DNA from: a virus
Lineage: Duplodnaviria > Caudoviricetes
Reading direction: 5' to 3' (one strand)
Virus record (IMG/VR): IMGVR_UViG_3300031911_000003
Coordinates: 11,196-75,195 of that record
Length of the DNA stretch: 64,000 bases
Part shown: positions 1-64,000 of the stretch, in pieces
Layout of the letters: the number at the start of each line of letters is the position of its first letter
How positions within the stretch are numbered: the first letter of the stretch is position 1
Program-made: the position numbers and the translations under genes
The notes under the pieces: model-generated
Seen by the model: the letters and a program-made list of their open reading frames with translations, nothing else
The model's database searches: none
Told to the model about the DNA's origin: nothing

Positions 1-893
1 GTCGCGGCGCAGCGCGCCGACTCCGATATGTTCGGGCCTCCCGTCTGCGTCGGCGAGAGGGCCAATTGGACTGCGGCTACTACCGACGGCGCTAGTGCTC
101 CCGCCTCTCCCGCCACGATGACATCGACCCGCCCCGGATCGGTGAGGTCAAGGTTCGTCTCGACGCGGACGCGCGTCACCTCTTGACTGGCGTTGCGCGC
201 GGCGGCTTCGTAGCCGGACTGCACCATCGTCGTGGGCTTAAACTGGCTGAGCGTCCCCCACTTCGTCACGTTGCGGCGCTGCAGGCTCGCGTCCTCCTCG
301 GCTGGCGTGCCGCTCGCGCCGTACTGGTCTGCCTGCCAACCGGAAGGATTCGTCACCGTGACGCCCGCGAGGGTGCCGCGCACCCAGGTGTCGATCTCGC
401 CGACGCCAGCGTTGTAGTCGCTGCCGACGTCCGCCGCCTCGACGTACACGCGAGCACTGCCACCGCGGGGGATCGTCACCGGATCGACCCCATTGGGCGC
501 GACGCCTGAGTATTCCAGCCCACCGATGCCCACAGAGAACCCCACAGACAGCGGCGAGAACTTGAACGGCCCGAGGCCCCGCGGATCGGACAGCGTCACA
601 AACCCACTGGCCTTCACCCCAAGGAAGCGGAAGTCGTCAAAGAGCTGCTCGCTGAGGTTATCGAGGCCGGAGTCGCTCGCGGTCTGGTTGTAGCCCTGCG
701 CGACGACGTAGGCGCCGGCCTGGTTCTCCTGGTCCTGCGCGCGGCTCTCCACCTCGACGAGCGCGACGGGCAGCGACTCGGGTGCGTAGCTCTCGATCGC
801 GGTGAAGCCAGCCGCCTCGAGCCTGTCGAAAGTCTCCTGTTTGACCTCTTCGTAGGTCGGCGGATTTAGTAGTTGCTCGACGGTAAGAGCCAT
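1..893 (-). CDS. Baseplate J/gp47-like wedge protein (3' end outside window)
   Basis: Hand-translated from ATG at 893: MALTVEQLLNPPTYEEVKQETFDRL...VYVEAADVGSDYN...GVTVTNP...EEDASLQRR...GRVDVIVAG. These are the typical baseplate-J motifs (G..yN, V.NP, EsD..lr.R). It is absent from the ORF track because there is no stop in the window. Confidence 0.85.
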   Translation of the reverse strand, partial: MALTVEQLLNPPTYEEVKQETFDRLEAAGFTAIESYAPESLPVALVEVESRAQDQENQAGAYVVAQGYNQTASDSGLDNLSEQLFDDFRFLGVKASGFVTLSDPRGLGPFKFSPLSVGFSVGIGGLEYSGVAPNGVDPVTIPRGGSARVYVEAADVGSDYNAGVGEIDTWVRGTLAGVTVTNPSGWQADQYGASGTPAEEDASLQRRNVTKWGTLSQFKPTTMVQSGYEAAARNASQEVTRVRVETNLDLTDPGRVDVIVAGEAGALAPSVVAAVQLALSPTQTGGPNISESARCAA

Positions 894-1093
894 GGTAGAG
901 ATGGTGAAGAGGAGAATTCTCAGATGGGAAGAGACAGCACGATAAAGATGGCTCGCGGGATACTTCGCTTAGAGCGACGAAACAATCCGAAAGCTACTTC
1001 ACAGCACCTACACTCGCTAGCGCACAAGCTGACGCGCAGCCTTCGTGAGGCGCTCCGCTCGCGAACGATCCAGCGCATCGTCGGAGATGTCTA

Positions 1094-1372
1094 ATGGCGT
1101 ACGAATACAAGGGCGTGAAGTGCGACACGTTGGAAGAGCTCTTGAAGCTGCAAGAAGCGGAGCGCACGAAGGCTTCTTCGCAGGCGGTTCGAATTGAGCA
1201 CGCCGAGGCGAAGGATCGAAAACAGACGCGACCAGCGAAATCTTCACAGAAGCGAATCGAATGCGACCACCGCTATGTTTATGACGGCCTCGGCGGAGGT
1301 CACAACGAGCAGTACGTCCACAAATGTTCCAAGTGCGGAGATTCTAATTGGTTTTCGGAGCCGCATCGCTAG
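1094..1372 (+). CDS. Hypothetical protein with C-terminal Cys/His zinc-ribbon
   Basis: 92 aa, start overlaps an upstream stop (TAATG), abuts the next gene; C-x-H...C-x2-C pattern. Confidence 0.55.
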   Translation: MAYEYKGVKCDTLEELLKLQEAERTKASSQAVRIEHAEAKDRKQTRPAKSSQKRIECDHRYVYDGLGGGHNEQYVHKCSKCGDSNWFSEPHR

Positions 1373-2089
1373 ATGGACGAACTCTTCGAGAGCATCGCGA
1401 AGGTGCAGGAGTCAATCGACAGGCGCAGCACGTCGGTAAACTACCGCGCGCTTTACCCCGCGACGATCATCTTCACCGACGGCGAGCTTGCGACCGTCGA
1501 GGCGCAGCTCGGCGCGACGATGATGACGCTCAGCGACTGCAAGGTGCGGCGCGAGGCGGGCTTGAAGAACGAGGCGACGGAAGGCAGCCCCTGCTTCGTC
1601 GGGTGGGAGGGTGGCGATCCGGCGCGGCGCTTCGTCCTCGTCGGCAGCTTCGGCGGCACTTCGGTGAAGTGGACTATCTCGGCGTCCGGCAGCGTCGTGT
1701 TCGACGCTCCGGAGACGAATGCCAAGCACGATCTCGTCTCGGAGCACGAGGTCGGGCAGTCAGCAGGTCCGCTCGGACTCGTGCCGGGCGTGAACGTGAA
1801 CCCGGCGACGTCCTCCGCGAAGGGAGACGACGCGGCCTTCGACCTCGAGCTGCAGCCCGTCGACAACACGAAGCCCATGGGGCCGCTGCTCGCCATCGTG
1901 ACGTTTGGCCGCGCATTCGGCAGCACACCCAAGGCTGTGCTGCAGGTGAAGGACTTCATCACTGCTCCGACGAGCGCGTACGATGTCAAGTATTCAACTA
2001 CACCGATCTCGATCTCGATCACTGGAACCTTCCCGAATCCAACCGGCAAAACGGTCATAACGGCGTTCATCCGAGAGAATAAGCCGTGA
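1373..2089 (+). CDS. Baseplate central spike / gpV-like protein
   Basis: N-terminal OB-fold signature 'GSPCFVGWEGGDPARRFVL' (G..v.V.F.gGDp..P); lies beside the hub and gp25-like genes. Confidence 0.7.
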   Translation: MDELFESIAKVQESIDRRSTSVNYRALYPATIIFTDGELATVEAQLGATMMTLSDCKVRREAGLKNEATEGSPCFVGWEGGDPARRFVLVGSFGGTSVKWTISASGSVVFDAPETNAKHDLVSEHEVGQSAGPLGLVPGVNVNPATSSAKGDDAAFDLELQPVDNTKPMGPLLAIVTFGRAFGSTPKAVLQVKDFITAPTSAYDVKYSTTPISISITGTFPNPTGKTVITAFIRENKP

Positions 2090-2202
2090 TCCTCTTCGGC
2101 GGATCTGAGGTGTGGAAGACGAGCTCGCTCACGCGCCTGATGCTCCGCTTCTGGGACGCGATCGACGACGAGTGGCTGCGCCTGGCGGGCTACGTTTCCT
2201 GA
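2086..2202 (+). CDS. 38-aa micro-ORF whose first 45 nt are an exact copy of the AAA ATPase Walker A region
   Basis: GTGA overlap with the gpV stop; VILFGGSEVWKTSSLTRLMLRFWDAIDDEWLRLAGYVS*; 2086-2130 is identical to 58794-58838. Confidence 0.4.
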   Translation: MILFGGSEVWKTSSLTRLMLRFWDAIDDEWLRLAGYVS

Positions 2203-2214
2203 CCATCTTCCGTC

Positions 2215-2883
2215 GTGGCCGTAGCGCTCCTCGACGACGAACCACTCCTCAAACTGGACCTGATGATACCTCGGTGGGGTCCGTGGCACGCCGACGCGAT
2301 GCTCGAGGGCACGGTCGCGCCGGTCGTCGGCTCGTCCGTCTCGCTAGTCGTCGGCGGCGTCTCGCGCGCGGGCACTGTTAAGCGGAGCGGCGCGCCGTAT
2401 GGTCAGGTGCGCTGCCGGATCGTTGGCGGCGCCGGAAAGCTCGGCGCGCTGTGTCAGCCCAAAGACTACGGGCAGGTGACGGCGATGGCCGTTGGCCGAG
2501 ACATCCTCGATCAGGTGGGCGAAACTGTTGGTGACCTGTCACCGCTGTCGGCCGTCGTGCTACCGCAGTGGCAGCTATTGCAGGAAACGGCTGGGGAAGC
2601 CCTGCAACGCGTCTTCAGGCAGGCACCCGGCTTAGACCTTTGGTGCGAGCGCAGCGGGGCGCTGAGCGCCCGGCAGACCACTTGGACGCGGAGCGTCGGG
2701 GCACTGTGGCGCGGCATCCTGCCGCAAGAGCGCGGTGCGGTGCTCTTCGCGGACAGCGGGGAGATCGAGCCCGGCGTGCGCGTGACAACGCTGCATGGCG
2801 ACTTCGACATCGAGCGCGCGCAGTACGTACTCGATCCGAACGACGAGCGCAGCGCGCTGAGGCTGTCTATCTGGTATCGTTGA
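2215..2883 (+). CDS. Baseplate hub-like protein (gp27/gp44/GPD class)
   Basis: 222 aa; hub-like 'ETAGEALQRV..LDLWCERSGAL' (E.d..fl.Rl....g..w....G.l); ACCATCT 6 nt upstream; baseplate context. Confidence 0.55.
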   Translation: MAVALLDDEPLLKLDLMIPRWGPWHADAMLEGTVAPVVGSSVSLVVGGVSRAGTVKRSGAPYGQVRCRIVGGAGKLGALCQPKDYGQVTAMAVGRDILDQVGETVGDLSPLSAVVLPQWQLLQETAGEALQRVFRQAPGLDLWCERSGALSARQTTWTRSVGALWRGILPQERGAVLFADSGEIEPGVRVTTLHGDFDIERAQYVLDPNDERSALRLSIWYR

Positions 2884-3018
2884 AATAGCCTGAGCGCCCT
2901 CCCTTACACGAATGATCGAGCAGGTCAGCAACAGCCCCTGAACCTCAATCGTCTTCGAGCCTGATCGCGTAACCGCCTCGTAATTGCAGTAACTTCAACA
3001 TTCTCACCATCTCCTCTT

Positions 3019-3498
3019 GTGCCGCTCAAGACTTCCGTAAATGCCACACCCACCGTCGCCGAGGTGCGCGGTTTCACCTACGACGGGCGGGATTACTCGA
3101 CGCTAAAGCCTGACGGCACCTTCGGGCTGAGCTTCCGAGTGATCCACAACAGCAAGCGCGTCATCGCCGAGCACATCGCGCGGCGCTGGATCTGCGAGCA
3201 GGGCGACCTCGACGCGGCGTACATCGGCGCGGGCTTCAGGCGATACCTCAACATGTCGCTCACCGTCATGCAGCGGGAGCAGCTCGAGGCCGCGCTCCGA
3301 AACGAAGCGCTCAACGTAGACGGCGTCGAGCGCTGCTCCGTCGCCATCACCCAGAAGCGCCTGTCAGGTTCCGCCTTCGAGCTCACCGCCAGCGCCACCG
3401 TCACGCTGAGCCGGCGCTTCGGCGGCGAGACATTCACGACCGTCTTCGCGCTTACCGCCGAGACGTCTAGGCTCATCGTCGGCGGACAGATTACTTAA
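3019..3498 (+). CDS. Baseplate wedge gp25/gp46-like protein
   Basis: 'IARRWICEQGDL...YIGAGFRRYLN...LEAALRNEALNVDGVERCSVAI' fits the gp25/Mu gp46 pattern; ACCATCT upstream. Confidence 0.7.
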   Translation: MPLKTSVNATPTVAEVRGFTYDGRDYSTLKPDGTFGLSFRVIHNSKRVIAEHIARRWICEQGDLDAAYIGAGFRRYLNMSLTVMQREQLEAALRNEALNVDGVERCSVAITQKRLSGSAFELTASATVTLSRRFGGETFTTVFALTAETSRLIVGGQIT

Positions 3499-3507
3499 AC
3501 ATGGCTC

Positions 3508-4296
3508 TTAGCGCAACGACACATTTCTAAGCGACACCTCCACCGCTAGCTTGAGGTCTGACCAGACGGCGAGGCGCAGGTCCTTGCGATTCGGTTGTCG
3601 GAGTAGGTAAGACGGGTGGTAGGTCGGGATGACCTTGATCTCGGGCTTGTCGAGCTTCTTAAGATCGAGCATGAGGCCAGCGACGCCCACGCCCATCTGT
3701 CGGACAGCGAGATTCGAACTATCCCGAAGTGCCCCGATGCTGAGCTTGCTCGCCGTCAGAGTCTGCGCCGCCACGCGGCCGAGCGCAACGACGACACGGA
3801 GCTTCGGGAGCAGGCGAAGCTGCTGCCAGAGCCAGGCGTCGGCGCAGGTGCGCACGTCGTTCTCGTCCTTGAGAAGTTTGTTGTCGGACGGTCGGCACTT
3901 GACAACGTTGCAGACGTACGGGTCCGACGGGAAGGTGATTCCATGCTCAGCTTCAGCATATCGACGCATCGCGTCGATCTGTTTGTCGAGGAGCTGCCCA
4001 GCGCTGCCCACGAAGGGCAGGCCCTGTTCGTCCTCGTCTGCGCCCGGCGCCTCACCGAGGAACGCGAGCGTCGAGAGTGGATCGCCTTTCGCGAGGACGC
4101 TCTGCTTGCGCGTCGAGCCATGCGGGCAACGGCGACAACCTGAGACGTCGTCGGCGAGGATCGCCAGGCTGCGGTGCGTCTTCGATGGGAGCTCAGGCGC
4201 CAGGCAGCACCGCGCGGGCGTCTCTTTGCCCGTCGCGTTCGGGCACTCGTGTCCTGAAACGGCGCACTTCACCCAACCTCGTTCCATCAGCGACAC
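3508..4296 (-). CDS. udg: Uracil-DNA glycosylase family 4
   Basis: CxxC Fe-S ligands, GEAPGADED, PFVGSAG, NVVKCRP and TYHPSYLLR motifs. Confidence 0.95.
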   Translation of the reverse strand: MSLMERGWVKCAVSGHECPNATGKETPARCCLAPELPSKTHRSLAILADDVSGCRRCPHGSTRKQSVLAKGDPLSTLAFLGEAPGADEDEQGLPFVGSAGQLLDKQIDAMRRYAEAEHGITFPSDPYVCNVVKCRPSDNKLLKDENDVRTCADAWLWQQLRLLPKLRVVVALGRVAAQTLTASKLSIGALRDSSNLAVRQMGVGVAGLMLDLKKLDKPEIKVIPTYHPSYLLRQPNRKDLRLAVWSDLKLAVEVSLRNVSLR

Positions 4297-4886
4297 CCCT
4301 CGTCGCTGTTGGGATTACAGATGGGCGTAGCGACGGCAGAGCCCATGTCTGGCGTGGTGTAATTCTCAAACCAAGCAATCACAGATGGATTCTCTGCGAT
4401 CTGAAGACCAGCAAGGACGCCGATCAACAGGCAAACGAGCGCACTCGCCAGGGTGAATGTGGTCACGAAATTCGATCGCTCTTTGCGGAGCTTCGACACC
4501 ATGTCGACTGCCGTTGCGGGCGCTTCGATTACTGGCACCACAGTCACGGGCAGGCGTGCCGCGACGGCCTTCTCGCGCTTGCTGATCTTCGCATGAGCCC
4601 GCTCGACTTCGATCCTGCTTCGAGACGAGATATCGAAGGGAATAGCTACGGGTACGGGAAGCTCCTCGGGAATAGGCGAGAAGAGTACACCACCAAAGAC
4701 GAAGGGTCGGAGGCTGGCGGCGCCCCTACGCACTTCCTTGTGGGGCGATTGTGCGAGCTCCGCGCGGCTTACGATTTGGCGTGATCCTTCTCTGGTCACA
4801 ATCACTTTGCTAGTTCGATACATCATTCTGACTACTCCGATCTGAGTTACTTTACGTTTTGTACTCCAAATCGGAGCTGCGCGCAA
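4287..4886 (-). CDS. Hypothetical protein with a C-terminal transmembrane helix
   Basis: Hydrophobic stretch FVTTFTLASALVCLLIGVLAGL; gene-dense position; start uncertain. Confidence 0.45.
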   Translation of the reverse strand: MRAAPIWSTKRKVTQIGVVRMMYRTSKVIVTREGSRQIVSRAELAQSPHKEVRRGAASLRPFVFGGVLFSPIPEELPVPVAIPFDISSRSRIEVERAHAKISKREKAVAARLPVTVVPVIEAPATAVDMVSKLRKERSNFVTTFTLASALVCLLIGVLAGLQIAENPSVIAWFENYTTPDMGSAVATPICNPNSDEGCR

Positions 4887-4890
4887 GCGT

Positions 4891-5541
4891 CTAGCGCCAA
4901 GTAGGCGAGCGCGTTGCGCTTTTTGTTCTCACGCCTTGGGCCGGGCCGACGACGGACTTGGGCACTAGGCCAGTCGACCGAAGATCGTCCTGCTTCACCT
5001 GCTTCGTCGCGCCGCGCGGGCCACTCTGCACGAAGCGGACGTCGTATCCCTCGACGTCAACCACCCAGCGGTCGACATCCACCGGCTGCAGGATCCCTCG
5101 CTTCGTGGGCACGAATTGCTGTATGCCGCTGCCGGCGTAGCTCGGGTGCGAGACGCGCACGGCGTTGCGAGCGTCGAGGCCACGGGGCATGAGCCTGTCC
5201 TCGACGCGCTCGTACTCGTCGCGCCAGTCCTTCGGTGGGTCCTTCGAGTAGTCGATGAACAGGTTCAGCGTGAAGCCGACCGGCACGGTGTCGACGCCCT
5301 GCGACACGTATCGCCTGTAGTCGGTTCCTTTGGCCTTCCTGGCCTCAACGTCAAGCATCATCCCGCCCCGCAGTGAGCCCTTGACGATGGGGAGCAGCAC
5401 GTCTTCGATCAAGATACCGTCGTAGTTTGTGATCGCGAAGGGTTGTACGCGCGCCCCCGTCTGGCCAGCCAAAGCCAAATCGACGAGGTCAAGTAGATTT
5501 CCGCCAACCCCTTGTGAAGTGACCTTGGGATACCTAGCCAT
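4891..5541 (-). CDS. Probable tail tube initiator / baseplate-proximal protein
   Basis: Directly downstream of and overlapping the tape measure gene, the usual position for this protein in myoviruses. Assignment is by position only. Confidence 0.5.
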   Translation of the reverse strand: MARYPKVTSQGVGGNLLDLVDLALAGQTGARVQPFAITNYDGILIEDVLLPIVKGSLRGGMMLDVEARKAKGTDYRRYVSQGVDTVPVGFTLNLFIDYSKDPPKDWRDEYERVEDRLMPRGLDARNAVRVSHPSYAGSGIQQFVPTKRGILQPVDVDRWVVDVEGYDVRFVQSGPRGATKQVKQDDLRSTGLVPKSVVGPAQGVRTKSATRSPTWR

Positions 5542-7582
5542 TGCCGCCGACCTCCATAGCGGTGCGCTGCCAGCACATGCGGAAGACGCGCATCGCCACC
5601 GGCTCTAGCGCCGCTGCCAGGTCGTCCGGGTCCGCGCTGCCCGCGTAGAAGAGCTGCACCGGCACCGTGATGTTCGTACCGCCCATCTTGCGCTCGGGCA
5701 CCATGTACTCGCCCCCCTTGTCCCCGACGACGGCCAGAGTTGGCGTGTTGACGTAGCCGCCGTCGCCGAACTTCGGCACGTCGGCGCCGCTGGCTGGGAT
5801 CATCGAGGCGATGTCCTCTGCCTTCCCCATCGTGCCGCCGCGCAGCCAGGCTCCTACTCCCATGTCCTTTCCTTGCAAGACGTATTCGGAGCGCGCGGCG
5901 GCGAACTGCGGCAAGAAGCTGTCGAGGCTTGAACCGCGCTTGGCGGCGAGCTCGGCGAGCATGTCTTTGCTGAAGCCGTACTTACTGAGATAGTCGACGC
6001 CGCCAGACTCACCTGGCTTCGAAAACGCCATTTCCTTCAGTCCAGCGACGGCAGCGCCTTTCATGCCCGCGAGGATGCCCTGGCCCAAGTAGGTCCCAAC
6101 GTCGATGAGGACGCCTTTCACGTTACTCAGGAATTCGCCTGGTTCGGCGTGCATGAGCTTGTCGAGCCACCCCCAGGCCTCCTTGAAGAAGCCGATGACC
6201 TTCTGCCCGAGCGCGCCGATGACGTTGATCACGCGTTCGATGTCGCTCGGTCGAATCTTCGCGAAACCGCCGAATATGCTGTCGGTGAGCCCGACGATGG
6301 TGTCTCGGAGTTTAGTACTCCCCATGACACCTTCGGTGAGCTTCGCCAGAAAACCATCGAAAGGCTTTCCGAACTCGTCTACACCACCGATGAGCGCTTT
6401 GAATCCCTTGGTGTTTACTAAGTCTATGCTCTTGAGCATATCGCCGAAGGCGTTCTTCGCGTTCGACAGCGCGCCCGTCAGGCTCTCCTTGCCGAACTTC
6501 TTGGCGAGCGAGCCGGGTCCCTCCTCGAGCTTCTGCCCTTCGTACATGGAGCCGATGGCAGCATTGAGCATGCTACCTACCTCAATATAACCAGTGCCTG
6601 CCAGACCACGGATAGCCTTCAAAGCTTCGGTTTCACTAGCTTTTCCGGCTATAACAGCTTTCATCTGTTTCTGGCCTTCGCCACCTAATTCTCCCCGTGC
6701 ATGTCTAGCCATAAGCTCAGGTATTCCTTGCTGTGCTTTAAGCTGCATGGCGATATCTTTGGCTCTGAATTTCGCTACACGGAGGGAATCAAAATCGTCG
6801 ACTGTGGCTACCCCTTTCCCTTGGAGTCGACTGAACGCCTCGATGACGTTCCGTTCTACTCCAGGCTCGTCGAGGAACTTCGAGGCCTGGTCGGCGACGA
6901 CGCGGTAAAGGAACTTCGACTGATCTGCGCTGAAACCCTGCGTGAGGAAAGTCTTGATTCCGCTTATGACCTTGTCTGTGTCGAGCGGCGTCTCGGACGC
7001 TAGCTTCTGCGCGTCGGCGAACAAGCCGCGAGCCTTCTCCATGTCGCCGCCGAGCATGTACGACATGCCTGTAAGGGCGTTCTGCCGGAACTCAGCCGCC
7101 TCGACGACGCTGTCGAGCAGGCTCTTTCCGAGGTCGATTCCCCGGCCGACTACATCCTTGGCCAGCCCGAGCGGCCCGCCCATCATCGTCTTCATGACGG
7201 AGAAGCCGCCCGTGACGGTTTGCATCGCGTGCGCTGCGTAGGCAAGCGTGCGGGGCGAGAAGATGCGCTGCCAGATGCTGTCGAAACCCATGGCCGAGCG
7301 GCGCATCTTGTCGATGTCGCCGCCAAGCTGCCGCAGGATCAGCGAAGTGTCTCGGCCGCTGACGCCCGCGCCCTTGAGCGCCGCCTTGACCTTGTCGACG
7401 TCGCCACCCGCGGCCTTGAGCAGCTCGCGCGACTGCTTGAGGGTGACGAGAAAGGTCTGCTTGAGCGGATTCGCGCGCGCGAAGCTCTGCACGACGAAGG
7501 CGAGGTTCTTGAAATCGCTCGACGCCCCACGCGCGAGCTCACCGAGCTGTTTCAGTTCTACGTCGATTTCGTCGGATGCCAC
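5534..7582 (-). CDS. Tail tape measure protein
   Basis: 682 aa, Ala/Gly-rich and helical; tape-measure domain 'MLGGDMEKARGLFADAQKLASETPLDTDKVISGIKTFLTQGF'; ACCATCT 6 nt upstream of GTG. Confidence 0.88.
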   Translation of the reverse strand: MASDEIDVELKQLGELARGASSDFKNLAFVVQSFARANPLKQTFLVTLKQSRELLKAAGGDVDKVKAALKGAGVSGRDTSLILRQLGGDIDKMRRSAMGFDSIWQRIFSPRTLAYAAHAMQTVTGGFSVMKTMMGGPLGLAKDVVGRGIDLGKSLLDSVVEAAEFRQNALTGMSYMLGGDMEKARGLFADAQKLASETPLDTDKVISGIKTFLTQGFSADQSKFLYRVVADQASKFLDEPGVERNVIEAFSRLQGKGVATVDDFDSLRVAKFRAKDIAMQLKAQQGIPELMARHARGELGGEGQKQMKAVIAGKASETEALKAIRGLAGTGYIEVGSMLNAAIGSMYEGQKLEEGPGSLAKKFGKESLTGALSNAKNAFGDMLKSIDLVNTKGFKALIGGVDEFGKPFDGFLAKLTEGVMGSTKLRDTIVGLTDSIFGGFAKIRPSDIERVINVIGALGQKVIGFFKEAWGWLDKLMHAEPGEFLSNVKGVLIDVGTYLGQGILAGMKGAAVAGLKEMAFSKPGESGGVDYLSKYGFSKDMLAELAAKRGSSLDSFLPQFAAARSEYVLQGKDMGVGAWLRGGTMGKAEDIASMIPASGADVPKFGDGGYVNTPTLAVVGDKGGEYMVPERKMGGTNITVPVQLFYAGSADPDDLAAALEPVAMRVFRMCWQRTAMEVGGNG

Positions 7583-7594
7583 GACGAGAGATGG

Positions 7595-8320
7595 TCAGGT
7601 CAGCGACGACTTGTAGAAGGCCGCGCCCTCGACGAAGTAGCGGATCTCATCCGCGTAGGTGAACCACTCGCCGGACTCGCGCAGGTGCGCGAACCGACGG
7701 TGCAGCGTCGTCTCTAGTTCGGTGCCTCCTGGCAGCGTCAGGAGCAGCGTGAGCTTAACGGAGGCCGACGTCTGAAGGGTGTCGAAGCGCTTCTCAACGT
7801 TGGAGCTCGTCCCGATCTTCAGCTTGCCGTCGGCGCTGAGCACGCAATAGACGCACTCACCGCCCTGGCTCAGCTTGTCGTCGGCCGCAGCGCGCCTGGC
7901 GCGCTCCACAGAGCGGTAGCGCTGCGTCTCTTGCCGCAAGAAGGCGTCTCGCAGCGCGCCATATTCTGCCGCCTCGTCGTCTCGTAGATCGGGAACTAAT
8001 TCGTCGGCGTCCCGCACCGCCTGACCCGAGAACCGATCGAGCAGGCGCGCCGCGAAGTTGATTGCCGTGCTCTTGCAGTCGCACCTGTGTTCGCCGCCGC
8101 AGGGACACCGCAGGATGAGAGTCTTGTCGACGCGCCGGACCTCGCAGCTTTGGCCCCGCACAGACAGGCGGTCGCTCCCCAGTCCTGTCGCCGACGAGCC
8201 GCAGGGCAGCGCGATATCGGCTCGATCTCGGGCCGCCCGCGCGAAGCAGGTGTGTTTGAGCACCCAACGCGCTTGCTTTTCTAAGAAAGGTCGGAAGTTG
8301 TGACTGTATCTGTGGTCCAC
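7595..8320 (-). CDS. T5orf172/GIY-YIG-type nuclease domain protein with Cys-rich N-terminus
   Basis: C-terminal VYCVLSADGKLKIGTSSNVEKRFDTLQ...ELETTLHRRFAHLRESGEWF. Confidence 0.85.
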   Translation of the reverse strand: MDHRYSHNFRPFLEKQARWVLKHTCFARAARDRADIALPCGSSATGLGSDRLSVRGQSCEVRRVDKTLILRCPCGGEHRCDCKSTAINFAARLLDRFSGQAVRDADELVPDLRDDEAAEYGALRDAFLRQETQRYRSVERARRAAADDKLSQGGECVYCVLSADGKLKIGTSSNVEKRFDTLQTSASVKLTLLLTLPGGTELETTLHRRFAHLRESGEWFTYADEIRYFVEGAAFYKSSLT

Positions 8321-8324
8321 TGCT

Positions 8325-8744
8325 TCACATATTGAGCGCCCGCTTTACCTCTTTGAGGAAGCGTTTCAGCTCGGCTTTCTTGATCTCGTCGAGCTTTCTC
8401 TGCCACTTCTCGGGCAAGCCGCTCGTCGGCAGGTGCTCGTGCTCGCCGTCACCGTTTAAGAACTTGCTGTAGTAGACGTGCTGTCCGACGCGGACCCGAC
8501 GCCCCTCGTCAACTACGACGACGTCGTAGCCGTCCATGAGTAGGCCAGAATCCAGCATCGGGGCGCCACCACTTCTCGGCGCAGGAAAGCGCTTACCATA
8601 CACGTTTCGCCCCTGAACGTGTTGCGCTCGCAGTTCTTTGCGGACGTACTCAGCAAAGGTGCTAGCGATTCGCAGCTGTGCCTCTTTGGCTAGCCTGCGG
8701 ATCGCCCCGACGCCTTCGCCCAGACCGCGCCTAGTGATCGCCAT
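8325..8744 (-). CDS. Virion morphogenesis / neck protein (HK97 gp10 / Mu gpG-like)
   Basis: 'PMLDSGLLMDGY...VRVG..VYYSKFLN' resembles the L.DtG.L..Si...vG....Ya motif; in the late operon. Confidence 0.55.
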   Translation of the reverse strand: MAITRRGLGEGVGAIRRLAKEAQLRIASTFAEYVRKELRAQHVQGRNVYGKRFPAPRSGGAPMLDSGLLMDGYDVVVVDEGRRVRVGQHVYYSKFLNGDGEHEHLPTSGLPEKWQRKLDEIKKAELKRFLKEVKRALNM

Positions 8745-8910
8745 GGCGCCGCCTCTCGAACGTCACTTCCTCGCCACTGCGCCGGAAGACGCCTGCGCGC
8801 CGTAGCCTCAGACCGTCCGTGATGGCACTGAGCACTGCGTCGATACAGAGCCGCGCCTGCGCCTCCGAGCAGCGCAGCGAGCGCGCTACGGCTTCGACAA
8901 GTTCCTTCAT
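8731..8910 (-). CDS. 59-aa HU/IHF-like mini-protein lacking the DNA-binding arm
   Basis: Hand-translated MKELVEAVARSLRCSEAQARLCIDAVLSAITDGLRLRRAGVFRRSGEEVTFERRRHGDH*; ATGA-coupled to the upstream gene; below the ORF-track cutoff. Confidence 0.65.
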   Translation of the reverse strand: MKELVEAVARSLRCSEAQARLCIDAVLSAITDGLRLRRAGVFRRSGEEVTFERRRHGDH

Positions 8911-9281
8911 GCTTTCTCGATCGCGTTTTGCTCTCGCGATTCCTGTTCTGCTGCAATTCTCGGAACTGCGGCCACTGACGACGTTCGGAGCTTGTTCTCG
9001 GCATCGACAGCCGCAGCAACAATTTCCGGCAGCGTATATGTCTTTGCCACCCGGCGGAGCACGCGCTTCGTGAGCTTCTCCTCAGCTTCCGCGATCTCGC
9101 GGGCGATCGAGCGCTCGCGCAGTCGAAGCACGAAGCCGAAGACGCTGAGCGCTGCCGTCGACAGGAACACGTAGAACCAGAAGGCGCCCCACAGGTCGCG
9201 GTTCTGGTAGACGACGACGCTGCCGTAGCCGAAGGCGAGCAGCTCGAACGAACTGAGGGCGATGCCAAGCGCGCGGATCAT
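8907..9281 (-). CDS. Small two-TM membrane protein
   Basis: Two hydrophobic segments then a charged coil; ATGA overlaps on both sides. Confidence 0.6.
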   Translation of the reverse strand: MIRALGIALSSFELLAFGYGSVVVYQNRDLWGAFWFYVFLSTAALSVFGFVLRLRERSIAREIAEAEEKLTKRVLRRVAKTYTLPEIVAAAVDAENKLRTSSVAAVPRIAAEQESREQNAIEKA

Positions 9282-9649
9282 GACCGCACCTCGAACCGCA
9301 TGCGGCATGCCCACAGTCCGCGATGCAAGTGCTTCCCGACGTCACCCTCGACAATAGAGCGCGGCGTGACGAACGAGGCGACGAGCTCTTCGCCGACGCA
9401 GACGAGGTTCTCTAGCACCCGCGTGACGTGCGGCTGCCCTCCGCGGTCGCAGATACGGACGGTGACGCGGGTGGCGCTGCGCAGCCTGCCGAGGTTTTTC
9501 TCTACGGAGTCTTCGCCGTGCGTGAGCTGTACGAGCAAGACGACGTGCCGCGCGCCGACCTCTACGGCGTCAACGAAGGGGTACTCCTCTTCGTCTACGA
9601 GGAGCCTCGTGTCGCACAGCTCTAGTCTGTAGCTGTCAAGTCTTGCCAT
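9278..9649 (-). CDS. Hypothetical protein
   Basis: 123 aa, coupled start and stop inside the late operon. Confidence 0.5.
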   Translation of the reverse strand: MARLDSYRLELCDTRLLVDEEEYPFVDAVEVGARHVVLLVQLTHGEDSVEKNLGRLRSATRVTVRICDRGGQPHVTRVLENLVCVGEELVASFVTPRSIVEGDVGKHLHRGLWACRMRFEVRS

Positions 9650-9903
9650 CAGGTCTTCACTCCTCCAAGCGCCGCGACGATGCGCGTGAGCGCCTTCACC
9701 GTCTGCGCGAGTTCGAGAACTATGCCAGCGCCGACTACCTGGTAGACGGCGCGCTCTTCGTCCGACTGCGTCGGCGTTATGTCCTTGCCGGTGAAGGCGA
9801 GCAATCCCGCGAGCGAGTGGTACTGCGCCCGCATCACCGACTCGGGATCGGCATCGGGAATGCTCCCCGCCTGAACTTCAGCGAGGAGCTCTAGCGCTTT
9901 TTT
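9649..9903 (-). CDS. Tail assembly chaperone -1 frameshift extension (GT-like)
   Basis: An open -1 frame continues KKALELLAEVQAG... from the slippery site A AAA AAG at 9897-9903. Confidence 0.75.
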   Translation of the reverse strand, partial: KKALELLAEVQAGSIPDADPESVMRAQYHSLAGLLAFTGKDITPTQSDEERAVYQVVGAGIVLELAQTVKALTRIVAALGGVKT

Positions 9904-10433
9904 ACGCGGTCGCCTCCGTCGGCGCCGAGCGACATGAACCATCTGGTCGGCAGCACCTGCTCGACGGCGTCGCACATGCGGCGGCGCAAGAGCTCTAGCT
10001 TCGCGCGATCGGGGAACAGCACGGCGTTCAAGAAGTACTCACCTGCCGCGCGCCCGGCCTCGTCGGCGTCCCGACTCTTGGCCTTCCGCTCGAGGTCGCG
10101 GCGCATGGCCTTGACCTCCGTCGGCGTCATGCGCTTCACGATCGCCCCAGCGTAGAAGGTCGGGTGGACGATGGCGCGCACCACGTCGCGCTCGTCGGCA
10201 CCCTTAACCGTCTGGTTCTCGAGGCGCAGCCGCTCGTAGGCGGCTTCGGCGTCGGCGACGGCGGCGTCGTACGCCTCTTCCGTCACCTCGTCCTGCGCGT
10301 CGTCTTCCTGCTCGGGCAGCCAGCCGGCGTGCGTCGCCGCCAGGCACAGCACCCAGCGCCGCGTGCCCTTTAGCTGCGCCCACTCCTCGACAGTCCGAAT
10401 TTCCGGTTGACGTTTCGTATCCGTTTCGCTCAT
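9891..10433 (-). CDS. Tail assembly chaperone (G-like)
   Basis: Acidic helical 180 aa downstream of the tube gene, ending GTA AAA AAG CGC TAG; ACCATCC 5 nt upstream. Confidence 0.75.
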   Translation of the reverse strand: MSETDTKRQPEIRTVEEWAQLKGTRRWVLCLAATHAGWLPEQEDDAQDEVTEEAYDAAVADAEAAYERLRLENQTVKGADERDVVRAIVHPTFYAGAIVKRMTPTEVKAMRRDLERKAKSRDADEAGRAAGEYFLNAVLFPDRAKLELLRRRMCDAVEQVLPTRWFMSLGADGGDRVKKR

Positions 10434-10491
10434 GATGCGGATGGTAGGAGGTACCAGATGACAGACAAATCAACGACTCAAGGATTTAAAA

Positions 10492-10731
10492 ATGATCATC
10501 GTTAATCGAAAGGCTTTACTTATGAGTTTGGCTGATGCAAAACGCTTTGCCGACTCGAAGTCGACGATGCCGTTTGTGATCGGTGTGAACGGCAAGTACG
10601 CGCTGCAGGCTCTCGAGCGCATCGACAGCGCTCTGGTCTGGATCGGCATGAACGACGAGCTTGATCCGCTCGTGTTCAAGGCGAGTCGTTGCGCGGAGGA
10701 TCTCCACGTCGTCATGCCGATGAGGCTGTGA
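10492..10731 (+). CDS. 79-aa mini DNA polymerase III beta-clamp (DnaN) derivative
   Basis: N-terminus IIVNRKALLMSL...KSTMP resembles a clamp domain start; the rest IGVNGKYALQAL...DELDPLVF...HVVMPMRL matches the DnaN C-terminus (E. coli IGFNVSYVLDVL...YVVMPMRL). Confidence 0.75.
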   Translation: MIIVNRKALLMSLADAKRFADSKSTMPFVIGVNGKYALQALERIDSALVWIGMNDELDPLVFKASRCAEDLHVVMPMRL

Positions 10732-10781
10732 GTACACTGGGCCGAATGGGTCACGGATACTCTTTCGATGATTATCTTCGA

Positions 10782-11279
10782 CTAGCCGGCGTTGACGCCG
10801 ACGATGTCGGCGAACTGCGGGATGATCTTGCCACCCGAGCCGAACTCGATGTAGCCGCAGTAGCAGGGGATGTCCATACCGAGCACCGCCGGCCCGGTCG
10901 AGCTGTCGAAGTTCCACTCGTTGACGATTACGTACAACGTGTCCGTCTCGACGACAGCGGCCTCGGGGTGGACGAAGCTCACCGTGATGACGATGAAGCC
11001 CTCGAACATGCCCTTGCCAGGGATCGAGGCCACCTGCCGGAAGGCGTCACGCGCCGCCCGGTTGATGCTGAAGCTCGCCTCGTAGCTGAGCGCCCCGCGC
11101 GTCACGCCCTGCGGCAGCGGCGAGGTACCGCGGGCCTCCTCTCGCGAAACCTTGGCCGAGTAGCTGATCTTGGTGAACTGCGTGAAGAGCCGGTCGCCGG
11201 GAAACTTCGCTTCGATGTCTGCGTGCTGATACTGAACGTTGTTGAAGCCGGGAGCGAACCGGCGGGTAAGCTGCGCCAT
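10782..11279 (-). CDS. Tail tube protein
   Basis: 165 aa from ATG 11279 (MAQLTRRF...ISYSAKVSREEARG...GALSYEASFSI), beta-rich, immediately after the sheath gene. Confidence 0.8.
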   Translation of the reverse strand: MAQLTRRFAPGFNNVQYQHADIEAKFPGDRLFTQFTKISYSAKVSREEARGTSPLPQGVTRGALSYEASFSINRAARDAFRQVASIPGKGMFEGFIVITVSFVHPEAAVVETDTLYVIVNEWNFDSSTGPAVLGMDIPCYCGYIEFGSGGKIIPQFADIVGVNAG

Positions 11280-11284
11280 CTGAG

Positions 11285-14125
11285 TTACACTCCCACTGTG
11301 AAGGTGTCTGAGATCGTGACCGCGAAGCCGATGGTTCCATCGAGCTTGAGCACCTTGGCGAGCGGCACCATGGTGAGCGACCAGGCGACGGTCAGCGTTC
11401 GCGCGGTCTGCTCGATGCGCGAGACGCCGAAGGTGAAGGCCGACACGTGGTTCACGCCGTTGTCGTTGATGAGGCCTCCGTTGTTGAGATCGCCCCGCAC
11501 GCGTCGCTCGATCTGCTGCGCCTGCACCTCGGCGAGCGTGCCCGTCGCAGGATCGGTCAGCACGTTGGCGTTCAAGATGACGGCCAAAGAGCGATTGACG
11601 CGGCGGAACGCCCTGTTCATGACGCGCCGTCGCTCCCAGAAGATGAAGTCGTTGCCGTCGTCTACGAGGTTCAGCGTCTGCCGGATGAATACGCCATCGT
11701 ACTCGACGAGCGTACGGCCCGTGGTGACGTTCTGCGCGTGCAGCTCGAGGAGCGCCGAATCCGACTCCCACAGCGCGGCCCGCTCCTCGGTGCCTTCGGC
11801 TACGGTGTGGAGTCCCGTACCGGGGATCGCGAACTGGGTGCCGTCGGCTGTGAGTACGCTGCAGAGCGTCTGGTTCGGCGACTGGCTGATCACTACGTTC
11901 ATGCAGCGCGCGAGATCCAGACACGCCCGGCTCTTCTGCATCTGGCAGCCGTACAGCGTCACGATCGTGTCCTGCTCACCTCCCGCGTAGTTGACGATGC
12001 CGCCCGAGCTGCGCGGCGAGGGCAGCGCGGCGTTGAAGTTCGCGGCCCACAAGAGGTCGTCAGACTGCAGCTGCGTCACGCGGTAGAGGCCCTGCACGGT
12101 TCCCCAGAGCGGCACCTTCTTGCTGTCCTTGACGTCGCGGAGCCACGCCTCGAAGACCTGGTAGGTGGCGTTGTCGCAGTCGTCCTGTACAAGGTGGACG
12201 TGCTCGATGTTCTGTAGGGTCTTCAAGTACGTCGACTTCAGCGTCTCGAGCGCGGCGGAGAGTCCCGCCAGGTCGAAGCGCGGCGGCGTCGTGTAGCTCG
12301 TCCACTCGTCTCCCGCCTCGACGGCGACGGGCAGCGAGACGAACTCATCCCACGCTCCAGCGATCCCGAGGCCCGTCCCGGTGACGGTTGGCGCCGTCAC
12401 GAGCGCCAACACGGAGGCGGGCGCGGTGCCGTAGAGGGTCACGAGGTCGTTCGGCGTCGAGGTTTGCGCGCCGTTGGTGTCGGTGGCGAGCGTTACCGTG
12501 ACGTCGAGCCCCGCAGCAGTGATGCCCGCGGCGGTGCTCTGACCCGAGGCGACTTGACGGACGCGGACACCCGGTTTCTTGGCCGTCCAGAGCGTACCGC
12601 CGTTCGGCGCGAGCCCCGGCCCAGCACTGGCGACGAGCCCTAGGCCCGTGCCTACGGTGTCCACTGCGTTTACGAGGAGCCGCGCGGCGAGCGTGCCGGC
12701 CGAGACGTCCGTCTCGAAGAAAGCCTTCGCGGCGGCTCCCGTCGTCGTCGCGGCGGCGTCCACACCGCCCGCGAGCGGCGTCGCCCCGTGCGTGTCGCCC
12801 GGCGCGGCGAGGACGTTGCCGTTCGTCCCGCCGGTAGCGGTGACGCTGCCGAACGTCGTGCTGACTGGGAAATGGGCCTTGACGTTGGCGACGGTAGTCA
12901 CGCCGTCGTCGTAGTGGACGGTGATCGCGTTGCCGATGACAGACACGGCGTCTGTCCCATCCTCCACGAATGCCACGGTGATCGAGTTTCCGCCGGCGCC
13001 GGCCGTCGCAGAAGCGAACGTCAGCCCAGCGAGGTTGCCGCCGAAGCCCGCGTAGCTCGCCGCCACCGCGCCGCTCGTCGCGGTGGTGAAGGTGACGGCC
13101 GAGCCAACGACGCCGAAGCTCGGCGTCGCGTTGTCCGTCGTCGGGACATCGACCTCGATCGAGGCTCCGGCTGTGGCGAACGTCCAGACGGTGTCCCCGT
13201 TGACGGTCGCGCCCGCCGCGCGATAGGCACCGTAGAGCGTCTTGGCGACGGTGCCCTGAGCAAAAGTCGCGCGGATGCCGGTGTGCCAGCGGGTGAATCC
13301 GCCCGGATGGGTGTACAGGTCCAGCTCGCCCAACTGCGGGATCGTGAAGGCGGGGGACCACGTCACACCGTCGTCCGCCGACCAGCGCACCTGCGGCTGC
13401 TGCGCGCCAGAGACGGTGATCTGCCCGCCGCGCGTCGACTGGAAGCGCAGGTGGTCGAAGCGGTCTAGCGGCCCGGCGTACTCGAAGCTGAGAGCCGTCG
13501 TGCCGACGGGGTCGACTGGGGCGCCGCCCGAAGTCTGCGTGCGGTAGCGCACCATGGCCTTCACGCGCTCGCCGGCCGCGGTGCCGAAGGTACCGGGGCC
13601 GTTCACGGCGTAGGCCGCCTGCCGCGCCTGCCCGGCCTCGTCGAGGTAGTCGACGACGGCGACGTGTGCGACGGTGCCGGCGCCGTGCGTGCTCGTGAGC
13701 GGGAGCGGTGATGGGGGCGTCGCGAACCCGCCCTGGCGATCGACAGCCGCACCGCCGGGGATCGGGTCGGGAGCGGCGGCGAGCCCATCGAAGGTGGCCG
13801 CCGCGAGCGACAAGACCGAAGGCGATGGGGCGGAACCCGCGGGGCGCTTGACGACGGAGCCGAACGTCCCCGGCTCGGCGGCCAGCACCTGGAAGCCGTA
13901 GACCGTGCGGTTGCAGTTCGCGATGTGCGGCCCGCTGTCGCTCGCGAGGGGGCCGACGCCGAGGCGGTTCACGGTCGCAAGTTCCCGCATGACGACGGGC
14001 TTGCCAACGATGTACGCCGAGGCGACGCCGATCTTCAGGATAGTGCCTTCCTGCGTGTCGGCTACGGTGGACAGGTTGCCGTTGAGCTCCCTGATGTTCA
14101 AGGCCGGGTTCGGAGTGCCGCTCAT
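11285..14125 (-). CDS. Contractile tail sheath protein
   Basis: 946 aa; sheath C-terminal domain 'ERRRVMNRAFRRV...IERRVRGDL...LTVAWSLTMVPLAKVLKLDGTIGF'; followed by the tube gene. Confidence 0.88.
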   Translation of the reverse strand: MSGTPNPALNIRELNGNLSTVADTQEGTILKIGVASAYIVGKPVVMRELATVNRLGVGPLASDSGPHIANCNRTVYGFQVLAAEPGTFGSVVKRPAGSAPSPSVLSLAAATFDGLAAAPDPIPGGAAVDRQGGFATPPSPLPLTSTHGAGTVAHVAVVDYLDEAGQARQAAYAVNGPGTFGTAAGERVKAMVRYRTQTSGGAPVDPVGTTALSFEYAGPLDRFDHLRFQSTRGGQITVSGAQQPQVRWSADDGVTWSPAFTIPQLGELDLYTHPGGFTRWHTGIRATFAQGTVAKTLYGAYRAAGATVNGDTVWTFATAGASIEVDVPTTDNATPSFGVVGSAVTFTTATSGAVAASYAGFGGNLAGLTFASATAGAGGNSITVAFVEDGTDAVSVIGNAITVHYDDGVTTVANVKAHFPVSTTFGSVTATGGTNGNVLAAPGDTHGATPLAGGVDAAATTTGAAAKAFFETDVSAGTLAARLLVNAVDTVGTGLGLVASAGPGLAPNGGTLWTAKKPGVRVRQVASGQSTAAGITAAGLDVTVTLATDTNGAQTSTPNDLVTLYGTAPASVLALVTAPTVTGTGLGIAGAWDEFVSLPVAVEAGDEWTSYTTPPRFDLAGLSAALETLKSTYLKTLQNIEHVHLVQDDCDNATYQVFEAWLRDVKDSKKVPLWGTVQGLYRVTQLQSDDLLWAANFNAALPSPRSSGGIVNYAGGEQDTIVTLYGCQMQKSRACLDLARCMNVVISQSPNQTLCSVLTADGTQFAIPGTGLHTVAEGTEERAALWESDSALLELHAQNVTTGRTLVEYDGVFIRQTLNLVDDGNDFIFWERRRVMNRAFRRVNRSLAVILNANVLTDPATGTLAEVQAQQIERRVRGDLNNGGLINDNGVNHVSAFTFGVSRIEQTARTLTVAWSLTMVPLAKVLKLDGTIGFAVTISDTFTVGV

Positions 14126-14131
14126 GCCTCC

Positions 14132-14149
14132 CGATGGTCGGGACCATCC
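14132..14149. promoter_or_regulatory. Pair of divergent ACCATC late boxes
   Basis: CGATGGT-CGGG-ACCATCC; 6 nt to the sheath ATG (minus) and 5 nt to ATG 14155 (plus). Confidence 0.75.
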
Positions 14150-14154
14150 TGATT

Positions 14155-14496
14155 ATGAGGATCGCACCGCAGGTCACGCCGCCCGCCTCTCCAGACGCAG
14201 TCAAGGATCTATCGCCGCCAGGTTCCATACTCCTATCAGGGACTAACGCGCTGCAGCTCACGGCGAAGGTGACCGCCGGCACGCTGACGCTCGAGCCGCG
14301 CTTCTGGGATGGCTCGAGCTGGGTGCCGCTGCGGGGGGACGCCGTCGTTGGCTCGTCCGCCGTCGTCGCCGACTTCGCCACCGCGCCCATCGCCTCGCTG
14401 ACCATGCGCAGGGCGGCGGAGCCCCGGTGGTGGGTCGTGATCCAGTCCGGCGGGGGGACCTTGGACTACTGCGACATCTCGGAGGCGGTGAAGTAG
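14155..14496 (+). CDS. Putative small virion protein (beta-rich)
   Basis: ATG 14155 has ACCATCC 5 nt upstream; abuts the next gene. Confidence 0.55.
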   Translation: MRIAPQVTPPASPDAVKDLSPPGSILLSGTNALQLTAKVTAGTLTLEPRFWDGSSWVPLRGDAVVGSSAVVADFATAPIASLTMRRAAEPRWWVVIQSGGGTLDYCDISEAVK

Positions 14497-16050
14497 ATGG
14501 CCGAGAAGCTAGCCGTAGTCCTCGTCGACCCGGCGACCGGTCTGCCATACGTCGCGATTCCGGTCACTGTCGGGGCAGGCATCAATCGCGAGACGCAGGG
14601 GGATATAACCTCGACGCAGAGCTTCGAGGTCAACACCGCGGCCTGCGGGACGGCTCGCATCGAGATCACAGACACGGATCCCATGCTGCCGTGGGCCGGC
14701 ACGATCCGCTTCGAATACACGATCAACAACGGGACGACGTGGAACCCCCTTGCGATGGATCCGGACGGCGGCGGGGGGCCAGTCTCTCAAACGACCGCCA
14801 ACGGCGAGTGGTCCACCGAAGTCAGCGCTTACGGCAAGATCCGCGCAATCGGCGACACGGTGAGCGCCAACAGCGCCCGCGTATACCTCTCTGCCTCGAC
14901 AGCGACCTCGACCGTCGTGCTCGGCATGCCCCTTCCTGCTGGCAACAGCACTATCGGCAAGGTGAAGGTCACAGATGGCACAGACGACCTCGCGATAGAC
15001 GGGTTGGGTCGCGCAGCAGTTCAGAATCCGCCGAACCTCGACGCTGCGCTGTCCTCGCGCGCCACTGAGGTGACGCTGCAGACCGTAGCGAAGGAAACGA
15101 CTCTGTCGGCGCAACTCGACGCCAAGACCTCAACTCTGGCCAGGGAGTCAGGCGGGAACCTCGCGGCCTCCGCGAGTTCCCTGGCTTCGATTGACGGCAA
15201 GTTCACAAACCCCTTGCCGGTGTCTGCCGCCTCGCTGCCTCTACCCTCCGGAGCCGCCAAGGACGCGACGCTGACGAGCGGAGATGCTTTCGTGCGCCTA
15301 ACGTCCGATAAGACGAATCCGGCCGTGGTGGCCAACAGCGCGCCGTCGGGCACCGAATACGCTCTCGTCACGCGCAACATCCCGAGCGGGACGCAGTCAG
15401 TGAGCGGCCCGCTCACCGACGCGCAGCTGCGAGCCCTCGCAGTGCCTGTCTCCGGTACACTGTCCGTCTCCAACACCTTCGCGCTAGACGCCACGCTCGC
15501 CAAGCTCACCGTGAGCCAGGGCGCGAGCCTGGGCAGCAACACGCAGGCGCTCGTCGGCGCGTCCGTCACTACGGCGGCTCCAGCCTACTCTACGGGCCAG
15601 ATCTCGCCGCTCAGCATAAAGACGGACGGCTCGCTGCGCACCGCCGACTCCCAGATCGGCATCGCGGGCTCGCCCCACGCCGCCGTGTTCAGCGTCCAAG
15701 GCGTATCGGGCGGGACGGTCGTTCCGATCGGGCAGGCCGTGGCATCAGCCCTCAACGCGACCATGGTAGGTGGTGGTGCTTCAAAAACGGTCATATCCTC
15801 GGCGACGACGACGCAGGTGAAGTCAGGCACGGGCGTGCTGTACGCGATCGTTTATGACGCCACCATCGGGTTAAACGTCGTAGGCTACGATGATGTCGGG
15901 GGCGGCACGGCCAACCAGTTCATTGCGCGGTCGACTACCGTCACATCTGGCTCGATAGAGTTCGGGCCGTTCGGCGTCTCATTCTCGAACGGGCTGAAGA
16001 TCGTCACGACGGGTGGCGTCTCCATCTTCGTCGTGGTAATCTATCGCTGA
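14497..16050 (+). CDS. Putative tail fibre / virion structural protein
   Basis: 517 aa, Ala/Thr/Ser/Gly-rich with beta-sandwich-like termini; in a late unit. Confidence 0.55.
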   Translation: MAEKLAVVLVDPATGLPYVAIPVTVGAGINRETQGDITSTQSFEVNTAACGTARIEITDTDPMLPWAGTIRFEYTINNGTTWNPLAMDPDGGGGPVSQTTANGEWSTEVSAYGKIRAIGDTVSANSARVYLSASTATSTVVLGMPLPAGNSTIGKVKVTDGTDDLAIDGLGRAAVQNPPNLDAALSSRATEVTLQTVAKETTLSAQLDAKTSTLARESGGNLAASASSLASIDGKFTNPLPVSAASLPLPSGAAKDATLTSGDAFVRLTSDKTNPAVVANSAPSGTEYALVTRNIPSGTQSVSGPLTDAQLRALAVPVSGTLSVSNTFALDATLAKLTVSQGASLGSNTQALVGASVTTAAPAYSTGQISPLSIKTDGSLRTADSQIGIAGSPHAAVFSVQGVSGGTVVPIGQAVASALNATMVGGGASKTVISSATTTQVKSGTGVLYAIVYDATIGLNVVGYDDVGGGTANQFIARSTTVTSGSIEFGPFGVSFSNGLKIVTTGGVSIFVVVIYR

Positions 16051-16550
16051 TGCGTGCAATGCTCGCCCTATTGACCTCGATCACCCTCGGGTGCGGAGAC
16101 TCGCAGCGCCTGACATCTGCGATACCACCTGCTCGAGAGCCAAGCCCCATCCCCTCGAATCCAGTGTGCGCGAGCAGCAGCCGCTTGGGGTTCTGGGTCG
16201 GGGACTGCTTGCAGCGATGGTGCCTCCCCGTAGACGCGGATCTGGTCTTCTCCGTGAACGTCAACCGACGCTTCGCCTACTCGAATAGAGAGCTGCCACG
16301 CTTCGCAGCCGCGCTCGATCGAGCGCAGTGCCCAGAGCAGGGCGGCGCCTATCGGGTGCTCGTCCTCGATCTCAGCTTCGAGTTCGTGGGGGCAAACCTG
16401 TTCATGTTCGATCCGGTGAGGCAGTGCGCGGATTACGAGTGCGGGGGCGAAATAGAAGATCAGTGGGCGGTCAAGGATCCAAGTCGGCTGCTCTATGACC
16501 TCAAAGAGCTGTCCCTCGCCGAGTTCCTAGACGCGTACGGCCCGAATTAA
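16050..16550 (+). CDS. Putative lipoprotein
   Basis: Short hydrophobic signal ending in LGC (MRAMLALLTSITLG-C), several further Cys; TGATG-coupled to the upstream gene. Confidence 0.5.
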   Translation: MRAMLALLTSITLGCGDSQRLTSAIPPAREPSPIPSNPVCASSSRLGFWVGDCLQRWCLPVDADLVFSVNVNRRFAYSNRELPRFAAALDRAQCPEQGGAYRVLVLDLSFEFVGANLFMFDPVRQCADYECGGEIEDQWAVKDPSRLLYDLKELSLAEFLDAYGPN

Positions 16551-17168
16551 TCAGCCCTCGCAGGATCGCGGGTCGCACCCTATAGCAGCGATCCAGGCCA
16601 TCCGCACCCCACCATTATCACTCCGAGGACCGGTAGCCGTCTCCTCTTTCTTCTCAGGCTTCTTGGCCGTTTTGTCGCTGCAGCTCTTCTGATCGTACTC
16701 ACACGTTCGAGGCGTAGCGCGCCTGCACTTATAACAATCCGGGCACGCAGGCACGCACTTGGCGGCGAACATAATTCGAGCGGCGGGCACTATCCCAAGC
16801 GCACCCCAGATGGCCAAAGAGAGCAGAAGCGTCGACGCTCCGATCTTGGCGGCGATGCGCAGGACGTCCTTGTGGACGGCGTCGACCTTGGCACCGATCG
16901 TGTTGTGGGCATCGGTGACGGCGCGCTCCGATCGCGCGATGTCCTTGTCGGCGTCGGTGCGCAAGTCGGTGAGGAGCTTTTCCTGCCGCGCGTGCGAGGT
17001 GTCAGTGAGGACCTTCACCCAGTCGAGCAGCTTCGGGATGCCCTTCCATACGGACCACAGCGCTGCGAGCAGGATGCCGGCGAGTAGCGCCGACAAGAGG
17101 GTGATGACGAATATGAGCGGCGTGCGCTGCGCGAGCTCCGTTGCGGCCTTGACGTACTCGGGTTGCAT
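16551..17168 (-). CDS. Late membrane protein (two TMs, coiled coil, Cys-rich C-terminus); lysis candidate
   Basis: Start re-assigned to ATG 17168 because ACCATCC lies 6 nt upstream; TM segments plus CVPACPDCYKC...CEYDQKSC. Confidence 0.6.
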   Translation of the reverse strand: MQPEYVKAATELAQRTPLIFVITLLSALLAGILLAALWSVWKGIPKLLDWVKVLTDTSHARQEKLLTDLRTDADKDIARSERAVTDAHNTIGAKVDAVHKDVLRIAAKIGASTLLLSLAIWGALGIVPAARIMFAAKCVPACPDCYKCRRATPRTCEYDQKSCSDKTAKKPEKKEETATGPRSDNGGVRMAWIAAIGCDPRSCEG

Positions 17169-17184
17169 GCGAGAGGATGGTGGG

Positions 17185-17367
17185 ATGTCGAAAGCAACTC
17201 TCGTCTGCAAACAGTGCGGGTGGACGGCGAGAAGAGAACTCTTAAACGCAACGGTCTGTCGTGGCCACCGCGAGACGCCGACACAGACCGCGATTTGTCC
17301 GAAGTGCCGTGTCGAGATGGATCGACCAGAAGAGCATCTTCGGTGGACAGCCTACAACGTCCACTAA
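17185..17367 (+). CDS. Small zinc-ribbon protein
   Basis: MSKATLVCKQCGW...ICPKCRVEM, two CxxC; TAATG-coupled to the next gene. Confidence 0.55.
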   Translation: MSKATLVCKQCGWTARRELLNATVCRGHRETPTQTAICPKCRVEMDRPEEHLRWTAYNVH

Positions 17368-17801
17368 TGCTCACCCGATGCGCATACGTCGAGTGGCGCG
17401 AGCCGCTAGTTCCGCGCAACGCGCCAACGCTCACCGAGAAGCGGGCGGCTTCCGCCGCCCTTGCCAAGCACGTCGGTGGGCGGGCCGAACTGAATCGCAG
17501 GACTGGACAACTCGCCGACGAGTTCGTCTCCGTTCTCAACGATCAACTCGCCGACATCCGCTCGCCGCTGCGCGTCGACAACTCCGCGCCGTTCGACGGT
17601 ACGCTGAGACTGAGATTCGTTGGCAGATCTCGATTCACCGATCTGGAGCTTCACTACGACGATGTCAGCTTCAATGGCTTCAACCTGCACAGCTATTGCG
17701 AGAACCAGATCGACCCGCCTACGGGCCGGGTTCCCCCTCTTGCGGAGAAACGAGGGCGCCCGGCGGGTCTTCCCACTCGCCGCTACCGGCGTCCGCTGTA
17801 G
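17367..17801 (+). CDS. Hypothetical protein
   Basis: Coupled start at 17367; no recognised motif. Confidence 0.45.
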   Translation: MLTRCAYVEWREPLVPRNAPTLTEKRAASAALAKHVGGRAELNRRTGQLADEFVSVLNDQLADIRSPLRVDNSAPFDGTLRLRFVGRSRFTDLELHYDDVSFNGFNLHSYCENQIDPPTGRVPPLAEKRGRPAGLPTRRYRRPL

Positions 17802-18501
17802 GTACCGTGCGGTTGAACTTGCTGCGCACGATGGGCGCGCTGATGATGACCGTCATCTGCCACACGAGGCCACGGTCGCCGGGCCTGTCCTCGACGTAGC
17901 CACCATTGCGCGCCGTGAACCCCTCACCTAGCCGCTCGGGCTGCGAGCGCTCTAGGTCGTGGGCGCAGCTCGCGATCCAGTGGGCAAGCAGGAATGTGTC
18001 GCCCCAACTGTTACCCCACACGAGCACGGTCCACGGGAGGAGCAACACGCCCGTCCTCGTGTACGGGAAGTCCGCCTGCGAGCTCTCGCTAGTCAGGCCG
18101 AGTAGCGGGTAGGCGGCGCCGGGTCCGATCCTGTCGGCCGGCAAGTCGTCCTGTCGCCTGCTCGTACCAATGCGGTCGGGAGCGCCGCGGTAGCTGGCGT
18201 CAGGGAAACGAGGAGGTGTCCACAGGACGCTCTGCGGCGCGTTCTGGGTGCTCGGCCAGCGCGCCCCGACGAAGTAGTGCCCTGCCGTCGTGCGGGTGGC
18301 CTGCCTCTCGCCGCCCGGCCCCGTGTAGCTCCCAAGCTCCCATCGCTCGTTCAGGTGCGGCTGCCTCGGTTGCTCGCGCGTCCCAGTATGAGGGTAGGCT
18401 AAAGGTGGACAGATGTCGCTCACCGCTGACATGATCCGGGCGATGTGGGGCAACTCTACGCCGTCGTACTCAGGAAGCGCGTCAGGGCTCGTTTCAGGCA
18501 T
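17719..18501 (-). CDS. Probable tail completion/terminator protein
   Basis: Follows the head-tail adaptor; 'WTVLVWGNSWGDTFLLAHWIAS...LVWQMTVIISAPI' fits a tail-terminator-type fold. Mostly positional. Confidence 0.45.
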   Translation of the reverse strand: MPETSPDALPEYDGVELPHIARIMSAVSDICPPLAYPHTGTREQPRQPHLNERWELGSYTGPGGERQATRTTAGHYFVGARWPSTQNAPQSVLWTPPRFPDASYRGAPDRIGTSRRQDDLPADRIGPGAAYPLLGLTSESSQADFPYTRTGVLLLPWTVLVWGNSWGDTFLLAHWIASCAHDLERSQPERLGEGFTARNGGYVEDRPGDRGLVWQMTVIISAPIVRSKFNRTVPTADAGSGEWEDPPGALVSPQEGEPGP

Positions 18502-18573
18502 TGGTAATGCTCCCGGTCCACCCGTACCCCGAAGTCCCAACCACGGAGCTCCTAGACCCGTTTACGGCGATGT

Positions 18574-19113
18574 CTACCACCTGCGTCCTCCGTACCCAAA
18601 CCAGTTTCGGTTCGGCGCGGCTCCAACCGGCGTGGCGGGCTGCGGGCGCTCGGTGCCGAGCAACCGCTTGTCGGGAGTCAACATGTAGTCCTGCGCAGCC
18701 TTGATCATCTTGGACGCCCCGGCGTACTTCCGCCTGAAGCGCGCCTCCTCGTCACGCCCCTGGTCGCCCGGTTGGTAGCCGCGGACCTCCATGGCGTAGT
18801 ACGCTGCGATATCGCACACCCAGCCCACCCACGCCTCGCTGTACGCCTGCAACGGCGTCTTGAAGCGGTGGCAGATCATGCTGTCCGCCTCGCGCGACGC
18901 CCGGCGCAGCTGGACGTGGAGCAGCGCGTCGCCCGGATACTGGAAGTCATGCTGCGTCGTCTCGGCGAGAGAGTAGAGGAAGAGCTCCTCGACGGTCGCG
19001 TAGCTGCCGTCGAGGCCGCTCGAGGCGCGGTATAGCGTCCCAATAGACCCGGACCTTCCGCTCGGCGCGGACAGTGTGAAGGCGATTCCCGACGGGGTAA
19101 GAGTGCCAGCCAT
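18574..19113 (-). CDS. Head-tail adaptor, Mu gp36/DUF1320-like
   Basis: YATVEEL...ASREADSMICHRFKTPL...VCDIAAYY...RRKYAGASKMIK; ACCATCT 5 nt upstream. Confidence 0.82.
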   Translation of the reverse strand: MAGTLTPSGIAFTLSAPSGRSGSIGTLYRASSGLDGSYATVEELFLYSLAETTQHDFQYPGDALLHVQLRRASREADSMICHRFKTPLQAYSEAWVGWVCDIAAYYAMEVRGYQPGDQGRDEEARFRRKYAGASKMIKAAQDYMLTPDKRLLGTERPQPATPVGAAPNRNWFGYGGRRW

Positions 19114-19146
19114 GCCCGAGATGGTGGCGAGCCGCGCGCGCTCTGA

Positions 19147-19353
19147 TCACTCCGTCTCGAGCAGCGCGAAGCGGGTCGCGCCCTCGAGCAGCGGCGCGTT
19201 GAACTTCGCGAGGTCCGCGCGCAGCGCCGCGCAGCTGGTTTCAGCTGCCGCGAGCTTGCGGCTGCACTCCTCGCGGGCGCGCTTCTCTGAATCGCGCTCA
19301 GCTTGCGTCTCCCGAAGAGCTTGGGTTAGCTTCCCGACTTGCTCGACTGCCAT
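19147..19353 (-). CDS. Small coiled-coil hypothetical protein
   Basis: 68 aa, heptad-like E/K/R/A composition. Confidence 0.4.
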   Translation of the reverse strand: MAVEQVGKLTQALRETQAERDSEKRAREECSRKLAAAETSCAALRADLAKFNAPLLEGATRFALLETE

Positions 19354-19666
19354 CGCGTCTGCCGGTGTCCGCGCGCACTTCTTGAGCTCGCTGTTGAATT
19401 TCGCGAGGCGCTGTATCTCGGACTGCAGCTGCTCGCGCTCTGTCGTCGAGAAGGTGGGGTCACTCGGCGTTCAGAGCCAACGTCGCTAGGATCAGTCAGT
19501 CGCATGACCACGATCGTCACTACTTTCCAATCGCCTTCCAGCGTGATTCGCATCGCCCGATATTCGCGTTTTGTGCGACGCTCTGTCAACCCTTCGAAAC
19601 GGCCTCCGGAGGTAGGAGAAGCCTCTCCTTAAGCTCTATATAAATTTCCAAATCCAATTCTATATA

Positions 19667-19754
19667 TCTATATTCTACTCCATCTACTACACCATTAACT
19701 AAATATAAGAAATATAAGAAGAATATAAGAGGGAGAAGAAAGGGAGGAGTGCAG
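19667..19754. repeat. 88-bp AT-rich direct repeat, copy 1 (origin-like)
   Basis: TCTATATTCTACTCCATCTACTACACCATTAACTAAATATAAGAAATATAAGAAGAATATAAGAGGGAGAAGAAAGGGAGGAGTGCAG is identical to 57344-57431. Confidence 0.93.
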
Positions 19755-20016
19755 TAGGGAAAAGTGAGCTATAAGAGATTCAAGCACTTAGGAGAACCTG
19801 AACAGAGATTCAGCTGTAGGCAATGCGTAAAGTTAAGTACTCACGACTCGTTCTGCGGCGATACTAATCATCCGTTTAGTTACGAAATTCCCCACATGTG
19901 TGTCTTGTGTGAATCTGTCTGGTTGTGGAATTGTAAGAGGGTGTAGAGGTGAGTGCTTACAATCTTTTACAATTCGAGTTAGCTGAAGTGTTTCGCGAAG
20001 TTAGCAGTTTGCAGTA

Positions 20017-20038
20017 TCTGAGAAGCTAGCTTCTCAGA
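20017..20038. repeat. Perfect 22-bp palindrome
   Basis: TCTGAGAAGCT|AGCTTCTCAGA, 2 nt upstream of a -35 box. Confidence 0.85.
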
Positions 20039-20040
20039 AG

Positions 20041-20069
20041 TTGACCTATCGCACGCCTAAGTATAACCT
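20041..20069 (+). promoter_or_regulatory. sigma70-type promoter, leaderless geometry
   Basis: TTGACC-N17-TAACCT-N6-ATG(20076). Confidence 0.7.
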
Positions 20070-20075
20070 GCGAGC

Positions 20076-20618
20076 ATGCTGAGTATCTGTGTGACGGGCC
20101 ACAGGCCCGACAAGCTCGGCGGCTACGACGCCGCGAATCCGCTGCGGCGGGCGATCCGCGAGGAGTTCAAAGAGAGGCTACTGTGCCTCGTCGGCGCGCA
20201 CCTGCTCGAGGCGGGCAGCGCCGAGTGCGAGGTCTACTGCGGCATGGCGCAGGGTTTCGACCAGGACGCGGCGTGCGCCTGCATCCAGGCCGACGTGCCC
20301 TTCGTAGCCTGCGTGCCCTTCGCCGGGCAGGAGCTCGTGTGGACGCCTGAGGCGCAGCGCGACTACCGCCTGATACTCTCTAGAGCGAAGCGTGTGGAGG
20401 TGCTCGCACAGAAGCCGGCGACGCGCACAGCCGCGGTGAGTCTGCTTTACGTCCGCAACCACTTCATGATCGAGAGCTGCGACGTTGTTGTCGCATGCTG
20501 GAACGGCACCTTCGGTGGGACGTACGAGACGGTGAAGTACGCGCAGCGCCTAGGCAAGCCACTGCACGTCATCGACCCGCGAGCGCTGGCGAATCGAGAG
20601 GACAACCGTGGTAACTAG
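20076..20618 (+). CDS. SLOG superfamily protein (YspA/DUF1273-like)
   Basis: VTGHRP, GMAQGFDQ, PFAGQE..W, RNHFMIE, WNG..GGT..TVKYA motifs. Confidence 0.9.
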   Translation: MLSICVTGHRPDKLGGYDAANPLRRAIREEFKERLLCLVGAHLLEAGSAECEVYCGMAQGFDQDAACACIQADVPFVACVPFAGQELVWTPEAQRDYRLILSRAKRVEVLAQKPATRTAAVSLLYVRNHFMIESCDVVVACWNGTFGGTYETVKYAQRLGKPLHVIDPRALANREDNRGN

Positions 20619-21361
20619 CGCTTCGACTCAGCGAACGTCTTTATCTGCTCGACGGCTTCGGCGATGGAGTGGCAGAGGACATAGCAGCCGCCGCGCCTGC
20701 GGACGCTCTCCATGCGCGCGCACTGCTCTTCTGATTGCGGCTTCGCGATCTTCACCTCGACCTCGAGGCGGTACTCATGGCGTTCAGTTCGTGTCGGTGT
20801 AACCTTACCTGAAGGCCAGTCGACGTGAGGTACTTCGCGCTCGATCGTCAGTCCGCCCGTCAGGTCCGCCGCACCGACGCGGCCGACGTTGCGAACGCCG
20901 TTGGCGAGGAGGTGCCTGCACTGCTCGAGTAGCCGCGTCTGCTTCGGGATGGAGGACGCTGCCTGTGCGGCCGACAGCAGCCGCAACGCCTGCTGCGCGG
21001 TGGACACCTGCACGACGCCACCCGTGAAGCGCCGCTCAAGCCACACCGCTTGGCTGCCATCGGAGAGTCTCAAGTCTGGATGCCCGCAAATGGCGGCGAC
21101 GTAATGGCCGTATGTGTCCGTCTCGCGGACGCGGTGCTCGACAGCTTCTCGGAACACCTTTGGCCATCCTGCGGGGCAGACCCGCTCGATCTCGGGGGGC
21201 CAAGACTTAACAGCCTCTGCTACTCTGTTTTGGTAGATGCTCTGTAGCGCTAACAATTCGCCGGGCTGTTTATTGAGCTTGAATCGTCCGATCTCGATGA
21301 CCGTTTGCCAGCACTCTGCGCTCGGTTTTGCTAGCGCCGCGTCGAGCTGTTCGATGCTCAT
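20615..21361 (-). CDS. VRR-NUC-type nuclease with N-terminal extension
   Basis: C-terminal GAADL...EVEVK...SEEQ...RRGGCYVLCHSIAEA (PD-(D/E)xK type); start at ATG 21361. Confidence 0.75.
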   Translation of the reverse strand: MSIEQLDAALAKPSAECWQTVIEIGRFKLNKQPGELLALQSIYQNRVAEAVKSWPPEIERVCPAGWPKVFREAVEHRVRETDTYGHYVAAICGHPDLRLSDGSQAVWLERRFTGGVVQVSTAQQALRLLSAAQAASSIPKQTRLLEQCRHLLANGVRNVGRVGAADLTGGLTIEREVPHVDWPSGKVTPTRTERHEYRLEVEVKIAKPQSEEQCARMESVRRRGGCYVLCHSIAEAVEQIKTFAESKR

Positions 21362-21372
21362 TTCAATTCTAA

Positions 21373-22485
21373 TTAGACTGGGCACAGCACACCTCTCGTT
21401 TCTACCTGGAAACGCTGCTCCTCGCGCAGCTCGACAAAGAACCACAGCACGCCGCACAGGGCTAGCGCTAGCGACACGCGTACGGCCAGCCGCGGCTCCG
21501 CGCTGCCAAGCACTCCGGCGAGTTTGCCTCCGACGGCCATAGAACTCAGCCACAGCGCTGTAGCGACGGACGCCAGGCGGCGCGGCACGAGCGACGTCGA
21601 GAGGTCTAGGCCGAGCGGTGAGATGAGGACTTCACCGACAGTCGCGAGGAAGTACCAGCCGACCAGGCCGGACATTGAAGAGTCGATGCAGAGCAGCACG
21701 AAGCCGGCAGCGAGCGACAGCATAGCTGCGACGAGGCGCGAGCGCAGGCCCGTCCAAGCGGCCAGCGGCGTGCAGAGAAGCAGCGCGGCGAAGACTGGGT
21801 TCAGGGTGCTGACGCTCTCGGGCATGTCGGCGCGCACGACATCGCGCGCCCACAGGACGAGGCTCGTCTGCTGCTGCTGGAACCCGGCGAAGAACAGCAC
21901 CGCGCCGACGAGCAGCACTGCCAATCGGCCCCACTGCGGGCGCTCGATGTGGTCTAAGACGCTCTCGGCGATGCTCTGCCGCGGTGGCGCGAGCTTCGAC
22001 CAGTTCGCGAGGAGCACGGCGACGCAGGCGGCAAGCGCCAGCGCGGCGGCGCCGAACGCAGCCGACCAGCCATAGCGGTAGTGCAGGTACCCACCGACTA
22101 GGGTGCTCGGCATCGAGCCGACTTGGATCGCGGCGTAGTAGCGACCGAAGGCGCGAGTGCGCTCTGGACCGACGGGGAACAGGCTCCCGAGCAGCGCCGA
22201 CAGGCACGGCTTGAACAGCCCGCAGCCGAGCGCGAGCAGCGGAATCGGCGAGCGGTCAAGTGCCGCCGTGGCGTACCCGCACAAGAGCAGCGACGCGCCA
22301 GCGAAAACTGTCGCGCGCAGCGAGAAGCGCCCGAGGTAGCCGCCGAGGAGCGGCGCGAGGTAGCCCCAGAAGAGCAGCGTGCCGACTTCGGCTGGCGAAC
22401 GCCACAGCGCGAGCGCACCCAAAAATAGATACCAGGCGAAGCGCTCTAGAGCGATGGCTGCGAGGATTGCGCGGTAGGCAATCAT
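21373..22485 (-). CDS. POT/PTR2-family proton-dependent oligopeptide transporter (MFS), compact
   Basis: ALERFAWY (ExxERFxYY-like), GLFKPCLSALLGSLF, AFGRYYAAIQVG and GEVLISPLG motifs; many TMs; ATGA-coupled start. Confidence 0.88.
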   Translation of the reverse strand: MIAYRAILAAIALERFAWYLFLGALALWRSPAEVGTLLFWGYLAPLLGGYLGRFSLRATVFAGASLLLCGYATAALDRSPIPLLALGCGLFKPCLSALLGSLFPVGPERTRAFGRYYAAIQVGSMPSTLVGGYLHYRYGWSAAFGAAALALAACVAVLLANWSKLAPPRQSIAESVLDHIERPQWGRLAVLLVGAVLFFAGFQQQQTSLVLWARDVVRADMPESVSTLNPVFAALLLCTPLAAWTGLRSRLVAAMLSLAAGFVLLCIDSSMSGLVGWYFLATVGEVLISPLGLDLSTSLVPRRLASVATALWLSSMAVGGKLAGVLGSAEPRLAVRVSLALALCGVLWFFVELREEQRFQVETRGVLCPV

Positions 22486-22697
22486 TGCTTCTCTTCTTTC
22501 TTTCCAAAAGCCAGCCAGCACGGCGATACGCCGAGGGCTTCGGCGAGCCTGCGCACCTGCTCGACGCTGGCAGCATTTATACCTTGTTCAATTTGATGGA
22601 TCGTCGTGAAGCTTGGGATTCCCGCGCGCTGCGCGAGATTGCGCAGCGACAGCCCCTTTTCGAGACGAGTAGCCTTGAGGCGCGCGGCGACGCTCAT
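22482..22697 (-). CDS. XRE-family HTH regulator
   Basis: RLKATRLEKGLSLRNLAQRAG...IHQIEQG...LAEALGVSPCWL. Confidence 0.9.
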   Translation of the reverse strand: MSVAARLKATRLEKGLSLRNLAQRAGIPSFTTIHQIEQGINAASVEQVRRLAEALGVSPCWLAFGKKEEKQ

Positions 22698-23173
22698 CGC
22701 GGCGCCTTGATCTTGAGGACGTACAGTGCGCCCGCAGCTTCGGCTGCACCGCCGAGGTCAGTGTCGCGGCTGCTCTTGCCCGGCCGGCGCCAGCGGTTGA
22801 TCAAGTGTCGGGACACTTCGACGGAGGCGGCGCCCGCTAGGTACCATGAGCTGAGACGATCGCCGACCCGTCGGCAAGCTTCTTTCGCCGACATCGGTGC
22901 GATTTGCAAAGAATTGTCGAGCATGAATGCGTTGAAGAGGTAGTCCACCCTGTCGCCGTCGCCCGGCTCGACGTCTTCGAGGGCGAGGTTGGCGATGGGC
23001 GTCTCAACGGAGCGGCAGCGTCTGTTCAATTGCTGCCCATTTCGGGCCGAAACCGCGTCTGAAGGCGGAGCAACCTGCCATAAATCCCACTCCCGTCGCG
23101 CCGCTATCTCGGCGACGTGGTCGGAGAAGTAGCCGACGACTTCGCCGTCGGCGTTGAGTCGGGTGAGCTTCAC
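22694..23173 (-). CDS. Hypothetical protein
   Basis: 159 aa, overlapping starts and stops within the operon. Confidence 0.55.
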   Translation of the reverse strand: MKLTRLNADGEVVGYFSDHVAEIAARREWDLWQVAPPSDAVSARNGQQLNRRCRSVETPIANLALEDVEPGDGDRVDYLFNAFMLDNSLQIAPMSAKEACRRVGDRLSSWYLAGAASVEVSRHLINRWRRPGKSSRDTDLGGAAEAAGALYVLKIKAPR

Positions 23174-23487
23174 GACACTGCTCCTCCTTCACGATGAATA
23201 GTTCTCAACCGCTCGAGTAATTCAATTTCGTCAAGATAAGAGTACTGTTGAGCCTGAAAACTTTCCCATTCGAAACTGCCGTCCAATGCGCCCTGGTCTA
23301 GGCAACTTCTAGGTATCTTTGTAGTGAATGATGCGTTGGGGCGAAGTAACCAGCCAGGCATACTTGATGAAATGGGAACCGTTTGAAGGTCATTAAAGCA
23401 ATTAACCGATAGTTCAATTGTGCCTGCCTCCGAATTAACAGAGTGAACGATTCCACTTATAGCCCAGTCTTTGCTTGCTTTGACCAT
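23170..23487 (-). CDS. Hypothetical protein (AT-richer)
   Basis: 105 aa, visibly lower GC than its neighbours; GTGA overlap downstream. Confidence 0.5.
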   Translation of the reverse strand: MVKASKDWAISGIVHSVNSEAGTIELSVNCFNDLQTVPISSSMPGWLLRPNASFTTKIPRSCLDQGALDGSFEWESFQAQQYSYLDEIELLERLRTIHREGGAVS

Positions 23488-23529
23488 AATTAGAGCCTAC
23501 TCGCGAACTGAAATTTGTCAAGCCTAGAT

Positions 23530-25086
23530 TTACATCTTTCGCTTCGCCTGCTCCATCTCCGACGGGTCGGCGCCCTGCCCGGTCATGCTCCGGAAGACAG
23601 CGTAGACCTGGCGCTCGGACACCCGACCTTGCTTTCGGGCGAGCGATCGCCAAAGGTTCGCGAGTATCTCTATTCGAGCCTGTGGCGTCGAGGCCGCGAC
23701 CTTCGACTTCGGTCGCTCCCCGACGTCGCCGAGCCTGTCAGCCGTCTCTTCCGGCGGAGGTTTCACCTGCGCGAGCGCCGCACCGCAAGAGCAGCTCGCC
23801 TGCGACGAGGGCCAGACGGACAGGCACCGCGGGCAGTACCGGCACGACAGGAACCCGTGCTTGTCGCGAGGCGCGCGGCCAGAGGGCGTCTCGCCGTCGA
23901 GGGTGAAGGTGTGGTGGTCGCGCAGCGGCACGAAGCGGCGCCAGTTCTCTGAGTGGCTGAGCACGCGCGCGAACTTCTTCGGCACGGCTGGCATCGGGCC
24001 AAGCGTGGTTTGTATCGTGTTGCCGTTCGGGCGGTTCACGCGGCACTCGGCCTGCCGGTACAGGCACTCCGACATCGTCGGCGCGCAGTCGCTGAGCGTC
24101 GAGACTGGTACGAACGGCGGCGGGTTGCCGGACGGCCAAAGAATGGAACGCAAGCGCAAGACGCGCTCGTAGTCGCTGGGATTGTTCCACCCCTCGCCGA
24201 TGATGTCGGGGTTGCCCGCACGCACGACGCAGTCGAGGCCAAGCGGCGAGCCGAGAGCACCGCCGATCGCGAGGCGGGCTAGAATGAGATCACGCTCCGC
24301 GGGGGGCAGCTCGCCGTGCAGCACCGCGGCGCGGAAGCCGGCGGCGCAGAGCCGCTCGGCCCTGTGGTGAGCATCCGCGACGCTGACAGCGCGCACCGTG
24401 AAGGGGTAGCCTTCCCAGAAGCGCTTCGCCTCGTCGACCATGTTGCCGACGAGCTTGCGCGTCCGCTGCTCGAGCTCGGTGGCGACGAACTCACCTCGCG
24501 CCATCGGGATGCGCGAGGTATCCGGGGCGTCGAGGCCCTTCACCTCTGGTTCGAGTATGGTCCCGTCGGCGAAGAGTTCGGTGGGTTTCACAGGCTCGAT
24601 GATGACGTCGCCCGGGATGGGCTTGCCGCTGAGGGTGTAGGGCGTCGCGGTGAGGCCGAGCACGTAGACGACGCGGTAGACTGATTGGAACCGCGAGAGG
24701 AGCTTGGTGAACGTCTCGCACGTACCGTGGTGGTGCTCGTCCGAGACGAGCAGACACCTGTCCGCGAGCGACCGGAAGTCACGGCGCGCGAGGGTGTCGC
24801 GGCCGGCGACGCGCAGCGGGGCAGGCTGTGGGCTTGGCCTTCCGGCAACGTATAGACTCGGGCTGAGGTGTCGCAGCTCCGTCGCCGCCTGCTCGATGAG
24901 CTCGACGCGGTGCGCGAGGAACCAGGCGTCCCAGCCACCGACGCAAAGCAGCCGCTCGATGGTCATGCGAGCGCAGCGGGTCTTACCTGCTCCCGGCGGT
25001 AAGGCTAGGATTACGTTGCGGTATTTCTTAGACCAGGCGTCTGGGAGGTCGCGCTCAACGAAGCGCTGCTGGAAGGCGCGCGGCAT
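23530..25086 (-). CDS. SF2 (DExH) helicase with C-terminal zinc finger
   Basis: PPGAGKT, DEHHH, LGLTATP, IIGEGWN motifs; CxxC...CxC near the C-terminus. Confidence 0.9.
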   Translation of the reverse strand: MPRAFQQRFVERDLPDAWSKKYRNVILALPPGAGKTRCARMTIERLLCVGGWDAWFLAHRVELIEQAATELRHLSPSLYVAGRPSPQPAPLRVAGRDTLARRDFRSLADRCLLVSDEHHHGTCETFTKLLSRFQSVYRVVYVLGLTATPYTLSGKPIPGDVIIEPVKPTELFADGTILEPEVKGLDAPDTSRIPMARGEFVATELEQRTRKLVGNMVDEAKRFWEGYPFTVRAVSVADAHHRAERLCAAGFRAAVLHGELPPAERDLILARLAIGGALGSPLGLDCVVRAGNPDIIGEGWNNPSDYERVLRLRSILWPSGNPPPFVPVSTLSDCAPTMSECLYRQAECRVNRPNGNTIQTTLGPMPAVPKKFARVLSHSENWRRFVPLRDHHTFTLDGETPSGRAPRDKHGFLSCRYCPRCLSVWPSSQASCSCGAALAQVKPPPEETADRLGDVGERPKSKVAASTPQARIEILANLWRSLARKQGRVSERQVYAVFRSMTGQGADPSEMEQAKRKM

Positions 25087-26034
25087 CTAGACAGAGCCGC
25101 GACCGTTGCACGTCGAGCAAGTGAACGAAGCCATCTGCATGAATGGCTCGTCGCTGGCTATGGAACCGAGGCCGTTGCAGACAACACAGGTGCGCTTTTT
25201 GGCAGTTCTTGTTGCTTGCTTGAACTCCTCTAACTTCGAGGCTGGAATGGGTGCGCCGTGCGTCAGGCTAACGGGGCGCCGACAGCTGAGACATTTGCCG
25301 CAACGCGGAAGTCGCTGGCAATCTTCGACGAGAAGCTCGTCACGCTCCTTTCTGACCCTTTCGAGAGCAGCACGCGTCTCGGCGTGTAGTGCGATCTCGT
25401 TCTCGAGCGCCGACGGTGCGCGCTGCCCGCGCATCGCATGCTGGCACAGCGTCTCCCAAGTGTCGTAGTCGAAGTCCTTGCCGCGCTTTGTCCGCGCGTA
25501 GGTGACGCACTCGTCGAGGAGCTTCTGGCATTCGAGCATTACTGCGACTTGGTTTGCGTGCGCTTTGCTCTGCGTTTCGAGTAGCGCCCCGAGCTGATCG
25601 GATTCAGAGCGTGCCACATCGCGCGCCTTAATCTCCTCGTCGAGGTCTTTAACGAGGCGCTGCTTCGTCTCTGCCCAGTCAGTACTGAGCTTCGCGAGCA
25701 GTGCCTCCGTCTCGATCGCGAACTGCGCCCCGACCTGCCGTACCCCACTGACGATGAAGTGGCGCGAGATGGCTGCCCACAGCTGGACGTGCTCGAAGCC
25801 GAGTGGCGGGGCTTCGACAGTCACCTGCGCGAGGATCAGCGCCAGCGCGCCGTGCATCTCGTGGGACTGCGGCGTCGGCGCCTCCGTCATGAGTAACTTG
25901 TGGATGGCGAGCGGGTTCGGGCAGGCACCCCGCTTGACGGCGCAGCACAGCGCCTGCATTTGCTCGCATAGCAGCGCGACTTCCGTAGTCGAGGCCGCGA
26001 GCTTGGCGCGTAGGTAGGCGTTGTTGGCGATCAT
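25087..26034 (-). CDS. Coiled-coil protein with C-terminal CxxCxGxG zinc finger
   Basis: CVVCNGLG...CSTCNGRG; ATGA-coupled start. Confidence 0.55.
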   Translation of the reverse strand: MIANNAYLRAKLAASTTEVALLCEQMQALCCAVKRGACPNPLAIHKLLMTEAPTPQSHEMHGALALILAQVTVEAPPLGFEHVQLWAAISRHFIVSGVRQVGAQFAIETEALLAKLSTDWAETKQRLVKDLDEEIKARDVARSESDQLGALLETQSKAHANQVAVMLECQKLLDECVTYARTKRGKDFDYDTWETLCQHAMRGQRAPSALENEIALHAETRAALERVRKERDELLVEDCQRLPRCGKCLSCRRPVSLTHGAPIPASKLEEFKQATRTAKKRTCVVCNGLGSIASDEPFMQMASFTCSTCNGRGSV

Positions 26035-26273
26035 CGCCCCATCTCTTCGTTGCGATCGAGCTGAAAACGCACGAACTTGAGGTCGGCGTGGCGCAGCCCG
26101 ACGAGGCCGGCAAGTGCGAGCGCTAGGCAGATGAGGACGGCAAACAGCGGCCAACGCGGCGGTTGCGGAACGGCGAGCAGCCCGCTCTGCTTGTCTGCGC
26201 GCTGCAGGCACCTCTCAATTTCCGCGTCGCTGAGGGTATAGGTTGAGCGAATGGTATTCTGCGATGGCTGCAT
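26031..26273 (-). CDS. Small single-TM protein
   Basis: WPLFAVLICLALALAGLVGL segment. Confidence 0.55.
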   Translation of the reverse strand: MQPSQNTIRSTYTLSDAEIERCLQRADKQSGLLAVPQPPRWPLFAVLICLALALAGLVGLRHADLKFVRFQLDRNEEMGR

Positions 26274-26307
26274 GATCTACCTCCGAATAGATTTGAGCGT
26301 AGCGGAC

Positions 26308-26337
26308 TGGACACAAAACGTCAATCTGCGGTAGCGT
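26308..26337 (+). promoter_or_regulatory. sigma70-type promoter, near-leaderless
   Basis: TGGACA-N18-TAGCGT-N8-ATG(26346). Confidence 0.5.
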
Positions 26338-26345
26338 GTGCCCCC

Positions 26346-26702
26346 ATGAACAGACGATCATTCTTCAAGTGGTGGCTGGCTGCGATGGCTGCGAGCGCGA
26401 TCCCGATCGGAGCCAAGGCAGTGAAGCCGCGGCGCTGTCGCATATGGCTGTCGGAGTGGCGCGCTGGCGATCTGACTCCATGTGCTGCGACACACCGCGA
26501 GCCGGTGACGTTCCGCGACTGTGCATTCGACGAGCGAGTACGATCGGTCAAGCTCAGTGAGCCTCTGTGCTCTGATTCAACGCACGCGGCCCGCGAGCTC
26601 GAGCGCGGTGACGCCGTCTTCCGCGCCTCCGTCGAGCGCTACTCCCGAATCGACCTGCCGAACCAGATCTACGTCGTCCACAGCGTCGAGGTGCTGCCAT
26701 GA
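26346..26702 (+). CDS. Protein with twin-arginine (Tat) signal peptide
   Basis: MNRRSFFKWWLAAMAASAIPIGAKA fits the RRxF(L/F)K motif plus hydrophobic region and AxA. Confidence 0.6.
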   Translation: MNRRSFFKWWLAAMAASAIPIGAKAVKPRRCRIWLSEWRAGDLTPCAATHREPVTFRDCAFDERVRSVKLSEPLCSDSTHAARELERGDAVFRASVERYSRIDLPNQIYVVHSVEVLP

Positions 26703-27391
26703 ATACGGACCTCATGTTCTCGTCAACGACGAACGAACACTTCACGCCACCATGGGTGCTCGACGAAGTCGAGAAGCTCGGCCCAATAGGGCTAGACCCG
26801 TGTGCGCACCCGAAGTCGGAGGCCTCAAGGCGAGCGCGCTACAGCATCTTCTCGCACCCTCGAGCGCCTGATCAGTGGATTCCAGGCGGGAAGATTCACT
26901 GTTTCAACGATGACGGCCTTCAACATGATTGGCATAGGCTTCTCGTCGCAGATGAGATCATCTTCTGGAACCCACCTTATGGGCGCGAGCTCGCGAAGTG
27001 GGCGGCGAAGGGTGCTGCCGAGAACTGCCCGCAGGTGGCGCTCGTCCCCGCGCGCATCGATACGGCATGGTGGCGCAAGCTCGATCCTGTCGCATGGTGC
27101 GCGCTGTCGGGTCGGCTCAAGTTCTGGCACCTACCACACGATTGGATCGATAGCACAAGTGGTCTGGGTGCCGTATGTTCCAAATGTGCCTTGGCAATAG
27201 ATGCCGTCACCCACAAACATCTGCTTGAACTCAAAGCAATTCGACCGACCTGCCCAAACGCCGAGTCGGTTGAGTGCGAGAACAGCGCGCCTTTTCCCTC
27301 GGCGGTGTGCCTGCTGCACGCCGCACACCTGAAGCAGAGGTTCGTCGAGATCTGGTCGCGGCACGGCTTGGTGTATGAACGGGTTCGCTGA
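26699..27391 (+). CDS. Phage DNA N6-adenine methyltransferase (Dam-like)
   Basis: EHFTPPW, LDPCA, WNPPYGR, LVPARIDTAWW motifs. Confidence 0.9.
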   Translation: MNTDLMFSSTTNEHFTPPWVLDEVEKLGPIGLDPCAHPKSEASRRARYSIFSHPRAPDQWIPGGKIHCFNDDGLQHDWHRLLVADEIIFWNPPYGRELAKWAAKGAAENCPQVALVPARIDTAWWRKLDPVAWCALSGRLKFWHLPHDWIDSTSGLGAVCSKCALAIDAVTHKHLLELKAIRPTCPNAESVECENSAPFPSAVCLLHAAHLKQRFVEIWSRHGLVYERVR

Positions 27392-27477
27392 ATTCATCCT
27401 AGCCCCAGCGTGTGGGTTCTTGTATAAATATGACCTCGTTTAATTGCGCCTCTTCGGCGCAGAGAGGTACAAAGAGC

Positions 27478-29121
27478 ATGAACTTTCACGTTTGGGGTTC
27501 TCTGGCATCGAAAATCGCGGAGCAGCGGTATCTACATCCGGGCGAAACGTGGGTGGTGGGTCTAGCACCCCGCGTCTCAACAAACACTTTTTCAACTGTC
27601 AAATCGCGAGGCTGCCCGGTTCCAGAGGGGGAGGTGACTCGCATGATCGCCAACCGCCAGTTTCTTCCCGGGGGTCGGTATCTGTACGCCTGCGGAAGAC
27701 CGCTGCACCAAACGCAGAATTGTCTGTTGTTCTTAGTCGAGGATTCGCGTGAGGGGTGGGCCGACCACTACTACAAGCACGTCATGGGCTTGTCGACGGG
27801 TGCTGGCATCGGAAGTGTCTACAGCAACGTTCGGCAGAAAGGCGCAAAGCTGAACCGTACGGGGGGTGTGGCTGGTGGGCCAATAAACTTGATGCTCGGC
27901 ATTAATGAAGCAGCTCACACTGTACGCCAAGGAGGCGATCGGCGTGCGGCGCTTTGGGCGGGCCTCCATTGGTGGCATCCAGATGCGCTGGAGTATTGCT
28001 CGGTGAAAGATTGGTCTGAGGATGTGCGCCAACGGAAAGCAGAAAATTGGGAAACGCCAGCGCCGCTCGATTACACGAATCAGAGCGTCTGCTACGACGA
28101 CGAATTTTTCCAAGCTGTCGCTGAGCGAAGCACCGAGAAGCGACGTCAAGCTGACGCCGTATATTGGAAAAACGTGGCTCATGCGCTCCGCACAGGCGAT
28201 CCCGGCTTATCTGTCGATTGCGGCGTCAATGCAGGCGAGTGGCTTCGTAACGCCTGCACGGAAGTCAGCTCTCGCGACGACAGCGATATTTGCAACATCG
28301 GAAGCCTGAATTTGGCTCGGTACGAGACACTCGCAGAGTTCGAACGCGACCTACCCTGCGCCGTAGCGTTCTTACTCGCTGGCAGCGAATACAGCGACGT
28401 ACCGTACGAGAAAGTTCGCGTTGTTCGTCAGAAGAACCGTCGGCTCGGTTTGGGCCTTATGGGTGTTCACGAGTGGCTGCTTCGACGCGGCAAAAAGTAC
28501 GGCCCAGATGTTGAACTAGGTCTGTGGCTGGCGGTCTACGCGCGATCAACCGAGATCGCTGCACGCCTTGCTGACGAGTGGAGTCTTTCACGTCCCGTGA
28601 AAACTCGAGCCATGGCGCCCAATGGCACGATTGGCCTCGTGGCCGAGACAACTACTTGCCTAGAACCGCTTCTCTGCGTAGCGAAAAAACGCCGCGTAAA
28701 GCAAGGAGATGAGACGTGGGCGCAATACAGCGTCGATCCTGTCGCTGAGCGCCTCATAAACGAGGGTGTCGAGATCGGCAACATCGAAACGGCCTACGAT
28801 CTCTCTGGTTCACTCGCGGGAATCGAGCGTCGCGTCGCTTTTCAGGCGTGGTTTCAACAATTCGTCGATCACGGCATCGCATCGACGATCAACATCGCTT
28901 CGTGGGGTAGCGCGTCAAACAATGAAGACACCGTGAAGCCGTTCGGCGAGATGTTACTCAAATATTTACCACATCTGCGCGGCATCACCGTATATCCTGA
29001 CGGTGCGCGATCGGGACAACCAATTGTTCCTGTGAGCTACGAAACGGCGCGCAAACATGGGGAAGAGATCGTTTACGAGTCGGCTGATGTCTGTGAGATG
29101 CGCGGAGGAGGCTGTGGCTAG
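27478..29121 (+). CDS. nrdJ: Ribonucleotide reductase, class II (B12-dependent), no ATP cone
   Basis: FLPGGRYL, NC, NACTE, CNIGSLNL, RRLGLGLMG, APNGTIG, GITVYPDGAR and C-terminal CxxxxxxC; no beta-subunit gene nearby. Confidence 0.88.
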   Translation: MNFHVWGSLASKIAEQRYLHPGETWVVGLAPRVSTNTFSTVKSRGCPVPEGEVTRMIANRQFLPGGRYLYACGRPLHQTQNCLLFLVEDSREGWADHYYKHVMGLSTGAGIGSVYSNVRQKGAKLNRTGGVAGGPINLMLGINEAAHTVRQGGDRRAALWAGLHWWHPDALEYCSVKDWSEDVRQRKAENWETPAPLDYTNQSVCYDDEFFQAVAERSTEKRRQADAVYWKNVAHALRTGDPGLSVDCGVNAGEWLRNACTEVSSRDDSDICNIGSLNLARYETLAEFERDLPCAVAFLLAGSEYSDVPYEKVRVVRQKNRRLGLGLMGVHEWLLRRGKKYGPDVELGLWLAVYARSTEIAARLADEWSLSRPVKTRAMAPNGTIGLVAETTTCLEPLLCVAKKRRVKQGDETWAQYSVDPVAERLINEGVEIGNIETAYDLSGSLAGIERRVAFQAWFQQFVDHGIASTINIASWGSASNNEDTVKPFGEMLLKYLPHLRGITVYPDGARSGQPIVPVSYETARKHGEEIVYESADVCEMRGGGCG

Positions 29122-30035
29122 TTTGCAAGTTCCCGACGCGCGGCCTCGAACTCCGCCGCGACTACCAGTGCGCCGAGTGCCAGCCAGCGACCGATGCGGC
29201 GCAGCCCGCAGGAAGCTTCTAGGACCGCGCACAGAGCGATCGAGAAGGCCAGCCAGCCCGACCAGCCGAGTGGCCCCTTGGACGCGGCCAGAGCGCACAG
29301 AAGGGACGCCCCGCGATAGGCTGGGTACACGACGCTTTCCCTCGTGCCGTGCAAGACGAGCCGCAGCCCAAACAGCCCGCAGCCCATCGAGGCAAGAGCA
29401 ACGAGCCACAAGCGCCAGTCGGCGAGCGGCGCCGCAGGCGCAAAGCTGCCCGCCGCAGCCAGGCACAGCGTCAGTCCCATGACCGCGACCTGCCCGGCGC
29501 CGAAGAAGCCAGGCTTCAAGCCACGATCACCCTTGGCCATCCGGACGGCCCGGAGCTTCAGACGTTGCCCGAGTACGTAGGTGCAGGCGAGGAGCAGCGG
29601 AATGGGGAGCCAGCGCAGAGGCTTGTGCAGCGCAGCTAGGAGCACGGCGGCAAAGACGGCTGCGGAGAGCGCAAGGCGCTGCCTCAGTGGGCGACGATCA
29701 AGCGGATCGGGGAAGAGCAGGCACCCGCCCTTGCCGGCGACGACGGCGACGAGCGACGACGGCATGAGCAGCGCCAGCGTTTCGGAGGTGAGGACCAGCG
29801 TCGAGGCGGCGGCCGAGAGCAGTTCGGCCCGCGTCGGTGGCCACATGCGCGGCAGCGGTGCGCGCAATCGGTAGACGAAGCAGCCGAGCGCGTACCAGAG
29901 GGGGATCGCCAGCGCATAGACCTGGAAAGCGCCGAGTGGGTGATGCGCGCCGCCGGCTAGGCCGCAGAGCTTGGCGTAGGTGAAGGAGCACAAAGCGTAA
30001 CCGAGGAGCAGGAACCCGACGCGTGGCTCGTTCAT
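29118..30035 (-). CDS. Multi-pass membrane protein, possibly DMT/EamA-like
   Basis: About 300 aa with roughly 9-10 hydrophobic segments; family assignment is tentative. Confidence 0.55.
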   Translation of the reverse strand: MNEPRVGFLLLGYALCSFTYAKLCGLAGGAHHPLGAFQVYALAIPLWYALGCFVYRLRAPLPRMWPPTRAELLSAAASTLVLTSETLALLMPSSLVAVVAGKGGCLLFPDPLDRRPLRQRLALSAAVFAAVLLAALHKPLRWLPIPLLLACTYVLGQRLKLRAVRMAKGDRGLKPGFFGAGQVAVMGLTLCLAAAGSFAPAAPLADWRLWLVALASMGCGLFGLRLVLHGTRESVVYPAYRGASLLCALAASKGPLGWSGWLAFSIALCAVLEASCGLRRIGRWLALGALVVAAEFEAARRELAN

Positions 30036-30127
30036 GCCTGGATGTTCGCAACCCACGGTGCTTGCGTCTAGCTCTCGAGTCGGAGTAGGTTCAATCGGCT
30101 ATTAGGTTTGAACAGGAGCAAACAGAA

Positions 30128-30994
30128 ATGTCACTGAGAGTCCTTCGATCTGAGCAAGACGCCTCCGTCAACTTCGTCGAAGAGCAGCTCGCCGGCTTCC
30201 TCGAGGCACGTTACGTGCGGCGTCGCGCTGACTACTTCGTCTGCTATCTGAGCAGTCACAGCGGATGCAATCGTGGCTGCGAATTCTGCCACCTGACCGC
30301 GACAGGGCAGACGAGTTTTGCGCCCTCGACGATCAACGACTTCGAGAGCCAGGCACTGTCGGTGCTCCGGCACTATCGCAGAGAGTCGCCGGCCCGCTAC
30401 ATGCACTTCGCCTTCATGGCCCGAGGTGAGCCGCTGGCGAACCCGCATCTGCTCGAGCGCGGGCAGGAGCTGCTGATCCGACTCGGCAACCTAGCGCGCG
30501 ACGAGGGGCTGCCCTCGAAGTTCTGCGTCTCGACGATCATGCCGCAAACGCTGCGCAAGCCGCTCGTCGACGTCTTCGGCTTCGTCTCGCCGACGATCTA
30601 CTACAGCCTCTACTCCGTAGAGCCGGCCTTCCGCGAGCGCTGGCTGCCCACGGCGAAGCCGATCGAGGCCGCGCTGCAAGAGCTCGCAGACTACCAGCGC
30701 TTCAGCAAGAAGATCCTCAAGATCCACTTCGCCCTCATCGAGGGACAGAACGACTCGGCCGACCAGGTCTGCAAGATGTGCGACGCGCTCGACGAGCGCG
30801 GCCTAATCTGCGAGTTCAACCTCGTCACCTACAACCCAGCGACCGCCGCGCAGGGGCGGGAGAGCGCGCCCGAAGTCATCGCCGAGCGCCTCGCGTACAT
30901 CTTGGAGCGCTTTGTCGGAAGGGTGAAGGCAGTCAAGCGCGTTGGCTTCGACGTCAAGGCGAGCTGCGGGATGTTCGTCGGTGGTGAGAAATGA
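30128..30994 (+). CDS. RlmN/Cfr-like radical SAM protein
   Basis: SSHSGCNRGCEFCH (CxxxCxxC), FMARGEPLAN, SLY, GQND, NLVTYNP and ASCGMF parallel the RlmN motifs. Confidence 0.85.
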   Translation: MSLRVLRSEQDASVNFVEEQLAGFLEARYVRRRADYFVCYLSSHSGCNRGCEFCHLTATGQTSFAPSTINDFESQALSVLRHYRRESPARYMHFAFMARGEPLANPHLLERGQELLIRLGNLARDEGLPSKFCVSTIMPQTLRKPLVDVFGFVSPTIYYSLYSVEPAFRERWLPTAKPIEAALQELADYQRFSKKILKIHFALIEGQNDSADQVCKMCDALDERGLICEFNLVTYNPATAAQGRESAPEVIAERLAYILERFVGRVKAVKRVGFDVKASCGMFVGGEK

Positions 30995-31494
30995 GCGCCT
31001 CAAATCTCATCGTCGAGTTCAGACTCCTCCATCCAGATGCGAAGCGTCCCGAGTACCAGACCGGTGGCGCGAGTGGGATGGATCTCTACGCTGATGGTAA
31101 GGAAGCTGAAAATCAGTATGGTGGATTAGACGTTCACTGGACTTGTTTAAAGCTCAGTCCCGGTTGGATCTGGCGCATTTCAACGGGCGTCGCCATCTTG
31201 ATTCCCACCGGCTGGGAGGCACAGATCCGGCCGCGCTCGTCGCTATCTGCAAAGGGCATCCTATGCCAGCTCGGCACGATCGACAGCGACTACCGGGGCG
31301 AATTGAAGGTTGTCCTGGTGAACCTGAGCGGCGAGCCGTTCGCAGTGCGCCGTGGTGAACGCATCGCGCAGCTAGTCTTCGCGCCGGTCGGGCGCGCGGC
31401 GCTTCAGGAGGTGCGCGAGTTCAGCAGCCGGACGAAGCGCGGCGAGGGTGGATTCGGGAGTACGGGTAAAATGAGGTCAGAATGCAAAGTCTGA
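30991..31494 (+). CDS. dut: Trimeric dUTPase
   Basis: All five motifs: GMDL, RSSL, GTIDSDYRGE, RIAQLV, RGEGGFGSTG. Confidence 0.96.
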   Translation: MSASNLIVEFRLLHPDAKRPEYQTGGASGMDLYADGKEAENQYGGLDVHWTCLKLSPGWIWRISTGVAILIPTGWEAQIRPRSSLSAKGILCQLGTIDSDYRGELKVVLVNLSGEPFAVRRGERIAQLVFAPVGRAALQEVREFSSRTKRGEGGFGSTGKMRSECKV

Positions 31495-31561
31495 GGTCGA
31501 ACTCATCACGGTACTCGAATGATATGCATAGATCGCAAGGCTTGCGAACGAGCTAAGCGAC

Positions 31562-32596
31562 TCAAACGAGTAAAGAAGCCCCATCCCAATTGAGCAGCAC
31601 GTCGCCGAGAGCAAGCGTCGCGCCCGTCTCGGCGCAGCCGTTGTCGGGGTTGACGGCATCGAGCAGCACTGGCGACGATCGACGAAGCCCACCGTAGCGG
31701 ATCATTTGCGAAGTACCCTTCTCGTCGCAGGTGTTGGCGTCTCCGACCTCGCCAGGAAGTAACGTGCCAGCCAGAGCGGCGCGACGCGCGTAGATGAAGG
31801 GCAACTCGGGCGTCGTCGGCGTCGGGTAGGCTAGGCTCGTCGAGGCGCCGCCCGGCACGTAGCGCTGCGGATCGCCGTTACCGTCGAGCTGGTAGAGCAT
31901 GCCGGGCGGGCAGCGGCCCCAAAGCTGCTCGGGCGTCGCGTAGCGGAACAAGCTGCGCGGCGCGGCAGGGTCAGCGCTGATCGTGTCGCAGAGCACGCAG
32001 CCTGCGCCCGTCGCAGCGTAGAAGACGATACGCTCCCTGTCGAGTAGGTTCCCGCCCTTGCCCCGCGGGTTCGGCTGCGGTCTGTCGATGAAGAAGAGCG
32101 CGGTCGGTGCGCCAGTGCCGACGGCGTACGAGAGGAACCAGCACCGCTCATCGTCCTCGCTGGCGTAGCCCTGCATGCGGCTGCCGGAAGACGGCCAGAG
32201 CGGTGAATACGTAGGTGACGCGTCGGTGCCACCACCGAGCAGGTAGATCTCGTCCGCGGCCGATGGCGTCCGCACGAGGTTCGGTGAGCCGCCCGTGAAG
32301 CCGGCACGCGGACTCCACTTCAACCGCACGCCTCCGACTGCGTCGACTTGCACGCACAGCTCTGTATTAGGGTCGACAACGTCTACGAACGGGCGCCCCC
32401 GCAGCACGAACCAGGCGCCCGGCGCCGCGAGGCTCGCGGCTGATGTGATGACGTCGCCCTGCGCGGCGTAGACTATGCCCGTCGAAGAAGTTGGCACTGT
32501 CCAGTTAGTTCCGGAAGTGCCGACGTTGAGTGTGCGCTTGAACAGGAAACAAGCTTCGGCGGCCGAGACAGGCGCCGCGTTCTTGAGGAATGCCAT
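31562..32596 (-). CDS. Putative virion protein (stand-alone late gene)
   Basis: 344 aa, Gly/Pro/Thr-rich; ACCATCT 5 nt upstream. Confidence 0.55.
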   Translation of the reverse strand: MAFLKNAAPVSAAEACFLFKRTLNVGTSGTNWTVPTSSTGIVYAAQGDVITSAASLAAPGAWFVLRGRPFVDVVDPNTELCVQVDAVGGVRLKWSPRAGFTGGSPNLVRTPSAADEIYLLGGGTDASPTYSPLWPSSGSRMQGYASEDDERCWFLSYAVGTGAPTALFFIDRPQPNPRGKGGNLLDRERIVFYAATGAGCVLCDTISADPAAPRSLFRYATPEQLWGRCPPGMLYQLDGNGDPQRYVPGGASTSLAYPTPTTPELPFIYARRAALAGTLLPGEVGDANTCDEKGTSQMIRYGGLRRSSPVLLDAVNPDNGCAETGATLALGDVLLNWDGASLLV

Positions 32597-32679
32597 ACGA
32601 GAGATGGTCAGGTCAGCGACGAGCAGAGCTTCAGTGTGTTCGCGTTACTCGCCGCTGTCGGTGAACCCGTTCCACGACC

Positions 32680-33288
32680 TCACTTCGCCGCATCCACCGC
32701 GTACTCGCCGACGCGCACGAGCAGCATGCAGCCGATGACGCGGCCGACGTTGACGAGATGGTGCTGCGAGGCGCGATAGACGACCTCGACTTCGATCGTC
32801 TCGCCGAAGAGGAGCTCACTAGCGAGGTAGCGCTGCTTCGCGCCGGCCTCTTCGACTTGGCAGACGAGCGCGGCGTAGCCGTCGGGGATGGACAGAGTGA
32901 CGCCCGTCGACAGGCGGCGCGGCGGGTCGTTCGGCCCGACGCTGAGCCCGCAGCGTCCGGCGTGCGACGGCTTCGGCGCGTAGCGCAGCCAGAGCCGGCC
33001 GTCCCTGACCTCGGGTTTCAGTTCGTCGGACTTCGCGAGCGCGGTGAAGCGCAGCGTCGGGGGCTTCTCGGGCGAATTCAGGCAGGCATTGACTTCGTCG
33101 AGGATGTTCCGCTTCGCCTCTTCGAGGCAACGCATCGTCGTCTCCTCACACGAACGGCGCAGCTTGGCGATCTCGTTTGCGAACATCTTCTCGATCTCGA
33201 TCGCCGACATCTTCTCGATTTCGGTCTGCGGTTGCTCTTGCTTCGAGTTCTCTTTCGTCATTGTCGAATAATCCTGCATTCGTTCCAC
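32680..33288 (-). CDS. Catalytically degenerate dUTPase-fold protein with N-terminal coiled coil
   Basis: Keeps LSTGVTLSIPDGYAALV and VGRVIGCMLL scaffold strands; lacks motifs 1, 2, 3 and 5. Confidence 0.55.
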   Translation of the reverse strand: MERMQDYSTMTKENSKQEQPQTEIEKMSAIEIEKMFANEIAKLRRSCEETTMRCLEEAKRNILDEVNACLNSPEKPPTLRFTALAKSDELKPEVRDGRLWLRYAPKPSHAGRCGLSVGPNDPPRRLSTGVTLSIPDGYAALVCQVEEAGAKQRYLASELLFGETIEVEVVYRASQHHLVNVGRVIGCMLLVRVGEYAVDAAK

Positions 33289-33399
33289 TTACTCGCTGAG
33301 GACCGCAGCTTTCGGCGGTGGCCTGCCACGTATTTCGGGCTCGATGTCCACACCCGACGATGCTTCGGCAGCCGAGCATCTGAGCCACTCTCTCACGCT

Positions 33400-33429
33400 T
33401 TGACAACGCGCGTCAAGGCGCGGTAGCAT
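33400..33429 (+). promoter_or_regulatory. sigma70-type promoter overlapping a TTGAC-N7-GTCAA inverted repeat
   Basis: TTGACA-N18-TAGCAT-N7-ATG(33437). Confidence 0.6.
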
Positions 33430-33879
33430 GCGGGGCATGAACGAACTCAAGAGCACCTGCAGAAACAGCGCTACACGACTGGCAGCCAGGCGCACCTATA
33501 TGGCGCCTCGCACCACAAGAACCTGCCCCACGACGTGTACGCGAAGGAGACGGCGCTGGACGTCGGCGAGGACGTGCAGGTAAAAGAACAAGGGCCACAA
33601 CGCGCCGCCGCCGGAGCGGATGGACTGTGATTAAAGTCGACGCGAGGCGCTGAGATGTGGATCGCGATCGGAATACTCGAGGGCATGCGGCGTCGCTTAG
33701 TCAGCGACGGCTACACCGACGAGCAGGCGCTGCGTCGTCTGAGCATGGACATGTTAGTGTACGACCCTTCCGACTGATGTCGTTATTCGCTGGTCAGTGC
33801 CCGAAGTGGAGTGCGGCGTTGGACTTCGCGCTGTCTAAATCGGTGATTCGAGCGGATTACGCGAGATGGAAGACGCGAA

Positions 33880-34953
33880 TTAGTTGCCGCGGTTCTTTTG
33901 GATGTACTGAGGGAGCAGGTAGTCAGCACCCTCGTAGTTGTTGACTTTCCAGCGCAGCTCGTTGTCGTTGAAGACGCTGGCGCTGTTAGGGTCGACCTGC
34001 ATCGCGTAGGACGGCGCGAGAGCGCGGGCGAAGCCGATGCCGAAGCGGCGGCTGTCAAGCAGGTACCAGGTCACGTCGCCGGACGCGGTGCCGTCGGACA
34101 GCACGTCCGCGTAGACCACCTTCTTGATGTACTTGCGGATGTAGACGACGTTGTCGCCCTGCGCGGCAGTGTTTGCCGGCTGCCCCGGCGCGGCGTTCTG
34201 CCCGCCGTAGACGATCGAGCCGACGAGCGTGGCGATGTCGGCGTCGTACATGAGCGACGAGGGCACGACCAGCGTGTCGAGCCGGACGCCGGCTGGAGTA
34301 CCGTCGCCGAGCCGGATCTGCGCTGCCTTGGCGATGGCCTTCGACAGGTTCGCTGCAGTCAGCGGGTAGTTCGTCCGGTAGTTGTCGAACGTCCGGCCGG
34401 TGAAGTTCGATGCCAGGTCCTCTGGGATCGCCGTGTCGAAGAAGTTCTTGCCTGTCGCGCCCGAGAACCAGGCCGCCGCCGCGTTGCCCTGCTGGAGCAG
34501 CGAGGAGACGAGGAAGTCGGGGTTCTTCTCCGCGACGCGCCGGAGCGTCCGCGGAGCGGCGGCGAGCGTGCGGTAGATGTCGTTGCTGAACTCCCACCTG
34601 TTGACGTGTACTTTCTTCTGGTAGGGCAGGAGCTCGATCGTCTGCGCCTGGCGCACGAGCGGGTTCGAGCTGCCCGCACCGAAGGTCTGCTCCATCGGAC
34701 CCATCGGCATGAGCTGTCCAAAGATTGCGGTCTTCGGCAGCGAGGCGAACGGGTTGAGCTCGCCGTCAGCCAGGCGCGCGTCGGGGATCGTGAAGTCGTC
34801 CGGCCCCTGCGTGCGGGCGACGTCGGTGTAGAAGATGCTGTCCTCACTCGGGTCATACGCCTCCTGCAGCGCCGCCTGCACGTAGGCCGTGAAGGCGACG
34901 GCGACCTGCGCCGTGGTGAGGGACGATAGGGTAACTACGTTCGGGCCGTTCAT
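33880..34953 (-). CDS. Major capsid protein, Mu gpT-like
   Basis: PDFLVSSLLQQG...GKNFFDT, DTLVVP.SL and TWYLLD motifs; follows the protease and decoration genes. Confidence 0.85.
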   Translation of the reverse strand: MNGPNVVTLSSLTTAQVAVAFTAYVQAALQEAYDPSEDSIFYTDVARTQGPDDFTIPDARLADGELNPFASLPKTAIFGQLMPMGPMEQTFGAGSSNPLVRQAQTIELLPYQKKVHVNRWEFSNDIYRTLAAAPRTLRRVAEKNPDFLVSSLLQQGNAAAAWFSGATGKNFFDTAIPEDLASNFTGRTFDNYRTNYPLTAANLSKAIAKAAQIRLGDGTPAGVRLDTLVVPSSLMYDADIATLVGSIVYGGQNAAPGQPANTAAQGDNVVYIRKYIKKVVYADVLSDGTASGDVTWYLLDSRRFGIGFARALAPSYAMQVDPNSASVFNDNELRWKVNNYEGADYLLPQYIQKNRGN

Positions 34954-34959
34954 GGTCGC

Positions 34960-35391
34960 TTACTCCACCGCCACGCGCACAGGGCGGTTGTATGGGGCCA
35001 GGGGGTCGGTCGGCTGGAAGGCGACGATCTCGCCGCCGGGCGGGCCGTCAGCCGAGTCGAAGCTGATCGTGTTCGGCGACGACAAGTAGCCCTGCTGACC
35101 GACATAGGTCTGATCGACCGGGTTCGTGCCGTCGTTATAGAAGTCGTACATCGCGCCGTACTCGACGATGACTTCGCCGGCTCCGTCGAGACCCCCGGTG
35201 TTGTCGAACGATGTGAGGGCGCAGCACGGACGCTTGCCGGTCGCGGCGTTCGCGGCGCCGGGCGCCTCGAGATAGCCGCCGACCTCGACGTAGAACTTGC
35301 CGAGCTCGATCACGGCGTCGGCCGCGACCTTCTTTACGACCTGCTGGAATCGCGCCTGGTTGCCGACGCGGGGCGTGAACTGGATGGCCAT
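34960..35391 (-). CDS. Capsid decoration/cement protein
   Basis: 143 aa, beta-rich, between scaffold and MCP; 'VGQQGYLSSPNTIS' resembles Mu gp35/DUF2190-type proteins. Confidence 0.6.
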   Translation of the reverse strand: MAIQFTPRVGNQARFQQVVKKVAADAVIELGKFYVEVGGYLEAPGAANAATGKRPCCALTSFDNTGGLDGAGEVIVEYGAMYDFYNDGTNPVDQTYVGQQGYLSSPNTISFDSADGPPGGEIVAFQPTDPLAPYNRPVRVAVE

Positions 35392-35392
35392 G

Positions 35393-37096
35393 TTACTTGC
35401 GCTCCATGCGGATGTTGCGCGCGTCAGCCGGCGCGCTCGCTTGCTCGTTGACGACGACGGTGGCGCCGTTCGGGTTGAGGGGTCGGATCGGGCGCTCGGC
35501 CAGGCGATCGTTCATCGTGCTGCTCTCCACCGTCGCGCCGGGCCGGATGCCCGCAGCCGCGGAGCGGAGGCGCTCCACGTCGAGCCCACCGCGCCGGGCC
35601 ATCATCGCGAAGACGCCGTCGAGCGCCGGGTCGGCGCTGCGCGTCTCGCGGGCGGCGGGCGGCGGAGCCAGGACGGACGGTGGTGCAGTTCCGTCGCCGC
35701 TCCTGAGCGGCGCGGTTCGCGTCACCTGGGCAACGGCGCCGGCCACCTGAATCTTGAACGTCCGCAGCTGCTCGAGCGACCAGGGGCGCGAGGCGCGCTT
35801 GTTCTCGACGCTGCCGCGAACGTAGCCGACCGGATCCATGCCGAGCATCTCGGCCTCGAGGCCGGGCTCGAGGCCGGCATCGGAGGCGGCGATCTCGAGC
35901 ACGAGCTTCTGCCGCTCACTGTCTTCGGTCTTGGCGGCGGCGGAGCGTTGCTCGCTGAGCATGCGCTTGTGCGCGGCCTCGACGGTCTGCATCGCGGCGA
36001 ACTTCGTCCGCAGCTCGGCGGGCGTCTTGGCGATCTTGCCTCCGACGTCCGCGAAGGTCTGTTCCGCGTGCGGGAGGCAAGCGCGCTGGCAGGCGGCCCA
36101 CTCCTTGGCCATCTCCTCGTCGCCGAGCTTCTCGGGCGCGGCGCGCATCATCGAGTTGAAGAGCGCGACGTCCTGCGCGGCATCGGCGTGCCCGCCCATC
36201 TCATCGATGGAGGCGGTCATGAGGTTCACCATGCCGAGCGCAGTCTTCATACACCCACGCGCACATTCCTTGAAGAAGGCGCGCAGCGACTCGTCAGAAG
36301 TCGCGGCCATCATCGCCAGCGCGTCGCCGGCAGACCGCATCTGGTCAGAGATCGACCAGCGGATCTGGTCGCGCAGCTCGGGGGTCAGCATCTTGAAAAC
36401 TCCAGTCGTGAAGGCGAAAGGTTGCGCGTCACGCTTCGTGATGGTAGAAGAGGTAGTCCACGTCGTCTTGGGTCCAACTTGCTGCGGAGGTGCCAAATGC
36501 GCTAGTTTCGTAATTCCCGCGCGCTGCGCGGCGCGCAGCCCATCTTCGGCTGCGCGGACGCACAGGGCCATTGGGTTCGACGGCGTCGCGCAGCTCGAGC
36601 CCTCGCGGATTTTGTAGCGCTCGTAGACGAGCGTCGAGCCTGCGACGCCCGTAGCGAAGCACTGCCCGCACGGTCCCCATTTCGTCTCACCCTCACCGCC
36701 GCAGCCCTCACAGTCGCCGCCCTCGCCGAGCTCGACGCGCGTCGCACCCTCGATCGGGTCGAAACCGAGGGAGCAGCCACGCAAGAAACCCCGCACATGG
36801 TCCGCGTAAGTCTCGGCGGCGATCTGCTTGTCCATGTTGAAGCGCACGCGGACGCGGAAGCGCTCTGGCGACTGCTCGACGACCTGCACCATGTCGCCGA
36901 GGACGTTCCTGACACTGCCGCTCGCGTGCGTGTCGAGCCACGGCCTCGCCTCGCTGTGGAACTCGGCGCCCATAGGGTCTAGGCGCGTCCCGTAGGTGTC
37001 CCTGTGCGGGGTGACGAGGTCGAAGTCGAGCACGCCCTCAGGGAGAGTTTCGCCCTTTACGGGCGCGAAGAAGCTGTAGGCGCGGCGCATCTGCAT
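35393..37096 (-). CDS. Prohead protease (HK97/S78-like) fused to scaffold
   Basis: DTYGTRL, LRGCSLGF and EGSSCATPSNPMA motifs; zinc-ribbon insertion; helical C-terminal half. Confidence 0.8.
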   Translation of the reverse strand: MQMRRAYSFFAPVKGETLPEGVLDFDLVTPHRDTYGTRLDPMGAEFHSEARPWLDTHASGSVRNVLGDMVQVVEQSPERFRVRVRFNMDKQIAAETYADHVRGFLRGCSLGFDPIEGATRVELGEGGDCEGCGGEGETKWGPCGQCFATGVAGSTLVYERYKIREGSSCATPSNPMALCVRAAEDGLRAAQRAGITKLAHLAPPQQVGPKTTWTTSSTITKRDAQPFAFTTGVFKMLTPELRDQIRWSISDQMRSAGDALAMMAATSDESLRAFFKECARGCMKTALGMVNLMTASIDEMGGHADAAQDVALFNSMMRAAPEKLGDEEMAKEWAACQRACLPHAEQTFADVGGKIAKTPAELRTKFAAMQTVEAAHKRMLSEQRSAAAKTEDSERQKLVLEIAASDAGLEPGLEAEMLGMDPVGYVRGSVENKRASRPWSLEQLRTFKIQVAGAVAQVTRTAPLRSGDGTAPPSVLAPPPAARETRSADPALDGVFAMMARRGGLDVERLRSAAAGIRPGATVESSTMNDRLAERPIRPLNPNGATVVVNEQASAPADARNIRMERK

Positions 37097-37120
37097 CCTG
37101 CGCCGAGATGGTCGCCGAGG

Positions 37121-37150
37121 TTGACATTTCGTACTCAGCCGCGCTACGCT
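37121..37150 (+). promoter_or_regulatory. sigma70-type promoter back-to-back with the late ACCATCT box
   Basis: TTGACA-N18-TACGCT; the minus-strand ACCATCT is at 37106-37112. Confidence 0.6.
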
Positions 37151-37393
37151 CGTCCACGGTGATACTCCGCGGCGCGCAGACCGCGTAGCTAGCGCAGAAG
37201 CCGCAGTCGGAAGCGAAGCCGGCCGCTGGCTGAGTCTCGCTTCGCAGTTCTGAAGGGATTAAATGGAACGTACGTATCTCTACGACGCAGACGCTGCAGC
37301 CAAATTCGTTGTAGCACAGCGCTCAACAGAAAGAGCCAGCAAGCTACACGAAGCCGCTGAGGCGAAGCGCGCGGAGGCGCGCGAACTGTGCAA

Positions 37394-37732
37394 GTGAGCG
37401 TGCTCGAGTGCCTGCTCCTCGACGGAGCGCCGAACGTGCCGGCTGGCGCCGAGTGCGTCGCGTTCACCATAGCGGCGACCGCGGAGCAGGTGCGCGAGAT
37501 AGAGCAGGGTTACGGTCGCGGCGCCGCGCTCACGATGTCGTTCGGCATCAACGCCGACGTGCAAAGGCTGACGACAGAGCTCAACAAGTTGCGCACCGAT
37601 CTCGAGACGGAGAAGTCTTCGTGGAAGAGACAGACCGACATACTCGAAGCTGAGATCGCCCGCTACCGCGCCGCCTACGACAAGAACCCGCCGGAAGGCG
37701 CGAGTCGCGCGGCGCTGCTTGAGGTCGACTAG
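37394..37732 (+). CDS. Hypothetical coiled-coil protein
   Basis: GTGA overlap with an upstream 44-aa ORF (37263-37397). Confidence 0.5.
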   Translation: MSVLECLLLDGAPNVPAGAECVAFTIAATAEQVREIEQGYGRGAALTMSFGINADVQRLTTELNKLRTDLETEKSSWKRQTDILEAEIARYRAAYDKNPPEGASRAALLEVD

Positions 37733-37954
37733 TTGCCGACAGTACTGCAAATAGCTCGTGGTGCGCCAGGCGCGGCGCTGCTGACGTCGAGGCAAACCGA
37801 AGCTCTGTTCGAACTAGGCGTCGGCGCAGACCGGCGTTTCGATGCGATCGCGCGGAATTCGCCGAACTACGTCCGTCTACTCGGCCCATTCGGTGCGTCG
37901 TGGCAGATCGGCGACGGTGTGAACGAAGAATTACTGTCGGCGCTGTTCGAGTGA
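37733..37954 (+). CDS. Hypothetical protein
   Basis: 73 aa, abuts genes on both sides. Confidence 0.45.
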   Translation: MPTVLQIARGAPGAALLTSRQTEALFELGVGADRRFDAIARNSPNYVRLLGPFGASWQIGDGVNEELLSALFE

Positions 37955-38493
37955 CGCAGCTACAACGCTTGGCGCATGATGCTCTCGAATCCGCGACCGA
38001 TGAAGAGATACAAGAACCGGATATTAGAGGAGTTGTTCAAATGAACCAAGCAGCGACACAAGTACTCGACGAAATGGTGCTTGGCGCGCACGCGAAAGCG
38101 ATGCTCGCGAAGCTCTGCATAAACGACATGGCCGCGCCGCTCGTCGCCATCTACAGGCACATCGGCGGCGGCAAGATGCTCGACGATTTCGAACCGCAGG
38201 TCGGCGACTACTTCGCCGCCGAGATGAACCTCGTGCGCTTCGCGCTCGCGCAGTGCGATGTCGGCGTGAAGCGACAGGAAGAGCTCGTCAAGAGCACCGT
38301 GCGCCGCATCGCGGCGATCTTCGTCGGCTACGTCGACAAGATGAGCCGAGGCGAGCCGATCGACGAAGAGCAGGCGGAGTTTATGAAGAACCGCGCCAAG
38401 TTCGAGGCGGCCGAGACGCCCGCCGAGAAACTGCGCGCCTTCGCCGATCTTCTCGAAGGCCGCAGCGGCGGCAAGAGCAAGTACAGCGCGTGA
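37951..38493 (+). CDS. Hypothetical helical protein
   Basis: GTGA-coupled; normal codon usage. Confidence 0.6.
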   Translation: MTQLQRLAHDALESATDEEIQEPDIRGVVQMNQAATQVLDEMVLGAHAKAMLAKLCINDMAAPLVAIYRHIGGGKMLDDFEPQVGDYFAAEMNLVRFALAQCDVGVKRQEELVKSTVRRIAAIFVGYVDKMSRGEPIDEEQAEFMKNRAKFEAAETPAEKLRAFADLLEGRSGGKSKYSA

Positions 38494-38826
38494 CTCTCGA
38501 GAGGCGCAGCGCGGCTGAGTGGCGGACGGCGCTGACAATTAGACGTACGATTCAACGCAACGCCTTCGCATTCATTACTGCGCCGCCATCTAGCTTTTCG
38601 CGTTTTGAGGAGCAAGCCAGACAAGTTGATCGCGCGATGGCACAAGTCCTGCAAGGCGCCTTTCCGTTCAGCAACGACTTCCGCGGATCGTCGCTCACCT
38701 CAGCGAACCTACACGCCGCGGTCGCTAGAATGCGCACAGCGCAGAACTCGCCCGACCTGCTCGTCATTGACGATCTAATCGCACCGACGGAGATGTCGCG
38801 ACGAGTTGACTACATCCTCGGCCGCG

Positions 38827-40491
38827 TCAATCATCGTCGCCTGCGCCGAATTCCGTGGTCGCAGTGGCTTCCTGCGAAGCTTCGCCGCCTGCGTCGGAGC
38901 CTTGGGCCTCCGTTTCAACGGATTTTTCCTCATCTGTCACCGTTTGAGCGCCGCTATCCGTTTGGCTACCATTCGGACTGCCGGACTGGGCCACCTCCGC
39001 TTCCGCCTCGTCTAAGAAACCGGCTCGAACGAACCAGTGCGCCGCGGGAATGCCCGGCAGCGACTTCTCGAGCTGCGGCAGCGCGGCGGCGAGCGTCGCA
39101 ATGCCGGAGGCCGTCTCCTGAGCGCGCTTTGAGCGCTGCTCCTCGCGGGCCGCCTGGTCCTCCGGGGGGGTCGCGTCGCGCCACACGTACGGCGCCAGTT
39201 CGAAGTCTCGGAAGTTGAACCACGTGATCCAGCGCGTGAGCTGCGAGCGCAGCACGCCGCTGCACGGCTCCCACACGACGCGGTCTGCGCCCGTCTCGGG
39301 ATCGCGGTATGTGCGGCGTCGCGCGTCCCAGAACCATGAGGCGCTCTCGCCGTACTTCTGCCAGAGAGTCTCCTTGTGGACAACGGCCTGTTTGAATCCG
39401 CCGGTCTGCCCCACGGAGGTCATGTCCTGCCCGAGGTAGACGAGCAAGATGCGCCGCAGGATGCGCTTCTCGGTATCGCTGAACGCCTCCCAGCCGCTCC
39501 CAGACGTGTGTATGAGCTCCACTTCCTCGAGCCGCTTGCCGTCGAGCATGCGCAGGGGGATAACGGCGCCGCTGCCGACGCGGGCGATGAGCTGCGCCGA
39601 GGTCGGCACCTGGCCGGGTCCACCCGCCTGGTCGGCGTGCGGGAAGTTCGCGTCGGCGAAGTATTTGGTGAATCCGAGGCCGAAGCGCTCCGTGAACGCC
39701 TGGTTCGTGAGGAAGTTGAAGAGGTCGCCGATGAAGTCGAGGCCCAGCGAGTAGACCGCGCCGTAGATCCAGGGGTTCCGGTTCGCGGCTTTCGAGAGCA
39801 CCCAGCGGCCCATGCCCGGCTCGACGACGAGCAGCCCCTTGTTTATGGTTGTCGCGCAGAAGTCGCCGCCGTCTACGCTGCGGTCGTTGCCACGGTAGAA
39901 GTATTGCGTCTGTGACGGGTGCCAGGGCTTGAGCACCGGCAGCCAGAACCGCTGCCGGCCGTCGCGGCGCTCCTCCCAATCAGCGCCCATAATGCCCTGG
40001 CCCATCTGCAGGCGGTCGTCGTGGAAGTTACGCAGCGTCGCGTCGGGGTAGACGTCCTGCTCGATCTCGGCGAACCAGTCGCGCACCCATCGCGCGCGAC
40101 GGCACTTGGGGCGGCGGCAGTCCTCGCCGTGCTCGACGACGCACGCGGCCGACACGTGCCTCGGCAGGAGACTGTTCACGCCCTCCCAGCGGACGTTCAG
40201 CGCGTCGGCGATGACTGGATGCAGCCGGAAGTCGTCGGCGAGAAGCCCCGCTGCGCCGAACGCGCCGCCCGCCATGGACGAGATCGCGGCCTTGGCGCTG
40301 TCGACGTTCCAGCCATAGACGTCTCGCTGCCCAAAGCCCTGCATCGTCGGGACCTGCGCGATGCGTCCCGTCTGCGGCTCGCGCGGTGGCTTGGCAACAA
40401 CGCCCGTCGGCGAGACTGGGAGTAGGCCGCTCGCTGCGCGGTGCAGTAGACTGGCAGCACGCAATCGCAGGTCATGCAGGGTGTAGGCCAT
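38827..40491 (-). CDS. Portal protein, Mu gp29/DUF935-like
   Basis: LKPWHPSQ, FTERFGLG, ILLVYLGQDMTS.GQTGG..QA.VH motifs; ACCATCT 7 nt upstream. Confidence 0.85.
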   Translation of the reverse strand: MAYTLHDLRLRAASLLHRAASGLLPVSPTGVVAKPPREPQTGRIAQVPTMQGFGQRDVYGWNVDSAKAAISSMAGGAFGAAGLLADDFRLHPVIADALNVRWEGVNSLLPRHVSAACVVEHGEDCRRPKCRRARWVRDWFAEIEQDVYPDATLRNFHDDRLQMGQGIMGADWEERRDGRQRFWLPVLKPWHPSQTQYFYRGNDRSVDGGDFCATTINKGLLVVEPGMGRWVLSKAANRNPWIYGAVYSLGLDFIGDLFNFLTNQAFTERFGLGFTKYFADANFPHADQAGGPGQVPTSAQLIARVGSGAVIPLRMLDGKRLEEVELIHTSGSGWEAFSDTEKRILRRILLVYLGQDMTSVGQTGGFKQAVVHKETLWQKYGESASWFWDARRRTYRDPETGADRVVWEPCSGVLRSQLTRWITWFNFRDFELAPYVWRDATPPEDQAAREEQRSKRAQETASGIATLAAALPQLEKSLPGIPAAHWFVRAGFLDEAEAEVAQSGSPNGSQTDSGAQTVTDEEKSVETEAQGSDAGGEASQEATATTEFGAGDDD

Positions 40492-40634
40492 CGCCCGAAG
40501 ATGGTCGCCGAGCTTGACGCAGCGACGGGAAGTACCGAAGATACTTCAATGCTTGCAGCAAATATAACTTGCGACACCTATGTAGGTGGTTTGTTCATAA
40601 GCTTGTGTGAAGACGCAAGCATTCGCGCTGACTT

Positions 40635-41924
40635 GTGGACTTGGCATTTCCTCTATCATTCAATCGATCGTTGGTCATTTCCATGGAACGGGTTCCTAGA
40701 GTTATTCGTCCACCGAGAGTGGAAGCGTTTGTCGGTGGTGTTTTCGTGACCTCCATCGTTTTCGACGTCCACGCCTGGCCACATCGAAGACACGGTGGCC
40801 CACTCGTCAAAGGGATCAACAGGCGCGGGCAGCTCTGCCTCGACGTGCTGTGTCGGGCTGTGGATGCCACGAACAGCAGTGGCGACGCTCTGATCGTCGC
40901 GGGCGACCTCATCGACAGCGCTGGACCCGTGCAGCCGCAGTTCGCGGCGGCGCTGCGCGGTGTGCTTCAAAAAGCGCGACGACCTGTGACGTTGCTCCTC
41001 GGCAACCACGACATGACTGCAGAGAACGATCACAGCCTGGCGATCTACGAGCAGAACGACGATTGGACGAACATCAACGTCTGCTCGTCGATTGCGTGGC
41101 CCCACGGCGCGATGCTGAGCGATTGCGCGCTCGGCTGCGACGAATCGATCCTAGTACCATTCCACTGCGACATACGTGACGAGCGTGTGCGCGACGTACC
41201 GTTGGTCGTCGGCCACTTCGGCGTGTACGACGACAGCTTCTCGCCTTGGTGCAAGCGCGCGAAGGGTGCTTGGCATGTAGACGCGCTGTTCGCGTTCATG
41301 CGAGAGCGGAACATTCGCTGTGTGTGTCTCGGTGATTGGCACTCAAGGGCTATCTGGCAGAAGCGTGACGGCGTTGTCATGCATCACAGTGCGGACACAC
41401 GTTGCCTTAGCGAGCTAACGCTAGATCGACCAGACAGCTTTATCGTGATGCAAGGCGGCGCGCTCTGCACAACGGGGTGGGACAACCCAGGTCTTCACGG
41501 CTACGGCACCGTCGCGCGCTGGGGCGGTGAGCGCCTGTCGTGGCAGGAGCTGCCAGGCCCACGCTTCTGCGTCGCGCGCAGCGACAAGGAAGAGGCCGAA
41601 ATCGTCGCCGAGGCGAAGCGATTAGGACACAACTTGTTCCTGCGGCGCTACTACCAAGGCGACGCGGCGCCGCAGCGACCCGAAGGGTTCGAGGCGTATG
41701 AAGCGCTTCCCGTCCGCATTGAGCAAGCCGCGCAGCACTTTATAGTTGAACAGATTCCAGGCGAGAGCATTTTGGCTGGCTATAGTGTTGGGGGTTTACC
41801 TGTGTATTACCCAACCAAATTTGAGACACCTGAACAGAAGTTGGAACGCTTGCTAACGAAGTGGCTAGACCAATTCGGGGACGACAGAGATGCTCTGGAA
41901 GCGCACGCAAGGAGATATCTATGA
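40635..41924 (+). CDS. SbcD/Mre11-like metallophosphoesterase nuclease
   Basis: DVH, AGDL, LGNHD, GH and LGDWH motifs; start uncertain; upstream of a Rad50-like gene. Confidence 0.88.
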   Translation: MDLAFPLSFNRSLVISMERVPRVIRPPRVEAFVGGVFVTSIVFDVHAWPHRRHGGPLVKGINRRGQLCLDVLCRAVDATNSSGDALIVAGDLIDSAGPVQPQFAAALRGVLQKARRPVTLLLGNHDMTAENDHSLAIYEQNDDWTNINVCSSIAWPHGAMLSDCALGCDESILVPFHCDIRDERVRDVPLVVGHFGVYDDSFSPWCKRAKGAWHVDALFAFMRERNIRCVCLGDWHSRAIWQKRDGVVMHHSADTRCLSELTLDRPDSFIVMQGGALCTTGWDNPGLHGYGTVARWGGERLSWQELPGPRFCVARSDKEEAEIVAEAKRLGHNLFLRRYYQGDAAPQRPEGFEAYEALPVRIEQAAQHFIVEQIPGESILAGYSVGGLPVYYPTKFETPEQKLERLLTKWLDQFGDDRDALEAHARRYL

Positions 41925-42042
41925 CTATTCTCTGTAAATGTTGCTCAAAGATCACTTGTGGGCAATTCTTTGTTCGCTGTCCGCATTGTGTTGTCATCCA
42001 CGTTTGTGGAAGCGGTGTTGCGCTATCATCGGCAGAACAAGC

Positions 42043-43425
42043 ATGCTTGTGGACTTCGTGAAGCTCCACCTCCACCCCTACCCGCCGCACCGCAACTCGT
42101 TGCTCGATCTTCCAGCTACCGGCCTTGTCGCGATCTGCGGCAAGAACGGGCACGGCAAGTCGAGCTTCGTCGAGGCTTACGCGGCCTGCGTCTGGGGGCG
42201 TTCGCTGCGCGGTGCCGGCCCGTGGCGCGGCGCTGACACAAAGCTGACGCTGGACGTCGGTGGATACCGCGTCGAGCGCACGCCCGAGAGCCTACTCCTC
42301 AACGGTGCCAGCGCGCTCAAGCCCTCCAAGAAGCAGGCAGATGTGACGGCGCTGTTTGGCGACTTTCAGACCTGGCAGCGCACGCGCGTCTTCGACGCGG
42401 ACCTCACCGCGCGCTTCGGCGCCGCGTCCGACGGCGACAGGAAGAAGCTGCTCGAGCAGCTACTCGGACTCGAGAAGCTAGACGACGGGTTGCGCCGCTG
42501 TCGCGAGGACAAGCGAGAAGCTGAGCGGCAGCTAAAGAGCGTCGAGCAGGCGCTTTACGTCTCGGAAGAGCCAGACCCGACGCCCGTCGACTTCGATGTG
42601 GAGGCGCTGGCGCGCTCGACGACTCTGCTCGAAGACGTCGAGCGCGCCGCGGCGAAGATGGCCAAGGAGGAGGGGCGCCTTCTCGCCACACTGCAGAGTG
42701 CGGAGCGAAAGATCGGTGCGCTGAGCTCCGGTAGGTGCCCGACCTGCGAGCAGGGCATCCCAACGAAGCACGTCGAGGCGCTCAAGACAGCGGCCGAGGA
42801 GACGAGGATGGAGCGCGCGGCGACCTCTCGCGAGCGCGCTGCGGCGGCCGAAGAGAGCACCCGACTACTCGAGCAGGTGCGGAAACTGCGCGCCGAGCAG
42901 GCCGCCGCCGAGCGCGCAGTCGAAGCAGCGAAGCTCCGCGCAGAACGACAGGCGAAGCGCGCGCCGCTAATCGAGCAGCGAGAGCAGTACGCGGCGTCGC
43001 TCCGCCAGCTATCGGCCGTGGATGCTTTCATCGTCAACGCGCGTCCGAAGCTCCTTCGCTCCTCCCTGGCCATCTTGGAGGCTGCGGCGTCGGCGTGGCT
43101 GCCGAATCTCTCGATAGGTGATGACGGCTCAATATTGCACGGCGTCAGGACTTACAAGGAGCTCAACGAGGGACATCGCCGCCTCTGCGATATGGCCGTG
43201 CTGCTTGGACTATCGGGCATGGGCGATGCAAAAGCCAAGGGGCCGGTCTGGCTCGATGGTGCGCTTCATGGCCTCGACGACGAGCGGCAGGACGGCATGG
43301 CGGCGCTCCTCGAGACGATCGCGCAGCGGGAGCTCGTCATCGTGCTCACCTGCCAAGAAGACGCGGCGCAGCGGCTGCTTGGACTCAAGATCCGAGTAGT
43401 TGACGGACGGATCGTAAATCAGTAG
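42043..43425 (+). CDS. SbcC/Rad50-like ABC ATPase
   Basis: GKNGHGKS, coiled coil with CPTC zinc hook, degenerate signature LNEG, Walker B/D-loop WLDGALHGLD. Confidence 0.9.
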   Translation: MLVDFVKLHLHPYPPHRNSLLDLPATGLVAICGKNGHGKSSFVEAYAACVWGRSLRGAGPWRGADTKLTLDVGGYRVERTPESLLLNGASALKPSKKQADVTALFGDFQTWQRTRVFDADLTARFGAASDGDRKKLLEQLLGLEKLDDGLRRCREDKREAERQLKSVEQALYVSEEPDPTPVDFDVEALARSTTLLEDVERAAAKMAKEEGRLLATLQSAERKIGALSSGRCPTCEQGIPTKHVEALKTAAEETRMERAATSRERAAAAEESTRLLEQVRKLRAEQAAAERAVEAAKLRAERQAKRAPLIEQREQYAASLRQLSAVDAFIVNARPKLLRSSLAILEAAASAWLPNLSIGDDGSILHGVRTYKELNEGHRRLCDMAVLLGLSGMGDAKAKGPVWLDGALHGLDDERQDGMAALLETIAQRELVIVLTCQEDAAQRLLGLKIRVVDGRIVNQ

Positions 43426-43434
43426 AGTTGACGC

Positions 43435-44144
43435 ATGAAAGTCATCGGACTCGCAGGTTTGAAGGGCTCCGGCAAAGATGCGTTTGCGGACAGGTTGAGC
43501 TACTCATTCTCCAGACTCGGAATCCGGAGTGAGCGACGGGCATTTGCTGACGCAGTCAAGAGCTCGCTTCGGGAACTGTTCCGCTTCACAGAAGCGCAAC
43601 TGACCTCTCCTACATTGAAAGAGGTCATAGATCCACGCTGGGGCATCTCTCCGCGGGAGGCGATGCGCAGATACGGTGGCGCTCCCGGCGAGGGGCTGAA
43701 AGCGATCTTTGGCGATGACTTCTGGATACGTCGCCTGATGCTCGACGTATCACTACACCGTTCCTCTGACGTACTCCTCGTGACCGACGTCCGCTTCGAG
43801 ACGGAGGCCGCTTGGGTGAAGCGACAGGGCAAGCTCGTCCTCGTCTCGCGGTCGTGCGTGCTGTTCGACGGACACTCGACGGAAGAGATGGGACGCGACC
43901 CGTGTTGTTCTTCGACTACGCTGTCGACAATTCTGGGACGCTTGAGGAGTTGGCGGAGCACGCTGAAATGCTGGCGCGTCGGCTGCTGCCGTGGCTGCAA
44001 GCGAGAGAGATCGAGTACGAACCTACAGTTTCCGATTGCGTCAAGCGAGGCACGTCGGAGCAGCGAGAGCACTCCCGGGATTGCGGATTCTGTCTCGCTG
44101 CGGAAGTCGGAAGCGGACCTCTTATGTCGAAGGAGTCTAGATAG
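43435..44144 (+). CDS. Deoxynucleoside monophosphate kinase, split by a -1 frameshift near 43890-43905
   Basis: Frame 1 has GLKGSGKD, FAD, PREAMRRYG, VTDVRF.E and GHSTEE; the expected terminal 'VDNSGTLEEL' is in the ORF 43812-44144 frame. Confidence 0.82.
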
Positions 44145-45032
44145 ATGGCGCTCAAGCACACCTCCAAGGGCACGCCGTATCTCACGGCGCCGGAAGTCTG
44201 CATTATCGCAGCGACACATGTCGGCCGACATGTGTTCGGCGCCGAATCATTCGTCCGAGAGCTGTTTCCAGACACTGATTATTTCGAAGAAATCGAGGAA
44301 GACATCCCCCTCAACGACGGCGCCCAGCTCACCAAGTTCGCCGGACAGCTTTGCTACCTCAGCTTCGGCGCGCAGCGGACGCGCAACGCCGAGGCGTCGA
44401 AGTACCTCGAGCACGTAAAGGCGAGCGGCCACGGCAGCGTCTTTGAGCACGTCTCGATGTCGATCCTGTTCTGGGGCGTCTCGCGCGCTTTCACGCACGA
44501 GCTAGTCAGGCACAGGGCGGGCTTCGGATTCAGCCAGGTGTCGCAGCGCTATGTCGCGGGCAAGCACGTGCGCTTCGTCGAGTCGCTGGCGACGCAGTTC
44601 GATCATGCTTGCGCTTACAGCGAGGAGCGACAGCTTGGTGTAGTTGCTGAGCTACACGACTGCTTTGAGCAGTGGATCGACGCCTGCCGTGAGGAGTACG
44701 AGCGGCGCGAGCAGCTGCTCCTCCGTCGCGCCGGTATCGACTACAAGACCGCCACGACCGACCAGCGTAAGGCCGTGCGCCAGGAGGCCCGCCGCTGTCT
44801 CCCGAACGAGACGGAGGCGCCGATCCTCGTCACCGGCAACATCCGCGCCTGGCGCCACTTCTGCGAGCAGCGCGCGAGCGAGTTCGCCGACGCCGAGACT
44901 TGTCGCAACGCCTTTGCCGCGTTCGAGGCGCTGTGCGCCCACGAGCCGATGCTGTGGGAGGACTACATCGTCTCTACAGACAAGCGCGCCGACGGCTTGC
45001 CGACGGTACAGACGCCGTACAGGAAGGTGTAG
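44145..45032 (+). CDS. thyX: FAD-dependent thymidylate synthase
   Basis: GHGSVFEH, HELVRHR..FSQVSQRY, EARRCLP and NIRAWRHF..QR motifs. Confidence 0.95.
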   Translation: MALKHTSKGTPYLTAPEVCIIAATHVGRHVFGAESFVRELFPDTDYFEEIEEDIPLNDGAQLTKFAGQLCYLSFGAQRTRNAEASKYLEHVKASGHGSVFEHVSMSILFWGVSRAFTHELVRHRAGFGFSQVSQRYVAGKHVRFVESLATQFDHACAYSEERQLGVVAELHDCFEQWIDACREEYERREQLLLRRAGIDYKTATTDQRKAVRQEARRCLPNETEAPILVTGNIRAWRHFCEQRASEFADAETCRNAFAAFEALCAHEPMLWEDYIVSTDKRADGLPTVQTPYRKV

Positions 45033-45034
45033 CG

Positions 45035-45379
45035 GTGAGCGGAGAGGCGCAGCCGATCCCCGACGTTCGAGCGAAGCTCGAGCAGCTGCGCGTGCGGCGG
45101 CGTGTGACGGCGTTCTGCGACGCGTGCGGCAAGACGCGCAGCTGGTTCTACAAAGTGCTGCGCGGCGAGGCGTCGCTGCTACCGTACCTCGTCCAGCTCG
45201 ACTACGCACTTGACTTCCCAGCCCATCCCATCACCGCGGCGCGTGAGGCAGCGGGCTTATCGAGAACAGAAGCTGCACGACGGCTTGGATTGAGCCGCCA
45301 GACGATCTACGTCTGGGAGACGCAGCCGGCGCGACCAGAGCGCGTCGAGGCGATGCTTTCTCTCAAACGTTCTGAGTAG
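45035..45379 (+). CDS. Tandem HTH DNA-binding protein
   Basis: Two HTH-like segments, including REAAGLSRTEAARRLGLSRQTIYVWE. Confidence 0.75.
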   Translation: MSGEAQPIPDVRAKLEQLRVRRRVTAFCDACGKTRSWFYKVLRGEASLLPYLVQLDYALDFPAHPITAAREAAGLSRTEAARRLGLSRQTIYVWETQPARPERVEAMLSLKRSE

Positions 45380-45442
45380 TTTACAAATTGTACTTGCATG
45401 GCTTCGAGCTCTAATTTACGATTTGTATCAGAGGTGCTGTAC

Positions 45443-45781
45443 ATGAGTGAACCGATTGAATGCTTCGATCCGAATGACTCCGGTTTCGTTCACAAGTCTC
45501 AACTGTTCGACAACGCAAAACCCATCGCGAAACCCGTCGCTGGCGTATGCTTGGCCGACGGCTGCCACGTAAGCGTGCGCAAAGTTGGTTGGCTGCACCT
45601 CAAGCGTGAGGTCATCACCGACTTCCAAATAGTCCTCAACGGTGAGGTGCTCAACAGCTACGCGATGACCGCGGAAGCGGCGCGCAGCGCGAAGCTCAAG
45701 CTCGCTACATTCGTCGGTGAGAGCGACTGCGCGTACCTCAGCCGCGCGATCGACGAGATCGTCAAGGCGGTGCTTCGATGA
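45443..45781 (+). CDS. Hypothetical protein
   Basis: SD-like GAGGTG 4 nt upstream of ATG 45443. Confidence 0.5.
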   Translation: MSEPIECFDPNDSGFVHKSQLFDNAKPIAKPVAGVCLADGCHVSVRKVGWLHLKREVITDFQIVLNGEVLNSYAMTAEAARSAKLKLATFVGESDCAYLSRAIDEIVKAVLR

Positions 45782-45923
45782 AAAGCCGCCGCGCAGCACG
45801 ACGAAGTGCAAAGAATATTCGAAATCAGATGCGTAAATTCGGCGTAGCGTTCGAGCACGATGAATTTTATACGCTCGAACCTAAAGAGATCGTCGCTTCG
45901 AAGTTGCGACGGCATGCGCCAGA

Positions 45924-47678
45924 ATGTATCGGAGCTCACCCATGAAGCGCGTACTTTCTACCGACATCCCCAACACGATCAGCGGTGAGCGACGGAAGGA
46001 GTGTAAGAAGACGTTCATCGTCGACCCAACGTGTGTCGTCTTCGCCATCGGGCCGGACAGCTGGCTGCGCGACGGGCGCGAGGACATCGCCGTCTCGGCG
46101 TCACTCGTCGGCTCGCTCATCCTCGCCAACGACACCGACAACCGCATCGACGGCCCGCGGGTCGGCGAGGGCCACGGCAACGCCGCCCGTGTACCCGCTG
46201 ACAAGACGGCGCAGGTGCCAGGCTACGACACGGCCGGCAACCCCGTGCTCTGGGGGGCGCTGTCGAGCGTCCAGCTGACGGTGATGGGCACCGACACCGA
46301 GCCCGTTTACGTCATCTCGGCGGCGGGGCGGCAGACGGCCAAAGCTAGCGAATACTTGACGGGCCTGCTCCGCCGGCTCCGTGAGCTCTATCAGCGCGTG
46401 TACACGGCTCTCGAGCGAGAGCGAGAGGAGTGCCGAGCGAACCTCGCCTCGCTCCTCAAGCGCAAGAACCTACAGCCGGCTGAGCAAGAGCGATTGTTTG
46501 AATTGCAGGCTGCTGACGAAACCTTCAAGAAGCGTACACTCGATCAGCAGGCGCTTGAAGACGTACAGGCCGAGGCGCGCAAGGTTCGCGACCCGGTGCT
46601 AGCGGAGCTGTCGGACGCGCACTTCCTGGCCATCTTCCGAGGCGTCGCCGGCTTGAAGTTCGGCAAGCCGCTCGTCGGGCGCACCTACAGCGCCGTCTTC
46701 CACCTATCCGTGGGCTACGTGCCGGACCTGCCGTCCGACTACCGGAGCCTCGAGCGCTCGAAGCTCGCGAACTTCCAAGTGCCCAGCCCCCCCAGCGCCG
46801 AGGCAGACAACACGCGCCGCCTCGTACGTGAGTACGTCCTGAACGGCGTATGCGCCGACGAGGTGCAGGCCCTCGAGCGCGTCCGGCAGTACGTCCGGCC
46901 GCTCATGGCCGTGGGCGCCGAGCAGCCACCGAGCGCCCAGTACGTCATGCAGCTCTACCGCCTGGACATGCTCGTGCCGGAAGCGAAGAAGGCGGTGGAC
47001 GAGCAGGCGGACCCACGCAAGATGCTGGCGCTGTTCGAGAAGCTGACGAAGCGCCTGTTCCGCGAGGCGCTCGAAGAAGTCGAGCGCGGCAACCTCAAGG
47101 TTCACCTCACCTGTAACGAGATGTCTGACGATGAGCAACGCGCCGAGCTCGCAAACATCCTGAACCCACCGAAGCGCGGGCGCACCGACAAGCCGAAGTT
47201 AAAAACTCAGTCTGTGGTTCCTGTCCGATCGGATCGCGCGCCGATCCTCGCCAAGCTCGCGGCGCTGCGCAGCCCAATGAACTCACTGTCCGACGACCAG
47301 CGCCGCGAGGCGGCGGCCGTCGCGGCTTGGGAGCGCTTCCAGGCGGGCGATGCCGCCGCGCTCCGAGACTACCCGCATCTGGCCAGCGCGGTCGCTGACG
47401 CGGAAGCTGAGGTCGACAGCGAGGATACGCCGTTGCAGATGGCTTTGGACTTCCTCGACGGCTGGAACGGGCGGGACAAGATCGAGTTGCAGGCGTTCGC
47501 TGAGCGCCAGCCGAAAGAGGACGGCGAGCTCATGGCGTGGCGCGCGCGGGGGAAGACACACGAGGCTAAGCGCTTGGTGGCGAAGAAGCTCATAGAGGAC
47601 GCGGCGGCCAAGATGCCGAAGACCGTCAAGCCCGACGAGCGCGCGAACTGGATCAGAGAGGAGTTGGAGGCGAAATGA
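45924..47678 (+). CDS. Large hypothetical protein, possible degenerate ParB-like N-terminus
   Basis: 'VYVISAAGRQTAKA' resembles the ParB ia.GrrR.rA box; helical remainder; strong coding bias. Confidence 0.5.
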   Translation: MYRSSPMKRVLSTDIPNTISGERRKECKKTFIVDPTCVVFAIGPDSWLRDGREDIAVSASLVGSLILANDTDNRIDGPRVGEGHGNAARVPADKTAQVPGYDTAGNPVLWGALSSVQLTVMGTDTEPVYVISAAGRQTAKASEYLTGLLRRLRELYQRVYTALEREREECRANLASLLKRKNLQPAEQERLFELQAADETFKKRTLDQQALEDVQAEARKVRDPVLAELSDAHFLAIFRGVAGLKFGKPLVGRTYSAVFHLSVGYVPDLPSDYRSLERSKLANFQVPSPPSAEADNTRRLVREYVLNGVCADEVQALERVRQYVRPLMAVGAEQPPSAQYVMQLYRLDMLVPEAKKAVDEQADPRKMLALFEKLTKRLFREALEEVERGNLKVHLTCNEMSDDEQRAELANILNPPKRGRTDKPKLKTQSVVPVRSDRAPILAKLAALRSPMNSLSDDQRREAAAVAAWERFQAGDAAALRDYPHLASAVADAEAEVDSEDTPLQMALDFLDGWNGRDKIELQAFAERQPKEDGELMAWRARGKTHEAKRLVAKKLIEDAAAKMPKTVKPDERANWIREELEAK

Positions 47679-47726
47679 GAACGATCACGCAGAGATCTGA
47701 AGGGAATTGGAGCCGCGGCGGAGTCC

Positions 47727-48017
47727 GTGCGGTTCGCTAAACCGAAGGTGCAGCGCCGGGTCGCGAAGAATCCGCACTACGCCGATCGCTTCCGCGGGGC
47801 GCACGCGGCGAAGGTCGCAGCCGCGCAGAAGCGACGCGCCGAACTGCTCGCGAAGCAAGCAGAAGAGGCGCGCAAGGCCCAAGAGAAGGTCGCAGCTTCA
47901 AAAGAGACGGCAGATAACGCTCGAATCGTACGAAGCCTGACCATCCGCTCCACTGAACGCTTGACAGGTCGTACCCGAATCTGCAACAGTTCGAGCTGTG
48001 GAAACCACGCAGCATGA
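47727..48017 (+). CDS. Basic hypothetical protein
   Basis: K/R/A-rich 96 aa. Confidence 0.4.
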   Translation: MRFAKPKVQRRVAKNPHYADRFRGAHAAKVAAAQKRRAELLAKQAEEARKAQEKVAASKETADNARIVRSLTIRSTERLTGRTRICNSSSCGNHAA

Positions 48018-49092
48018 TCGCAGTAGTACGTTCGCCAGATACTTCAAGCGCTGGCTCGGGCGCCGCCTAGTCGAGCGCCCGAAGCCGCAGCCTCCCGCGC
48101 CACCGCCGAAGCCCAGCAAGCACGCGCGCCTGCGTGCGGAGCACAGGCACCTCCACATCTCGGCCGATCTACGAGCCCGCGCGACGAGCAGGCGACAGCT
48201 CGCGCCAATCGATCCGCAACTCGCGCGCATCATCGCAGAGCGCCGGATGGGTCGGCACCCACGCACCCAGAAGCCTCACCCACTGCCCGCGAGCTGCCTG
48301 AAGAAGTGCGGCGTCCGAGACTGCGCGCACGCGCAACCTCGCGCACTGCTCAGACTCCGCGACGAGTACGCCGCCGCGAACTACGATCTAGCGCATCGAG
48401 CGGCGGACAAGCAGTGGCAGCGCAACCAGCACCTCGAGCGGGAGATTGTGCCGTGCGTCTACCACAACACCGCCGAACCGAAGAAGTGCCGCTGCCGAGG
48501 GCGCCGGGAGTACCTCTGCCAACCCGACCTCGAGCATCTCGCGTACATCGGTCTGCTCGACGCGATCCTCTACTTCGACAAGGACAAGGCCGGCTGTCTC
48601 TCGTCTTACGCTGTCCACAAGATGAAGTTCTCGATGCTGACGCTTTTGCGTCAAACGCCTGTCTACTACCCGCCAGACCTGCTCCGCGACCGCCGAGACG
48701 TGGGCGCGCTGCGCAAGACTCTGTGTCGAGAGCCGACCGAAGCTGAGATGGTGGTTAAGCTGGCGGAGCGGGGTGCCTGCACTGCTGAGCGAGCGCGGCT
48801 CGCGATGAACTGCTACTACGGCAATGAGCGGAAGAGCGTCGAGGAGCTGCATGAGCAGTACTTTGGTCGGACCTCGCGGGAGGATCGCCGCGCACGTAGG
48901 TCGCGCGGGGAGACGTTCGTCGAAAACCTGTCCATCGAGCAACCCCGCCGTGGAGAGGATTCAGACGGGGACGTGATCGAGGCCATTGCGTCGCTGCCCG
49001 CGGAGCTGCGAGCAGACGCGCAGAGGGCTCTCGGCGGGCGATCGAAGCTATCCGACGCCACTCTCGGCGCGCTGCGCGAGGCGCTGCTCTAG
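47998..49092 (+). CDS. Phage sigma70-family factor (regions 2-3, truncated region 4)
   Basis: ANYDLAHRAA (2.1), DLEHLAYIGLLDAILYFD (2.2), LSSYAV (2.3), LCREPTEAEM (3.0). Confidence 0.85.
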   Translation: METTQHDRSSTFARYFKRWLGRRLVERPKPQPPAPPPKPSKHARLRAEHRHLHISADLRARATSRRQLAPIDPQLARIIAERRMGRHPRTQKPHPLPASCLKKCGVRDCAHAQPRALLRLRDEYAAANYDLAHRAADKQWQRNQHLEREIVPCVYHNTAEPKKCRCRGRREYLCQPDLEHLAYIGLLDAILYFDKDKAGCLSSYAVHKMKFSMLTLLRQTPVYYPPDLLRDRRDVGALRKTLCREPTEAEMVVKLAERGACTAERARLAMNCYYGNERKSVEELHEQYFGRTSREDRRARRSRGETFVENLSIEQPRRGEDSDGDVIEAIASLPAELRADAQRALGGRSKLSDATLGALREALL

Positions 49093-49382
49093 CGCCGGCA
49101 CCCGGCACACCTGCCGCCGTTGCACTTCCCGCACGATATCACGACGTTGCCGAGCTCGTACTTGCCGCCGTCGTGGCCGCAGATCGGGTAGCGGTCGACC
49201 TGCCACCTGCTCGACGAAGCGGCGAAGCTGCGCTTGCCACAGTGGTGGCAGCGCACGCGGAGCTGCCCACGGTGCAGGTATCCGTGCGCCGAGACGAGGG
49301 CCGCGCGGCGTCTGCGCCTGGCTTCAGCGCTGCCGCGCGTATCTACGCTGCGGTGATCCTCACCACCACGCTTCCACATCAC
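49089..49382 (-). CDS. Small HNH endonuclease
   Basis: CHHCG...VDRYP..GHDGGKYELGNVVISCGKCN. Confidence 0.8.
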   Translation of the reverse strand: MMWKRGGEDHRSVDTRGSAEARRRRRAALVSAHGYLHRGQLRVRCHHCGKRSFAASSSRWQVDRYPICGHDGGKYELGNVVISCGKCNGGRCAGCRR

Positions 49383-50308
49383 CGCACCTTCAGGATCTTG
49401 TCGACGAGCTGCACCACGTTCTGCGGCAGCGGGCCGACGACGAAGAGGTACTGCCGTAGGAAGCTCTCGAGCTGTCGAACCGAACGTTGCAGTAGCTGTA
49501 GTACTGACTCCGACATCATGGCCTCGAAGTCAACCAGCTGCGCCTCGTCGCACTCCTCGATCTGCACGTCGAACGTCGTCGAGGGCAACTGCTCGCCGAA
49601 GTTGCCCGCGACGTAGTAACGGCAGGTCCGCATCTTCTGATGTGAGGCGTCGTGCGGCACACACACGACGTCGGCCGGATCGACGCGGCAGACGACGATC
49701 CGCTCGCCGCAGTAGCTGCGTGCATACTCCAGGCTCCCGACGTGTAGCCCCGTGTGACAAGCGTGGTTCGGATCGTCGCTAATCTCGTTGCGCGGCATCT
49801 GCACCCAACTGCCCGGTCTGTTGCAGATCTTGCCGCTGTGCTTGTCGAGATAGTCTGCGCGCACACCCTTGTACGCGAGGAAACGCCCGTCTGGCTCGAT
49901 GGGTATGCCGACGTGATCGAGGAAGGCCCACAGGCTGTCGACGCTGCGCTTCGACGGGTTTTGCGCCAGGCGCTCGTGGAAGCGGAGCAGCGGCTCGGAG
50001 TCGCCCCCGACCTCCTTCGTCTCGAACACGCGTCGCGCGAACCCGCCGTGCATTGGCTTGCCGTCGAAGAGTAGTTCCGCGCCGCGCAGCTCGAATCGCG
50101 TGCGCGACCACGCGGCGACGCTTTGGGCTGCACTCGCGATGTGGCGCACAGCCTCCTCGAAGTCCCGTCGTTCGAGGGCCGCGCGCAACTGCGGCGCGTT
50201 CGGCGCGTCACTCCGCACCACGTAAGTCTTGCCACAGTGGACTATCGTGATTTGATCTTTCGTCGCCGTGAATCGCATGTATCTGTCATCCTTATATATT
50301 CGAGCCAT
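49379..50308 (-). CDS. rIIB: rIIB-like protein
   Basis: NPSKRSV..LWAFL, DGRFLAYKGV, MPRNEI, CHTGLHVG and VDPADVV.VP motifs. Confidence 0.92.
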   Translation of the reverse strand: MARIYKDDRYMRFTATKDQITIVHCGKTYVVRSDAPNAPQLRAALERRDFEEAVRHIASAAQSVAAWSRTRFELRGAELLFDGKPMHGGFARRVFETKEVGGDSEPLLRFHERLAQNPSKRSVDSLWAFLDHVGIPIEPDGRFLAYKGVRADYLDKHSGKICNRPGSWVQMPRNEISDDPNHACHTGLHVGSLEYARSYCGERIVVCRVDPADVVCVPHDASHQKMRTCRYYVAGNFGEQLPSTTFDVQIEECDEAQLVDFEAMMSESVLQLLQRSVRQLESFLRQYLFVVGPLPQNVVQLVDKILKVR

Positions 50309-52122
50309 TGAATCGAGTGCTTATCGACCAGCGACCGGAGGCCGTACGTTTTGAGCAGCGGATATTTCCCGAGTGCCGCAGCAACTACAGCCTTGCGCGA
50401 TGCCGGATCATCTGGTAGCCGCTGCGACAGCCAGCAAACTGCACGGTCTGTGTAGCGATGCGGCTTCGCTGCCCTCACGAGCAGTTGCGAAAGCGGGTGC
50501 TCGGCTCCAAGCGTTGCGGCTACCTTCGCCACATCGCTCTCGTCGACCTCACCGATCTCCGCCACCCAACGGAGCCGCTCGACGTCCTCGCGGGCGCCAG
50601 GCTGGCCAGCGAGCACTTCGGCGAGGACGGTCATCCACTGGCCGAGCTCGACGCCGACTCGCACCTTCTTGTAACCGTAGACTTCTGGCATCTCGAGGCC
50701 GAACGCACTGAGCAGGTCGCGGCACTCATGGATCTGGTGGTAGTTCGTGTCGAACCTGTCGAGGTGGACGTACAGGTCTTCAGGCTGCGGCGCGCGCTCT
50801 ACCGCCTCCCAGTTCGACGACAATGGGCGCTTGAACTCATAGGTGCAAAGTCTGAACATGCTGCGCCGCGCGTTCGGGTTCGCGCCGCGCCTGGGTGAGC
50901 GCTCTGGTCGCGTCCAAGACAGCTCCGAAGTCTTTACTATCGGGATGCCCTCGATGCCCGCAGCTCTGACAGCCGCCGCCACCGCGGCCTCTTCAGGTGG
51001 CCTGTGGTCATAGCCGTAGACGACGTAGTCCGTCGCTGACAGCGCGAAGCCTTTGAGTCCGCGCCTGTCGTCGCGCAGAACGATGCGCGCCGCATCGTCG
51101 AGCTCGATCGTTTCTCGCACCTTGCGACCGACTTTGAGTGTGAACGACCCTGAGATCGAGTATTTGCCGTTCACCCGCGGTATCAGCGGCAGGTCTAAGC
51201 CACCGTACTTCGACAGCGCGAGCTTCTGCGTCCACGGCGACAGCGATTCGACGCTGCGAATCAGCTCGAGCACGAAGCCGTCGATCGCCGCGCAGATCGC
51301 CGCTTCGAGAGCACCGCGCGTCTTCTCGCTGTACTTGAGCTGCTCGCGCGAGGCCGCGATGTGCAGCGCGCCGATCTCGAAGCGCAGCGCGCAGCCGACG
51401 TTTCGCGCGTAGTGTGGAAGCTTAAGCTGCGACAGGTCGATGGGATACGGCACGCAGCCCATGACTGCGGTCCACCTGCCGTACGGCTTTGGCGTCCAGC
51501 TGACGTCGGGTAGTTTCGCGCAAATATCAGGCAGCGGGTCGAAGTACTTGAACAGGTTCTCGGCCTTAGACCCGAACTCGCCGAGGTCTTCCCGTCGCAC
51601 CGCCACCTGAATCTCGAGGCCGGTGTCGTCGCTGTCGAACTCGTCGAGAAGGCGAACCTCACCACGCTCGCTGACGTCGAGCGTGCAGACGTACGTGCGG
51701 CACTTGCCCTCGCAGCGCGACACGACGGTGAAGCTGTCGGCGTAGGCGAAACCGCTCTTGCTGCCAATACCGAGCATCCCGACCTGCCCGCTGTCCGCGC
51801 GCTTCGTCGAGGCGCCGTACTGCGTGAAGAGCTCGAACACCTCCCGCTTCGAGAGGCCGCGCCCGAAGTCGCGAATCGAGAGCGTCTGGTCCTCGAGCGT
51901 CGGCAGCCTGACTCGGATCGGCACGTCGCCCTTGCCCGCCTCGCGGTGCGCGTCCCAAGCGTTGGCGCCGTACTCGCGCAATACCGCCAACACCTTGTCG
52001 CTGTAGAGCGTGTCGCGCAGCACCGTCATGAGGTGTGCCTCGTCGCCGCGCGAGATGCCGAAGCCCGCTCGCTCGCCCGAGTCGCAGGAGTCGACGCTGC
52101 GGTCGAAGGTCTGCGGGATCAC
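50242..52122 (-). CDS. rIIA: rIIA-like protein (GHKL ATPase N-terminus)
   Basis: LYSDKVLAVLREYGANAWDAH, IRDFGRGL, YGASTK and GMLGIGSKS; GTGA-coupled start; precedes rIIB. Confidence 0.92.
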   Translation of the reverse strand: MIPQTFDRSVDSCDSGERAGFGISRGDEAHLMTVLRDTLYSDKVLAVLREYGANAWDAHREAGKGDVPIRVRLPTLEDQTLSIRDFGRGLSKREVFELFTQYGASTKRADSGQVGMLGIGSKSGFAYADSFTVVSRCEGKCRTYVCTLDVSERGEVRLLDEFDSDDTGLEIQVAVRREDLGEFGSKAENLFKYFDPLPDICAKLPDVSWTPKPYGRWTAVMGCVPYPIDLSQLKLPHYARNVGCALRFEIGALHIAASREQLKYSEKTRGALEAAICAAIDGFVLELIRSVESLSPWTQKLALSKYGGLDLPLIPRVNGKYSISGSFTLKVGRKVRETIELDDAARIVLRDDRRGLKGFALSATDYVVYGYDHRPPEEAAVAAAVRAAGIEGIPIVKTSELSWTRPERSPRRGANPNARRSMFRLCTYEFKRPLSSNWEAVERAPQPEDLYVHLDRFDTNYHQIHECRDLLSAFGLEMPEVYGYKKVRVGVELGQWMTVLAEVLAGQPGAREDVERLRWVAEIGEVDESDVAKVAATLGAEHPLSQLLVRAAKPHRYTDRAVCWLSQRLPDDPASRKAVVAAALGKYPLLKTYGLRSLVDKHSIQWLEYIRMTDTCDSRRRKIKSR

Positions 52123-52514
52123 TGCAGGTCCTCGTCTTCCCAACCTTCGCAGAGGTCGCAGAGCACGAAGAAGCCTGTAATACTTCGAGATGCCATACTT
52201 TCGGGGAGGCCGAACCAAGCATCGTTGAGCAGATCCAAAATTACAGACGCGGCACCCAGTCGAAGGGCTTCATCGTAGCGCTCGACGGGCTTACCTTCAA
52301 AATTCTGCTCGATGTCGTTGCAGATGACATTACAGGCGTCTTGCGCTGCTCGCGCAGTGACAGGTGTTGAAAGTTGCATCGCGCGTGCGGGCATTTCGAC
52401 CTGCAGTGGACCTACTGCGACGCTCACCTTCGATGCTGGGTGGTACTTCTCAACAATGGCACGCAGCGCGACGGCGTTCGCCTTAACTTTGTCAAACCAT
52501 TCAGCAGAATTCAT
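52119..52514 (-). CDS. Hypothetical protein
   Basis: 131 aa leading the rII operon. Confidence 0.55.
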   Translation of the reverse strand: MNSAEWFDKVKANAVALRAIVEKYHPASKVSVAVGPLQVEMPARAMQLSTPVTARAAQDACNVICNDIEQNFEGKPVERYDEALRLGAASVILDLLNDAWFGLPESMASRSITGFFVLCDLCEGWEDEDLQ

Positions 52515-52562
52515 CTCTAATCCTCCTCTACTGCCGACCATCCTCCTCGAAAGTACTACACT

Positions 52563-54179
52563 TTGTCAACCTCGTTTAAGAAGCGTCCAGCGCGGCGACG
52601 GGAAGTCGCGCGGCACGACCACCCCGGACGAACGTCTTTTGTCGCGTTCATCAGGCACGTCCGACCGGGACTGTACATCTCGCAGCAAATTCGACTACTC
52701 GCCCGCAAGGTCGAACGCGCGCTCGTTCACAAAGAAGGATGGCTGCGCCTCATCCTCGTTTGGCCCCCGCGCACCGGCAAGACGACGGCCGGGAGCGTGC
52801 TTCTCCTCGCCTGGGTCTTCGGCCTGCATCCGGACTGGGAGGCCATCGTTGGCAGCCTCAGCGGCAAGCTCGCTTCCAAGATCGGCGCGAAGATCCGCCA
52901 GATCATCGATAGCAAGCGCTTCGCCGAGGTCTTTGGCGAAGTCGGCATCAGCAAGCACACGGCGGCGAAGACCGAATTCGCCGTCACACACCGGACGCCG
53001 AAGGGTGAGGACGGACTGGCCGAGGGCTACTTCTTCGCATCCGGCCGCAACACGCGCGCGACCGGCCAAGGCTCTCACCTCTTACTTTTCGATGATCTCA
53101 TTGGTGAAAAAGAGGCCGACTCTAGACCAGCGATTGAAGACGCAGAAGAAGCGATCCAGATGTGGCGCAGCCGCGGCGCTCCGTCCGGCTTCCACTGGAT
53201 AATCAACAACACGCGCTACCGCGAGGATGACCCGATCGGACACATCCTCAGCAACTACGCCAACGACGGCCCGTGGGATGTGGTCATTCTGCCGTCGATG
53301 GTTGAGATTGAGAGTGAAGAAGGTGACTTTGAGCTCGACGACGGGACGATCTGGTGTCGCCGGATCGGCGAGGTAATCTGGCCCTACTCGCTGAACGTCG
53401 AGCAGTTCATGGCGACGCGCGCCGGACTCCTAGAGCACAAGCCGCACGAGTGGTACGGCCAGCACAAGGGGAAGCCGAAGCCGCCGCAAGGGCGACTGCT
53501 CGACAGGAACGACTTACAGCTCTACGAAGAGGCGCCTACGGCGATTCGCGCCCGCTGCGACCGGGTCGCGGTCATCGTCGACACGGCGCGCAAGGCCGAG
53601 GAGAAGAACGATCCGTCGGGAATCCTGGTCGTCGGGCAGTGGCAGAACAGACACTACGTTTTGTACGCGCTGGCGAAGCGGCTCGAGTTCTTGGACCTCT
53701 GCGCCCACGTCGCCCGCATCTGCCAGGAGTGGCGCCCGCACAGGCTGATCGTCGAGTCGAGCGCCAACGGCACAGCGCTGGTTAATTCGCTGCGCCGGCT
53801 CGGCCACGCCGTCGAGATACAGCCGAGCGGGAAGAAGGAAGAGGTGCCTTTCAACACCGCCTGTGAGGAGGTCAACGTTCCCAGCAACCAAGGGTCCAAG
53901 GTTATGCGCTTCGACGCCGTCGTGCCGCCGACCGTGCGCCAGCACCTCGTATGGCTGTCACGAGGGGCGCCGTGGCGCGAGGAGCTGTCGCAGCAACTCG
54001 CCGACTTCCCGCGCGTCGCGCACGATGACCTGTGCGACGCGCTCGCCATCTGGCTCAAGTGGACGGCCGAGCACAGCGTCGCTTCGTTGTCCGCGCCTTC
54101 GCCGCCTGCTGGGCTGGCCAAGGCCGCCGCGAACCCCGCGAGGCCGCAGCCGCGCGAGCAGTGGACGCGGCTTAGGTGA
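52563..54179 (+). CDS. terL: Terminase large subunit
   Basis: PPRTGKT Walker A, LLLFDD Walker B, nuclease VDTA...DPS and HDDLCDA; ACCATCC at 52537-52543. Confidence 0.93.
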   Translation: MSTSFKKRPARRREVARHDHPGRTSFVAFIRHVRPGLYISQQIRLLARKVERALVHKEGWLRLILVWPPRTGKTTAGSVLLLAWVFGLHPDWEAIVGSLSGKLASKIGAKIRQIIDSKRFAEVFGEVGISKHTAAKTEFAVTHRTPKGEDGLAEGYFFASGRNTRATGQGSHLLLFDDLIGEKEADSRPAIEDAEEAIQMWRSRGAPSGFHWIINNTRYREDDPIGHILSNYANDGPWDVVILPSMVEIESEEGDFELDDGTIWCRRIGEVIWPYSLNVEQFMATRAGLLEHKPHEWYGQHKGKPKPPQGRLLDRNDLQLYEEAPTAIRARCDRVAVIVDTARKAEEKNDPSGILVVGQWQNRHYVLYALAKRLEFLDLCAHVARICQEWRPHRLIVESSANGTALVNSLRRLGHAVEIQPSGKKEEVPFNTACEEVNVPSNQGSKVMRFDAVVPPTVRQHLVWLSRGAPWREELSQQLADFPRVAHDDLCDALAIWLKWTAEHSVASLSAPSPPAGLAKAAANPARPQPREQWTRLR

Positions 54180-54216
54180 ACGCTTTGCCACTGATGCTTC
54201 GGATTTGGGTAAGCAG

Positions 54217-54420
54217 CCGGCCTCAAGATGCGCGCTTCGTCCGCACGGTAGCAGCAGGACGAGCACATCGTCGCGGTACTGCAGCGCCGTCATCTCCTCC
54301 TGTGCAACGCCGGTCTGACGCCAGCCAAAGCCGCATCCAGCGCGCCAGTCGAGGTTCGTAGCCCGCAGCTCGCAAAGCGCTCGAGCAGTGAATCCATCTG
54401 TGTTCCTTTCTCCTACCACA
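54217..54420 (-). pseudogene. Remnant of a nucleoside 2-deoxyribosyltransferase-like phage protein
   Basis: 'GFGW...TALQYRD-DVLVLLLPCGRSAHLEAG' in the 53958-54554 frame; no clear start and apparently internally deleted. Confidence 0.4.
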
Positions 54421-54447
54421 ATGCGCAGACTTCGTTCTGCGCTGCGT

Positions 54448-56961
54448 TTACTTCCTCGCCATGCTCTGGCCTTCCCTGCCGCTCGATCGCGACTCTGTGG
54501 GCTTCCCAGACCCCTTTGCGGCCCAGCCTGCGATCTGCCAGGTCCCAACCCCACCGCTTCGCGGGCCTTTGACCAGTCTTAACTGTACGCCGTCAACCGA
54601 CACTTCCCTATCTACTAGGACACCTAGCGACTTACCAAGGCGGACAGGATCGCGGTAGGGTTGCCGCTCGTTCGTGAGCGCCTGTACGGCGCCGACGCAC
54701 TCGACGGCGCGCTCGTCGCCGTTCACGTACTTCTTGAACAGATCCGAGCTGCGAAAGTAGCCGCCGCCGAAGAGCAGGCCGAGCACGTGCAACGCCGTTT
54801 CGGCGGCGTGCCTGTCTCCGTTTAGCTCGGCGTTGTCGCTGAGTGGGTCCTCAAGATCGAGCCACAAGCATAGTTGCTGCACGAGCGCCGACCAACCCGG
54901 AAACTTCCGGTGCGCCGGAGCCGAATGCTGTGGGCAGCCGGCGACGGCCCAAGCCCGGACGATCGTGTAGGCGTCGCGCTTGGCCTGCGGCGAAGCGGCG
55001 GCGAAGGCGCTCGACTGTGTCGGGTTGAAGTCGGCGTCGGTCTGCGTCACGCGCTGGAAATTCGCGACGACAGCGCGCTCGGCGATGTCGCCGTCGAGCG
55101 TGATGTTGTTTCCGGTGACCAGGAACAGCGTACCGCCGAAGTCGGACTTTAAGAACCCGTGCTTGCCGAGCTCGCGGTCGGACGTCTCTGGGTTCGTGAG
55201 GATCCGGGCGAGCTTAGGGTTGCCGAAGCACCGCCCCTCGTCGAAGTTGTCCCACAGGACGAGCGGCTTGCGCGACCAGCCGTGAAGCGCCTTGCCCCAC
55301 TCGGCGTCGCGCGGGTCCTTGAGGTCGCTGTCCTCAGGACGGCGCCCGAAGAGCAGCCCGTAGGCGACGTGGGCGCACATGGTTTTGCCGCTGTTCTGCT
55401 GCGCGGCGCGGTGTACCCAGATTGGGCAAGTCTCATAGGCCGTGCGCGTCGCCAGCGTCAAGAGGAGGGCCAACCAGCGGGAGCGGTCGGCGCGCTCGCG
55501 GAAGTTGACCACGCGGACGTAGCGGAAGAGCCTGTCCGCCGCCGCGCGCGCTTCATCGCGGCTCGGCCGCTGCGGGACGTCGACTTCGCTTCCGAGATAG
55601 TAGGCGCGGCTCGCAGCGTCGTAGCCGGGCCGGTCGCTGATCCTGCCGGCTAGGGTGACGGGAGGCAGGTGCGCGACGCGCTTGAGAGGCCTGAGCCCCA
55701 GCCAGTGCCCGCGCGAGAGCAGCACTTGCGCGAGGCTGATAGACGGCTGCTTGTACTTCACCACCTCCTCGCCGTCCTCGTCCTCGCCCGTCACGAAGTA
55801 CTTCGCCGCCCGTCCCATCCACTCGGTCAACGCGTGCGGGTTGAGCCAGTGAATCTGATCGTCCGCATCGGGCAGCACGGCAGCAAGGTGGCCCGCATGT
55901 ACGTAGACGCCGTCAGGTAGGGCGGCGAGCGCGGCAACGGACTCCTCAACAATCCGCGGCAGGTCTGGCCCGAGCTCGATCGCGGCCACCTCGCGCGCCT
56001 TCTCGCGCAGCGCCCAGCCCCGCGTTTTGCGCATGGCCTCGCCGCCCGCGCCGGGTTTGCTCGCGTCGCGGCACTTGTGGTTGAGCTCCGCCAGGTTCCA
56101 CGAGTAGCGCTTGTTATTGCCATCGTGGCAGCGCCTGTTCCAGTCGCTCGCATGCATCTGCTCGGCGGCGTCCCGCGGGTCTATGGCGAGACCCCAGACG
56201 GCGAAGCGCGCTATCCCGAGGACGTGGACGCCCGCGCCGGAAGGCGGCATGGATGGCCAAGAGGGTTGGGAAGCTTTGAGGTAGGCGCTGAAGCGGCGGC
56301 GCTTCTCTTCGACGGGTACTTCGGGGACGTCGGCATCCTCGCTCGGCGACGCGGCGGGCTCGTCGAAGCGTGGGAACCAGGCGGGGTCGAACGTCGGCAG
56401 TGCGGCGAAGGCTTCAGGTGTCCAGACCGGGTCCTCTTCGTAGAGGCCGCCCGTGCCGTGGAGGCTGCCCGGCGCGACGACCTGACCCTCGTCAGCCTTC
56501 ACGTCTACGTCGAGCACCTCGACGCGCCCCTCGTCGAAGTCGTTTACCCAGCGAACCTTGACGCGTCCGCCGACGCGCTCTTTGGTGCTCGGCCTTCGGT
56601 AGTACCAGTGCTGCCCGCGCCACCCGGCGGTGTCCCGGCCGCTCAAGGCCACGATGGGTGTCGGTGGCAGGTGCTCGCGCGCCCACCACACAGCCTTCTC
56701 GCTGTCGACGTCTACGACGACGACTTCGAGCTCAGCACCGGGCACGCGGCCGGTTCGCACGCCGACGTTGTGCTCGGGCTGCAGGCCCGGCAGATCGGCG
56801 AGATTCTTTGCCGACGGCGCGCTCTGCCAGCCGTCCTCAAATGGCCGCTTGCCGCGCTTGTCGGGCGGCTTCTCCGCCTCGCGGGGATCGTTCGGGGCGA
56901 GCAGCGCTACAGGCGCCAAGCCGAAGCCGATGAGCCGCTCGGCGATCTGGAGGGCGTTCAC
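54448..56961 (-). CDS. Bifunctional primase/polymerase (prim-pol) fused to a P-loop helicase-like domain
   Basis: GKRP..GWQ, NVGVRTG, VVVDVD, GQHWYY and VVAPGSLH; C-terminal QQNSGKT, LWDN and VTGNN. Confidence 0.9.
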   Translation of the reverse strand: MNALQIAERLIGFGLAPVALLAPNDPREAEKPPDKRGKRPFEDGWQSAPSAKNLADLPGLQPEHNVGVRTGRVPGAELEVVVVDVDSEKAVWWAREHLPPTPIVALSGRDTAGWRGQHWYYRRPSTKERVGGRVKVRWVNDFDEGRVEVLDVDVKADEGQVVAPGSLHGTGGLYEEDPVWTPEAFAALPTFDPAWFPRFDEPAASPSEDADVPEVPVEEKRRRFSAYLKASQPSWPSMPPSGAGVHVLGIARFAVWGLAIDPRDAAEQMHASDWNRRCHDGNNKRYSWNLAELNHKCRDASKPGAGGEAMRKTRGWALREKAREVAAIELGPDLPRIVEESVAALAALPDGVYVHAGHLAAVLPDADDQIHWLNPHALTEWMGRAAKYFVTGEDEDGEEVVKYKQPSISLAQVLLSRGHWLGLRPLKRVAHLPPVTLAGRISDRPGYDAASRAYYLGSEVDVPQRPSRDEARAAADRLFRYVRVVNFRERADRSRWLALLLTLATRTAYETCPIWVHRAAQQNSGKTMCAHVAYGLLFGRRPEDSDLKDPRDAEWGKALHGWSRKPLVLWDNFDEGRCFGNPKLARILTNPETSDRELGKHGFLKSDFGGTLFLVTGNNITLDGDIAERAVVANFQRVTQTDADFNPTQSSAFAAASPQAKRDAYTIVRAWAVAGCPQHSAPAHRKFPGWSALVQQLCLWLDLEDPLSDNAELNGDRHAAETALHVLGLLFGGGYFRSSDLFKKYVNGDERAVECVGAVQALTNERQPYRDPVRLGKSLGVLVDREVSVDGVQLRLVKGPRSGGVGTWQIAGWAAKGSGKPTESRSSGREGQSMARK

Positions 56962-57266
56962 GCCGCACCTTCCAGAAAGCTGCTCAGGACTCGACGCAGG
57001 TTCTCTCGCTGCTCGTCGGTGAAAGTTTTGAACCCTATAGTAGACGCGACCTTAAGCGCAAGAGTAGCGCTGCACTCTGGCGCGTGCGGTGCTCTTCTCG
57101 ACGATACTTGATAAATTCGGCCTTGAACCCAATCGATGCCGTAGCAGAGTGAGGGCAACCAGTTAGCACCACCACACTCCTGGCAGACATCGGGCTTAGC
57201 TTCAAGCGGAGGGCGCCAATAATTCAGGAGTCGTCTGACCGAAGTTTTCATACCCCACCGTTGCAT
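56958..57266 (-). CDS. Small hypothetical protein with CxxC
   Basis: Overlaps the prim-pol start (GTGA). Confidence 0.5.
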   Translation of the reverse strand: MQRWGMKTSVRRLLNYWRPPLEAKPDVCQECGGANWLPSLCYGIDWVQGRIYQVSSRRAPHAPECSATLALKVASTIGFKTFTDEQRENLRRVLSSFLEGAA

Positions 57267-57343
57267 GCCCTCTCGGATGCGTCAAATGAGCGGTGCGAGC
57301 CTCCTATAGTCCCTTAGAGATAAATCTCTGAAATTTATATTTC

Positions 57344-57431
57344 TCTATATTCTACTCCATCTACTACACCATTAACTAAATATAAGAAATATAAGAAGAA
57401 TATAAGAGGGAGAAGAAAGGGAGGAGTGCAG
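57344..57431. repeat. 88-bp AT-rich direct repeat, copy 2 (origin-like)
   Basis: Identical to 19667-19754; between the divergent primase and PolA operons. Confidence 0.93.
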
Positions 57432-57574
57432 GTGACTAGTAGGATATTCTAAACGAACAGTATATGTTTCAGCAGCTTTAGGTATGACAAGATAGACAAA
57501 TTTCGGCTGTTTTGCCACCCAGTCAACGTTTGTGACACCCAGTCAAAACGAAACCTCAGATTTCTGAGGGTTGA

Positions 57575-58006
57575 ATGATAGTTGGAATACAACACCCTAC
57601 ACCAAAGATTTCGCATGTTTATGTAGTGAGGTGCAGTAGATCTGAGGTGGTGTTTCTGATAAGCTCTCAGACGATGAGACGAGAATGGAAACTCTGCCTG
57701 TACCGCGTCTACGCACTCCGCGACCCGAGAATCAAAGGTCACATTCCCTCTATTAGATACATCGGGCGGACGGAAGCCCGCTTATCGGAGCGTCTCCGTA
57801 CGCACCTGAGCCACGCCAAAGATCTGAAGAGGAAGACGCCTTATTTCGAGTGGATTCGCGAGCTTGTTCGCCTTGGATTCGCGCCCATCATCGAGGAACT
57901 AGCGAACGTTCCTGAGCGGCAGGCTTCGCTTAGGTTGGAGCTCAAGACGATCAGAGAGTATCGAGTGAAAGGTGCGCCGCTGTTCAACCATCTTCCGCTG
58001 AAGTGA
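57575..58006 (+). CDS. GIY-YIG endonuclease
   Basis: VYALRDPR...RYIGRT...ERLRTH...LELKTI; true start probably 57674. Confidence 0.85.
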   Translation: MIVGIQHPTPKISHVYVVRCSRSEVVFLISSQTMRREWKLCLYRVYALRDPRIKGHIPSIRYIGRTEARLSERLRTHLSHAKDLKRKTPYFEWIRELVRLGFAPIIEELANVPERQASLRLELKTIREYRVKGAPLFNHLPLK

Positions 58007-58467
58007 CGACGGCAAACGAACAAGACTTCACATTCACGGATGGGGAGAAGAAGCTCCTCATCGAGCGCTACGTCGGACACGGGTACGACCCGAGGGACGT
58101 CCACCTCCTCCTTTGGGAGGGCGTCGAGCCGCGCTGCGCCTACGACGCGTTCCTCTCGGCCTACGCTGGTTTCGTCGTCGAGTACATGCGCCTGTGCGGC
58201 GAGCGCGCCAAGGGGAAACCCTCCGCTGACGACGCTGAGGGGCGAAGACAGCAGCGCGATGTGCGCGACATCGTCTTTGAGATGATCCGCGAGCTCGCCG
58301 ACATGGACGGCGGAGACGACCCACTCGCGAAGTTCCACGCGATGCCTAAGCTCGTCTCCGCCCACGATCGCCTCGTCCGCAGCACGCGCGACGCCGAGAA
58401 GCACGATCTAGACGTCGCCGGCTCCATCCACAACATGATGGCCGCGAGCGCCTCTCGCGAAGATTGA
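58003..58467 (+). CDS. Hypothetical protein
   Basis: GTGA-coupled, helical; no recognised family. Confidence 0.55.
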   Translation: MTTANEQDFTFTDGEKKLLIERYVGHGYDPRDVHLLLWEGVEPRCAYDAFLSAYAGFVVEYMRLCGERAKGKPSADDAEGRRQQRDVRDIVFEMIRELADMDGGDDPLAKFHAMPKLVSAHDRLVRSTRDAEKHDLDVAGSIHNMMAASASRED

Positions 58468-58491
58468 CTCAGCGGATGACCTCGCGATAGA

Positions 58492-58755
58492 GTGAGGACC
58501 TCTTTAGTGGAGGTCCTACAGATGAAGCGAGACGACAACACGCGCGCTGCGGTGCTGCGCGTCCTGAAGCGAGCAAAGAAGCCACTCACTCGAATCGAGA
58601 TCGCAGAGCGCATGCCCGATTCTACGCTACGTGATATCGTCGAGCGCTCGAAACAGCATATTCTCGACGCGCTGCCCCTCGCTGCCATGCAGCGTGAGGG
58701 CACGGTGCGACGCGTCGGTGAGCGTCGCTTCGCCAAGTACGAGGCGGCGTCGTGA
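58492..58755 (+). CDS. Winged-helix DNA-binding protein
   Basis: VLRVLKRAKKPLTRIEIAER...LAAMQREGTVRRVG. Confidence 0.7.
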   Translation: MRTSLVEVLQMKRDDNTRAAVLRVLKRAKKPLTRIEIAERMPDSTLRDIVERSKQHILDALPLAAMQREGTVRRVGERRFAKYEAAS

Positions 58756-59711
58756 ACATCGTTCGGCGCGGCGCGCGGATTGAACCGATGCGTGTGATCC
58801 TCTTCGGCGGATCTGAGGTGTGGAAGACGAGCTCGCTCGCCTGCGCGGAGCGGGCGCTGTGGGCAGACTTCCACGGCTCGACGGCGACGCTGACGGAACA
58901 GCCCGACTGTCTTTTCCACCCGCGGACGGGGCGGCCGAAGCTCTACGCGGATCTGCAGGACGATCTGCGGGAGCTGGCAACAGACCAGCGCTGCCGCAAA
59001 GAGTGGGACTGGCTCATGCTGGACGGCCTCGACGACGTCGAGCGCCTGTACCTCGTGCCGGAGGCGCTGCGGCGCGCGGGGACAACGACTCTCGGCGAGA
59101 ACTACGGCAAGGCGTGCGACGCGCTCGTGCAGCTGCACGGCGAGTTCCTGCTCCTCGTCGACGAGGTGTGGCGTGCGGGCTACTCCGTCGGCATGACGTG
59201 CCACGAGCAGCGCGTCGAGCGCGTGAATCCAGACGGCGCCAACTACATGGCGACGGAGATGAACCTTTTTTACCAGGCCGGCAAGGTCGGCAAGTGGAAC
59301 TGCCCGCAGATCTGGCGCGACTGGGTCGACGCATGCGTGTACCTGACGACGGAGGGGCGCAAAGTCGCCAAGGGCGAAAAGGACAAGATCGGCAAGGCGC
59401 GCGGCGACGTCGACAAGCACGTCGCCTACCTCGGCTGCGAGGCGTGGCTCGATAGCGCCAAGGCGCGGCGGTGCGAGTCGCTTGAGTCGCCGTTGGCCAT
59501 CTCCTCGCCCGGCGACTTCTGGCAGCGCCTCACGGGTACGTGGAAGAGCAGCTTCGATATCGCCGGCCTCGAGCGGCGACGCGCGGAGGTGCGCGCTCTA
59601 GCTGAGGCTGCGCAGGTGAAGAATCCGGAGAAGCTCTTCGCCGCGGTGGCGACGGCGCGCAGTGCGCACGACCTCGAGAAGATCGCGGCGAGCCTGCAAA
59701 AGAAGGAGTGA
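58752..59711 (+). CDS. AAA_24/Sak4-like phage ATPase
   Basis: Walker A variant GGSEVWKT, Walker B LMLDG, TCHEQ; followed by an SSB-like gene. Confidence 0.8.
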   Translation: MNIVRRGARIEPMRVILFGGSEVWKTSSLACAERALWADFHGSTATLTEQPDCLFHPRTGRPKLYADLQDDLRELATDQRCRKEWDWLMLDGLDDVERLYLVPEALRRAGTTTLGENYGKACDALVQLHGEFLLLVDEVWRAGYSVGMTCHEQRVERVNPDGANYMATEMNLFYQAGKVGKWNCPQIWRDWVDACVYLTTEGRKVAKGEKDKIGKARGDVDKHVAYLGCEAWLDSAKARRCESLESPLAISSPGDFWQRLTGTWKSSFDIAGLERRRAEVRALAEAAQVKNPEKLFAAVATARSAHDLEKIAASLQKKE

Positions 59712-59712
59712 G

Positions 59713-60153
59713 ATGTTCGAGACATTCGTGAGAGATAGAGCGATGGAGTACGCAGGTTCAGATCCAAACGGCGCGTGGCCGAGCACCGTCATTCGGCTGC
59801 CGCTCGACCGCTACTTCGTGCTCGACGTCGATAGCGACATCGACGAGAAGTGGATCGAGGAGCACGGCAGCTACCCGCGCACCGCTGACGCCTACGTCCT
59901 CACCGACGACGGAATCCAGTTCGTGTGGTGCCGGCCGACGCTACCGGCCGAGAATTCGGTCTGGCACGGAGCGCAGGACGACAACTATCACGAGCTGTCG
60001 AAGGGCCGTGGCTGGGACATGAGGCTTCTCAGCAAGCGGCAGCCGTCGCTGCGCCGCAGCATGGTTGGCCTCACCGAGCGCGGCTGCGAGCTGGCGCTCG
60101 AATGGAACCGCGAGGCGCAGCTCGCTATGGAGGAGAAGCGGAAAGGAGCGTAG
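59713..60153 (+). CDS. Hypothetical protein
   Basis: SD AAGGAG upstream; 146 aa. Confidence 0.55.
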   Translation: MFETFVRDRAMEYAGSDPNGAWPSTVIRLPLDRYFVLDVDSDIDEKWIEEHGSYPRTADAYVLTDDGIQFVWCRPTLPAENSVWHGAQDDNYHELSKGRGWDMRLLSKRQPSLRRSMVGLTERGCELALEWNREAQLAMEEKRKGA

Positions 60154-60340
60154 ACGCAAGTGGATAAGGTGAGCATACTGATGCGACCCGAGGCGTTCAG
60201 GATCTGGGAGAAGGCGCACCCTCTCGGCTCCGAGCTTCAGGTCAACGTGGCGGGCGAGAGCCTGCTGTGCCAGGTGTCGGAGTTCTCCGACTACCACGGC
60301 AAGGTCGAGGTGCGCTGCAAGGTAAAGGAGAAGAGGTAGC

Positions 60341-60871
60341 ATGCCCAAGTTGTTCGAAGGAGAAGTCAAAGCGCGCGGCGTCAACGGCACGCTCATGTGT
60401 GAGGCTGGCAGCGCCAGCGCGAAGGGGCCGCAGGTGTCGGCCCGTGTGAAGATCGAGAAGGGCCAGAAAGCCAAGGACGCGGCGGGGCGCGTCGTCGAAG
60501 TCGGTGAGGAGGAGCTCGTCTGGTACGCGACGGTTACAGACAAGACGCGCGAGCGCACGATCGAGTCGCTCAAGCACTTCGGGCTGCGCGCCGCGGTGGC
60601 GCGACAGTTCGTCGAGAACGCCGAGGCGGGCGAGTACGGCAAGGCGCCGCTCGCCGCCGGCTTTGGGTCGAAGGTGGCGTCGCTCACCCTCGAGATCGAC
60701 GAGTACCAGGGCAAGAAGAAGACGAAGATCCAGTGGGTGAACGGACCCGAGGGCGGAGGCCGGAACAAAGCCGCCGACGCCCCGGAGATGAAGCTGGACC
60801 TCGACGCGCCGGACGAAGAGGGTGACGAGATCAAAAAGAGCGCCGAAGACGACGCGCCGTGGAACAAGTGA
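60341..60871 (+). CDS. Phage ssDNA-binding protein-like
   Basis: OB-like core, 'EIDEYQGKKKTKIQWVN', acidic tail ending DDAPWNK; SD GAGG; next to the Sak4-like ATPase. Confidence 0.7.
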   Translation: MPKLFEGEVKARGVNGTLMCEAGSASAKGPQVSARVKIEKGQKAKDAAGRVVEVGEEELVWYATVTDKTRERTIESLKHFGLRAAVARQFVENAEAGEYGKAPLAAGFGSKVASLTLEIDEYQGKKKTKIQWVNGPEGGGRNKAADAPEMKLDLDAPDEEGDEIKKSAEDDAPWNK

Positions 60872-60879
60872 GGACGACT

Positions 60880-61149
60880 ATGCCCATCGAGACGAAACCC
60901 GAGCAGAAGACCCTGACCGGCGATGAGGCGCGTCGCGCCGTCGCCGACGGCGTGCAGCGAGCGCTGAACCGACGGATCGACGAGAAGGCCCTCAAGATTA
61001 CAGTGAGTCAGATCGACGACGGACAGAGCATGAGCAGTAGTCCCGTCAACGACATCACTATCACCTGTGACGTCGTCGGCCCGCTCAAGGGACCGAAGGT
61101 CGGGACGAAGCGCGCCGCCCGCAAGCCGAAGCCCGCGACAGCCGCCTGA
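60880..61149 (+). CDS. Hypothetical protein
   Basis: 89 aa with SD GAGGA upstream. Confidence 0.5.
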   Translation: MPIETKPEQKTLTGDEARRAVADGVQRALNRRIDEKALKITVSQIDDGQSMSSSPVNDITITCDVVGPLKGPKVGTKRAARKPKPATAA

Positions 61150-61186
61150 GCTTGACGCAGCGGCGCAGACGCGCGACGCTGCGGTC

Positions 61187-61579
61187 ATGTACCTAGCACT
61201 CATCCCCGACGCTGACACGATAAAGGTGCTGAAGGCGTACTCGCCCAACCTACCCGAAGACGTCCACCTGACCGTCATCCACAGCAAGGTCATCTTCGAC
61301 ATCGAGAAGCTGCCGTTGCCCGACTCGGTGAAGCTCCCGATCACCGCGGCAGTCGCAGGCGCTGCCGTCTTCGGCGGCAAGAACAAGGTCAACGTGCTCA
61401 AGTGCCACGCGACGCCGCTTCTTGAGCTGCGCGCCTGGGCTGAGCGCGTCCTTCTAGCGCAGCAGCTCTCCTGGTCGTCGGAGTGGACCTTCTCGCCACA
61501 CGTCACCGTCGGCAAGCAGGTGAGCTCCGCGACGAAGTGGAACTTCCTGCGCTTCTCGCGTCTGGAGTGGCGTCTGTGA
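61187..61579 (+). CDS. 2H phosphoesterase, Acb1 (T4 57B)-like
   Basis: Two HxT motifs (VHLTVIHS, PHVTVG); own leaderless-type promoter TTGACG-N17-GACGCT-N6-ATG. Confidence 0.75.
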   Translation: MYLALIPDADTIKVLKAYSPNLPEDVHLTVIHSKVIFDIEKLPLPDSVKLPITAAVAGAAVFGGKNKVNVLKCHATPLLELRAWAERVLLAQQLSWSSEWTFSPHVTVGKQVSSATKWNFLRFSRLEWRL

Positions 61580-64000
61580 TGGCCTTGCTCCCCTTCGTCG
61601 TGCTGCGCGATGACCCGCGCTGGCCGGCGTGCCTCGACGAGCTTCGCGCCGTGAAGCGTGGCGTCATCGGGCTCGACACTGAATTTTTCGAGGACAAGGC
61701 ATTGCGCGCCGCCGCCGAGGCTTCGGGGCGCACGAACCTCGACGACAATTTCGACCCCTGGTCTACGCGACTGCGCTGCGTGCAGGTCGGCCTGCCGTCC
61801 GGCCTGTGCATGGTCGCGGACTTCGGGTCGCAATTCGACTGGGCGCCGTTCGCAGAGTTTCTGGCCATCCTCCGAGAGAAGTGCGCGGATCCGCGCGTCG
61901 GTAAGGTCGGCTGGTCGCTTGGCACCGAGGCGCTCATACTGCGCCGGCACGCCGACGAGTTCGGCTGGGGTGACTGGGTGCTGCGACGCGGGCGCGACGG
62001 CATGCTCGCGTCGCAGGTGCTCTGGGCCGGCGTCGCCGCGAAGTCGAAGCGCTGGACGGAGCAGGGCCTCGTCATGCAGCAGACGCTGTCGCACAGCTTC
62101 GCCGCGGCGGCCGGGCGGCTCGGCGTAGAGATCGACAAGGATCAGCAGGGTAGCGGCTGGGGCTGCGAGGAGCTCGCTGCCGAGCAGCTCAACTACGCTG
62201 CGCTCGACGTGTACCTGCTACCGACATACGTGGATTCTGAGGGCCGGACGCGAACCGGCACGCTCGGAGAGACGTGGCGGCGGCTGTGCGAGGAGGCGCA
62301 GCGGCAGGGTGTGCTCGACAGCGTCATCGTCGAGTGCGACGCCGCGCCGGCCTTCTACGAGTGCGAGTGGCGCGGCACGCCGCACGACGACGCGCAGTGC
62401 GCCAAGCTCCAAGCGCAGTACAAGCTCGCGGGCGACGACCTCTACGCGCGCGTCTCTGAGCTCCTCGGCGGGGTCCCTGTCGAGGGCGACGGCAGCCAGA
62501 AGGAGACGGCGCTGGCGCTGACGCGCTGGTTGCGAGAGCACGGCTATCTGCACGCGTCGCTCTTCAGGTGGGAGCGAAAGGTAGACGGCCGAATCCAGAC
62601 CTCACGCGCCTTCGACGTCGAGCAGCCCGAGAAGGCGCCGAAGCCGAAGAAGCCGACGGGCAAGCCCAAGGAACCGAAGCGGCTGAAGCGAGACAGCGAT
62701 CTCGACTACTCGGTTAAGGTCTACGCGTTCCAAGACGCGATGCTCGAGTGGGACGCTAAGCAACGTCAATACGCGGAAGAACTCGCGGCGTGGGAAGCTG
62801 AGGCCAAGCAGTCGAAGTGGCGCTTCTGGCCGGAGATGGGTGAGGCGGCGCTCGCGTCTTTCGACTCGTGCGAGCCAGTGAGTGCGCTCATGGAGGCGCG
62901 CAGCTGCCGCAGTACGGAGCGCGTACTCGAGAAGCGCCGCGCGAACAGCTGGGCCGGCAGGAATTGGCGCCCGGCGACGCGCTGCCGCTACTGGCAGATC
63001 GCGGGGGGCTTCGACAGCGGGCGCGGCGAGAGCGACTCAGCCGGCGGCGGCACTGGGCGCAGCTCGAGCAGCAAACCGCTGAACAACCAGAACGTGACGA
63101 CGCTGCCGCTCGGAAAGCAGCGGTCGAAAGAGCTTGGCCTCGACAACGTGCGAACGTGCGTGAGGCCGCAGACACTATTTCGGGAGGGAATCGGCCCTGT
63201 AGCGCGGCGTGCGATGATCGTCGGCGACTTCTCGCAGGCGCACATGCGCATCTTCGCGCAGACGTCGCAGGACCCGGCGCTCCTCGAGGACTTCCGCGCC
63301 GGTCGGGACGCCCACGTGCGCCTCGCTCGTGACTTCTTTCGGGCAGCGAATCCGGGGCACTACTTCGCCGATAAAGACTTCGACTATTGGTGCGAGGTGT
63401 ACCAGACCGGCAAGTCGCATCCCGAGTACGACCTGGTCAAGTCCCCGCGCGGCCCATCGAAGAACGGTAACTATAACTTCCTGAATATGGGCGGCGCGCA
63501 GAAGGTCCGCCAGATCGCGGAGACGGCGCCTGAGCCAGTCCACTTGCCAGCAACGATCGAGGTCGACGGCCTGCAGCGCGATCCTTGGGAGATCATTCAG
63601 GAGCGCTGGCGCGAAACGTACGCGACCGGCTACGCCTGGCAGCGCGACGTGATCCGACGCGCGAATAGAGTGCAGCACACCTTCGCCTTCTGCGATGGCG
63701 AGTACGGAGAGGTCTGGAGCGCCGACGGCAAGCGGCGGCTCTATCTCCTGAAGGAATGGTCCGTCCCGAAGTGGGCGGAGTCGCTGGACGACGGCCGCTG
63801 GAGCGTGAAGGGCACCGACGCGCTCGCTGGCATCATGCAGATGTCGGAGGCGAACGCGCTCAAGATCGCCGCTGCGCTGTGCGTCGCAAAGTTCGACGCC
63901 CACCCGGAGTGGGATGCGTTCGTCTTCAACATCGTCCACGACGAGCTCGACGCGGAGTGCGCCTACGAGCACCGTGAGGCCGTCGCGCGCTGCGTCTTCG
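61579..64000 (+). CDS. polA: Family A DNA polymerase with 3'-5' exonuclease (3' end outside window)
   Basis: Hand-translated: GLDTE (ExoI), YAALDV (ExoIII), TGRSSS..N, DFSQ (motif A), R...K...Y (motif B), VHDEL (motif C); absent from the ORF track because there is no stop. Confidence 0.93.
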   Translation, partial: MALLPFVVLRDDPRWPACLDELRAVKRGVIGLDTEFFEDKALRAAAEASGRTNLDDNFDPWSTRLRCVQVGLPSGLCMVADFGSQFDWAPFAEFLAILREKCADPRVGKVGWSLGTEALILRRHADEFGWGDWVLRRGRDGMLASQVLWAGVAAKSKRWTEQGLVMQQTLSHSFAAAAGRLGVEIDKDQQGSGWGCEELAAEQLNYAALDVYLLPTYVDSEGRTRTGTLGETWRRLCEEAQRQGVLDSVIVECDAAPAFYECEWRGTPHDDAQCAKLQAQYKLAGDDLYARVSELLGGVPVEGDGSQKETALALTRWLREHGYLHASLFRWERKVDGRIQTSRAFDVEQPEKAPKPKKPTGKPKEPKRLKRDSDLDYSVKVYAFQDAMLEWDAKQRQYAEELAAWEAEAKQSKWRFWPEMGEAALASFDSCEPVSALMEARSCRSTERVLEKRRANSWAGRNWRPATRCRYWQIAGGFDSGRGESDSAGGGTGRSSSSKPLNNQNVTTLPLGKQRSKELGLDNVRTCVRPQTLFREGIGPVARRAMIVGDFSQAHMRIFAQTSQDPALLEDFRAGRDAHVRLARDFFRAANPGHYFADKDFDYWCEVYQTGKSHPEYDLVKSPRGPSKNGNYNFLNMGGAQKVRQIAETAPEPVHLPATIEVDGLQRDPWEIIQERWRETYATGYAWQRDVIRRANRVQHTFAFCDGEYGEVWSADGKRRLYLLKEWSVPKWAESLDDGRWSVKGTDALAGIMQMSEANALKIAAALCVAKFDAHPEWDAFVFNIVHDELDAECAYEHREAVARCVF

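Follow-up and report, generated by a model that had tools for sequence, protein, structure and literature searches.

The phage analysed here is uncultured and has a 75-kb genome, of which we examined a 64,000-nt window (the whole stretch of DNA under analysis) plus the 11 kb to its left. The hexamer ACCATC lies shortly before the start codons of virion and lysis genes, as listed here with the number of nucleotides between the end of the box and the start codon. G001, which appears in the list, is a relative with ~50% protein identity and 54% GC, and L002, L017 and L018 are further relatives.

900..905, minus strand: ACCATC box, 6 nt to ATG 893 of a baseplate wedge/J-like gene that heads a leftward unit; box kept in the G001 ortholog
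2202..2207, plus strand: ACCATC box, 7 nt to GTG 2215; the box begins on the final A of the upstream gene's TGA stop
3006..3011, plus strand: ACCATC box, 7 nt to GTG 3019; box kept in the G001 ortholog
7590..7595, minus strand: ACCATC box, 7 nt to GTG 7582 of a tape-measure-like gene
10440..10445, minus strand: ACCATC box, 6 nt to ATG 10433, heading a leftward tail unit; TACCAT register
14133..14138, minus strand: ACCATC box, 7 nt to ATG 14125 of the sheath gene; back to back with the 14143 box
14143..14148, plus strand: ACCATC box, 6 nt to ATG 14155; 4 bp from the opposite-strand sheath box
17176..17181, minus strand: ACCATC box, 7 nt to ATG 17168
19120..19125, minus strand: ACCATC box, 6 nt to ATG 19113 of a Mu gp36-like/adaptor gene; box kept in the G001 ortholog
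32603..32608, minus strand: ACCATC box, 6 nt to ATG 32596 of a gene for a 344-aa late protein; box kept in the L002, L017 and L018 orthologs
37107..37112, minus strand: ACCATC box, 10 nt to ATG 37096 of a gene for a 567-aa head protein (weak major-head match)
40500..40505, minus strand: ACCATC box, 8 nt to ATG 40491 of the portal gene (PF06074)
52537..52542, plus strand: ACCATC box, 20 nt to TTG 52563 of TerL; the leader would be ~13 nt
57987..57992, plus strand: doubtful ACCATC site, 10 nt to GTG 58003; within the end of ORF 57575-58006, replication region
Genome positions 3900 (plus), 7333 (minus), 8240 (minus) and 9932 (minus): four further box sites, in the 11 kb left of the window

All 13 boxes listed by a previous sequence-only reading were found again, each at its position and on the coding strand. 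Our distances exceed its spacers by one nucleotide because it counted a 7-mer, and the TerL box, 20 nt from the TTG at 52563, is farther off, as it had said. Its gene names stand for the baseplate wedge, tape measure, sheath, adaptor (Mu gp36-like), portal and TerL, while 'hub', 'gp25-like' and 'chaperone' were not borne out by Pfam and PHROGs. The 26-nt stretch 7584-7609, which holds the 7590 box, is identical to 32597-32622, which holds the 32603 box. The sheath spacer contains GGAGG in the window; the G001 sheath ortholog keeps the box and loses GGAGG.

Enrichment and conservation of the box

The raw count of ACCATC in the window is only mildly in excess (29 versus 17.8 expected). Among hexamers in the 18 nt upstream of starts it ranks first, in 12 of 82 genes under the longest-ORF rule (P 1e-16) and in 16 of 82 with best-score starts (P 6e-24), the gene calls coming from our own codon-bias gene caller. 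A test free of any gene caller, in which an ATG or GTG 5-8 nt after the hexamer opens at least 100 codons, likewise places ACCATC no. 1 among 4096 hexamers (14 of 38 genome copies, P 3e-13). Each computational check proposed by the earlier reading, among them enrichment, position relative to starts and occurrence in related phages, gave a result in its favour. Altogether 16 of the 38 copies abut a start (P 1.5e-24), always on the coding strand, and the codon that follows in these 16 box genes is ATG or GTG, never TTG. The distance is mostly 6-7 nt, with the portal (8), the 37096 gene (10) and TerL as exceptions; of 36 non-redundant sites from the phage and its relatives, 27 have a distance of 6 or 7. 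The box precedes 15 of 45 late-module genes versus 1 of 37 other genes (P 5e-4); to its claimed absence from replication genes there is one doubtful exception, at 57987.

All six box positions are fixed, a single one-mismatch variant being found at starts. Of the 16 sites linked to a start, 14 have C or T right after the hexamer, versus 8 of the 22 others, which extends the box to ACCATCY. Eight ACCATCY copies, three of them antisense, are distant from starts, and for this reason the box alone may be insufficient. This counts against reading it as a promoter, as does the fact that boxes are not significantly more frequent at unit heads than in unit interiors (P 0.17).

Related phages, to which the sequence-only reading had pointed for confirmation, keep the box at orthologous late genes. 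In G001 ACCATC is the top hexamer upstream of starts (12 of 21 copies, P 3e-16), and in the pooled relatives it is again the top pre-start hexamer (12 of 138 genes, P 2e-13). Ten orthologous late genes retain it in flanking DNA that is not alignable; in G001 these include sheath, TerL, adaptor, baseplate and others, with the TerL box 6 nt upstream of a GTG. Upstream of the portal, 37096 and 32596 genes of relatives, the box forms an island of identity in unalignable DNA. Specifically, no relative has lost the portal box, even at 48% identity and with diverged flanks, the 37096 box is kept in five relatives, there at 7-8 nt, and alignments of the 32596-gene orthologs in L002, L017 and L018 begin at residue 1.

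Surroundings of the boxes and host-type promoters

Shine-Dalgarno 5-mers at -18 to -3 precede 17 of the 66 other genes and not one of the 16 box genes, in keeping with what had been claimed of the spacers; the non-box genes use AAGGAG or GGAGG. Equally in line with the earlier account, the sites share no -35: no position from -40 to -1 is conserved (<0.3 bit, 36 sites), and no k-mer in the regions before the boxes survives multiple-test correction. The late region shows no excess of sigma-70-like promoters (3 versus 2.6 expected). At -1, 25 of the 27 sites with a distance of 6-7 nt carry a pyrimidine, a preference not seen at -2 and -3, which agrees with the Y(-1)R(+1) start-site rule. In G001 the pyrimidine is weaker (4 of 8 new sites), a point against a promoter, and the same is true of the lack of a conserved T at -12 together with invariant -10 to -8, unlike ordinary sigma-70 -10 elements.

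The phage also has promoters of host type, with -35 and -10 elements, that abut start codons.

20041..20069, plus strand: host-type promoter, TTGACC, 17 nt, TAACCT, 6 nt, ATG 20076
26308..26337, plus strand: host-type promoter, TGGACA, 18 nt, TAGCGT, 8 nt, ATG 26346
37121..37150, plus strand: host-type promoter-like site, TTGACA, 18 nt, TACGCT; back to back with the 37107 box
40514..40542, plus strand: host-type early promoter, TTGACG, 17 nt, GAAGAT, 6 nt, ATG 40549 (66-aa ORF)
43400..43428, plus strand: host-type promoter, TTGACG, 17 nt, TAGAGT, 6 nt, ATG 43435 (dNMP kinase)
47961..47990, plus strand: host-type promoter of the sigma gene described below, TTGACA, 18 nt, AACAGT, 7 nt, GTG

In this phage 3 of 50 matches to such promoters lie 5-8 nt from starts versus 0.31 expected, and in the relatives 10 of 124 versus 0.53 expected (P 3e-10), with L028 carrying a repeated TTGCAA-16-TAGACT-6-ATG. 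Judged from this geometry, leaderless expression is a habit of the phage group. The sigma gene has equivalent host-type promoters in L022 and L018 too, making three lineages in all. In the nACCAT register the T of the box and the start codon are 7-8 nt apart, which exceeds by 1-2 nt the spacing in the host-type promoters of these phages (mostly 6), and this extra distance may mean leaders of 1-3 nt or a different register. TACCAT stands behind a -35-like hexamer in two cases, the clean one in L028 (TTGACA-18-TACCAT-7-ATG) and one with a weak -35 at 10440 in the window (TTGTCT-16-TACCAT-7-ATG), from which the box would appear to occupy the -10 slot.

These surroundings bear on the level at which the box acts. 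If it were transcribed, it could serve in the mRNA as a translation-initiation signal of a non-Shine-Dalgarno kind; its partner, at a constant spacing from the start codon, might be a phage translational activator or, through pairing, some part of the ribosome. A ribosome-binding element would also be expected to keep the fixed 6-7 nt, nine boxes lie within co-directional gene arrays (two of them just 12 nt past the upstream gene), and box genes without a Shine-Dalgarno would need another translation signal if their messages had leaders. Ordinary promoters at equal distance from starts in this phage group already explain genes that lack a Shine-Dalgarno, however, and the universal 3' end of 16S rRNA, with its CCUCC tail, to our knowledge holds no complement to ACCAUC. 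Boxes also head divergent units, with a pair at 14133/14143 separated by 4 bp and one in G001 by 2 bp; an mRNA signal there would require promoters within the opposing genes, and none is conserved. Further, the portal box is back to back with the 40514 early promoter, 8 bp from its -35, and relatives conserve GTCAA, the reverse complement of part of that -35, ahead of their portal box. With the L028 box filling a -10 slot after a perfect -35, we regard an mRNA signal as improbable. Cleavage of a polycistronic late RNA by an endonuclease right before the start codons would likewise yield fixed distance and strand specificity, but it leaves unexplained both the boxes at divergent unit heads without an upstream promoter and the -10-slot placement behind a -35, and the proteins searched revealed no nuclease with this function; we give this processing scheme hardly any credence. 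The boxes at divergent unit heads, where no other promoter fits, support a promoter at the DNA level.

A sigma-70-family protein encoded by the phage

One gene of the window is a candidate for the reader of such a promoter.

47998..49092, plus strand: sigma-70-family factor, candidate box reader (profile, Pfam and fold matches)

ORF 47998-49092 encodes a sigma-70-family protein that is conserved in relatives. A profile of 12 homologs matches sigma factors only in the PDB (FliA 2.9e-7), and Pfam Sigma70_r2 (PF04542) is found in 11 of the 12 homologs, the window protein alone being below Pfam thresholds. Its top fold matches are sigma factors throughout; in structural alignments the sigma-2 domain reaches Z 8-9, with an rmsd of 2.4-4.7 over 78-108 residues. 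On the N-terminal side of region 2 the protein has Cys-rich inserts. Pfam gave no region-4 match at E 0.1 in any of the 12 homologs; three C-terminal helices of high confidence (322-363) fall within full-length sigma alignments, but with rmsd >19. In PHROGs the sole match was phrog_351, 'RNA polymerase sigma factor' (E 3.5e-4); gp55 and gp33 gave none, in a scan that may miss distant kinship with gp55.

Homologs occur in the box-bearing relatives L018, L019, L022 and L024, of which L019, L022 and L024 are near-identical, and on contigs of 76,524 and 79,939 bp, the same sizes as the contigs of two portal homologs. The protein is tied to the box by co-occurrence only, which counts against the proposal made below and leaves room for another reader. 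The box could be a leaderless late promoter read by a host sigma, with or without a non-sigma phage co-factor, while the phage sigma serves another gene class. nACCAT retains two key -10 bases, TACCAT after a -35 resembles an ordinary promoter, and for Thermus phages it has been suggested that a phage factor alters the host polymerase for use at late promoters (bioRxiv 10.64898/2026.04.20.719267). Set against this, an invariant hexamer without T at -12, -35 or extended -10 points to a dedicated specificity, no other over-represented motif for the phage sigma to read was found in the phage and the pooled relatives, and the sigma gene is conserved wherever enough sequence of a box-bearing relative exists. 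We consider reading by a host sigma unlikely.

Proposed late promoter and known counterparts

We now put forward, as the explanation we find fairly probable, that the ACCATC box is a one-element late promoter giving leaderless messages and read by the phage's own sigma. The leaderless, phage-specific late promoter suggested by the sequence-only reading gains support from the position of the box, its conservation and its restriction to late genes; its action on DNA, the transcript start site and its reading by ORF 47998-49092 are what we infer from the sequences. ACCATC(Y) would be the sole specific element, a -35 being unnecessary, and would take the place of the -10 hexamer, with A at -11 and T at -7 in the nACCAT register. 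Host RNA polymerase would first read the early genes, the sigma gene among them, from ordinary -35/-10 promoters. The phage sigma would then displace the host sigma from the core enzyme, bind the box and melt the DNA, and initiation would occur at a purine 7-9 nt beyond the T, which places it on the first base (A or G) of the start codon or 1-3 nt upstream. Virion and lysis messages would hence have no leader, or nearly none, and no Shine-Dalgarno, and would be translated via the leaderless pathway, which the host must support.

A fuller version, for and against which we see the chances as even, is that the protein represents a new phage sigma family with a FliA/WhiG-like region 2, Cys-rich inserts and no recognisable region 4, which reads the invariant 7-nt ACCATCY, makes transcription begin at the start codon of ~15 late genes and, through mutually exclusive paired promoters, sets the early-to-late switch. 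As part of that joint reading, boxes back to back with early promoters or 2-4 bp apart would mean that a polymerase at one excludes the other, and ACCATCY, having no T at -12, would break the TANNNT rule.

T4 late promoters, TATAAATA, are recognised by gp55 together with gp33 and the sliding clamp. They share with our proposal a single near-invariant -10-region element without a -35 and a phage-encoded, highly diverged sigma (here a putative reader) acting before late genes on both strands. gp55 is small and of sigma region-2 type only, T4 late promoters are activated by clamp loading, and T4 late messages carry leaders and Shine-Dalgarno sites, unlike the messages proposed here. The nearest solved relatives of ORF 47998-49092 by sequence and fold are the sigma-28 factors FliA and WhiG, and like them it lacks, by alignment, the WW dyad of region 2.3-2.4. 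Sigma-28 promoters have a -35 TAAA and a -10 GCCGATAA; neither occurs here, the box being ACCATC with nothing conserved upstream. In leaderless genes of Actinobacteria (e.g. mycobacteria) and Deinococcus-Thermus the -10 box adjoins the ORF. These genes have the -10 6-8 nt before ATG/GTG and no Shine-Dalgarno, a rule to which the host-type promoters of this phage group conform; the bacterial genes use the housekeeping sigma and TANNNT, which the late box does not fit.

The sigmas of phiEco32 (gp36) and Salmonella phage 7-11 use single-element promoters, TAATGTATA / TGATGT (PMC4331800). Common to those phages and this one are a phage sigma distantly related to the sigma-A family and, for middle and late genes, a short promoter of one phage-specific box, with early genes on host-type promoters. 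Their motif is another one and is not described as abutting start codons (PMC4331800), and their structural genes form one large cluster, against many small units here. In Thermus phage Lalka27a the late promoters carry a -10 of their own, are paired back to back where genes diverge and produce leaderless transcripts, like those of YS40 (bioRxiv 10.64898/2026.04.20.719267). Both the distinct late -10 before many late genes scattered over both strands and the back-to-back late promoters in divergent intergenic regions have counterparts here in the boxes. The Lalka27a/YS40 motif is TAGGGT, which obeys TANNNT; position -25 is a conserved C there, and transcription begins 6 bp downstream of the motif (bioRxiv 10.64898/2026.04.20.719267); the box of our phage is ACCATC(Y), without T at -12, with nothing conserved upstream and with a slightly longer distance. 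A phage sigma is encoded here and none is reported for Lalka27a/YS40 (bioRxiv 10.64898/2026.04.20.719267), and the 5' ends of the Thermus phage were measured, whereas our start sites are derived from sequence.

One-box phage late promoters and leaderless phage messages have both been described before, so the general picture is unchanged; the proposed pair of motif and sigma is new. As a sigma/-10 specificity pair it could be used for studying the recognition of non-TANNNT elements by region 2. It also offers a ready promoter map and a testable cascade, from host promoter to phage sigma to ACCATC late genes, in a family of uncultured phages that has no cultured relative. The box also fixes the start codons of ~15 late genes, and the box genes hint at a host that translates leaderless messages well.

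Placement and make-up of the ACCATC box

The window, bases 11196-75195 of a single virus record of 75,195 bp (GC 63.5%), encodes a contractile-tail phage. Its recognised virion genes specify a baseplate wedge protein, the tape measure, a 946-aa sheath, a Mu gp36-like adaptor, a DUF935 portal and TerL, and the other recognised genes encode rIIA-like, primase, helicase, PolA, RNR, ThyX, dNMP kinase and SbcCD-like proteins, which, with an MFS transporter and two ORFs without assignment, make up the large ORFs. The sheath has no match in 50,697 phage records (tblastn), and no cultured phage matched it. A search for tRNA genes as pointers to the host came back empty, and a scan of genome contigs gave one 9.8-kb contig only, binned in an uncultured gammaproteobacterial MAG, which is too weak for naming a host. 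Two genes are listed with coordinates, the second in those of the whole record (L001):

Window 21373-22521 (-), POT/MFS-family transporter gene (PF00854, 2e-28; PF07690, 3e-16), an unusual auxiliary gene for a phage
L001 1242-2465 (+), PAPS-reductase-like gene near the left genome end (phrog_2302, 8.5e-75)

The sequence-only reading had placed ACCATC shortly before the start codons of late genes, and every box that it listed is confirmed. Tested genome-wide relative to starts, the position of ACCATC is far from random, while the raw count is only mildly raised (29 in the window versus 17.8 expected). When hexamers were tallied in the 18 nt before the starts of 82 genes, called with a purpose-made codon-bias gene caller, ACCATC was the most enriched, preceding 12 genes with longest-ORF starts (P 1e-16) and 16 with best-scoring starts (P 6e-24); the Shine-Dalgarno word AAGGAG was the next enriched class. 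In a caller-free test of all 4096 hexamers it again ranks first for an ATG or GTG 5-8 nt later that opens at least 100 codons (14/38 copies, P 3e-13). The 11 kb to the left of the window hold four further sites, one of them heading a small ORF with an endolysin two genes downstream. The proposed restriction to late genes is borne out, with boxes in 15 of the 45 genes of the virion and lysis modules versus 1 of 37 elsewhere.

The box hardly varies: a single one-mismatch variant occurs at starts, and C or T follows in 14/16 start-linked copies versus 8/22 others. Of the 27 sites with a spacing of 6-7, 25 have a pyrimidine immediately ahead of the start codon; positions -2 and -3 are not pyrimidine-rich. 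As had been claimed, the boxes come without a Shine-Dalgarno sequence, a properly spaced one preceding 0/16 box genes versus 17/66 other genes, and without a shared -35: no -35 or other upstream element is common to them, and nothing upstream is conserved. Terminator-like hairpins are not enriched.

Window 7584-7609 and 32597-32622 (-), before the tape-measure gene and the gene for a 344-aa late protein, share the same 26 nt, box included; either the promoter was duplicated here or this is a longer, strong form of it. In a fibre-like gene (L001 7325-7388, -), the ATG at 7388, preceded by GGAGGA, begins a lipoprotein signal (MNRVALAFLLALASC), and the same-frame ATG 7325 has an ACCATC box before it, within the coding sequence; either the gene has two isoforms or the box is there by chance.

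The box in related phages

As a single protein the portal had no match in IMG/VR, and an alignment-based scan was required; portal homologs then led to 20 related metagenomic loci. Pooling 12 of these loci (138 genes) again puts ACCATC first among the upstream hexamers (P 2e-13), and it is kept at orthologous late genes. Before the portal gene and the orthologs of the 37096 gene (a 567-aa head protein) and the 32596 gene (the 344-aa late protein), the six bases of the box are identical within DNA that otherwise does not align, among lineages at 36-58% protein identity. The start codons of these orthologs are fixed, since the protein alignments begin at residue 1.

A related IMG/VR record of 38.5 kb (G001; 54% GC), a 40%-complete fragment, was read whole. 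There 12 of the 21 copies of ACCATC stand next to long ORFs (P 3e-16), which are orthologs of the window's portal, head proteins, sheath, adaptor, baseplate, 3019 gene (a late gene starting GTG 3019), TerL and others. The TerL box lies 6 nt from the start in this record versus 20 nt in the window, and the pyrimidine signal before the start codon is weaker. The GGAGG in the window's sheath spacer is not kept in G001, so we reject it as a signal and regard it as incidental.

Three more distant loci (L026, L028 and L029; 39-44% portal identity) have no ACCATC at gene starts, except for one TACCAT promoter; they have many Shine-Dalgarno-led genes and strong host-type promoters abutting ATGs. In another locus (L018), three late boxes are each immediately preceded by a G/C-rich inverted repeat (CCCCAT...ATGGGG), at 12060-12112, 15995-16045 and 17990-18040; the repeats could terminate the units before them or serve as a regulator site specific to this lineage.

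Start-adjoining promoters and the promoter reading

In these same phages, ordinary -35/-10 promoters, which we call host-type, adjoin start codons at 5-8 nt.

Table. Host-type promoters in the window, as -35, spacer, -10, nt to start codon
ATG 20076: TTGACC-17-TAACCT-6-ATG
ATG 26346: TGGACA-18-TAGCGT-8-ATG
ATG 43435 (dNMP kinase): TTGACG-17-TAGAGT-6-ATG

Among relaxed promoter hits in the window, 3/50 abut starts versus 0.31 expected, and in the relatives 10/124 do so versus 0.53 expected (P 3e-10), the ten including three copies of TTGCAA-16-TAGACT-6/7-ATG in L028 with an A-rich stretch upstream. Such adjoining of ordinary promoters to start codons indicates that leaderless expression is a habit of this phage group. 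The strongest argument that the box is a promoter is thus one of analogy, in that it would hold the slot of the -10 hexamer in the start-abutting host-type promoters.

Two points weaken the promoter reading: boxes are not significantly commoner at unit heads than in unit interiors, and eight ACCATCY copies lie away from starts. We consider the alternative, that ACCATC is a translation signal acting at the RNA level, improbable given the -10 slot that the box shares with the ordinary promoters, and also because boxes head divergent units in which there are no other promoter candidates. Moreover, the boxes of the sheath gene and ORF 14155 stand back to back with 4 bp between them (two boxes in G001 with 2 bp), and the portal box is 8 bp from a divergent host-type -35 (TTGACG-17-GAAGAT-6-ATG 40549, driving a 66-aa ORF).

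Within the promoter reading, the register proposed earlier, nACCAT with A at -11 and T at -7, gains support from -35-like hexamers before TACCAT: a perfect TTGACA 18 nt before it in L028 and TTGTCT 16 nt before it at window 10440. Transcription prefers to start at a purine following a pyrimidine, and the pyrimidine before the start codon is consistent with such a start. Read this way, the box has its T 7-8 nt before the start codon versus mostly 6 in the host-type promoters, so that late messages may possibly carry leaders of 1-3 nt.

A conserved GTCAA upstream of the portal and capsid boxes was considered as part of the late promoter and rejected, as it corresponds to the -35 of a divergent host-type promoter read on the opposite strand; its conservation upstream of portal boxes in relatives is explained by the divergent promoter beside the portal box. 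At window 40500-40551 and 37107-37150, 8 bp separate late boxes (-) from the -35 hexamers of host-type promoters (+), forming compact back-to-back early/late promoter pairs. A perfect 88-bp AT-rich direct repeat occupies two large divergent intergenic regions (window 19667-19754 and 57344-57431), adjoins the early genes at 20076 and 57575 and has ATATAAGA units recurring within it; it could serve as an origin or in early regulation.

A candidate sigma factor and known systems

The candidate reader of the boxes is ORF 47998-49092 (+), which has 12 homologs. Searched against the PDB, the profile built from them hits sigma factors only (FliA at 2.9e-7, then WhiG, RpoS and SigA), and Pfam Sigma70_r2 is found in 11 of the 12. 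The predicted structure (mean pLDDT 68) likewise has fold matches to sigma factors only, the sigma-2 domain aligning at Z 8-9; region 4 is not recognisable by sequence and is ambiguous by fold. Homologs occur in L018, L019, L022 and L024, all four of which carry boxes, and further ones on contigs of 76,524 and 79,939 bp, the same sizes as two portal-homolog contigs. A search for the sigma in IMG/VR gave no match, and G001 lacks it but, as a 40%-complete fragment, is uninformative on co-occurrence. The candidate pairing of sigma and box is drawn from co-occurrence.

A host-type promoter abuts the sigma gene start in three lineages. From this promoter, the co-occurrence and the identity of the protein, we propose a cascade in which the host sigma would express the phage sigma, which in turn would read the late boxes. 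The cascade is consistent with our findings, and no phage RNA polymerase was found among the large ORFs.

One-box promoters in T4 are read by a phage sigma, and the ACCATC phage would be alike, its own pairing resting on co-occurrence. The likeness would extend to phiEco32 and 7-11, whose one-box promoters are read by phage sigmas (PMC4331800). In the Thermus phages Lalka27a and YS40, leaderless messages come from distinct late -10 elements (bioRxiv 10.64898/2026.04.20.719267), a combination that we infer for the ACCATC phage from its sequence. The strategy is hence already known, and what is new here is the motif, the sigma subfamily and the uncultured phage family.

An ACCATCC at window 47940-47945 lies 52 nt before the sigma gene's GTG 47998, upstream of that gene's host-type promoter, and could reflect late auto-activation via a leadered transcript, or chance.

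Follow-up and report, generated by a model that had tools for sequence, protein, structure and literature searches.

What is a 79-codon open reading frame that encodes both ends of a DNA polymerase sliding clamp, with the middle missing, doing in the tail module of a phage? The frame, which we refer to as the mini clamp, lies in an uncultured virus record of 75 kb with an estimated completeness of 61%. The window, by which we mean the whole 64,000-nucleotide stretch that was analyzed, is the right-hand 64 kb of this record. We considered how such a gene could have arisen and what, if anything, its product could do.

The phage is contractile-tailed. Family searches identified a sheath, a tube, a Mu-like portal, a Mu-like major head protein, and a large terminase in the window. 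Further phage genes encode rIIA/rIIB-like proteins, ThyX, a primase-polymerase/helicase (also called primase-helicase), and a family-A DNA polymerase (Table 1). The 658-aa HATPase_c_3 protein beside the rIIB-like gene is likely rIIA. Within the 75-kb record, estimated to be 61% complete, no clamp loader, Pol III alpha, or Pol B was found; a second clamp gene was not found either, and at this completeness its absence is not shown. The record also yielded no Mor/MuC homologue. Relatives of the phage were retrieved neither through its tube protein in IMG/VR nor through its sheath protein among GenBank phages.

The mini gene is oriented opposite to the sheath gene, the tube gene, and the next late gene (9891-10433). 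Its GC content is 55% overall and 44% in its 5' part, compared to 64-69% in the flanks and 63.5% in the window. A first-pass annotation had described the gene as inverted, AT-richer, and inserted between the tube and chaperone genes, and the first two features are borne out by these values. The third concerns the 180-aa ORF downstream, for which family searches gave no match. Near the end of this ORF lies a canonical -1 slippery site, A AAA AAG at 9897-9903 (minus strand), and a -1 shift at this site leads into an overlapping 108-aa ORF (9649-9975). A slippery A AAA AAG that opens into an overlapping ORF is a hallmark of the tail assembly chaperone G/GT pair; the downstream neighbor of the mini gene is therefore a tail chaperone, and the placement between tube and chaperone stands. 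The mini ORF has the codon-position GC pattern of a coding frame (GC1/2/3 of 0.56/0.36/0.73). Two antisense ORFs, 10470-10754 and 10516-10917, were considered as real genes and rejected, as they show no coding-type codon-position GC pattern. The stretch from the tube gene to the tape-measure gene holds several accessory ORFs, including a GIY-YIG/T5orf172 gene, and no repeats that would suggest a mobile cassette were found flanking the mini gene.

Table 1. Coordinates of the mini clamp gene, its candidate signals, and other features of the window
Feature	Position	Strand	Remarks
Mini clamp ORF (P0001), 79 aa, in-frame internal-deletion form of a phage DnaN-type clamp	10492..10731	+	Stop codon 10729-10731
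Mini residues 1-27: beginning of clamp domain I (strand beta1, helix alpha1; PF00712 in relatives)	10492..10572	+	
Mini residues 28-79: last beta-alpha-beta-beta-beta motif of clamp domain III, ending VVMPMRL	10573..10728	+	
Candidate ribosome-binding site, AAGGA	10480..10484	+	7 nt before ATG 10492; read from the sequence
Upstream ORF, 15 codons, in another frame than the mini ORF	10458..10505	+	TAA 11 nt past the mini ATG
Sigma-70-like promoter match, TTGACG-18-CATGAT	10407..10436	+	Weak; the only one facing the mini gene
Tail assembly chaperone G, 180-aa ORF	9891..10433	-	By position and slippery site
Tail tube gene, convergent with the mini gene	10782..11279	-	Follows the sheath gene; PHROG 4579 tail protein, E 7e-4
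Tail sheath gene	11285..14125	-	PHROG 907, E 5e-11
T5orf172/MUG113 (GIY-YIG-like) gene	7595-8320	-	Between the tape-measure gene and other tail genes
POT/PTR2-family peptide transporter	21373-22521	-	PF00854, E 2e-28
rIIB-like gene	49379-52218	-	PHROG 609, E 2e-62; adjoins the 658-aa HATPase_c_3 protein
Family-A DNA polymerase	61483-63999	+	Cut by the right contig end; record incomplete on that side

The likeness of the mini clamp to DnaN is far beyond chance, and chance similarity was ruled out. Profile searching recovers the claimed relationship: residues 25-79 match positions 311-365/368 of the PHROG 947 profile, "DNA polymerase processivity factor" (E 4.7e-8). Pfam PF02768 gives E 1e-3 at 19.2 bits, under its 27-bit cut-off, and solved bacterial clamps in the PDB give E 8e-4, with sequence matches to their C-terminal 55-75 residues. 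An exhaustive phmmer search of 1.84 billion representative proteins found its best match (E 6.7e-22) in the 454-aa clamp P0002, and the relatives that it returned are 447-536 aa long (E 7e-22 to 3e-14), with two matched stretches each. BLASTP against P0002 and P0003 places these stretches in separate, collinear matches. Mini residues 1-32 align with the N-terminus (59% identity and 2e-9 for P0002; 8e-11 for P0003), and residues 26-79 align with the last 54 residues of both proteins (63-64% identity; 1e-23 and 2e-20). The initial description of the frame as the start and the extreme C-terminus of DnaN with the middle removed was thus exact. In a multiple alignment, the mini clamp covers both clamp ends with a single gap of ~375 residues.

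The two homologies meet at one residue. The N-terminal homology extends through KSTMP and the C-terminal homology starts at (L/S)PFxIG, placing the junction at a shared proline, P27|F28 (KSTMP|FVIG), a small correction to the earlier assignment of the join after V29. It is essentially certain that the mini clamp is an in-frame internal deletion of a long phage DnaN-type clamp gene. The simplest origin is an in-frame deletion of ~1.1 kb at this microhomology. The ancestor was a full-length phage DnaN-type clamp gene of ~450-540 codons, situated in an inverted, lower-GC accessory cassette of the tail module. One deletion joined codon ~27 directly to the final 52 codons and left the native start, the native stop, and a usable ribosome-binding site in place. 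We consider it extremely unlikely that the clamp middle is only seemingly absent through a sequencing or assembly artifact, such as a collapsed or chimeric contig. An identical mini protein is present on three contigs of up to 78 kb from three sources (JGI/IMG, ENA, and Logan), the independence of the samples being uncertain, and the in-frame join involves one shared residue, where no repeat is present that could have caused a collapse.

The nearest relatives of the mini clamp are three-domain, DnaN-type clamps of 447-536 aa on uncultured phage-like contigs, and they meet all three Pfam clamp-domain cut-offs (PF00712, PF02767, and PF02768). These long phage clamps (P0002-P0005, P0031-P0033; PHROG 947) share 54-65% identity with the mini clamp over both segments that it retains, as well as the C-terminal ending VVMPMRL. 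They differ in having three complete domains. Most (among P0002-P0005, P0031, and P0033) also have ~60-100 Cys-rich residues with CxxC, possibly a zinc ribbon, inserted between domains I and II; this insert falls in the deleted part. The start of P0002 coincides exactly with the ATG position of the mini clamp. The other six of the seven full-length relatives carry an N-terminal extension of 17-32 residues rich in Thr, Ser, Asp, Lys, and Gln. Scans of viral, metagenome, and genome contigs for the clamp family returned only distant relatives at 20-36% identity, and clamps of GenBank phages reach at most 31% identity to P0002. Whether it is a young remnant or is kept by selection, the mini clamp points to long phage clamps carrying a Cys-rich insert as an uncharacterized lineage.

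The first-pass annotation had further proposed a folded fragment, and structure prediction agrees. An AlphaFold2 model computed with an alignment of the relatives has a mean pLDDT of 89 and a pTM of 0.75, a confidence that leans on an alignment made of full clamps. Its elements run in the order strand (residues 2-5), helix (6-21), looser linker, strand (30-32), helix (34-43), and three strands. The model superposes on domain III of solved bacterial beta clamps (E. coli 2POL, T. maritima 1VPK) over 78 residues (Z 9.6-9.8, rmsd 2.6-2.7 Å; E. coli residues 255-366), and query-normalized Foldseek TM scores are 0.75-0.80. As the 78 residues are spread over a 112-residue span, ~34 domain residues are without a counterpart, namely the three strands after the first helix of the domain. 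The strand-helix from domain I is predicted to sit where domain III has its own, homologous strand-helix. A single-sequence model from the ESM Atlas is weak (pLDDT 0.54, pTM 0.37) and also retrieves domain-III proteins. The predicted product is a single truncated clamp domain, approximately two thirds of one domain. According to the model, it would keep the two inner helices together with the half-sheet that ends in the VVMPMRL strand and in an intact clamp lies against domain II, and would lack the three strands that contact the partner protomer. Unlike bacterial DnaN with its three domains, it would thus be a partial domain, lacking domain II and a complete partner pocket and forming no ring.

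What could such a product do? A clamp ring requires six domains, and the three tandem domains of a protomer are absent from the mini clamp, whose 79 aa hold one partial domain. In E. coli beta, the ring is closed by late strands of domain I (~R103-L108) against first-motif strands of domain III (to ~I305); the interface position can be compared in the cross-linked clamp R103C/I305C (3PWE), which is among the structure matches listed. The deletion has taken both of these elements from the mini clamp, the second-motif strands in domain I and the first-motif ones in domain III. Judged from the model, it can neither build a ring nor encircle DNA, and it cannot serve as a processivity factor; with domain II and both ring-closing edges missing, the earlier statement that no ring could form holds. 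Two functional suggestions made with it fare less well. A decoy for clamp partners would call on the partner pocket, which in E. coli beta is built for the most part from domain II residues and the linker between domains II and III, with the C-terminal strand V360-L366 adding to it. Domain II and the linker are gone, and the VVMPMRL strand is the only pocket piece left. A poison of clamp assembly would need the native ring-closing elements of domains I and III, and as both are deleted a native-like poisoning contact is unavailable.

Any binding by the mini clamp would accordingly need a new kind of contact, for example the capping of an edge strand. E. coli provides one comparison in beta*, an internal-start dnaN product that spans domains II-III and still builds a clamp-like oligomer. 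Like the mini clamp, beta* is a natural shortened clamp product; it is, however, an N-terminal truncation that oligomerizes, whereas the mini clamp is an internal deletion with one partial domain that cannot. The Mu C protein carries clamp-binding motifs and acts through the host clamp (PMC12867686). Factors of this kind show that a phage whose late genes are Mu-like can use or disturb the clamp, but Mu C binds the clamp by short motifs and is not clamp-derived. Our literature search found no study of a mini clamp built from N- and C-terminal pieces, and a paper on inhibitory fragments does not treat DnaN (PMC11831152).

A search for homologues of the same length had been suggested, and none of the same build appeared. 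A word-based search of 5.8 billion clusters for proteins of 43-139 aa returned nothing but the identical mini sequence. The exhaustive phmmer search of 1.84 billion representatives likewise contained no other protein with this N- plus C-terminal build. Its three short matches (50, 56, and 94 aa) are all C-terminal-only pieces and probably fragments. A search for longer proteins found full clamps only. The mini clamp is a singleton among about 15 billion proteins and is not a member of an established mini-protein gene family.

The retained parts were compared with those of intact relatives. Of the columns invariant in four full-length relatives, the mini clamp keeps 30 of 31, the sole change being from Glu to Asp. 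When the full-length proteins are left out in turn and tested likewise, they keep 31 of 33-36 invariant columns. The mini clamp is 65% identical to both P0002 and P0003, which are 59% identical to each other. In Tajima-type relative-rate counts with outgroups, the changes found in it alone are fewer than those unique to its partners (e.g., 4 vs 9), and its terminal branch of 0.23 is the shortest among the deep lineages (0.32-0.57 for the others). Among the aligned relatives, no mini-specific hydrophobic-to-polar changes were seen on the newly exposed face. These protein-level rate tests give no acceleration for the mini clamp and are unable to date the deletion. Judged by sequence, its retained parts show no visible decay, which fits either a deletion that is recent on the time scale of the family or constraint on both pieces.

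Decay could also have begun outside the retained parts, in the signals for initiation. The strongest Shine-Dalgarno (SD) sequence of the cassette, AGGAGG at 10446-10451 (plus strand), is located 6 nt before a different start codon, ATG 10458, and the 15-codon frame that begins there stops 11 nt after the mini ATG. ATG 10458 could be the stranded original start of the clamp gene, given that six of the seven full-length relatives, all except P0002, have an N-terminal extension (17-32 residues) of a flavor like that of the upstream peptide. A one-base change in the A-run before 10492 would then have severed the body of the gene from its signals, and the 79-aa ORF would be translated poorly or not at all. 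We regard such an already decaying remnant as very unlikely. The similarity of the upstream peptide to the extensions is too short to test, and P0002 starts at exactly the mini ATG. Translation of the mini ORF could just as well be coupled to that of the upstream ORF overlapping its start. Finally, AGGAGG is the reverse complement of a pyrimidine-rich stretch beside the late box of the chaperone gene (ACCATC, 10440-10445, minus strand) and could be a by-product of that box on the other strand. Of the decaying remnant offered as an alternative in the first-pass annotation, one part survives, in that singleton status fits a remnant; the other does not, as the retained parts show no decay, and a young deletion allele is preferred.

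In our view, the mini clamp is probably a deletion allele that arose recently in evolution and is most likely neutral or close to it; we do not read it as a clamp decoy favored by selection. This reading is based on the uniqueness of the mini clamp and on retained parts that look like those of intact relatives. It accounts for the way the mini clamp matches three-domain clamps in two collinear parts, one at each end, and for the lack of any homologue of the same build. The 30 of 31 invariant columns and the short branch are as a recent deletion predicts, and the newly exposed face carries no substitutions that look adaptive. That an accessory clamp could be lost is plausible, as the phage encodes a family-A polymerase and a primase-helicase of its own, and searches of the 75 kb turned up neither a clamp loader nor Pol III alpha. 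Accessory genes also crowd the tube-tape measure region. Against a neutral allele, the intact frame, the P0002-type start, and the plausible SD suit a live gene, although one in three random deletions keeps the frame, and deletions of this kind are noticed only if in frame. The endpoints leave a topologically coherent unit by the AlphaFold2 scores, which is unexpected for most random deletions, and purifying selection would explain the absence of decay equally well. Phages usually purge useless DNA, and the same protein is found on three contigs, though these may not be independent samples.

An alternative is a functional mini-protein born by deletion, made early under its own signals and acting in a dominant-negative manner through its free half-sheet edge and C-terminal strand. 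It might cap the open domain III edge of a protomer of the host or of a competing phage, replacing domain I, or it might hold a partner that recognizes the clamp C-terminus. The frame, start, and SD are intact, the fold is predicted with confidence, and all 78 modeled residues superpose on domain III (Z 9.8, rmsd 2.6 Å). The mini clamp keeps family-invariant residues (30/31), and its rate of evolution is not raised. Phage accessory genes are typically placed as the mini gene is, inverted and at lower GC within a late operon, and the late box directly before the chaperone gene suggests an operon arranged around the insert. We nevertheless hold this account to be unlikely. The protein is a singleton among about 15 billion, and it has lost domain II, the greater part of the partner pocket, and both of the native elements that close the ring. 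Its exposed face bears no adaptive changes. No intrinsic terminator was found between the convergent mini and tube genes, where hairpins are no better than those of shuffled sequences; the sole promoter match is weak, and the strongest SD belongs to another frame. A distinctly unlikely, more specific proposal is that the mini clamp is a phage-made clamp microprotein, produced by one in-frame deletion and kept for clamp interference. Here it would block the open edge of a clamp protomer, whether of the host or of a rival phage, so that the ring stays open, or it would titrate a factor that reads the clamp C-terminus. Late-gene control would be another possible target under this proposal, as late transcription in T4 and Mu is clamp-driven.

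Dominant-negative microproteins are known from plants. If the mini clamp is kept by selection, it would represent a new phage route to clamp interference and a bacterial-virus counterpart of these microproteins; under the interference reading, it would be a natural case of gene birth by deletion that yields a dominant-negative fragment. If it is only a young remnant, as we favor, it would offer a clean snapshot of the loss of a phage accessory gene. It would also be a natural experiment in which, by prediction, the first strand-helix of domain I stands in for that of domain III.

The late box mentioned above is one instance of a motif, (G/C)ACCATC, that occurs ~7-10 nt upstream of the start codon in many late and structural genes of the phage. 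It is also present upstream of the starts at 893, 2215, 3019, 7582, 14125, 19113, 37096, 40491, and 52563, and in the terminase ORF it lies ~28 nt before the listed TTG. The motif is often embedded in pyrimidine-rich sequence with no SD. Its appearance is that of a late promoter or of an initiation element with hardly any leader.

Two smaller observations were made along the way. A distant full-length relative (36% identity) adjoins a dUTPase gene, which hints that the family is normally found among nucleotide-metabolism genes; this relative is too distant to place the source of the mini clamp. In the late operon, a 59-aa ORF at 8731-8910 (minus strand), itself a singleton by word search, weakly matches HU over its first two helices (PF00216, E 0.003, residues 1-34) and has a very short arm region.

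Follow-up and report, generated by a model that had tools for sequence, protein, structure and literature searches.

A putative clade of short phage radical SAM enzymes of RlmN/Cfr type with tyrosine at the predicted position of the resolving cysteine

We describe a short radical SAM enzyme of an uncultivated phage and the family to which it belongs. By sequence comparison, this family is a phage-only clade of minimal RlmN/Cfr-like proteins in which tyrosine stands for the resolving cysteine. The two-cysteine mechanism has been treated as defining for class A methylases. A 2022 review, in which RlmN and Cfr are the only class A members described, states that these enzymes "use two conserved cysteine residues" (PMC9692996). 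The phage clade keeps the methyl-carrier cysteine and fixes tyrosine at the second position. It may thus serve as a natural test of the role of the second residue, be it a general base, a radical relay or a disulfide partner. Furthermore, it suggests that many large phages introduce a so far unrecognised modification when they infect their hosts. Because the carriers include the laboratory models 201phi2-1, Phabio and CcrColossus, both genetics and mass spectrometry are feasible. Full-text searching of the literature found no paper on this family.

The gene occupies positions 30128-30994 on the plus strand of the analysed window, a stretch of 64,000 nucleotides. The source record is 75,195 bp long and is 61% complete by CheckV estimate, the phage being roughly 120 kb in size. 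No isolated phage gave a nucleotide or capsid-protein match to it. The ORF of 288 aa is real and intact. Its ATG is preceded, at a distance of 9 nt, by a Shine-Dalgarno-like AGGAG (30114-30118, plus strand, read from sequence). The protein matches PHROG 27142 ('Fe-S-cluster redox domain-containing') with an E-value of 5.9e-88, residues 7-284 being aligned to positions 10-299 of the 300-position profile.

The protein consists of a catalytic part only. The TIGR00048 (RlmN) match starts at profile position 74 with residue 6 of the protein, in agreement with the sequence-only reading, according to which the N-terminal domain of RlmN is missing. Upstream of the ATG there are at most 13 more open codons, and the homologues share this start residue, so that no N-terminal domain is hidden. 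Five members of the family are N-terminally extended (P0122, P0132, P0138, P0214 and P0249), and a Pfam search of these found no extra domain. A search of longer proteins found no domain fusion either, a result of little weight. With values close to neutrality, net charge and pI of the family gave no further information.

NCBIfam models of RlmN and Cfr match the protein end-to-end but weakly. TIGR00048 gives an E-value of 6.8e-16 and 58.1 bits against an equivalog cut-off of 290. For Cfr (E-value 3.4e-14), TIGR04432 and NF000424 give 51.0 and 52.9 bits against cut-offs of 550 and 530, respectively. Judged by sequence, the 288-aa protein is an orthologue of neither RlmN nor Cfr. The general Pfam model Radical_SAM (PF04055) reaches 25.6 bits with a gathering threshold of 29.5; the cluster motif and the fold are clearly present. 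When a profile of the family was compared with solved structures, Cfr was the best match (E-value 4e-26), followed by RlmN (3e-20), and the alignments covered the whole catalytic domain. An AlphaFold2 model built from 140 diverse members has pLDDT of 96.2 and pTM of 0.92. Its best Foldseek matches are the RlmN structures 3RFA, 6FZ6 and 5HR7, with TMq of 0.78-0.81, while Cfr reaches 0.65. Beyond RlmN and Cfr, PFL activase (0.59) comes on top of a group including PFL activase, lipoyl synthase and viperin at 0.5-0.6. Glycyl-radical activases (PflA/NrdG) were considered separately; they reach TMq of 0.56-0.59 against 0.8 for RlmN, and the adjacent ribonucleotide reductase (RNR) is of class II type.

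To identify the residues which distinguish the family, we counted conservation over 140 diverse representatives with mutual identity of about 50% or less. The CxxxCxxC motif of the radical SAM [4Fe-4S] cluster (C47, C51 and C54; 30266-30289, plus strand) is present in 140/140 of them. The motif ASCGMF near the C-terminus (30959-30976, plus strand) contains Cys280 (codon 30965-30967), the equivalent of the RlmN methyl-carrier Cys355. Both the profile alignment and MAFFT place C280 on the AACGQL motif of RlmN/Cfr. C280, G281 and F283 are invariant, and C47, C51, C54 and C280 are the sole invariant cysteines. The two motifs had been listed as kept from the letters alone, and the alignments bear this out. 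The counterpart of RlmN E105 is E26, located on a beta-strand extension and found in all 140 representatives. M97, the counterpart of RlmN M176, is found in 138. All motifs for making and activating S-methyl-Cys280 are thus kept in the family.

Two further changes which had been read from the sequence are present as described. Residues 97-102 form MARGEP (30416-30433, plus strand) instead of RlmN MGMGEP, with A98 in 127, R99 in 133, G100 in 139 and E101 in 129 of the 140 representatives. Residues 160-162 form SLY (30605-30613, plus strand) instead of SLH of RlmN/Cfr; S160 is invariant and Y162 occurs in 138/140. Signatures of PHROG 27142 can be seen in R99 of MARGEP, in Y162 of SLY and in SCGMF at the end, where RlmN has ACGQL.

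The most important change concerns the resolving cysteine (RlmN C118, Cfr C105). The sequence-only reading assumed that this cysteine was shifted by one position. It is true that Cys39 (codon 30242-30244, plus strand) precedes RlmN C118 by one residue if positions are counted from the cluster. Position 39 is, however, a variable hydrophobic core position, occupied by V in 44, C in 42 and I in 26 of the 140 representatives. The residue that aligns with C118 and C105 is Tyr40 (codon 30245-30247, plus strand). This placement comes from the comparison of the family profile with RlmN and Cfr from PDB, which is ungapped from the strand to the cluster, and for C118 it is confirmed by a second, independent alignment (MAFFT) that includes five canonical RlmN proteins from genomes. 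In the AlphaFold2 model, residues 36-42 form a beta-strand containing both C39 and Y40. Because of strand geometry, residue 39 in the model should face away from residues 40 and 42, and this opposite orientation fits its character of a buried V/C/I position. Tyrosine is found at position 40 in 139/140 representatives. According to both alignments, the resolving cysteine is replaced by a near-invariant tyrosine and no one-residue shift is involved. The sole member with cysteine at position 40, P0266, branches first in the family clade (SH-aLRT 97 and 96). Its basal position fits a scenario in which cysteine was replaced by tyrosine and the replacement was then fixed. The original proposal is supported in so far as the protein is a phage radical SAM enzyme of RlmN/Cfr type whose active site is altered and whose N-terminal domain is absent.

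What reaction might such an active site perform? As the simplest reading, we tentatively propose a stand-alone class-A-type radical SAM C-methylase of phages, reduced to the catalytic barrel, in which a Cys/Tyr pair replaces the Cys/Cys pair and RNA adenine is the likeliest target. Alignments and the structural model bring this proposal close to an even chance, but not up to it. One molecule of SAM would methylate Cys280. A second SAM would be cleaved to the 5´-deoxyadenosyl radical, by which the S-methyl group would be activated. A methylene radical would thereby arise and add to an sp2 carbon in the substrate, C2 or C8 of adenine being the likeliest. Tyr40, standing in place of the cysteine, would then remove the proton and/or relay the radical, the link between enzyme and substrate would be broken and the C-methyl group left behind. 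Tyrosine could in principle act as a base and/or a radical relay. Cys/Tyr relays occur in spore photoproduct lyase, which is another radical SAM enzyme acting on nucleic acid. In RlmN/Cfr, M176 stabilises the cysteinyl radical, whose reduction then comes from an unidentified source (PMC9692996).

The indispensability of the resolving cysteine in known enzymes has to be counted against the Cys/Tyr reading. C118 and C105 were reported as indispensable for resolving the enzyme-RNA cross-link, and RlmN C118A as well as Cfr C105A arrest at the covalent adduct (PMC9692996). The phage enzyme might accordingly be a single-turnover cross-linker that stops at exactly such a Cys280-CH2-substrate adduct, and so tags or blocks host nucleic acid or becomes attached to nucleic acid of the phage. 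The presence of cysteine at position 40 in one basal member only would agree with this. Yet the invariance of Tyr40 suggests a catalytic job beyond the mere loss of cysteine, and an Fe-S enzyme consumed stoichiometrically would be costly. In addition, gp434 of phage 201phi2-1 is outside the virion proteins identified by mass spectrometry, according to the annotation of that phage. We consider the cross-linker very unlikely.

An equally low estimate applies to a radical SAM reaction that involves no methyl transfer, with a substrate of protein or metabolite type and with Cys280 and Tyr40 as hydrogen-atom donors. Such a reaction could explain why Pfam and NCBIfam matches are distant only, and why the family has specific invariant residues without a described role (S8, D11, S13, N15, R28, R32, R99, Y158, Y159, Y162, R169 and W172). 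Nevertheless, the methyl-carrier cysteine and the counterparts of E105 and M176 are kept in RlmN positions, and matches to glycyl-radical activases and viperin are much weaker than those to RlmN. A function as an activase of the adjoining RNR would also be hard to reconcile with the type of that enzyme, since class II RNRs require no activase.

Coming back to the proposed Cys/Tyr methylase, its likeliest target would be an adenine in tRNA or rRNA of the host or of the phage, at a site or in a context unlike that of canonical RlmN. The site or context should differ because the RNA-docking N-terminal domain is absent and because RlmN is co-resident in the bacterial genomes checked. RlmN R206 contacts G29 of tRNA (PMC5130265). 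In the profile alignment, this residue falls on a non-basic stretch of the phage family. Docking of tRNA in the manner of RlmN is therefore unlikely, given also the missing N-terminal domain. Two more observations count against the Cys/Tyr and RNA reading, namely the sub-threshold score of Pfam Radical_SAM and the fact that no tRNA gene was found in the phage record (75,195 bp, 61% complete).

The genes around the radical SAM gene offer a different perspective. It is directly followed by a dUTPase gene (30991-31494, plus strand; Pfam dUTPase E-value 2.6e-28; 137 bits with NCBIfam dut, which exceeds the model's cut-off of 103). The stop codon of the former and the start codon of the latter overlap in ATGA, 4 bases in our reading of the sequence. 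Judging from this overlap, the dUTPase is translationally coupled to the radical SAM gene. The earlier claim of an operon with dUTPase is thereby confirmed, and the dUTPase is genuine. The claim that the gene lies beside RNR needs a correction. The RNR gene (27412-29121, plus strand) does end about 1 kb upstream, but a divergent ORF on the opposite strand (29118-30056, minus strand) separates it from the radical SAM gene. Because of this intervening gene, the operon comprises radical SAM and dUTPase, but not RNR. The divergent ORF encodes a hydrophobic protein of 312 aa without a match in Pfam, NCBIfam or PHROG. Its homologue (cluster c429) was found in the related locus L053; the ORF is therefore likely to be a genuine gene for a membrane protein in this group of phages.

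The RNR is a compact enzyme of class II (NrdJ) type, as indicated by Pfam Ribonuc_red_lgC (E-value 2.7e-42) and by TIGR02504 NrdJ_Z, which gives 191 bits and so stays below its cut-off of 400. With 569 aa it is unusually short; it scores best with class II NrdJ models, far under their cut-offs. RNRs that adjoin the radical SAM gene in the relatives L036, L042 and L053 measure 918-1162 aa. Directly upstream of RNR there is a gene for a Dam-like DNA adenine methyltransferase (26699-27391, plus strand; PHROG 111 E-value 1e-19, Pfam Dam sub-threshold). Downstream, a head module including major head protein, virion protein and a protease-like fusion converges on the radical SAM/dUTPase pair. An ORF of 202 aa at 32680-33288 on the minus strand has no PHROG match.

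In this lineage, the coupling with dUTPase and the nearby RNR are no less suggestive of nucleotide metabolism than of RNA. The enzyme might be part of a nucleotide-metabolism module and methylate a carbon of a free (deoxy)nucleotide or of phage DNA, giving rise to a new base, e.g. 2- or 8-methyladenine. Loss of the RNA-docking N-terminal domain would fit a small or different substrate. The pairing recurs in near relatives (L053, L036 and L042), where dUTPase or RNR lies within two genes of the radical SAM gene, and is limited to them and the source phage. Other lineages have neighbours of a comparable kind. In one lineage of jumbo phages the radical SAM gene follows a gene for NAD-dependent DNA ligase, in a T4-like lineage it is situated between UvsX and a UvsY-like gene, and dCMP deaminase and Dam methylases occur among neighbours elsewhere. 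On the other hand, we know of no class A radical SAM methylase that acts outside RNA. Replication and nucleotide modules of phages also gather unrelated auxiliary genes. Moreover, the neighbours differ by lineage, none of them is constant, and several lineages have the gene in tRNA arrays instead. Modification of nucleotides or DNA is thus unlikely in our view, though it ranks second among possible targets, behind RNA adenine and ahead of the cross-linker and of the reactions without methyl transfer.

The survey of neighbours comprised 60 loci, whose ORFs were clustered, and Pfam tallies of 125 and 136 neighbouring proteins (261 in total) from 36 dereplicated lineages. No gene family recurs across lineages as a constant partner in these 60 loci, judged by Pfam matches of the 261 neighbours. 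Since neither a fused partner nor a constant neighbour was seen, the enzyme appears to work alone. Genes of NAD salvage were not seen among the neighbours; the closest were the NAD-dependent DNA ligase of the one lineage and single matches to PARP and AAA_28. As the neighbours vary by lineage, the substrate is left undecided by genomic context.

In four lineages (L015, L016/L007, L046 and L048) the radical SAM gene is located within tRNA arrays or at their border, and in Caulobacter and Brevundimonas phages it lies 2.5 kb from a gene for CCA-adding enzyme. About 8 of the 36 dereplicated loci have a tRNA within 8 kb. According to a rough estimate, the arrays together with an 8-kb margin cover about one quarter to one third of the two contigs that were worked out. 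Given this coverage, about 8 of 36 is near chance, and we rejected the association with tRNA as support and retain it as a lead only. The arrays themselves are extensive. There are 17-46 Rfam tRNA matches per record in L015, L016 (contig of 250,813 bp), L007, L046 and L048, and array length ranges from about 12 kb in the L048 record up to some 35 kb for the main block in that of L016.

Another group of tRNAs precedes the radical SAM gene by about 2 kb on large phage contigs (103-453 kb). They are tandem tRNAs with the CTA anticodon, i.e. of amber suppressor type (label Pyl in ARAGORN), at L021:5871-6026, L038:5871-6026 and L037:6147-6221. Their presence hints at TAG recoding in these phages.

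The family is large and conserved, which speaks of selection and counts in favour of the Cys/Tyr methylase. It matched 2448 metagenomic proteins in a set clustered at 90%, and at E<1e-30 its members fall into at least 314 clusters (50% identity). The closest metagenomic homologues are 74-86% identical to our protein. Homologues from isolated phages show 43-46% identity and come from 201phi2-1 (gp434), Psa21, Phabio, D6, RVTF4, Viktualia, CcrColossus (gp283), CcrPW and eight Brevundimonas jumbo phages. These PHROG 27142 proteins have the same length and motifs as ours; unlike in those jumbo phages, the copy described here resides in a phage of about 120 kb and is coupled to dUTPase. A scan of viral contigs with a single sequence gave no match, whereas the alignment-based scan revealed 48 loci in IMG/VR, many of them on contigs of 250-465 kb. 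About 75% of the Atlas clusters are viral. A pattern scan of 185,579 species genomes, which may undercount, yielded 10 loci, mostly on short MAG contigs. The family is essentially viral and almost absent from bacterial genomes. Among 151 genomes from the bacterial family to which Achromobacter anxifer belongs, just one carries the gene, and for this reason we regard the bacterial copies as mobile or prophage-borne. In Achromobacter, Acetobacter and Roseivivax, most neighbours of these copies have no Pfam match.

Distribution is also relevant to a further explanation, i.e. ordinary RlmN/Cfr chemistry on A2503 of 23S rRNA or A37 of tRNA, performed by a shortened version of the host enzyme through which methylation of ribosomes or tRNA would be raised or modified in the course of infection. 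RlmN and Cfr are the nearest families and the nearest solved structures, and several database records already label PHROG 27142 members as RlmN. This label is difficult to accept with scores 5-10 times under the equivalog cut-offs and with both the N-terminal domain and the resolving cysteine missing. In a quick maximum likelihood tree (IQ-TREE), a long branch sets the family apart from RlmN as a clade of its own; the branches of this tree are long and deep placements uncertain. In addition, a canonical RlmN (372-439 bits) is present in each of the five copy-bearing bacterial genomes checked, which would make the same function redundant. Taking both sides into account, ordinary chemistry seems to us quite unlikely, even somewhat less plausible than action on nucleotides or DNA.

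The likeness to known enzymes can be specified as follows. RlmN, the C2-methyltransferase of 23S rRNA A2503 and tRNA A37 (PDB 3RF9/3RFA, 5HR7 and 6FZ6), shares with the phage enzyme the fold, the CxxxCxxC motif and the three residues named above (E105, M176 and C355). It differs by its N-terminal helical domain and by Cys118, and it is a bacterial housekeeping gene, whereas the present enzyme is carried by phages. Cfr, the C8-methyltransferase of the same 23S rRNA nucleotide that causes antibiotic resistance (PDB 9P0P), shares the catalytic layout; here again, C105 corresponds to Tyr40 and the phage enzyme lacks the N-terminal domain.

Finally, the exchange of cysteine for tyrosine might change the very outcome of class A catalysis. 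The product could be a C-methyl group or a persistent Cys-CH2 link on a novel substrate (dATP/ATP, phage DNA, or host RNA to be inactivated), or else methyl transfer could proceed through a Cys/Tyr radical relay. We hold this broader idea to be a long shot, about as unlikely as modification of nucleotides or DNA. If true, it would mean a new pathway of nucleic-acid modification in many jumbo phages.

Short RlmN-like proteins of phages are not confined to PHROG 27142. Gp104 of Klebsiella phage 05F01 (L074:4929-5858), about 26% identical to our protein, represents a separate clade; it has valine at the C118 position and ends with SSCGMF. Its gene is flanked by genes with ADP-ribosylation and phosphoribosyltransferase annotations and by anaerobic RNR NrdD, and a separate NrdG is annotated nearby. 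Gp170 of Tunturiibacter phage Tunturi_5 belongs to a third clade, with identity of about 26%, which keeps cysteine at the C118 position together with the CGMF ending. A short form exists in cells as well. The Achromobacter anxifer locus L068 (G006:C4:63017-63817) has a third RlmN-like paralogue of 351 aa, which matches TIGR00048 from profile position 70 with a sub-cut-off score of 220 bits. This paralogue, a short cellular form to be distinguished from the phage family, keeps the C118-type cysteine and a GGCGQL ending.

Follow-up and report, generated by a model that had tools for sequence, protein, structure and literature searches.

Late promoters of phage T4 carry a single -10-like element (TATAAATA) and no -35 element, and are served by gp55, a specificity factor for the host RNA polymerase (RNAP) that consists of a sigma2 domain only. 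The T4 system also involves the clamp gp45, and gp33, which grips the beta flap tip but does not read DNA (PMC7892883). Of the alternative sigma factors, those of group 3 (FliA/sigma28, WhiG, SigB/F and RpoH) have the order sigma2-sigma3-linker-sigma4, and the ECF factors (group 4) have no sigma3 and a complete -35-reading helix-turn-helix (HTH) in sigma4. In the Thermus phage P23-45, middle and late transcription is leaderless, starting at the start codon from -10-type promoters that lack a -35 element, and host sigmaA is retargeted by the phage proteins gp39 and gp76.

Here we describe a sigma factor gene and a candidate promoter element, ACCATC, in a 64 000 nt stretch (the window) of a virus of the Caudoviricetes, IMG/VR record IMGVR_UViG_3300031911_000003. 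A preliminary description of this DNA had portrayed the gene product as a sigma factor with a rewired -10 reader, Cys-rich inserts and no recognizable -35 helix, analogous to gp55 and the likely reader of the ACCATC boxes.

The best sequence and structure matches to the phage sigma are group 3 sigmas, and the collinear order of domains is the same. Unlike group 3, it has an approximately 28 aa Cys-rich loop inserted between regions 2.1 and 2.2, an optional CCCH block and a 67 aa basic N-terminus, and its sigma4 is without one HTH helix and the C-terminal part. The best superpositions of this truncated sigma4 are on the sigma4 domains of ECF factors (SigL 6dv9_F, Z 5.2, 31% identity; SigW; SigK). 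Like the ECF factors, the phage sigma is a small alternative sigma, and it shares with them a strict promoter motif if ACCATC is indeed its motif, but it differs from them in having sigma3 and an incomplete HTH.

Only the sigma2 fold is shared with gp55 (7d7d_F; Z 7.2, 9% identity), and the architecture is not analogous to that of gp55, as the phage sigma retains sigma3, a region 3.2-like linker and a three-helix truncated sigma4 in one chain. The likeness would instead be one of role: we propose that the phage sigma is a late-gene specificity factor for the host RNAP and that its sigma4 stub may hold the flap as gp33 does. A match of a 79 aa ORF to the C-terminal part of DnaN was weak (E = 0.0011) and fell below the cut-off. 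As a candidate promoter, ACCATC would resemble the T4 late promoters in having no conserved upstream positions, but differs from them in sequence and in its fixed spacing of 6-7 nt to the ATG. In P23-45 it is host sigmaA that is retargeted; the system proposed here has a sigma of the phage's own and a box other than TATAAT.

A sigma70-family protein known from metagenomes

The gene, its parts and one neighbour are located in the window as follows:

47998..49092, plus strand: sigma factor CDS (P0001), 364 aa, GTG start; 13 homologues
47998..48198, plus strand: basic N-terminal extension (residues 1-67), with conserved KHxRLR..RHL..DLR
48199..48339, plus strand: region 1.2-like helix and CCCH block (residues 68-114), at the site of the sigma non-conserved region
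48340..48660, plus strand: sigma2 domain, regions 2.1-2.4 (residues 115-221), from the fold and the FliA alignment
48433..48522, plus strand: Cys-rich insert, regions 2.1/2.2 (residues 146-175; C153, H156, C164, C166, C174), putative Zn knuckle
48661..48864, plus strand: sigma3, regions 3.0-3.1 (residues 222-289, including NCYYG..KSVEEL), from hhalign and alignments
48865..48960, plus strand: region 3.2-like linker (residues 290-321), Arg-rich then acidic, low confidence
48961..49089, plus strand: truncated sigma4 (residues 322-364), region 4.1 and one further helix
45924..47678, plus strand: unknown 584 aa gene, syntenic with the sigma gene in three lineages

The 364 aa product of 47998-49092(+) is very probably a phage initiation factor of the sigma70 family, and what the preliminary description observed in this ORF is confirmed. 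PHROG assigns the protein to sigma, and the top Foldseek matches to its model are all sigma in holoenzyme structures. Pfam found no domain in the protein itself, Sigma70_r2 falling below threshold, while hhalign profile-profile comparison with canonical sigmas gave a Prob of 99.5% (E = 6.9e-23), collinear over residues 91-364. Canonical sigmas with Pfam r1.2, r2, r3 and r4 were also recovered by a profile search from the protein, and PF04542 is precomputed in four of its homologues. The NCBIfam model of the FliA/WhiG subfamily, TIGR02479, matches the protein (E = 1e-5), with a score of 25.3 bits that lies far under the curated cut-off of 189.6. When the sigma was used as a tblastn query against 50 697 deposited phages, and its alignment was used to scan IMG/VR, no matches were returned. 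The sigma belongs to a small family whose members are known from metagenomes only.

The pipeline gene call is shorter (281 aa, starting at M84). As homologues conserve the KHxRLR..RHL..DLR motif at residues 41-60, with H42, R44, L52 and R59 invariant, the 364 aa form is real. The extension is predicted with low pLDDT, and residues 1-67 are left unaligned by hhalign, canonical sigmas having no counterpart. The syntenic 584 aa gene 45924-47678(+) may encode a partner of the sigma; its product gave no family match and an ESM Atlas search with it was empty.

The sigma2 domain and Cys-rich segments

All strings quoted in the preliminary description were found, namely FDKDKAGCLSSYAVHKMKFSM at residues 193-213, CVYHNTAEPKKCRCRGRREYLC at residues 153-174 and C100-x3-C104-x4-C109-x-H111. 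Superpositions of sigma2 on solved sigmas have rmsd values of 2.2-3.1 A and Z scores of 8-10, among them SigE-N 8b3z (2.2 A over 78 aa, Z 8.9), 1sig (Z 8.9) and 3ugo (Z 8.4). This domain, which includes regions 2.2-2.4, is the best-conserved part of the protein, with a mean identity of 75%, and the high conservation of these regions fits an invariant DNA target. The equivalents of F419, Y430 and K/R436 are kept, F193, Y204 and K210 varying little or not at all, and residue 207, the W433 equivalent, is H or W, as in RpoH. The equivalents of Y425, W434, T440 and R441 are altered, as they are in other alternative sigmas.

The WW dyad is indeed replaced. The divergence is nonetheless no greater than in ordinary alternative sigmas, in which loss of the dyad is normal (AVHWIK in RpoH and AVQRIR in FliA, where HW and QR stand in its place), and the word rewired is not warranted. 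Replacement of Q437 was likewise correctly noted, but is shared with two relatives only, Q being present in 10 of the 13 members. The change from Q437 to F was considered as a determinant of the box and rejected. Related phages L005-L009 have Q at this position and an identical box, so the replacement cannot explain ACCATC.

In the hhalign alignment, residues 141-169 form an insertion between regions 2.1 and 2.2 that is a gap in canonical sigmas. The insert, which the preliminary description had placed here, occurs in all 13 members with at least four Cys in each, mostly as CxxC-x4-CxxC; C153, C164 and C166 are invariant, and a beta-hairpin (149-152/171-174) is predicted within it. From this conserved pattern, the insert probably binds zinc. 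The N-terminal C-x3-C-x4-C-x-H block is present as described, but occurs in only 6 of the 13 members and is thus optional in the family. It lies in a segment, residues 68-114, that is predicted with a pLDDT of 94-97; structural alignments begin at residues 67-71, opposite residue 116 of sigma70 and residue 110 of Taq sigmaA.

Sigma3, the linker and a truncated sigma4

Regions 3.0-3.1 were placed by hhalign at residues 219-289. Alignments with FliA, SigF and RpoS extend to approximately residues 255-279, and Tth sigmaA (9fo6_F) aligns over residues 68-285 of the model. Assignment of NCYYG..KSVEEL (residues 263-289) to region 4, an idea that came partly from a sub-threshold RpoH alignment, was rejected: the alternative hhalign alignment had a Prob of 0.08% and the structure puts the segment in sigma3. 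The linker that follows (residues 290-321) has a pLDDT of 43-55, and hhalign pairs residues in it with the canonical 3.2 region.

Region 4.1 lies at residues 324-345 in the hhalign alignment and the protein ends at residue 364, agreeing with the earlier statement that the chain runs on for about 40 aa from where region 4 begins. The stub consists of three predicted helices over approximately 43 aa and terminates in a conserved LRExML-COOH. Its best structural matches are sigma4 domains (Z 4-5.2), in which 44-49 model residues span 60-72 target residues, and hhalign leaves the first HTH helix opposite a gap of 12 residues. One HTH helix is absent in every family member, and members end at this point or at most 13 aa later. 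Modelling and hhalign thus show no complete HTH, and the earlier view that region 4.2 is not intact was borne out. A Foldseek search with the sigma4 fragment alone returned no match. A single basic residue is conserved in the terminal helix, which superposes on the recognition helix, and some DNA contact is possible.

An ACCATC box before virion genes

The start-proximal boxes in the window are listed here, with boxed orthologues in related loci given by L number:

900..905, minus strand: before the baseplate wedge gene (3-893); 6 nt to ATG
2202..2207, plus strand: before ORF 2215-2883; 7 nt to GTG
3006..3011, plus strand: before ORF 3019-3498; 7 nt to GTG
7590..7595, minus strand: before the tape-measure-like gene (5534-7582); 7 nt to GTG; overlaps the TGA of the upstream gene
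10440..10445, minus strand: before ORF 9891-10433; 6 nt to ATG
14133..14138, minus strand: before the tail sheath gene (11285-14125); 7 nt to ATG
14143..14148, plus strand: before ORF 14155-14496; 6 nt to ATG; L014
17176..17181, minus strand: before ORF 16551-17168; 7 nt to ATG
19120..19125, minus strand: before the head-tail adaptor gene (18574-19113); 6 nt to ATG
32603..32608, minus strand: before the MCP-like gene (31562-32596); 6 nt to ATG; L008
37107..37112, minus strand: before the head protease/scaffold-like gene (35393-37096); 10 nt to ATG; L008, L014
40500..40505, minus strand: before the Mu-type portal gene (38827-40491); 8 nt to ATG; L005, L014, L021
57987..57992, plus strand: before ORF 58003-58467; 10 nt to GTG

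ACCATC is present in 29 copies in the window (17.8 expected), and 13 of these are 5-10 nt before the start of a long ORF (p = 1.9e-11), the best result of all hexamers. Variants with one mismatch are not enriched (20/1171 start-proximal; 27 expected). Of 24 sites, 19 have the box 6-7 nt from the start. The genes behind boxes belong to the virion class only (baseplate, sheath, tape measure, adaptor, portal and head), and the replication, rII and nucleotide-metabolism genes have no box. No position upstream of the box is conserved, which argues that there is no -35 element. Indeed, the boxes at 14133..14138(-) and 14143..14148(+) are divergent and back-to-back, leaving no room for one. Several boxes overlap the stop codon of a co-directional upstream gene (TGACCATC). 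Some spacers are 8-10 nt long, and a box before TerL is 20 nt from a TTG. GTG is the start codon of 4 of the 13 box genes in the window; in E. coli, leaderless mRNAs that begin with this codon are translated poorly.

Four further phage lineages also carry the box ahead of orthologous genes, and late genes with 39-55% identity retain it there while the flanks have diverged. ACCATC is again the top hexamer in L014 (4/5 copies start-proximal) and in L021 (4/9 copies start-proximal; GC 54%). PHROG recognized 1 of the 10 box-preceded ORFs in related loci, and their orthology to window genes was established by tblastn. Single-protein scans with the portal and with the MCP-like protein returned no match. 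Judging by the hexamer test and the orthologues, ACCATC is a genuine element that is confined to late genes and has been inherited together with the sigma family. In the 38 kb record of L021, boxes are present and the sigma was not found, but with the record 40% complete this absence is uninformative. As the co-occurrence lies within one clade of related phages, shared ancestry alone could yield the link between sigma and box.

Two further roles for the hexamer were considered. Use of the ATC within the box as a start codon, in a Kozak-like ACCATC, was rejected because 6 nt and 7 nt spacers are equally common and give no consistent frame. The copy nearest the sigma gene, at 47940, is 52 nt from its GTG and was considered as an autoregulatory box; it is in frame (Thr-Ile) in a coding-like, GC3-rich ORF of 96 aa and is probably incidental. 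A search of the literature gave no phage promoter of this sequence.

A proposed late-gene switch and its alternatives

The best reading, to which we assign a probability of about 0.5, sees the protein as a late sigma for -10-only promoters from which leaderless late mRNAs arise. That the sigma itself reads the ACCATC box, as its co-occurrence with the box and the class of genes behind it suggest, is about an even call. The sigma would be expressed alongside the early and middle genes, from host-type signals, and would bind the host core RNAP through sigma2 (at the beta-prime clamp helices) and the sigma4 stub (at the beta flap tip). It would then direct transcription at promoters in which ACCATC(T) is the sole conserved element. 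With 6-7 nt between the box and the ATG of a virion gene, transcripts would begin at the start codon or within 1-2 nt of it and be leaderless, in line with the lack of a Shine-Dalgarno (SD) site before 11 of 14 box genes, while later genes of each late operon would retain ordinary Shine-Dalgarno sites. Functionally, the sigma would resemble T4 gp55 and gp33 in one polypeptide, a -10 reader and flap binder with no -35 reading.

A genuine sigma could instead read some other promoter, with ACCATC acting in the late mRNAs as a non-SD translation initiation or re-initiation element, or as an RNA-processing site for leader trimming. We consider this unlikely, though it is the strongest of the alternatives. 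Boxes 6-10 nt before start codons are exactly where an SD would be, and the overlap of several with co-directional upstream stop codons resembles translational coupling. As an SD is absent in 11 of 14 box genes, something must recruit ribosomes. Yet ACCATC is not complementary to the canonical anti-SD, which this phage uses for other genes, at AGGAG sites, and a search of its own record for S21 (PF01165) found none. Pairing signals slide and degrade gracefully, whereas this box is all-or-none with a sharp 6-7 nt spacing. It is also confined to one temporal or functional class of genes, upstream of which no other conserved promoter-like motif is found.

If the protein were derived from a sigma but bound RNAP without initiating, for instance as a decoy or appropriator shutting off host sigma70, -35-dependent transcription, this would account for the truncated sigma4 without a full HTH, the long basic N-terminus foreign to sigmas and the sub-threshold Pfam Sigma70_r2 result. 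We think this improbable, since a mere blocker would have no need for regions 2.3-2.4, which melt DNA and read the -10 element, to be the best-conserved segment (75% identity), the F419, Y430 and K/R436 equivalents are invariant, sigma3 and the 3.2 linker are kept, and a matching invariant late-gene DNA motif exists. Equally hard to credit is that the boxes are promoters for another polymerase or factor from an unsampled part of the genome or from the host, such as a phage RNAP whose promoters lie close to the transcription start, and that the sigma serves middle genes. The sigma gene has no evident relationship to any particular box, and a CheckV completeness of 61% allows another reader to be encoded elsewhere; a search of the record with PF00940 (T7-type RNAP) was negative, a weak result as its control was silent. 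However, the same protein is found on contigs of 76-80 kb, so the 75 kb record is probably near complete. In addition, none of the window's ORFs has the size or the similarity expected of an RNAP, and no second sigma (PF04542) was found in the phage's own record.

Implications

With the late sigma reading, the locus would represent an undescribed late-transcription system in at least five divergent lineages of uncultured myoviruses, combining a sigma2 with a zinc knuckle, a sigma4 that serves as a non-reading flap anchor, initiation at the start codon from ACCATC and leaderless virion genes. This full combination we advance tentatively, at slightly less than even odds. If it is correct, the protein has a new sigma architecture that shows how far sigma4 can shrink within one chain, and would fall naturally, as an intermediate, between full sigmas and the two-protein gp55/gp33 arrangement of T4. 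ACCATC would be a new promoter element, very short and strictly invariant, by which the transcription start is pinned to the start codon, and programmed leaderless expression of a whole late regulon would become testable in a proteobacterial-type phage. The compact, orthogonal sigma/promoter pair may also be of use in synthetic biology. For annotation, ACCATC-N6-7-ATG marks the true starts of late genes in this clade, which gene callers that rely on SD sites will misplace.

A sigma factor with a truncated region 4

The sigma gene is the last of three genes on one strand, in an operon-like order:

45924-47678 (+), 584-aa gene
47727-48017 (+), 96-aa ORF
47998-49092 (+), sigma gene, GTG start, 364 aa

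The sigma GTG overlaps the 3' end of the 96-aa ORF by 20 nt. This ORF is GC3-rich and coding-like, with a basic, coiled-looking product that has no family match, and an ACCATC at 47940 falls inside it in frame, read as Thr-Ile. A pipeline called a shorter, 281-aa form of the sigma that begins at M84. As the motif KHxRLR..RHL..DLR, upstream of M84, is common to all 13 homologues (38-61% identity), we conclude that the 364-aa form is real. The 584-aa gene, which has no match in Pfam, PHROG or Atlas, adjoins the sigma gene in three lineages (the window and the related phage loci L006, 989-2245 (+), and L014, 11209-12840 (-)) although its orientation changes, and its product might function as a partner to the sigma.

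The sequence motifs quoted in the preliminary description were all found at their reported places. An HMM search gave a divided result: Pfam has no match anywhere on the protein, but profile-profile alignment found the canonical sigmas, with the family and 15 canonical sigmas collinear over residues 91-364 (hhalign Prob 99.5%, E 6.9e-23). Residues 175-256 matched NCBIfam FliA/WhiG (E 1e-5) and PDB chains of FliA, WhiG and SigF, and a PHROG sigma family was also matched (E 3.5e-4). When the family profile was used to query 1.84 billion representatives, about nine close clusters were returned, followed by a long weak tail in which the matches tested were canonical sigmas with Pfam regions 1.2, 2, 3 and 4. 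With the AlphaFold model (pLDDT 79 overall, >90 at residues 70-270 and 330-364), the top Foldseek and VIA-align matches were all sigma factors. In VIA-align, sigma2 superposed on SigE-N, sigma70, RpoS and sigmaK at 2.2-3.1 Å (Z 7.8-8.9), and the full-length matches were WhiG (Z 10.2) and SigB (Z 9.2). That the protein is a sigma is very likely. Group 3 sigmas are the nearest families, though the protein scores well short of their cut-offs. It does not belong to the ECF sigmas, and in architecture it is not a homologue of gp55, with which it had been compared.

Domain map of the sigma protein, drawn from the AlphaFold model, VIA-align, hhalign and the 13-member family alignment
Residues 1-67: basic extension, no counterpart in canonical sigmas
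Residues 68-95: region 1.2-like
Residues 96-114: C-x3-C-x4-C-x-H block, at the place of the sigma non-conserved region; 6/13 members
Residues 115-145: region 2.1
Residues 146-175: Cys-rich insert, a gap in canonical sigmas
Residues 176-221: regions 2.2-2.4, highest conservation in the protein (75% identity)
Residues 222-289: regions 3.0-3.1
Residues 290-321: 3.2-like linker, low confidence
Residues 322-364: sigma4 stub

The -10 reader had been described as rewired. In sigma70 numbering, the equivalents of F419, Y430 and R436 (as K) are invariant in the family, that of W433 is H in nine members and W in four, and that of W434 is variable. The Q437 equivalent is Q in 10/13 members and differs only in the sigma protein and two relatives. 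The divergence is real but ordinary among alternative sigmas, as RpoH (AVHWIK) and FliA (AVQRIR) vary at the same place as the altered WW position. The two Cys segments fared differently: the insert between regions 2.1 and 2.2 has at least four Cys in 13/13 members, whereas the CCCH block is present in only six. The usual insert pattern is CxxC-x4-CxxC, and the sigma protein has C153-x2-H156...C164-x-C166...C174; such patterns are typical of a zinc knuckle, which suggests metal binding.

The absence of a complete region 4.2 was borne out by structural modelling, which shows no intact 4.2 and one HTH helix missing. Region 4.1 (324-345) is followed by a single further helix (353-363) and the stop, and hhalign places a 12-residue gap at the first HTH helix of canonical sigmas. 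Modelled separately, the C-terminal 49 residues form three helices (pLDDT 80.6), and the VIA-align list was mostly sigma4 domains (SigL, SigA-sigma4, SigW, SigD4, sigmaE region 4, SigR region 4, sigma28 and sigma32; Z 4-5.2, rmsd 1.7-3.0 Å). As 44-49 aligned model residues stretch over 60-72 target residues, the modelling argues for a genuine sigma4 without one helix. The terminal helix has the consensus S..TL..LRE.ML with one conserved Arg, and every family member, including the 400-aa protein of L014 and those of the L003-L013 loci, stops at this point or up to 13 residues beyond. Placement of region 4 at NCYYG..KSVEEL was ruled out (alternative hhalign alignment, Prob 0.08%).

ACCATC boxes precede virion genes

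The source IMG/VR record is 75,195 bp, of which the window (GC ~63%) is bases 11196-75195. CheckV puts its completeness at 61%, but the same sigma is present on 76-80 kb contigs, so the record probably lacks little. PHROG and Pfam annotation of the window identified a contractile-tailed phage, with virion genes (baseplate wedge, tape-measure-like, sheath, head-tail adaptor, Mu-type portal, head proteins, TerL) and early/replication genes (rIIA/rIIB, primase, helicase, DNA polymerase, SbcCD-like, ThyX, RNR, dNMP kinase). No relatives of the sigma protein were found among 50,697 deposited phage genomes, no second sigma in the phage's own record, and no plausible RNAP gene. Two other ORFs have weak matches:

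25087-26211 (-), 374-aa protein adjoining the helicase gene; C-terminal DnaJ-type CxxCxGxG zinc-finger match below cut-off (E 2.4e-4) and weak PHROG 'Q-like antiterminator' match
10492-10731 (+), 79-aa ORF; sub-threshold match to the DnaN C-terminal domain (PF02768, E 0.0011)

The latter is of interest as a sliding clamp is needed for T4 late transcription.

ACCATC occurs 29 times in the window versus 17.8 expected. Thirteen copies lie 5-10 nt before the ATG or GTG of ORFs that are 100 aa or longer (p=1.9e-11), and it is the best start-proximal hexamer, with all others far behind. The motif extends to ACCATCT at 16/23 sites, and the aligned box sites have no conserved positions upstream. Genes behind boxes are virion genes, and 11/14 lack an SD; replication, rII and nucleotide-metabolism genes have no box, and many have an AGGAG-type SD. 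Along the late clusters a box is found every two to three genes, with SD-led genes in between, the pattern expected if each box marked the head of an operon whose first cistron is leaderless. Two divergent boxes stand back-to-back on opposite strands at 14133-14148, serving:

11285-14125 (-), sheath gene
14155-14496 (+), ORF

As these boxes are 4 bp apart, there is no room for -35 elements between them.

An identical 26-nt extended box, TCGTCGCTGACCTG-ACCATC-TCTCGT, stands at 7576-7609 (-), before the tape-measure-like gene, and at 32590-32622 (-), before the MCP-like gene; it could be the strongest-promoter version or a recent duplication. Within 52537-52565 (+), the TerL box is 20 nt from the sole canonical start, TTG 52563, and neither an ATG nor a GTG follows it at 6-7 nt; TerL may be translated from a non-canonical start or from an mRNA with a short leader.

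Sigma homologues are encoded at 18 metagenome loci. In the longer ones ACCATC was again first among start-proximal hexamers (4/5 in L014; also L005-L008), and tblastn paired the ORFs behind these boxes with orthologues in the window that also carry a box (identity 48-50% for the portal, 55% for the MCP-like and 39-43% for the head protease-like gene). As the flanking nucleotides are unrelated between orthologous genes that keep the box, the comparison indicates purifying selection on it. In five non-redundant loci, 21/55 exact boxes are start-proximal versus a 2.3% background, with a spacing of 6-7 nt at 19/24 sites, and the 18 one-mismatch variants, pooled, are not enriched (20/1171 versus 27 expected). 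The ACCATC motif is invariant, sits close to the starts of late genes specifically, and is inherited together with the sigma. The residue at the Q437 position was excluded as the determinant of the box, as phages with Q (L005-L009) or H (L014) keep the same ACCATC. Another conserved start-proximal motif, gacTATCAGcgc (L005, L007, L009 (-) and L014:-12777), is found in two lineages that have the sigma, 8-9 nt ahead of an ORF of 256-260 aa, and may be another leaderless promoter type.

A portal-profile scan of IMG/VR found two relatives. At locus L021 (GC 54%), ACCATC is the best start-proximal hexamer (4/9). The more distant genome G002 has ACCAT ahead of some late genes and encodes a divergent sigma (PF04542, 37 bits) with no Cys insert. 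L023 (IMG/VR UViG_3300033066_002135), from a distant relative whose portal is 37% identical, has at 635-1591 (-) a gene for a 319-aa sigma. Pfam r2 scores above cut-off in this sigma, which lacks the Cys insert and has a longer C-terminal domain of a different kind; it is useful as an outgroup when the truncation and the insert are considered.

Reading of the box

The main rival explanation is that ACCATC is an mRNA signal, and it does occupy the SD position. However, its sequence is not complementary to the anti-SD used elsewhere by the phage, it behaves in an all-or-none way, only one gene class carries it, and no S21 gene was found. We lean towards the boxes being promoters. The preliminary description named the sigma protein, a member of the sigma70 family whose sigma4 is truncated and whose Cys insert is conserved, as their likely reader, and we put the probability of this at about 0.5. 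A literature search found no phage promoter of the ACCATC type and no sigma with a comparable zinc insert.

SigmaR4 touches the flap tip helix and reads the -35 element, and T4 gp33 clamps the flap tip and does not itself bind DNA (PMC7892883). If the sigma protein reads the box, its sigma4 stub would grip the beta flap tip and read no -35 element, as does gp33, and the box would be taken as a -10-type element. With the hexamer at -12 to -7, a further 6-7 nt would place +1 on or beside the A of the ATG, and the late mRNAs of these phages would therefore be leaderless.
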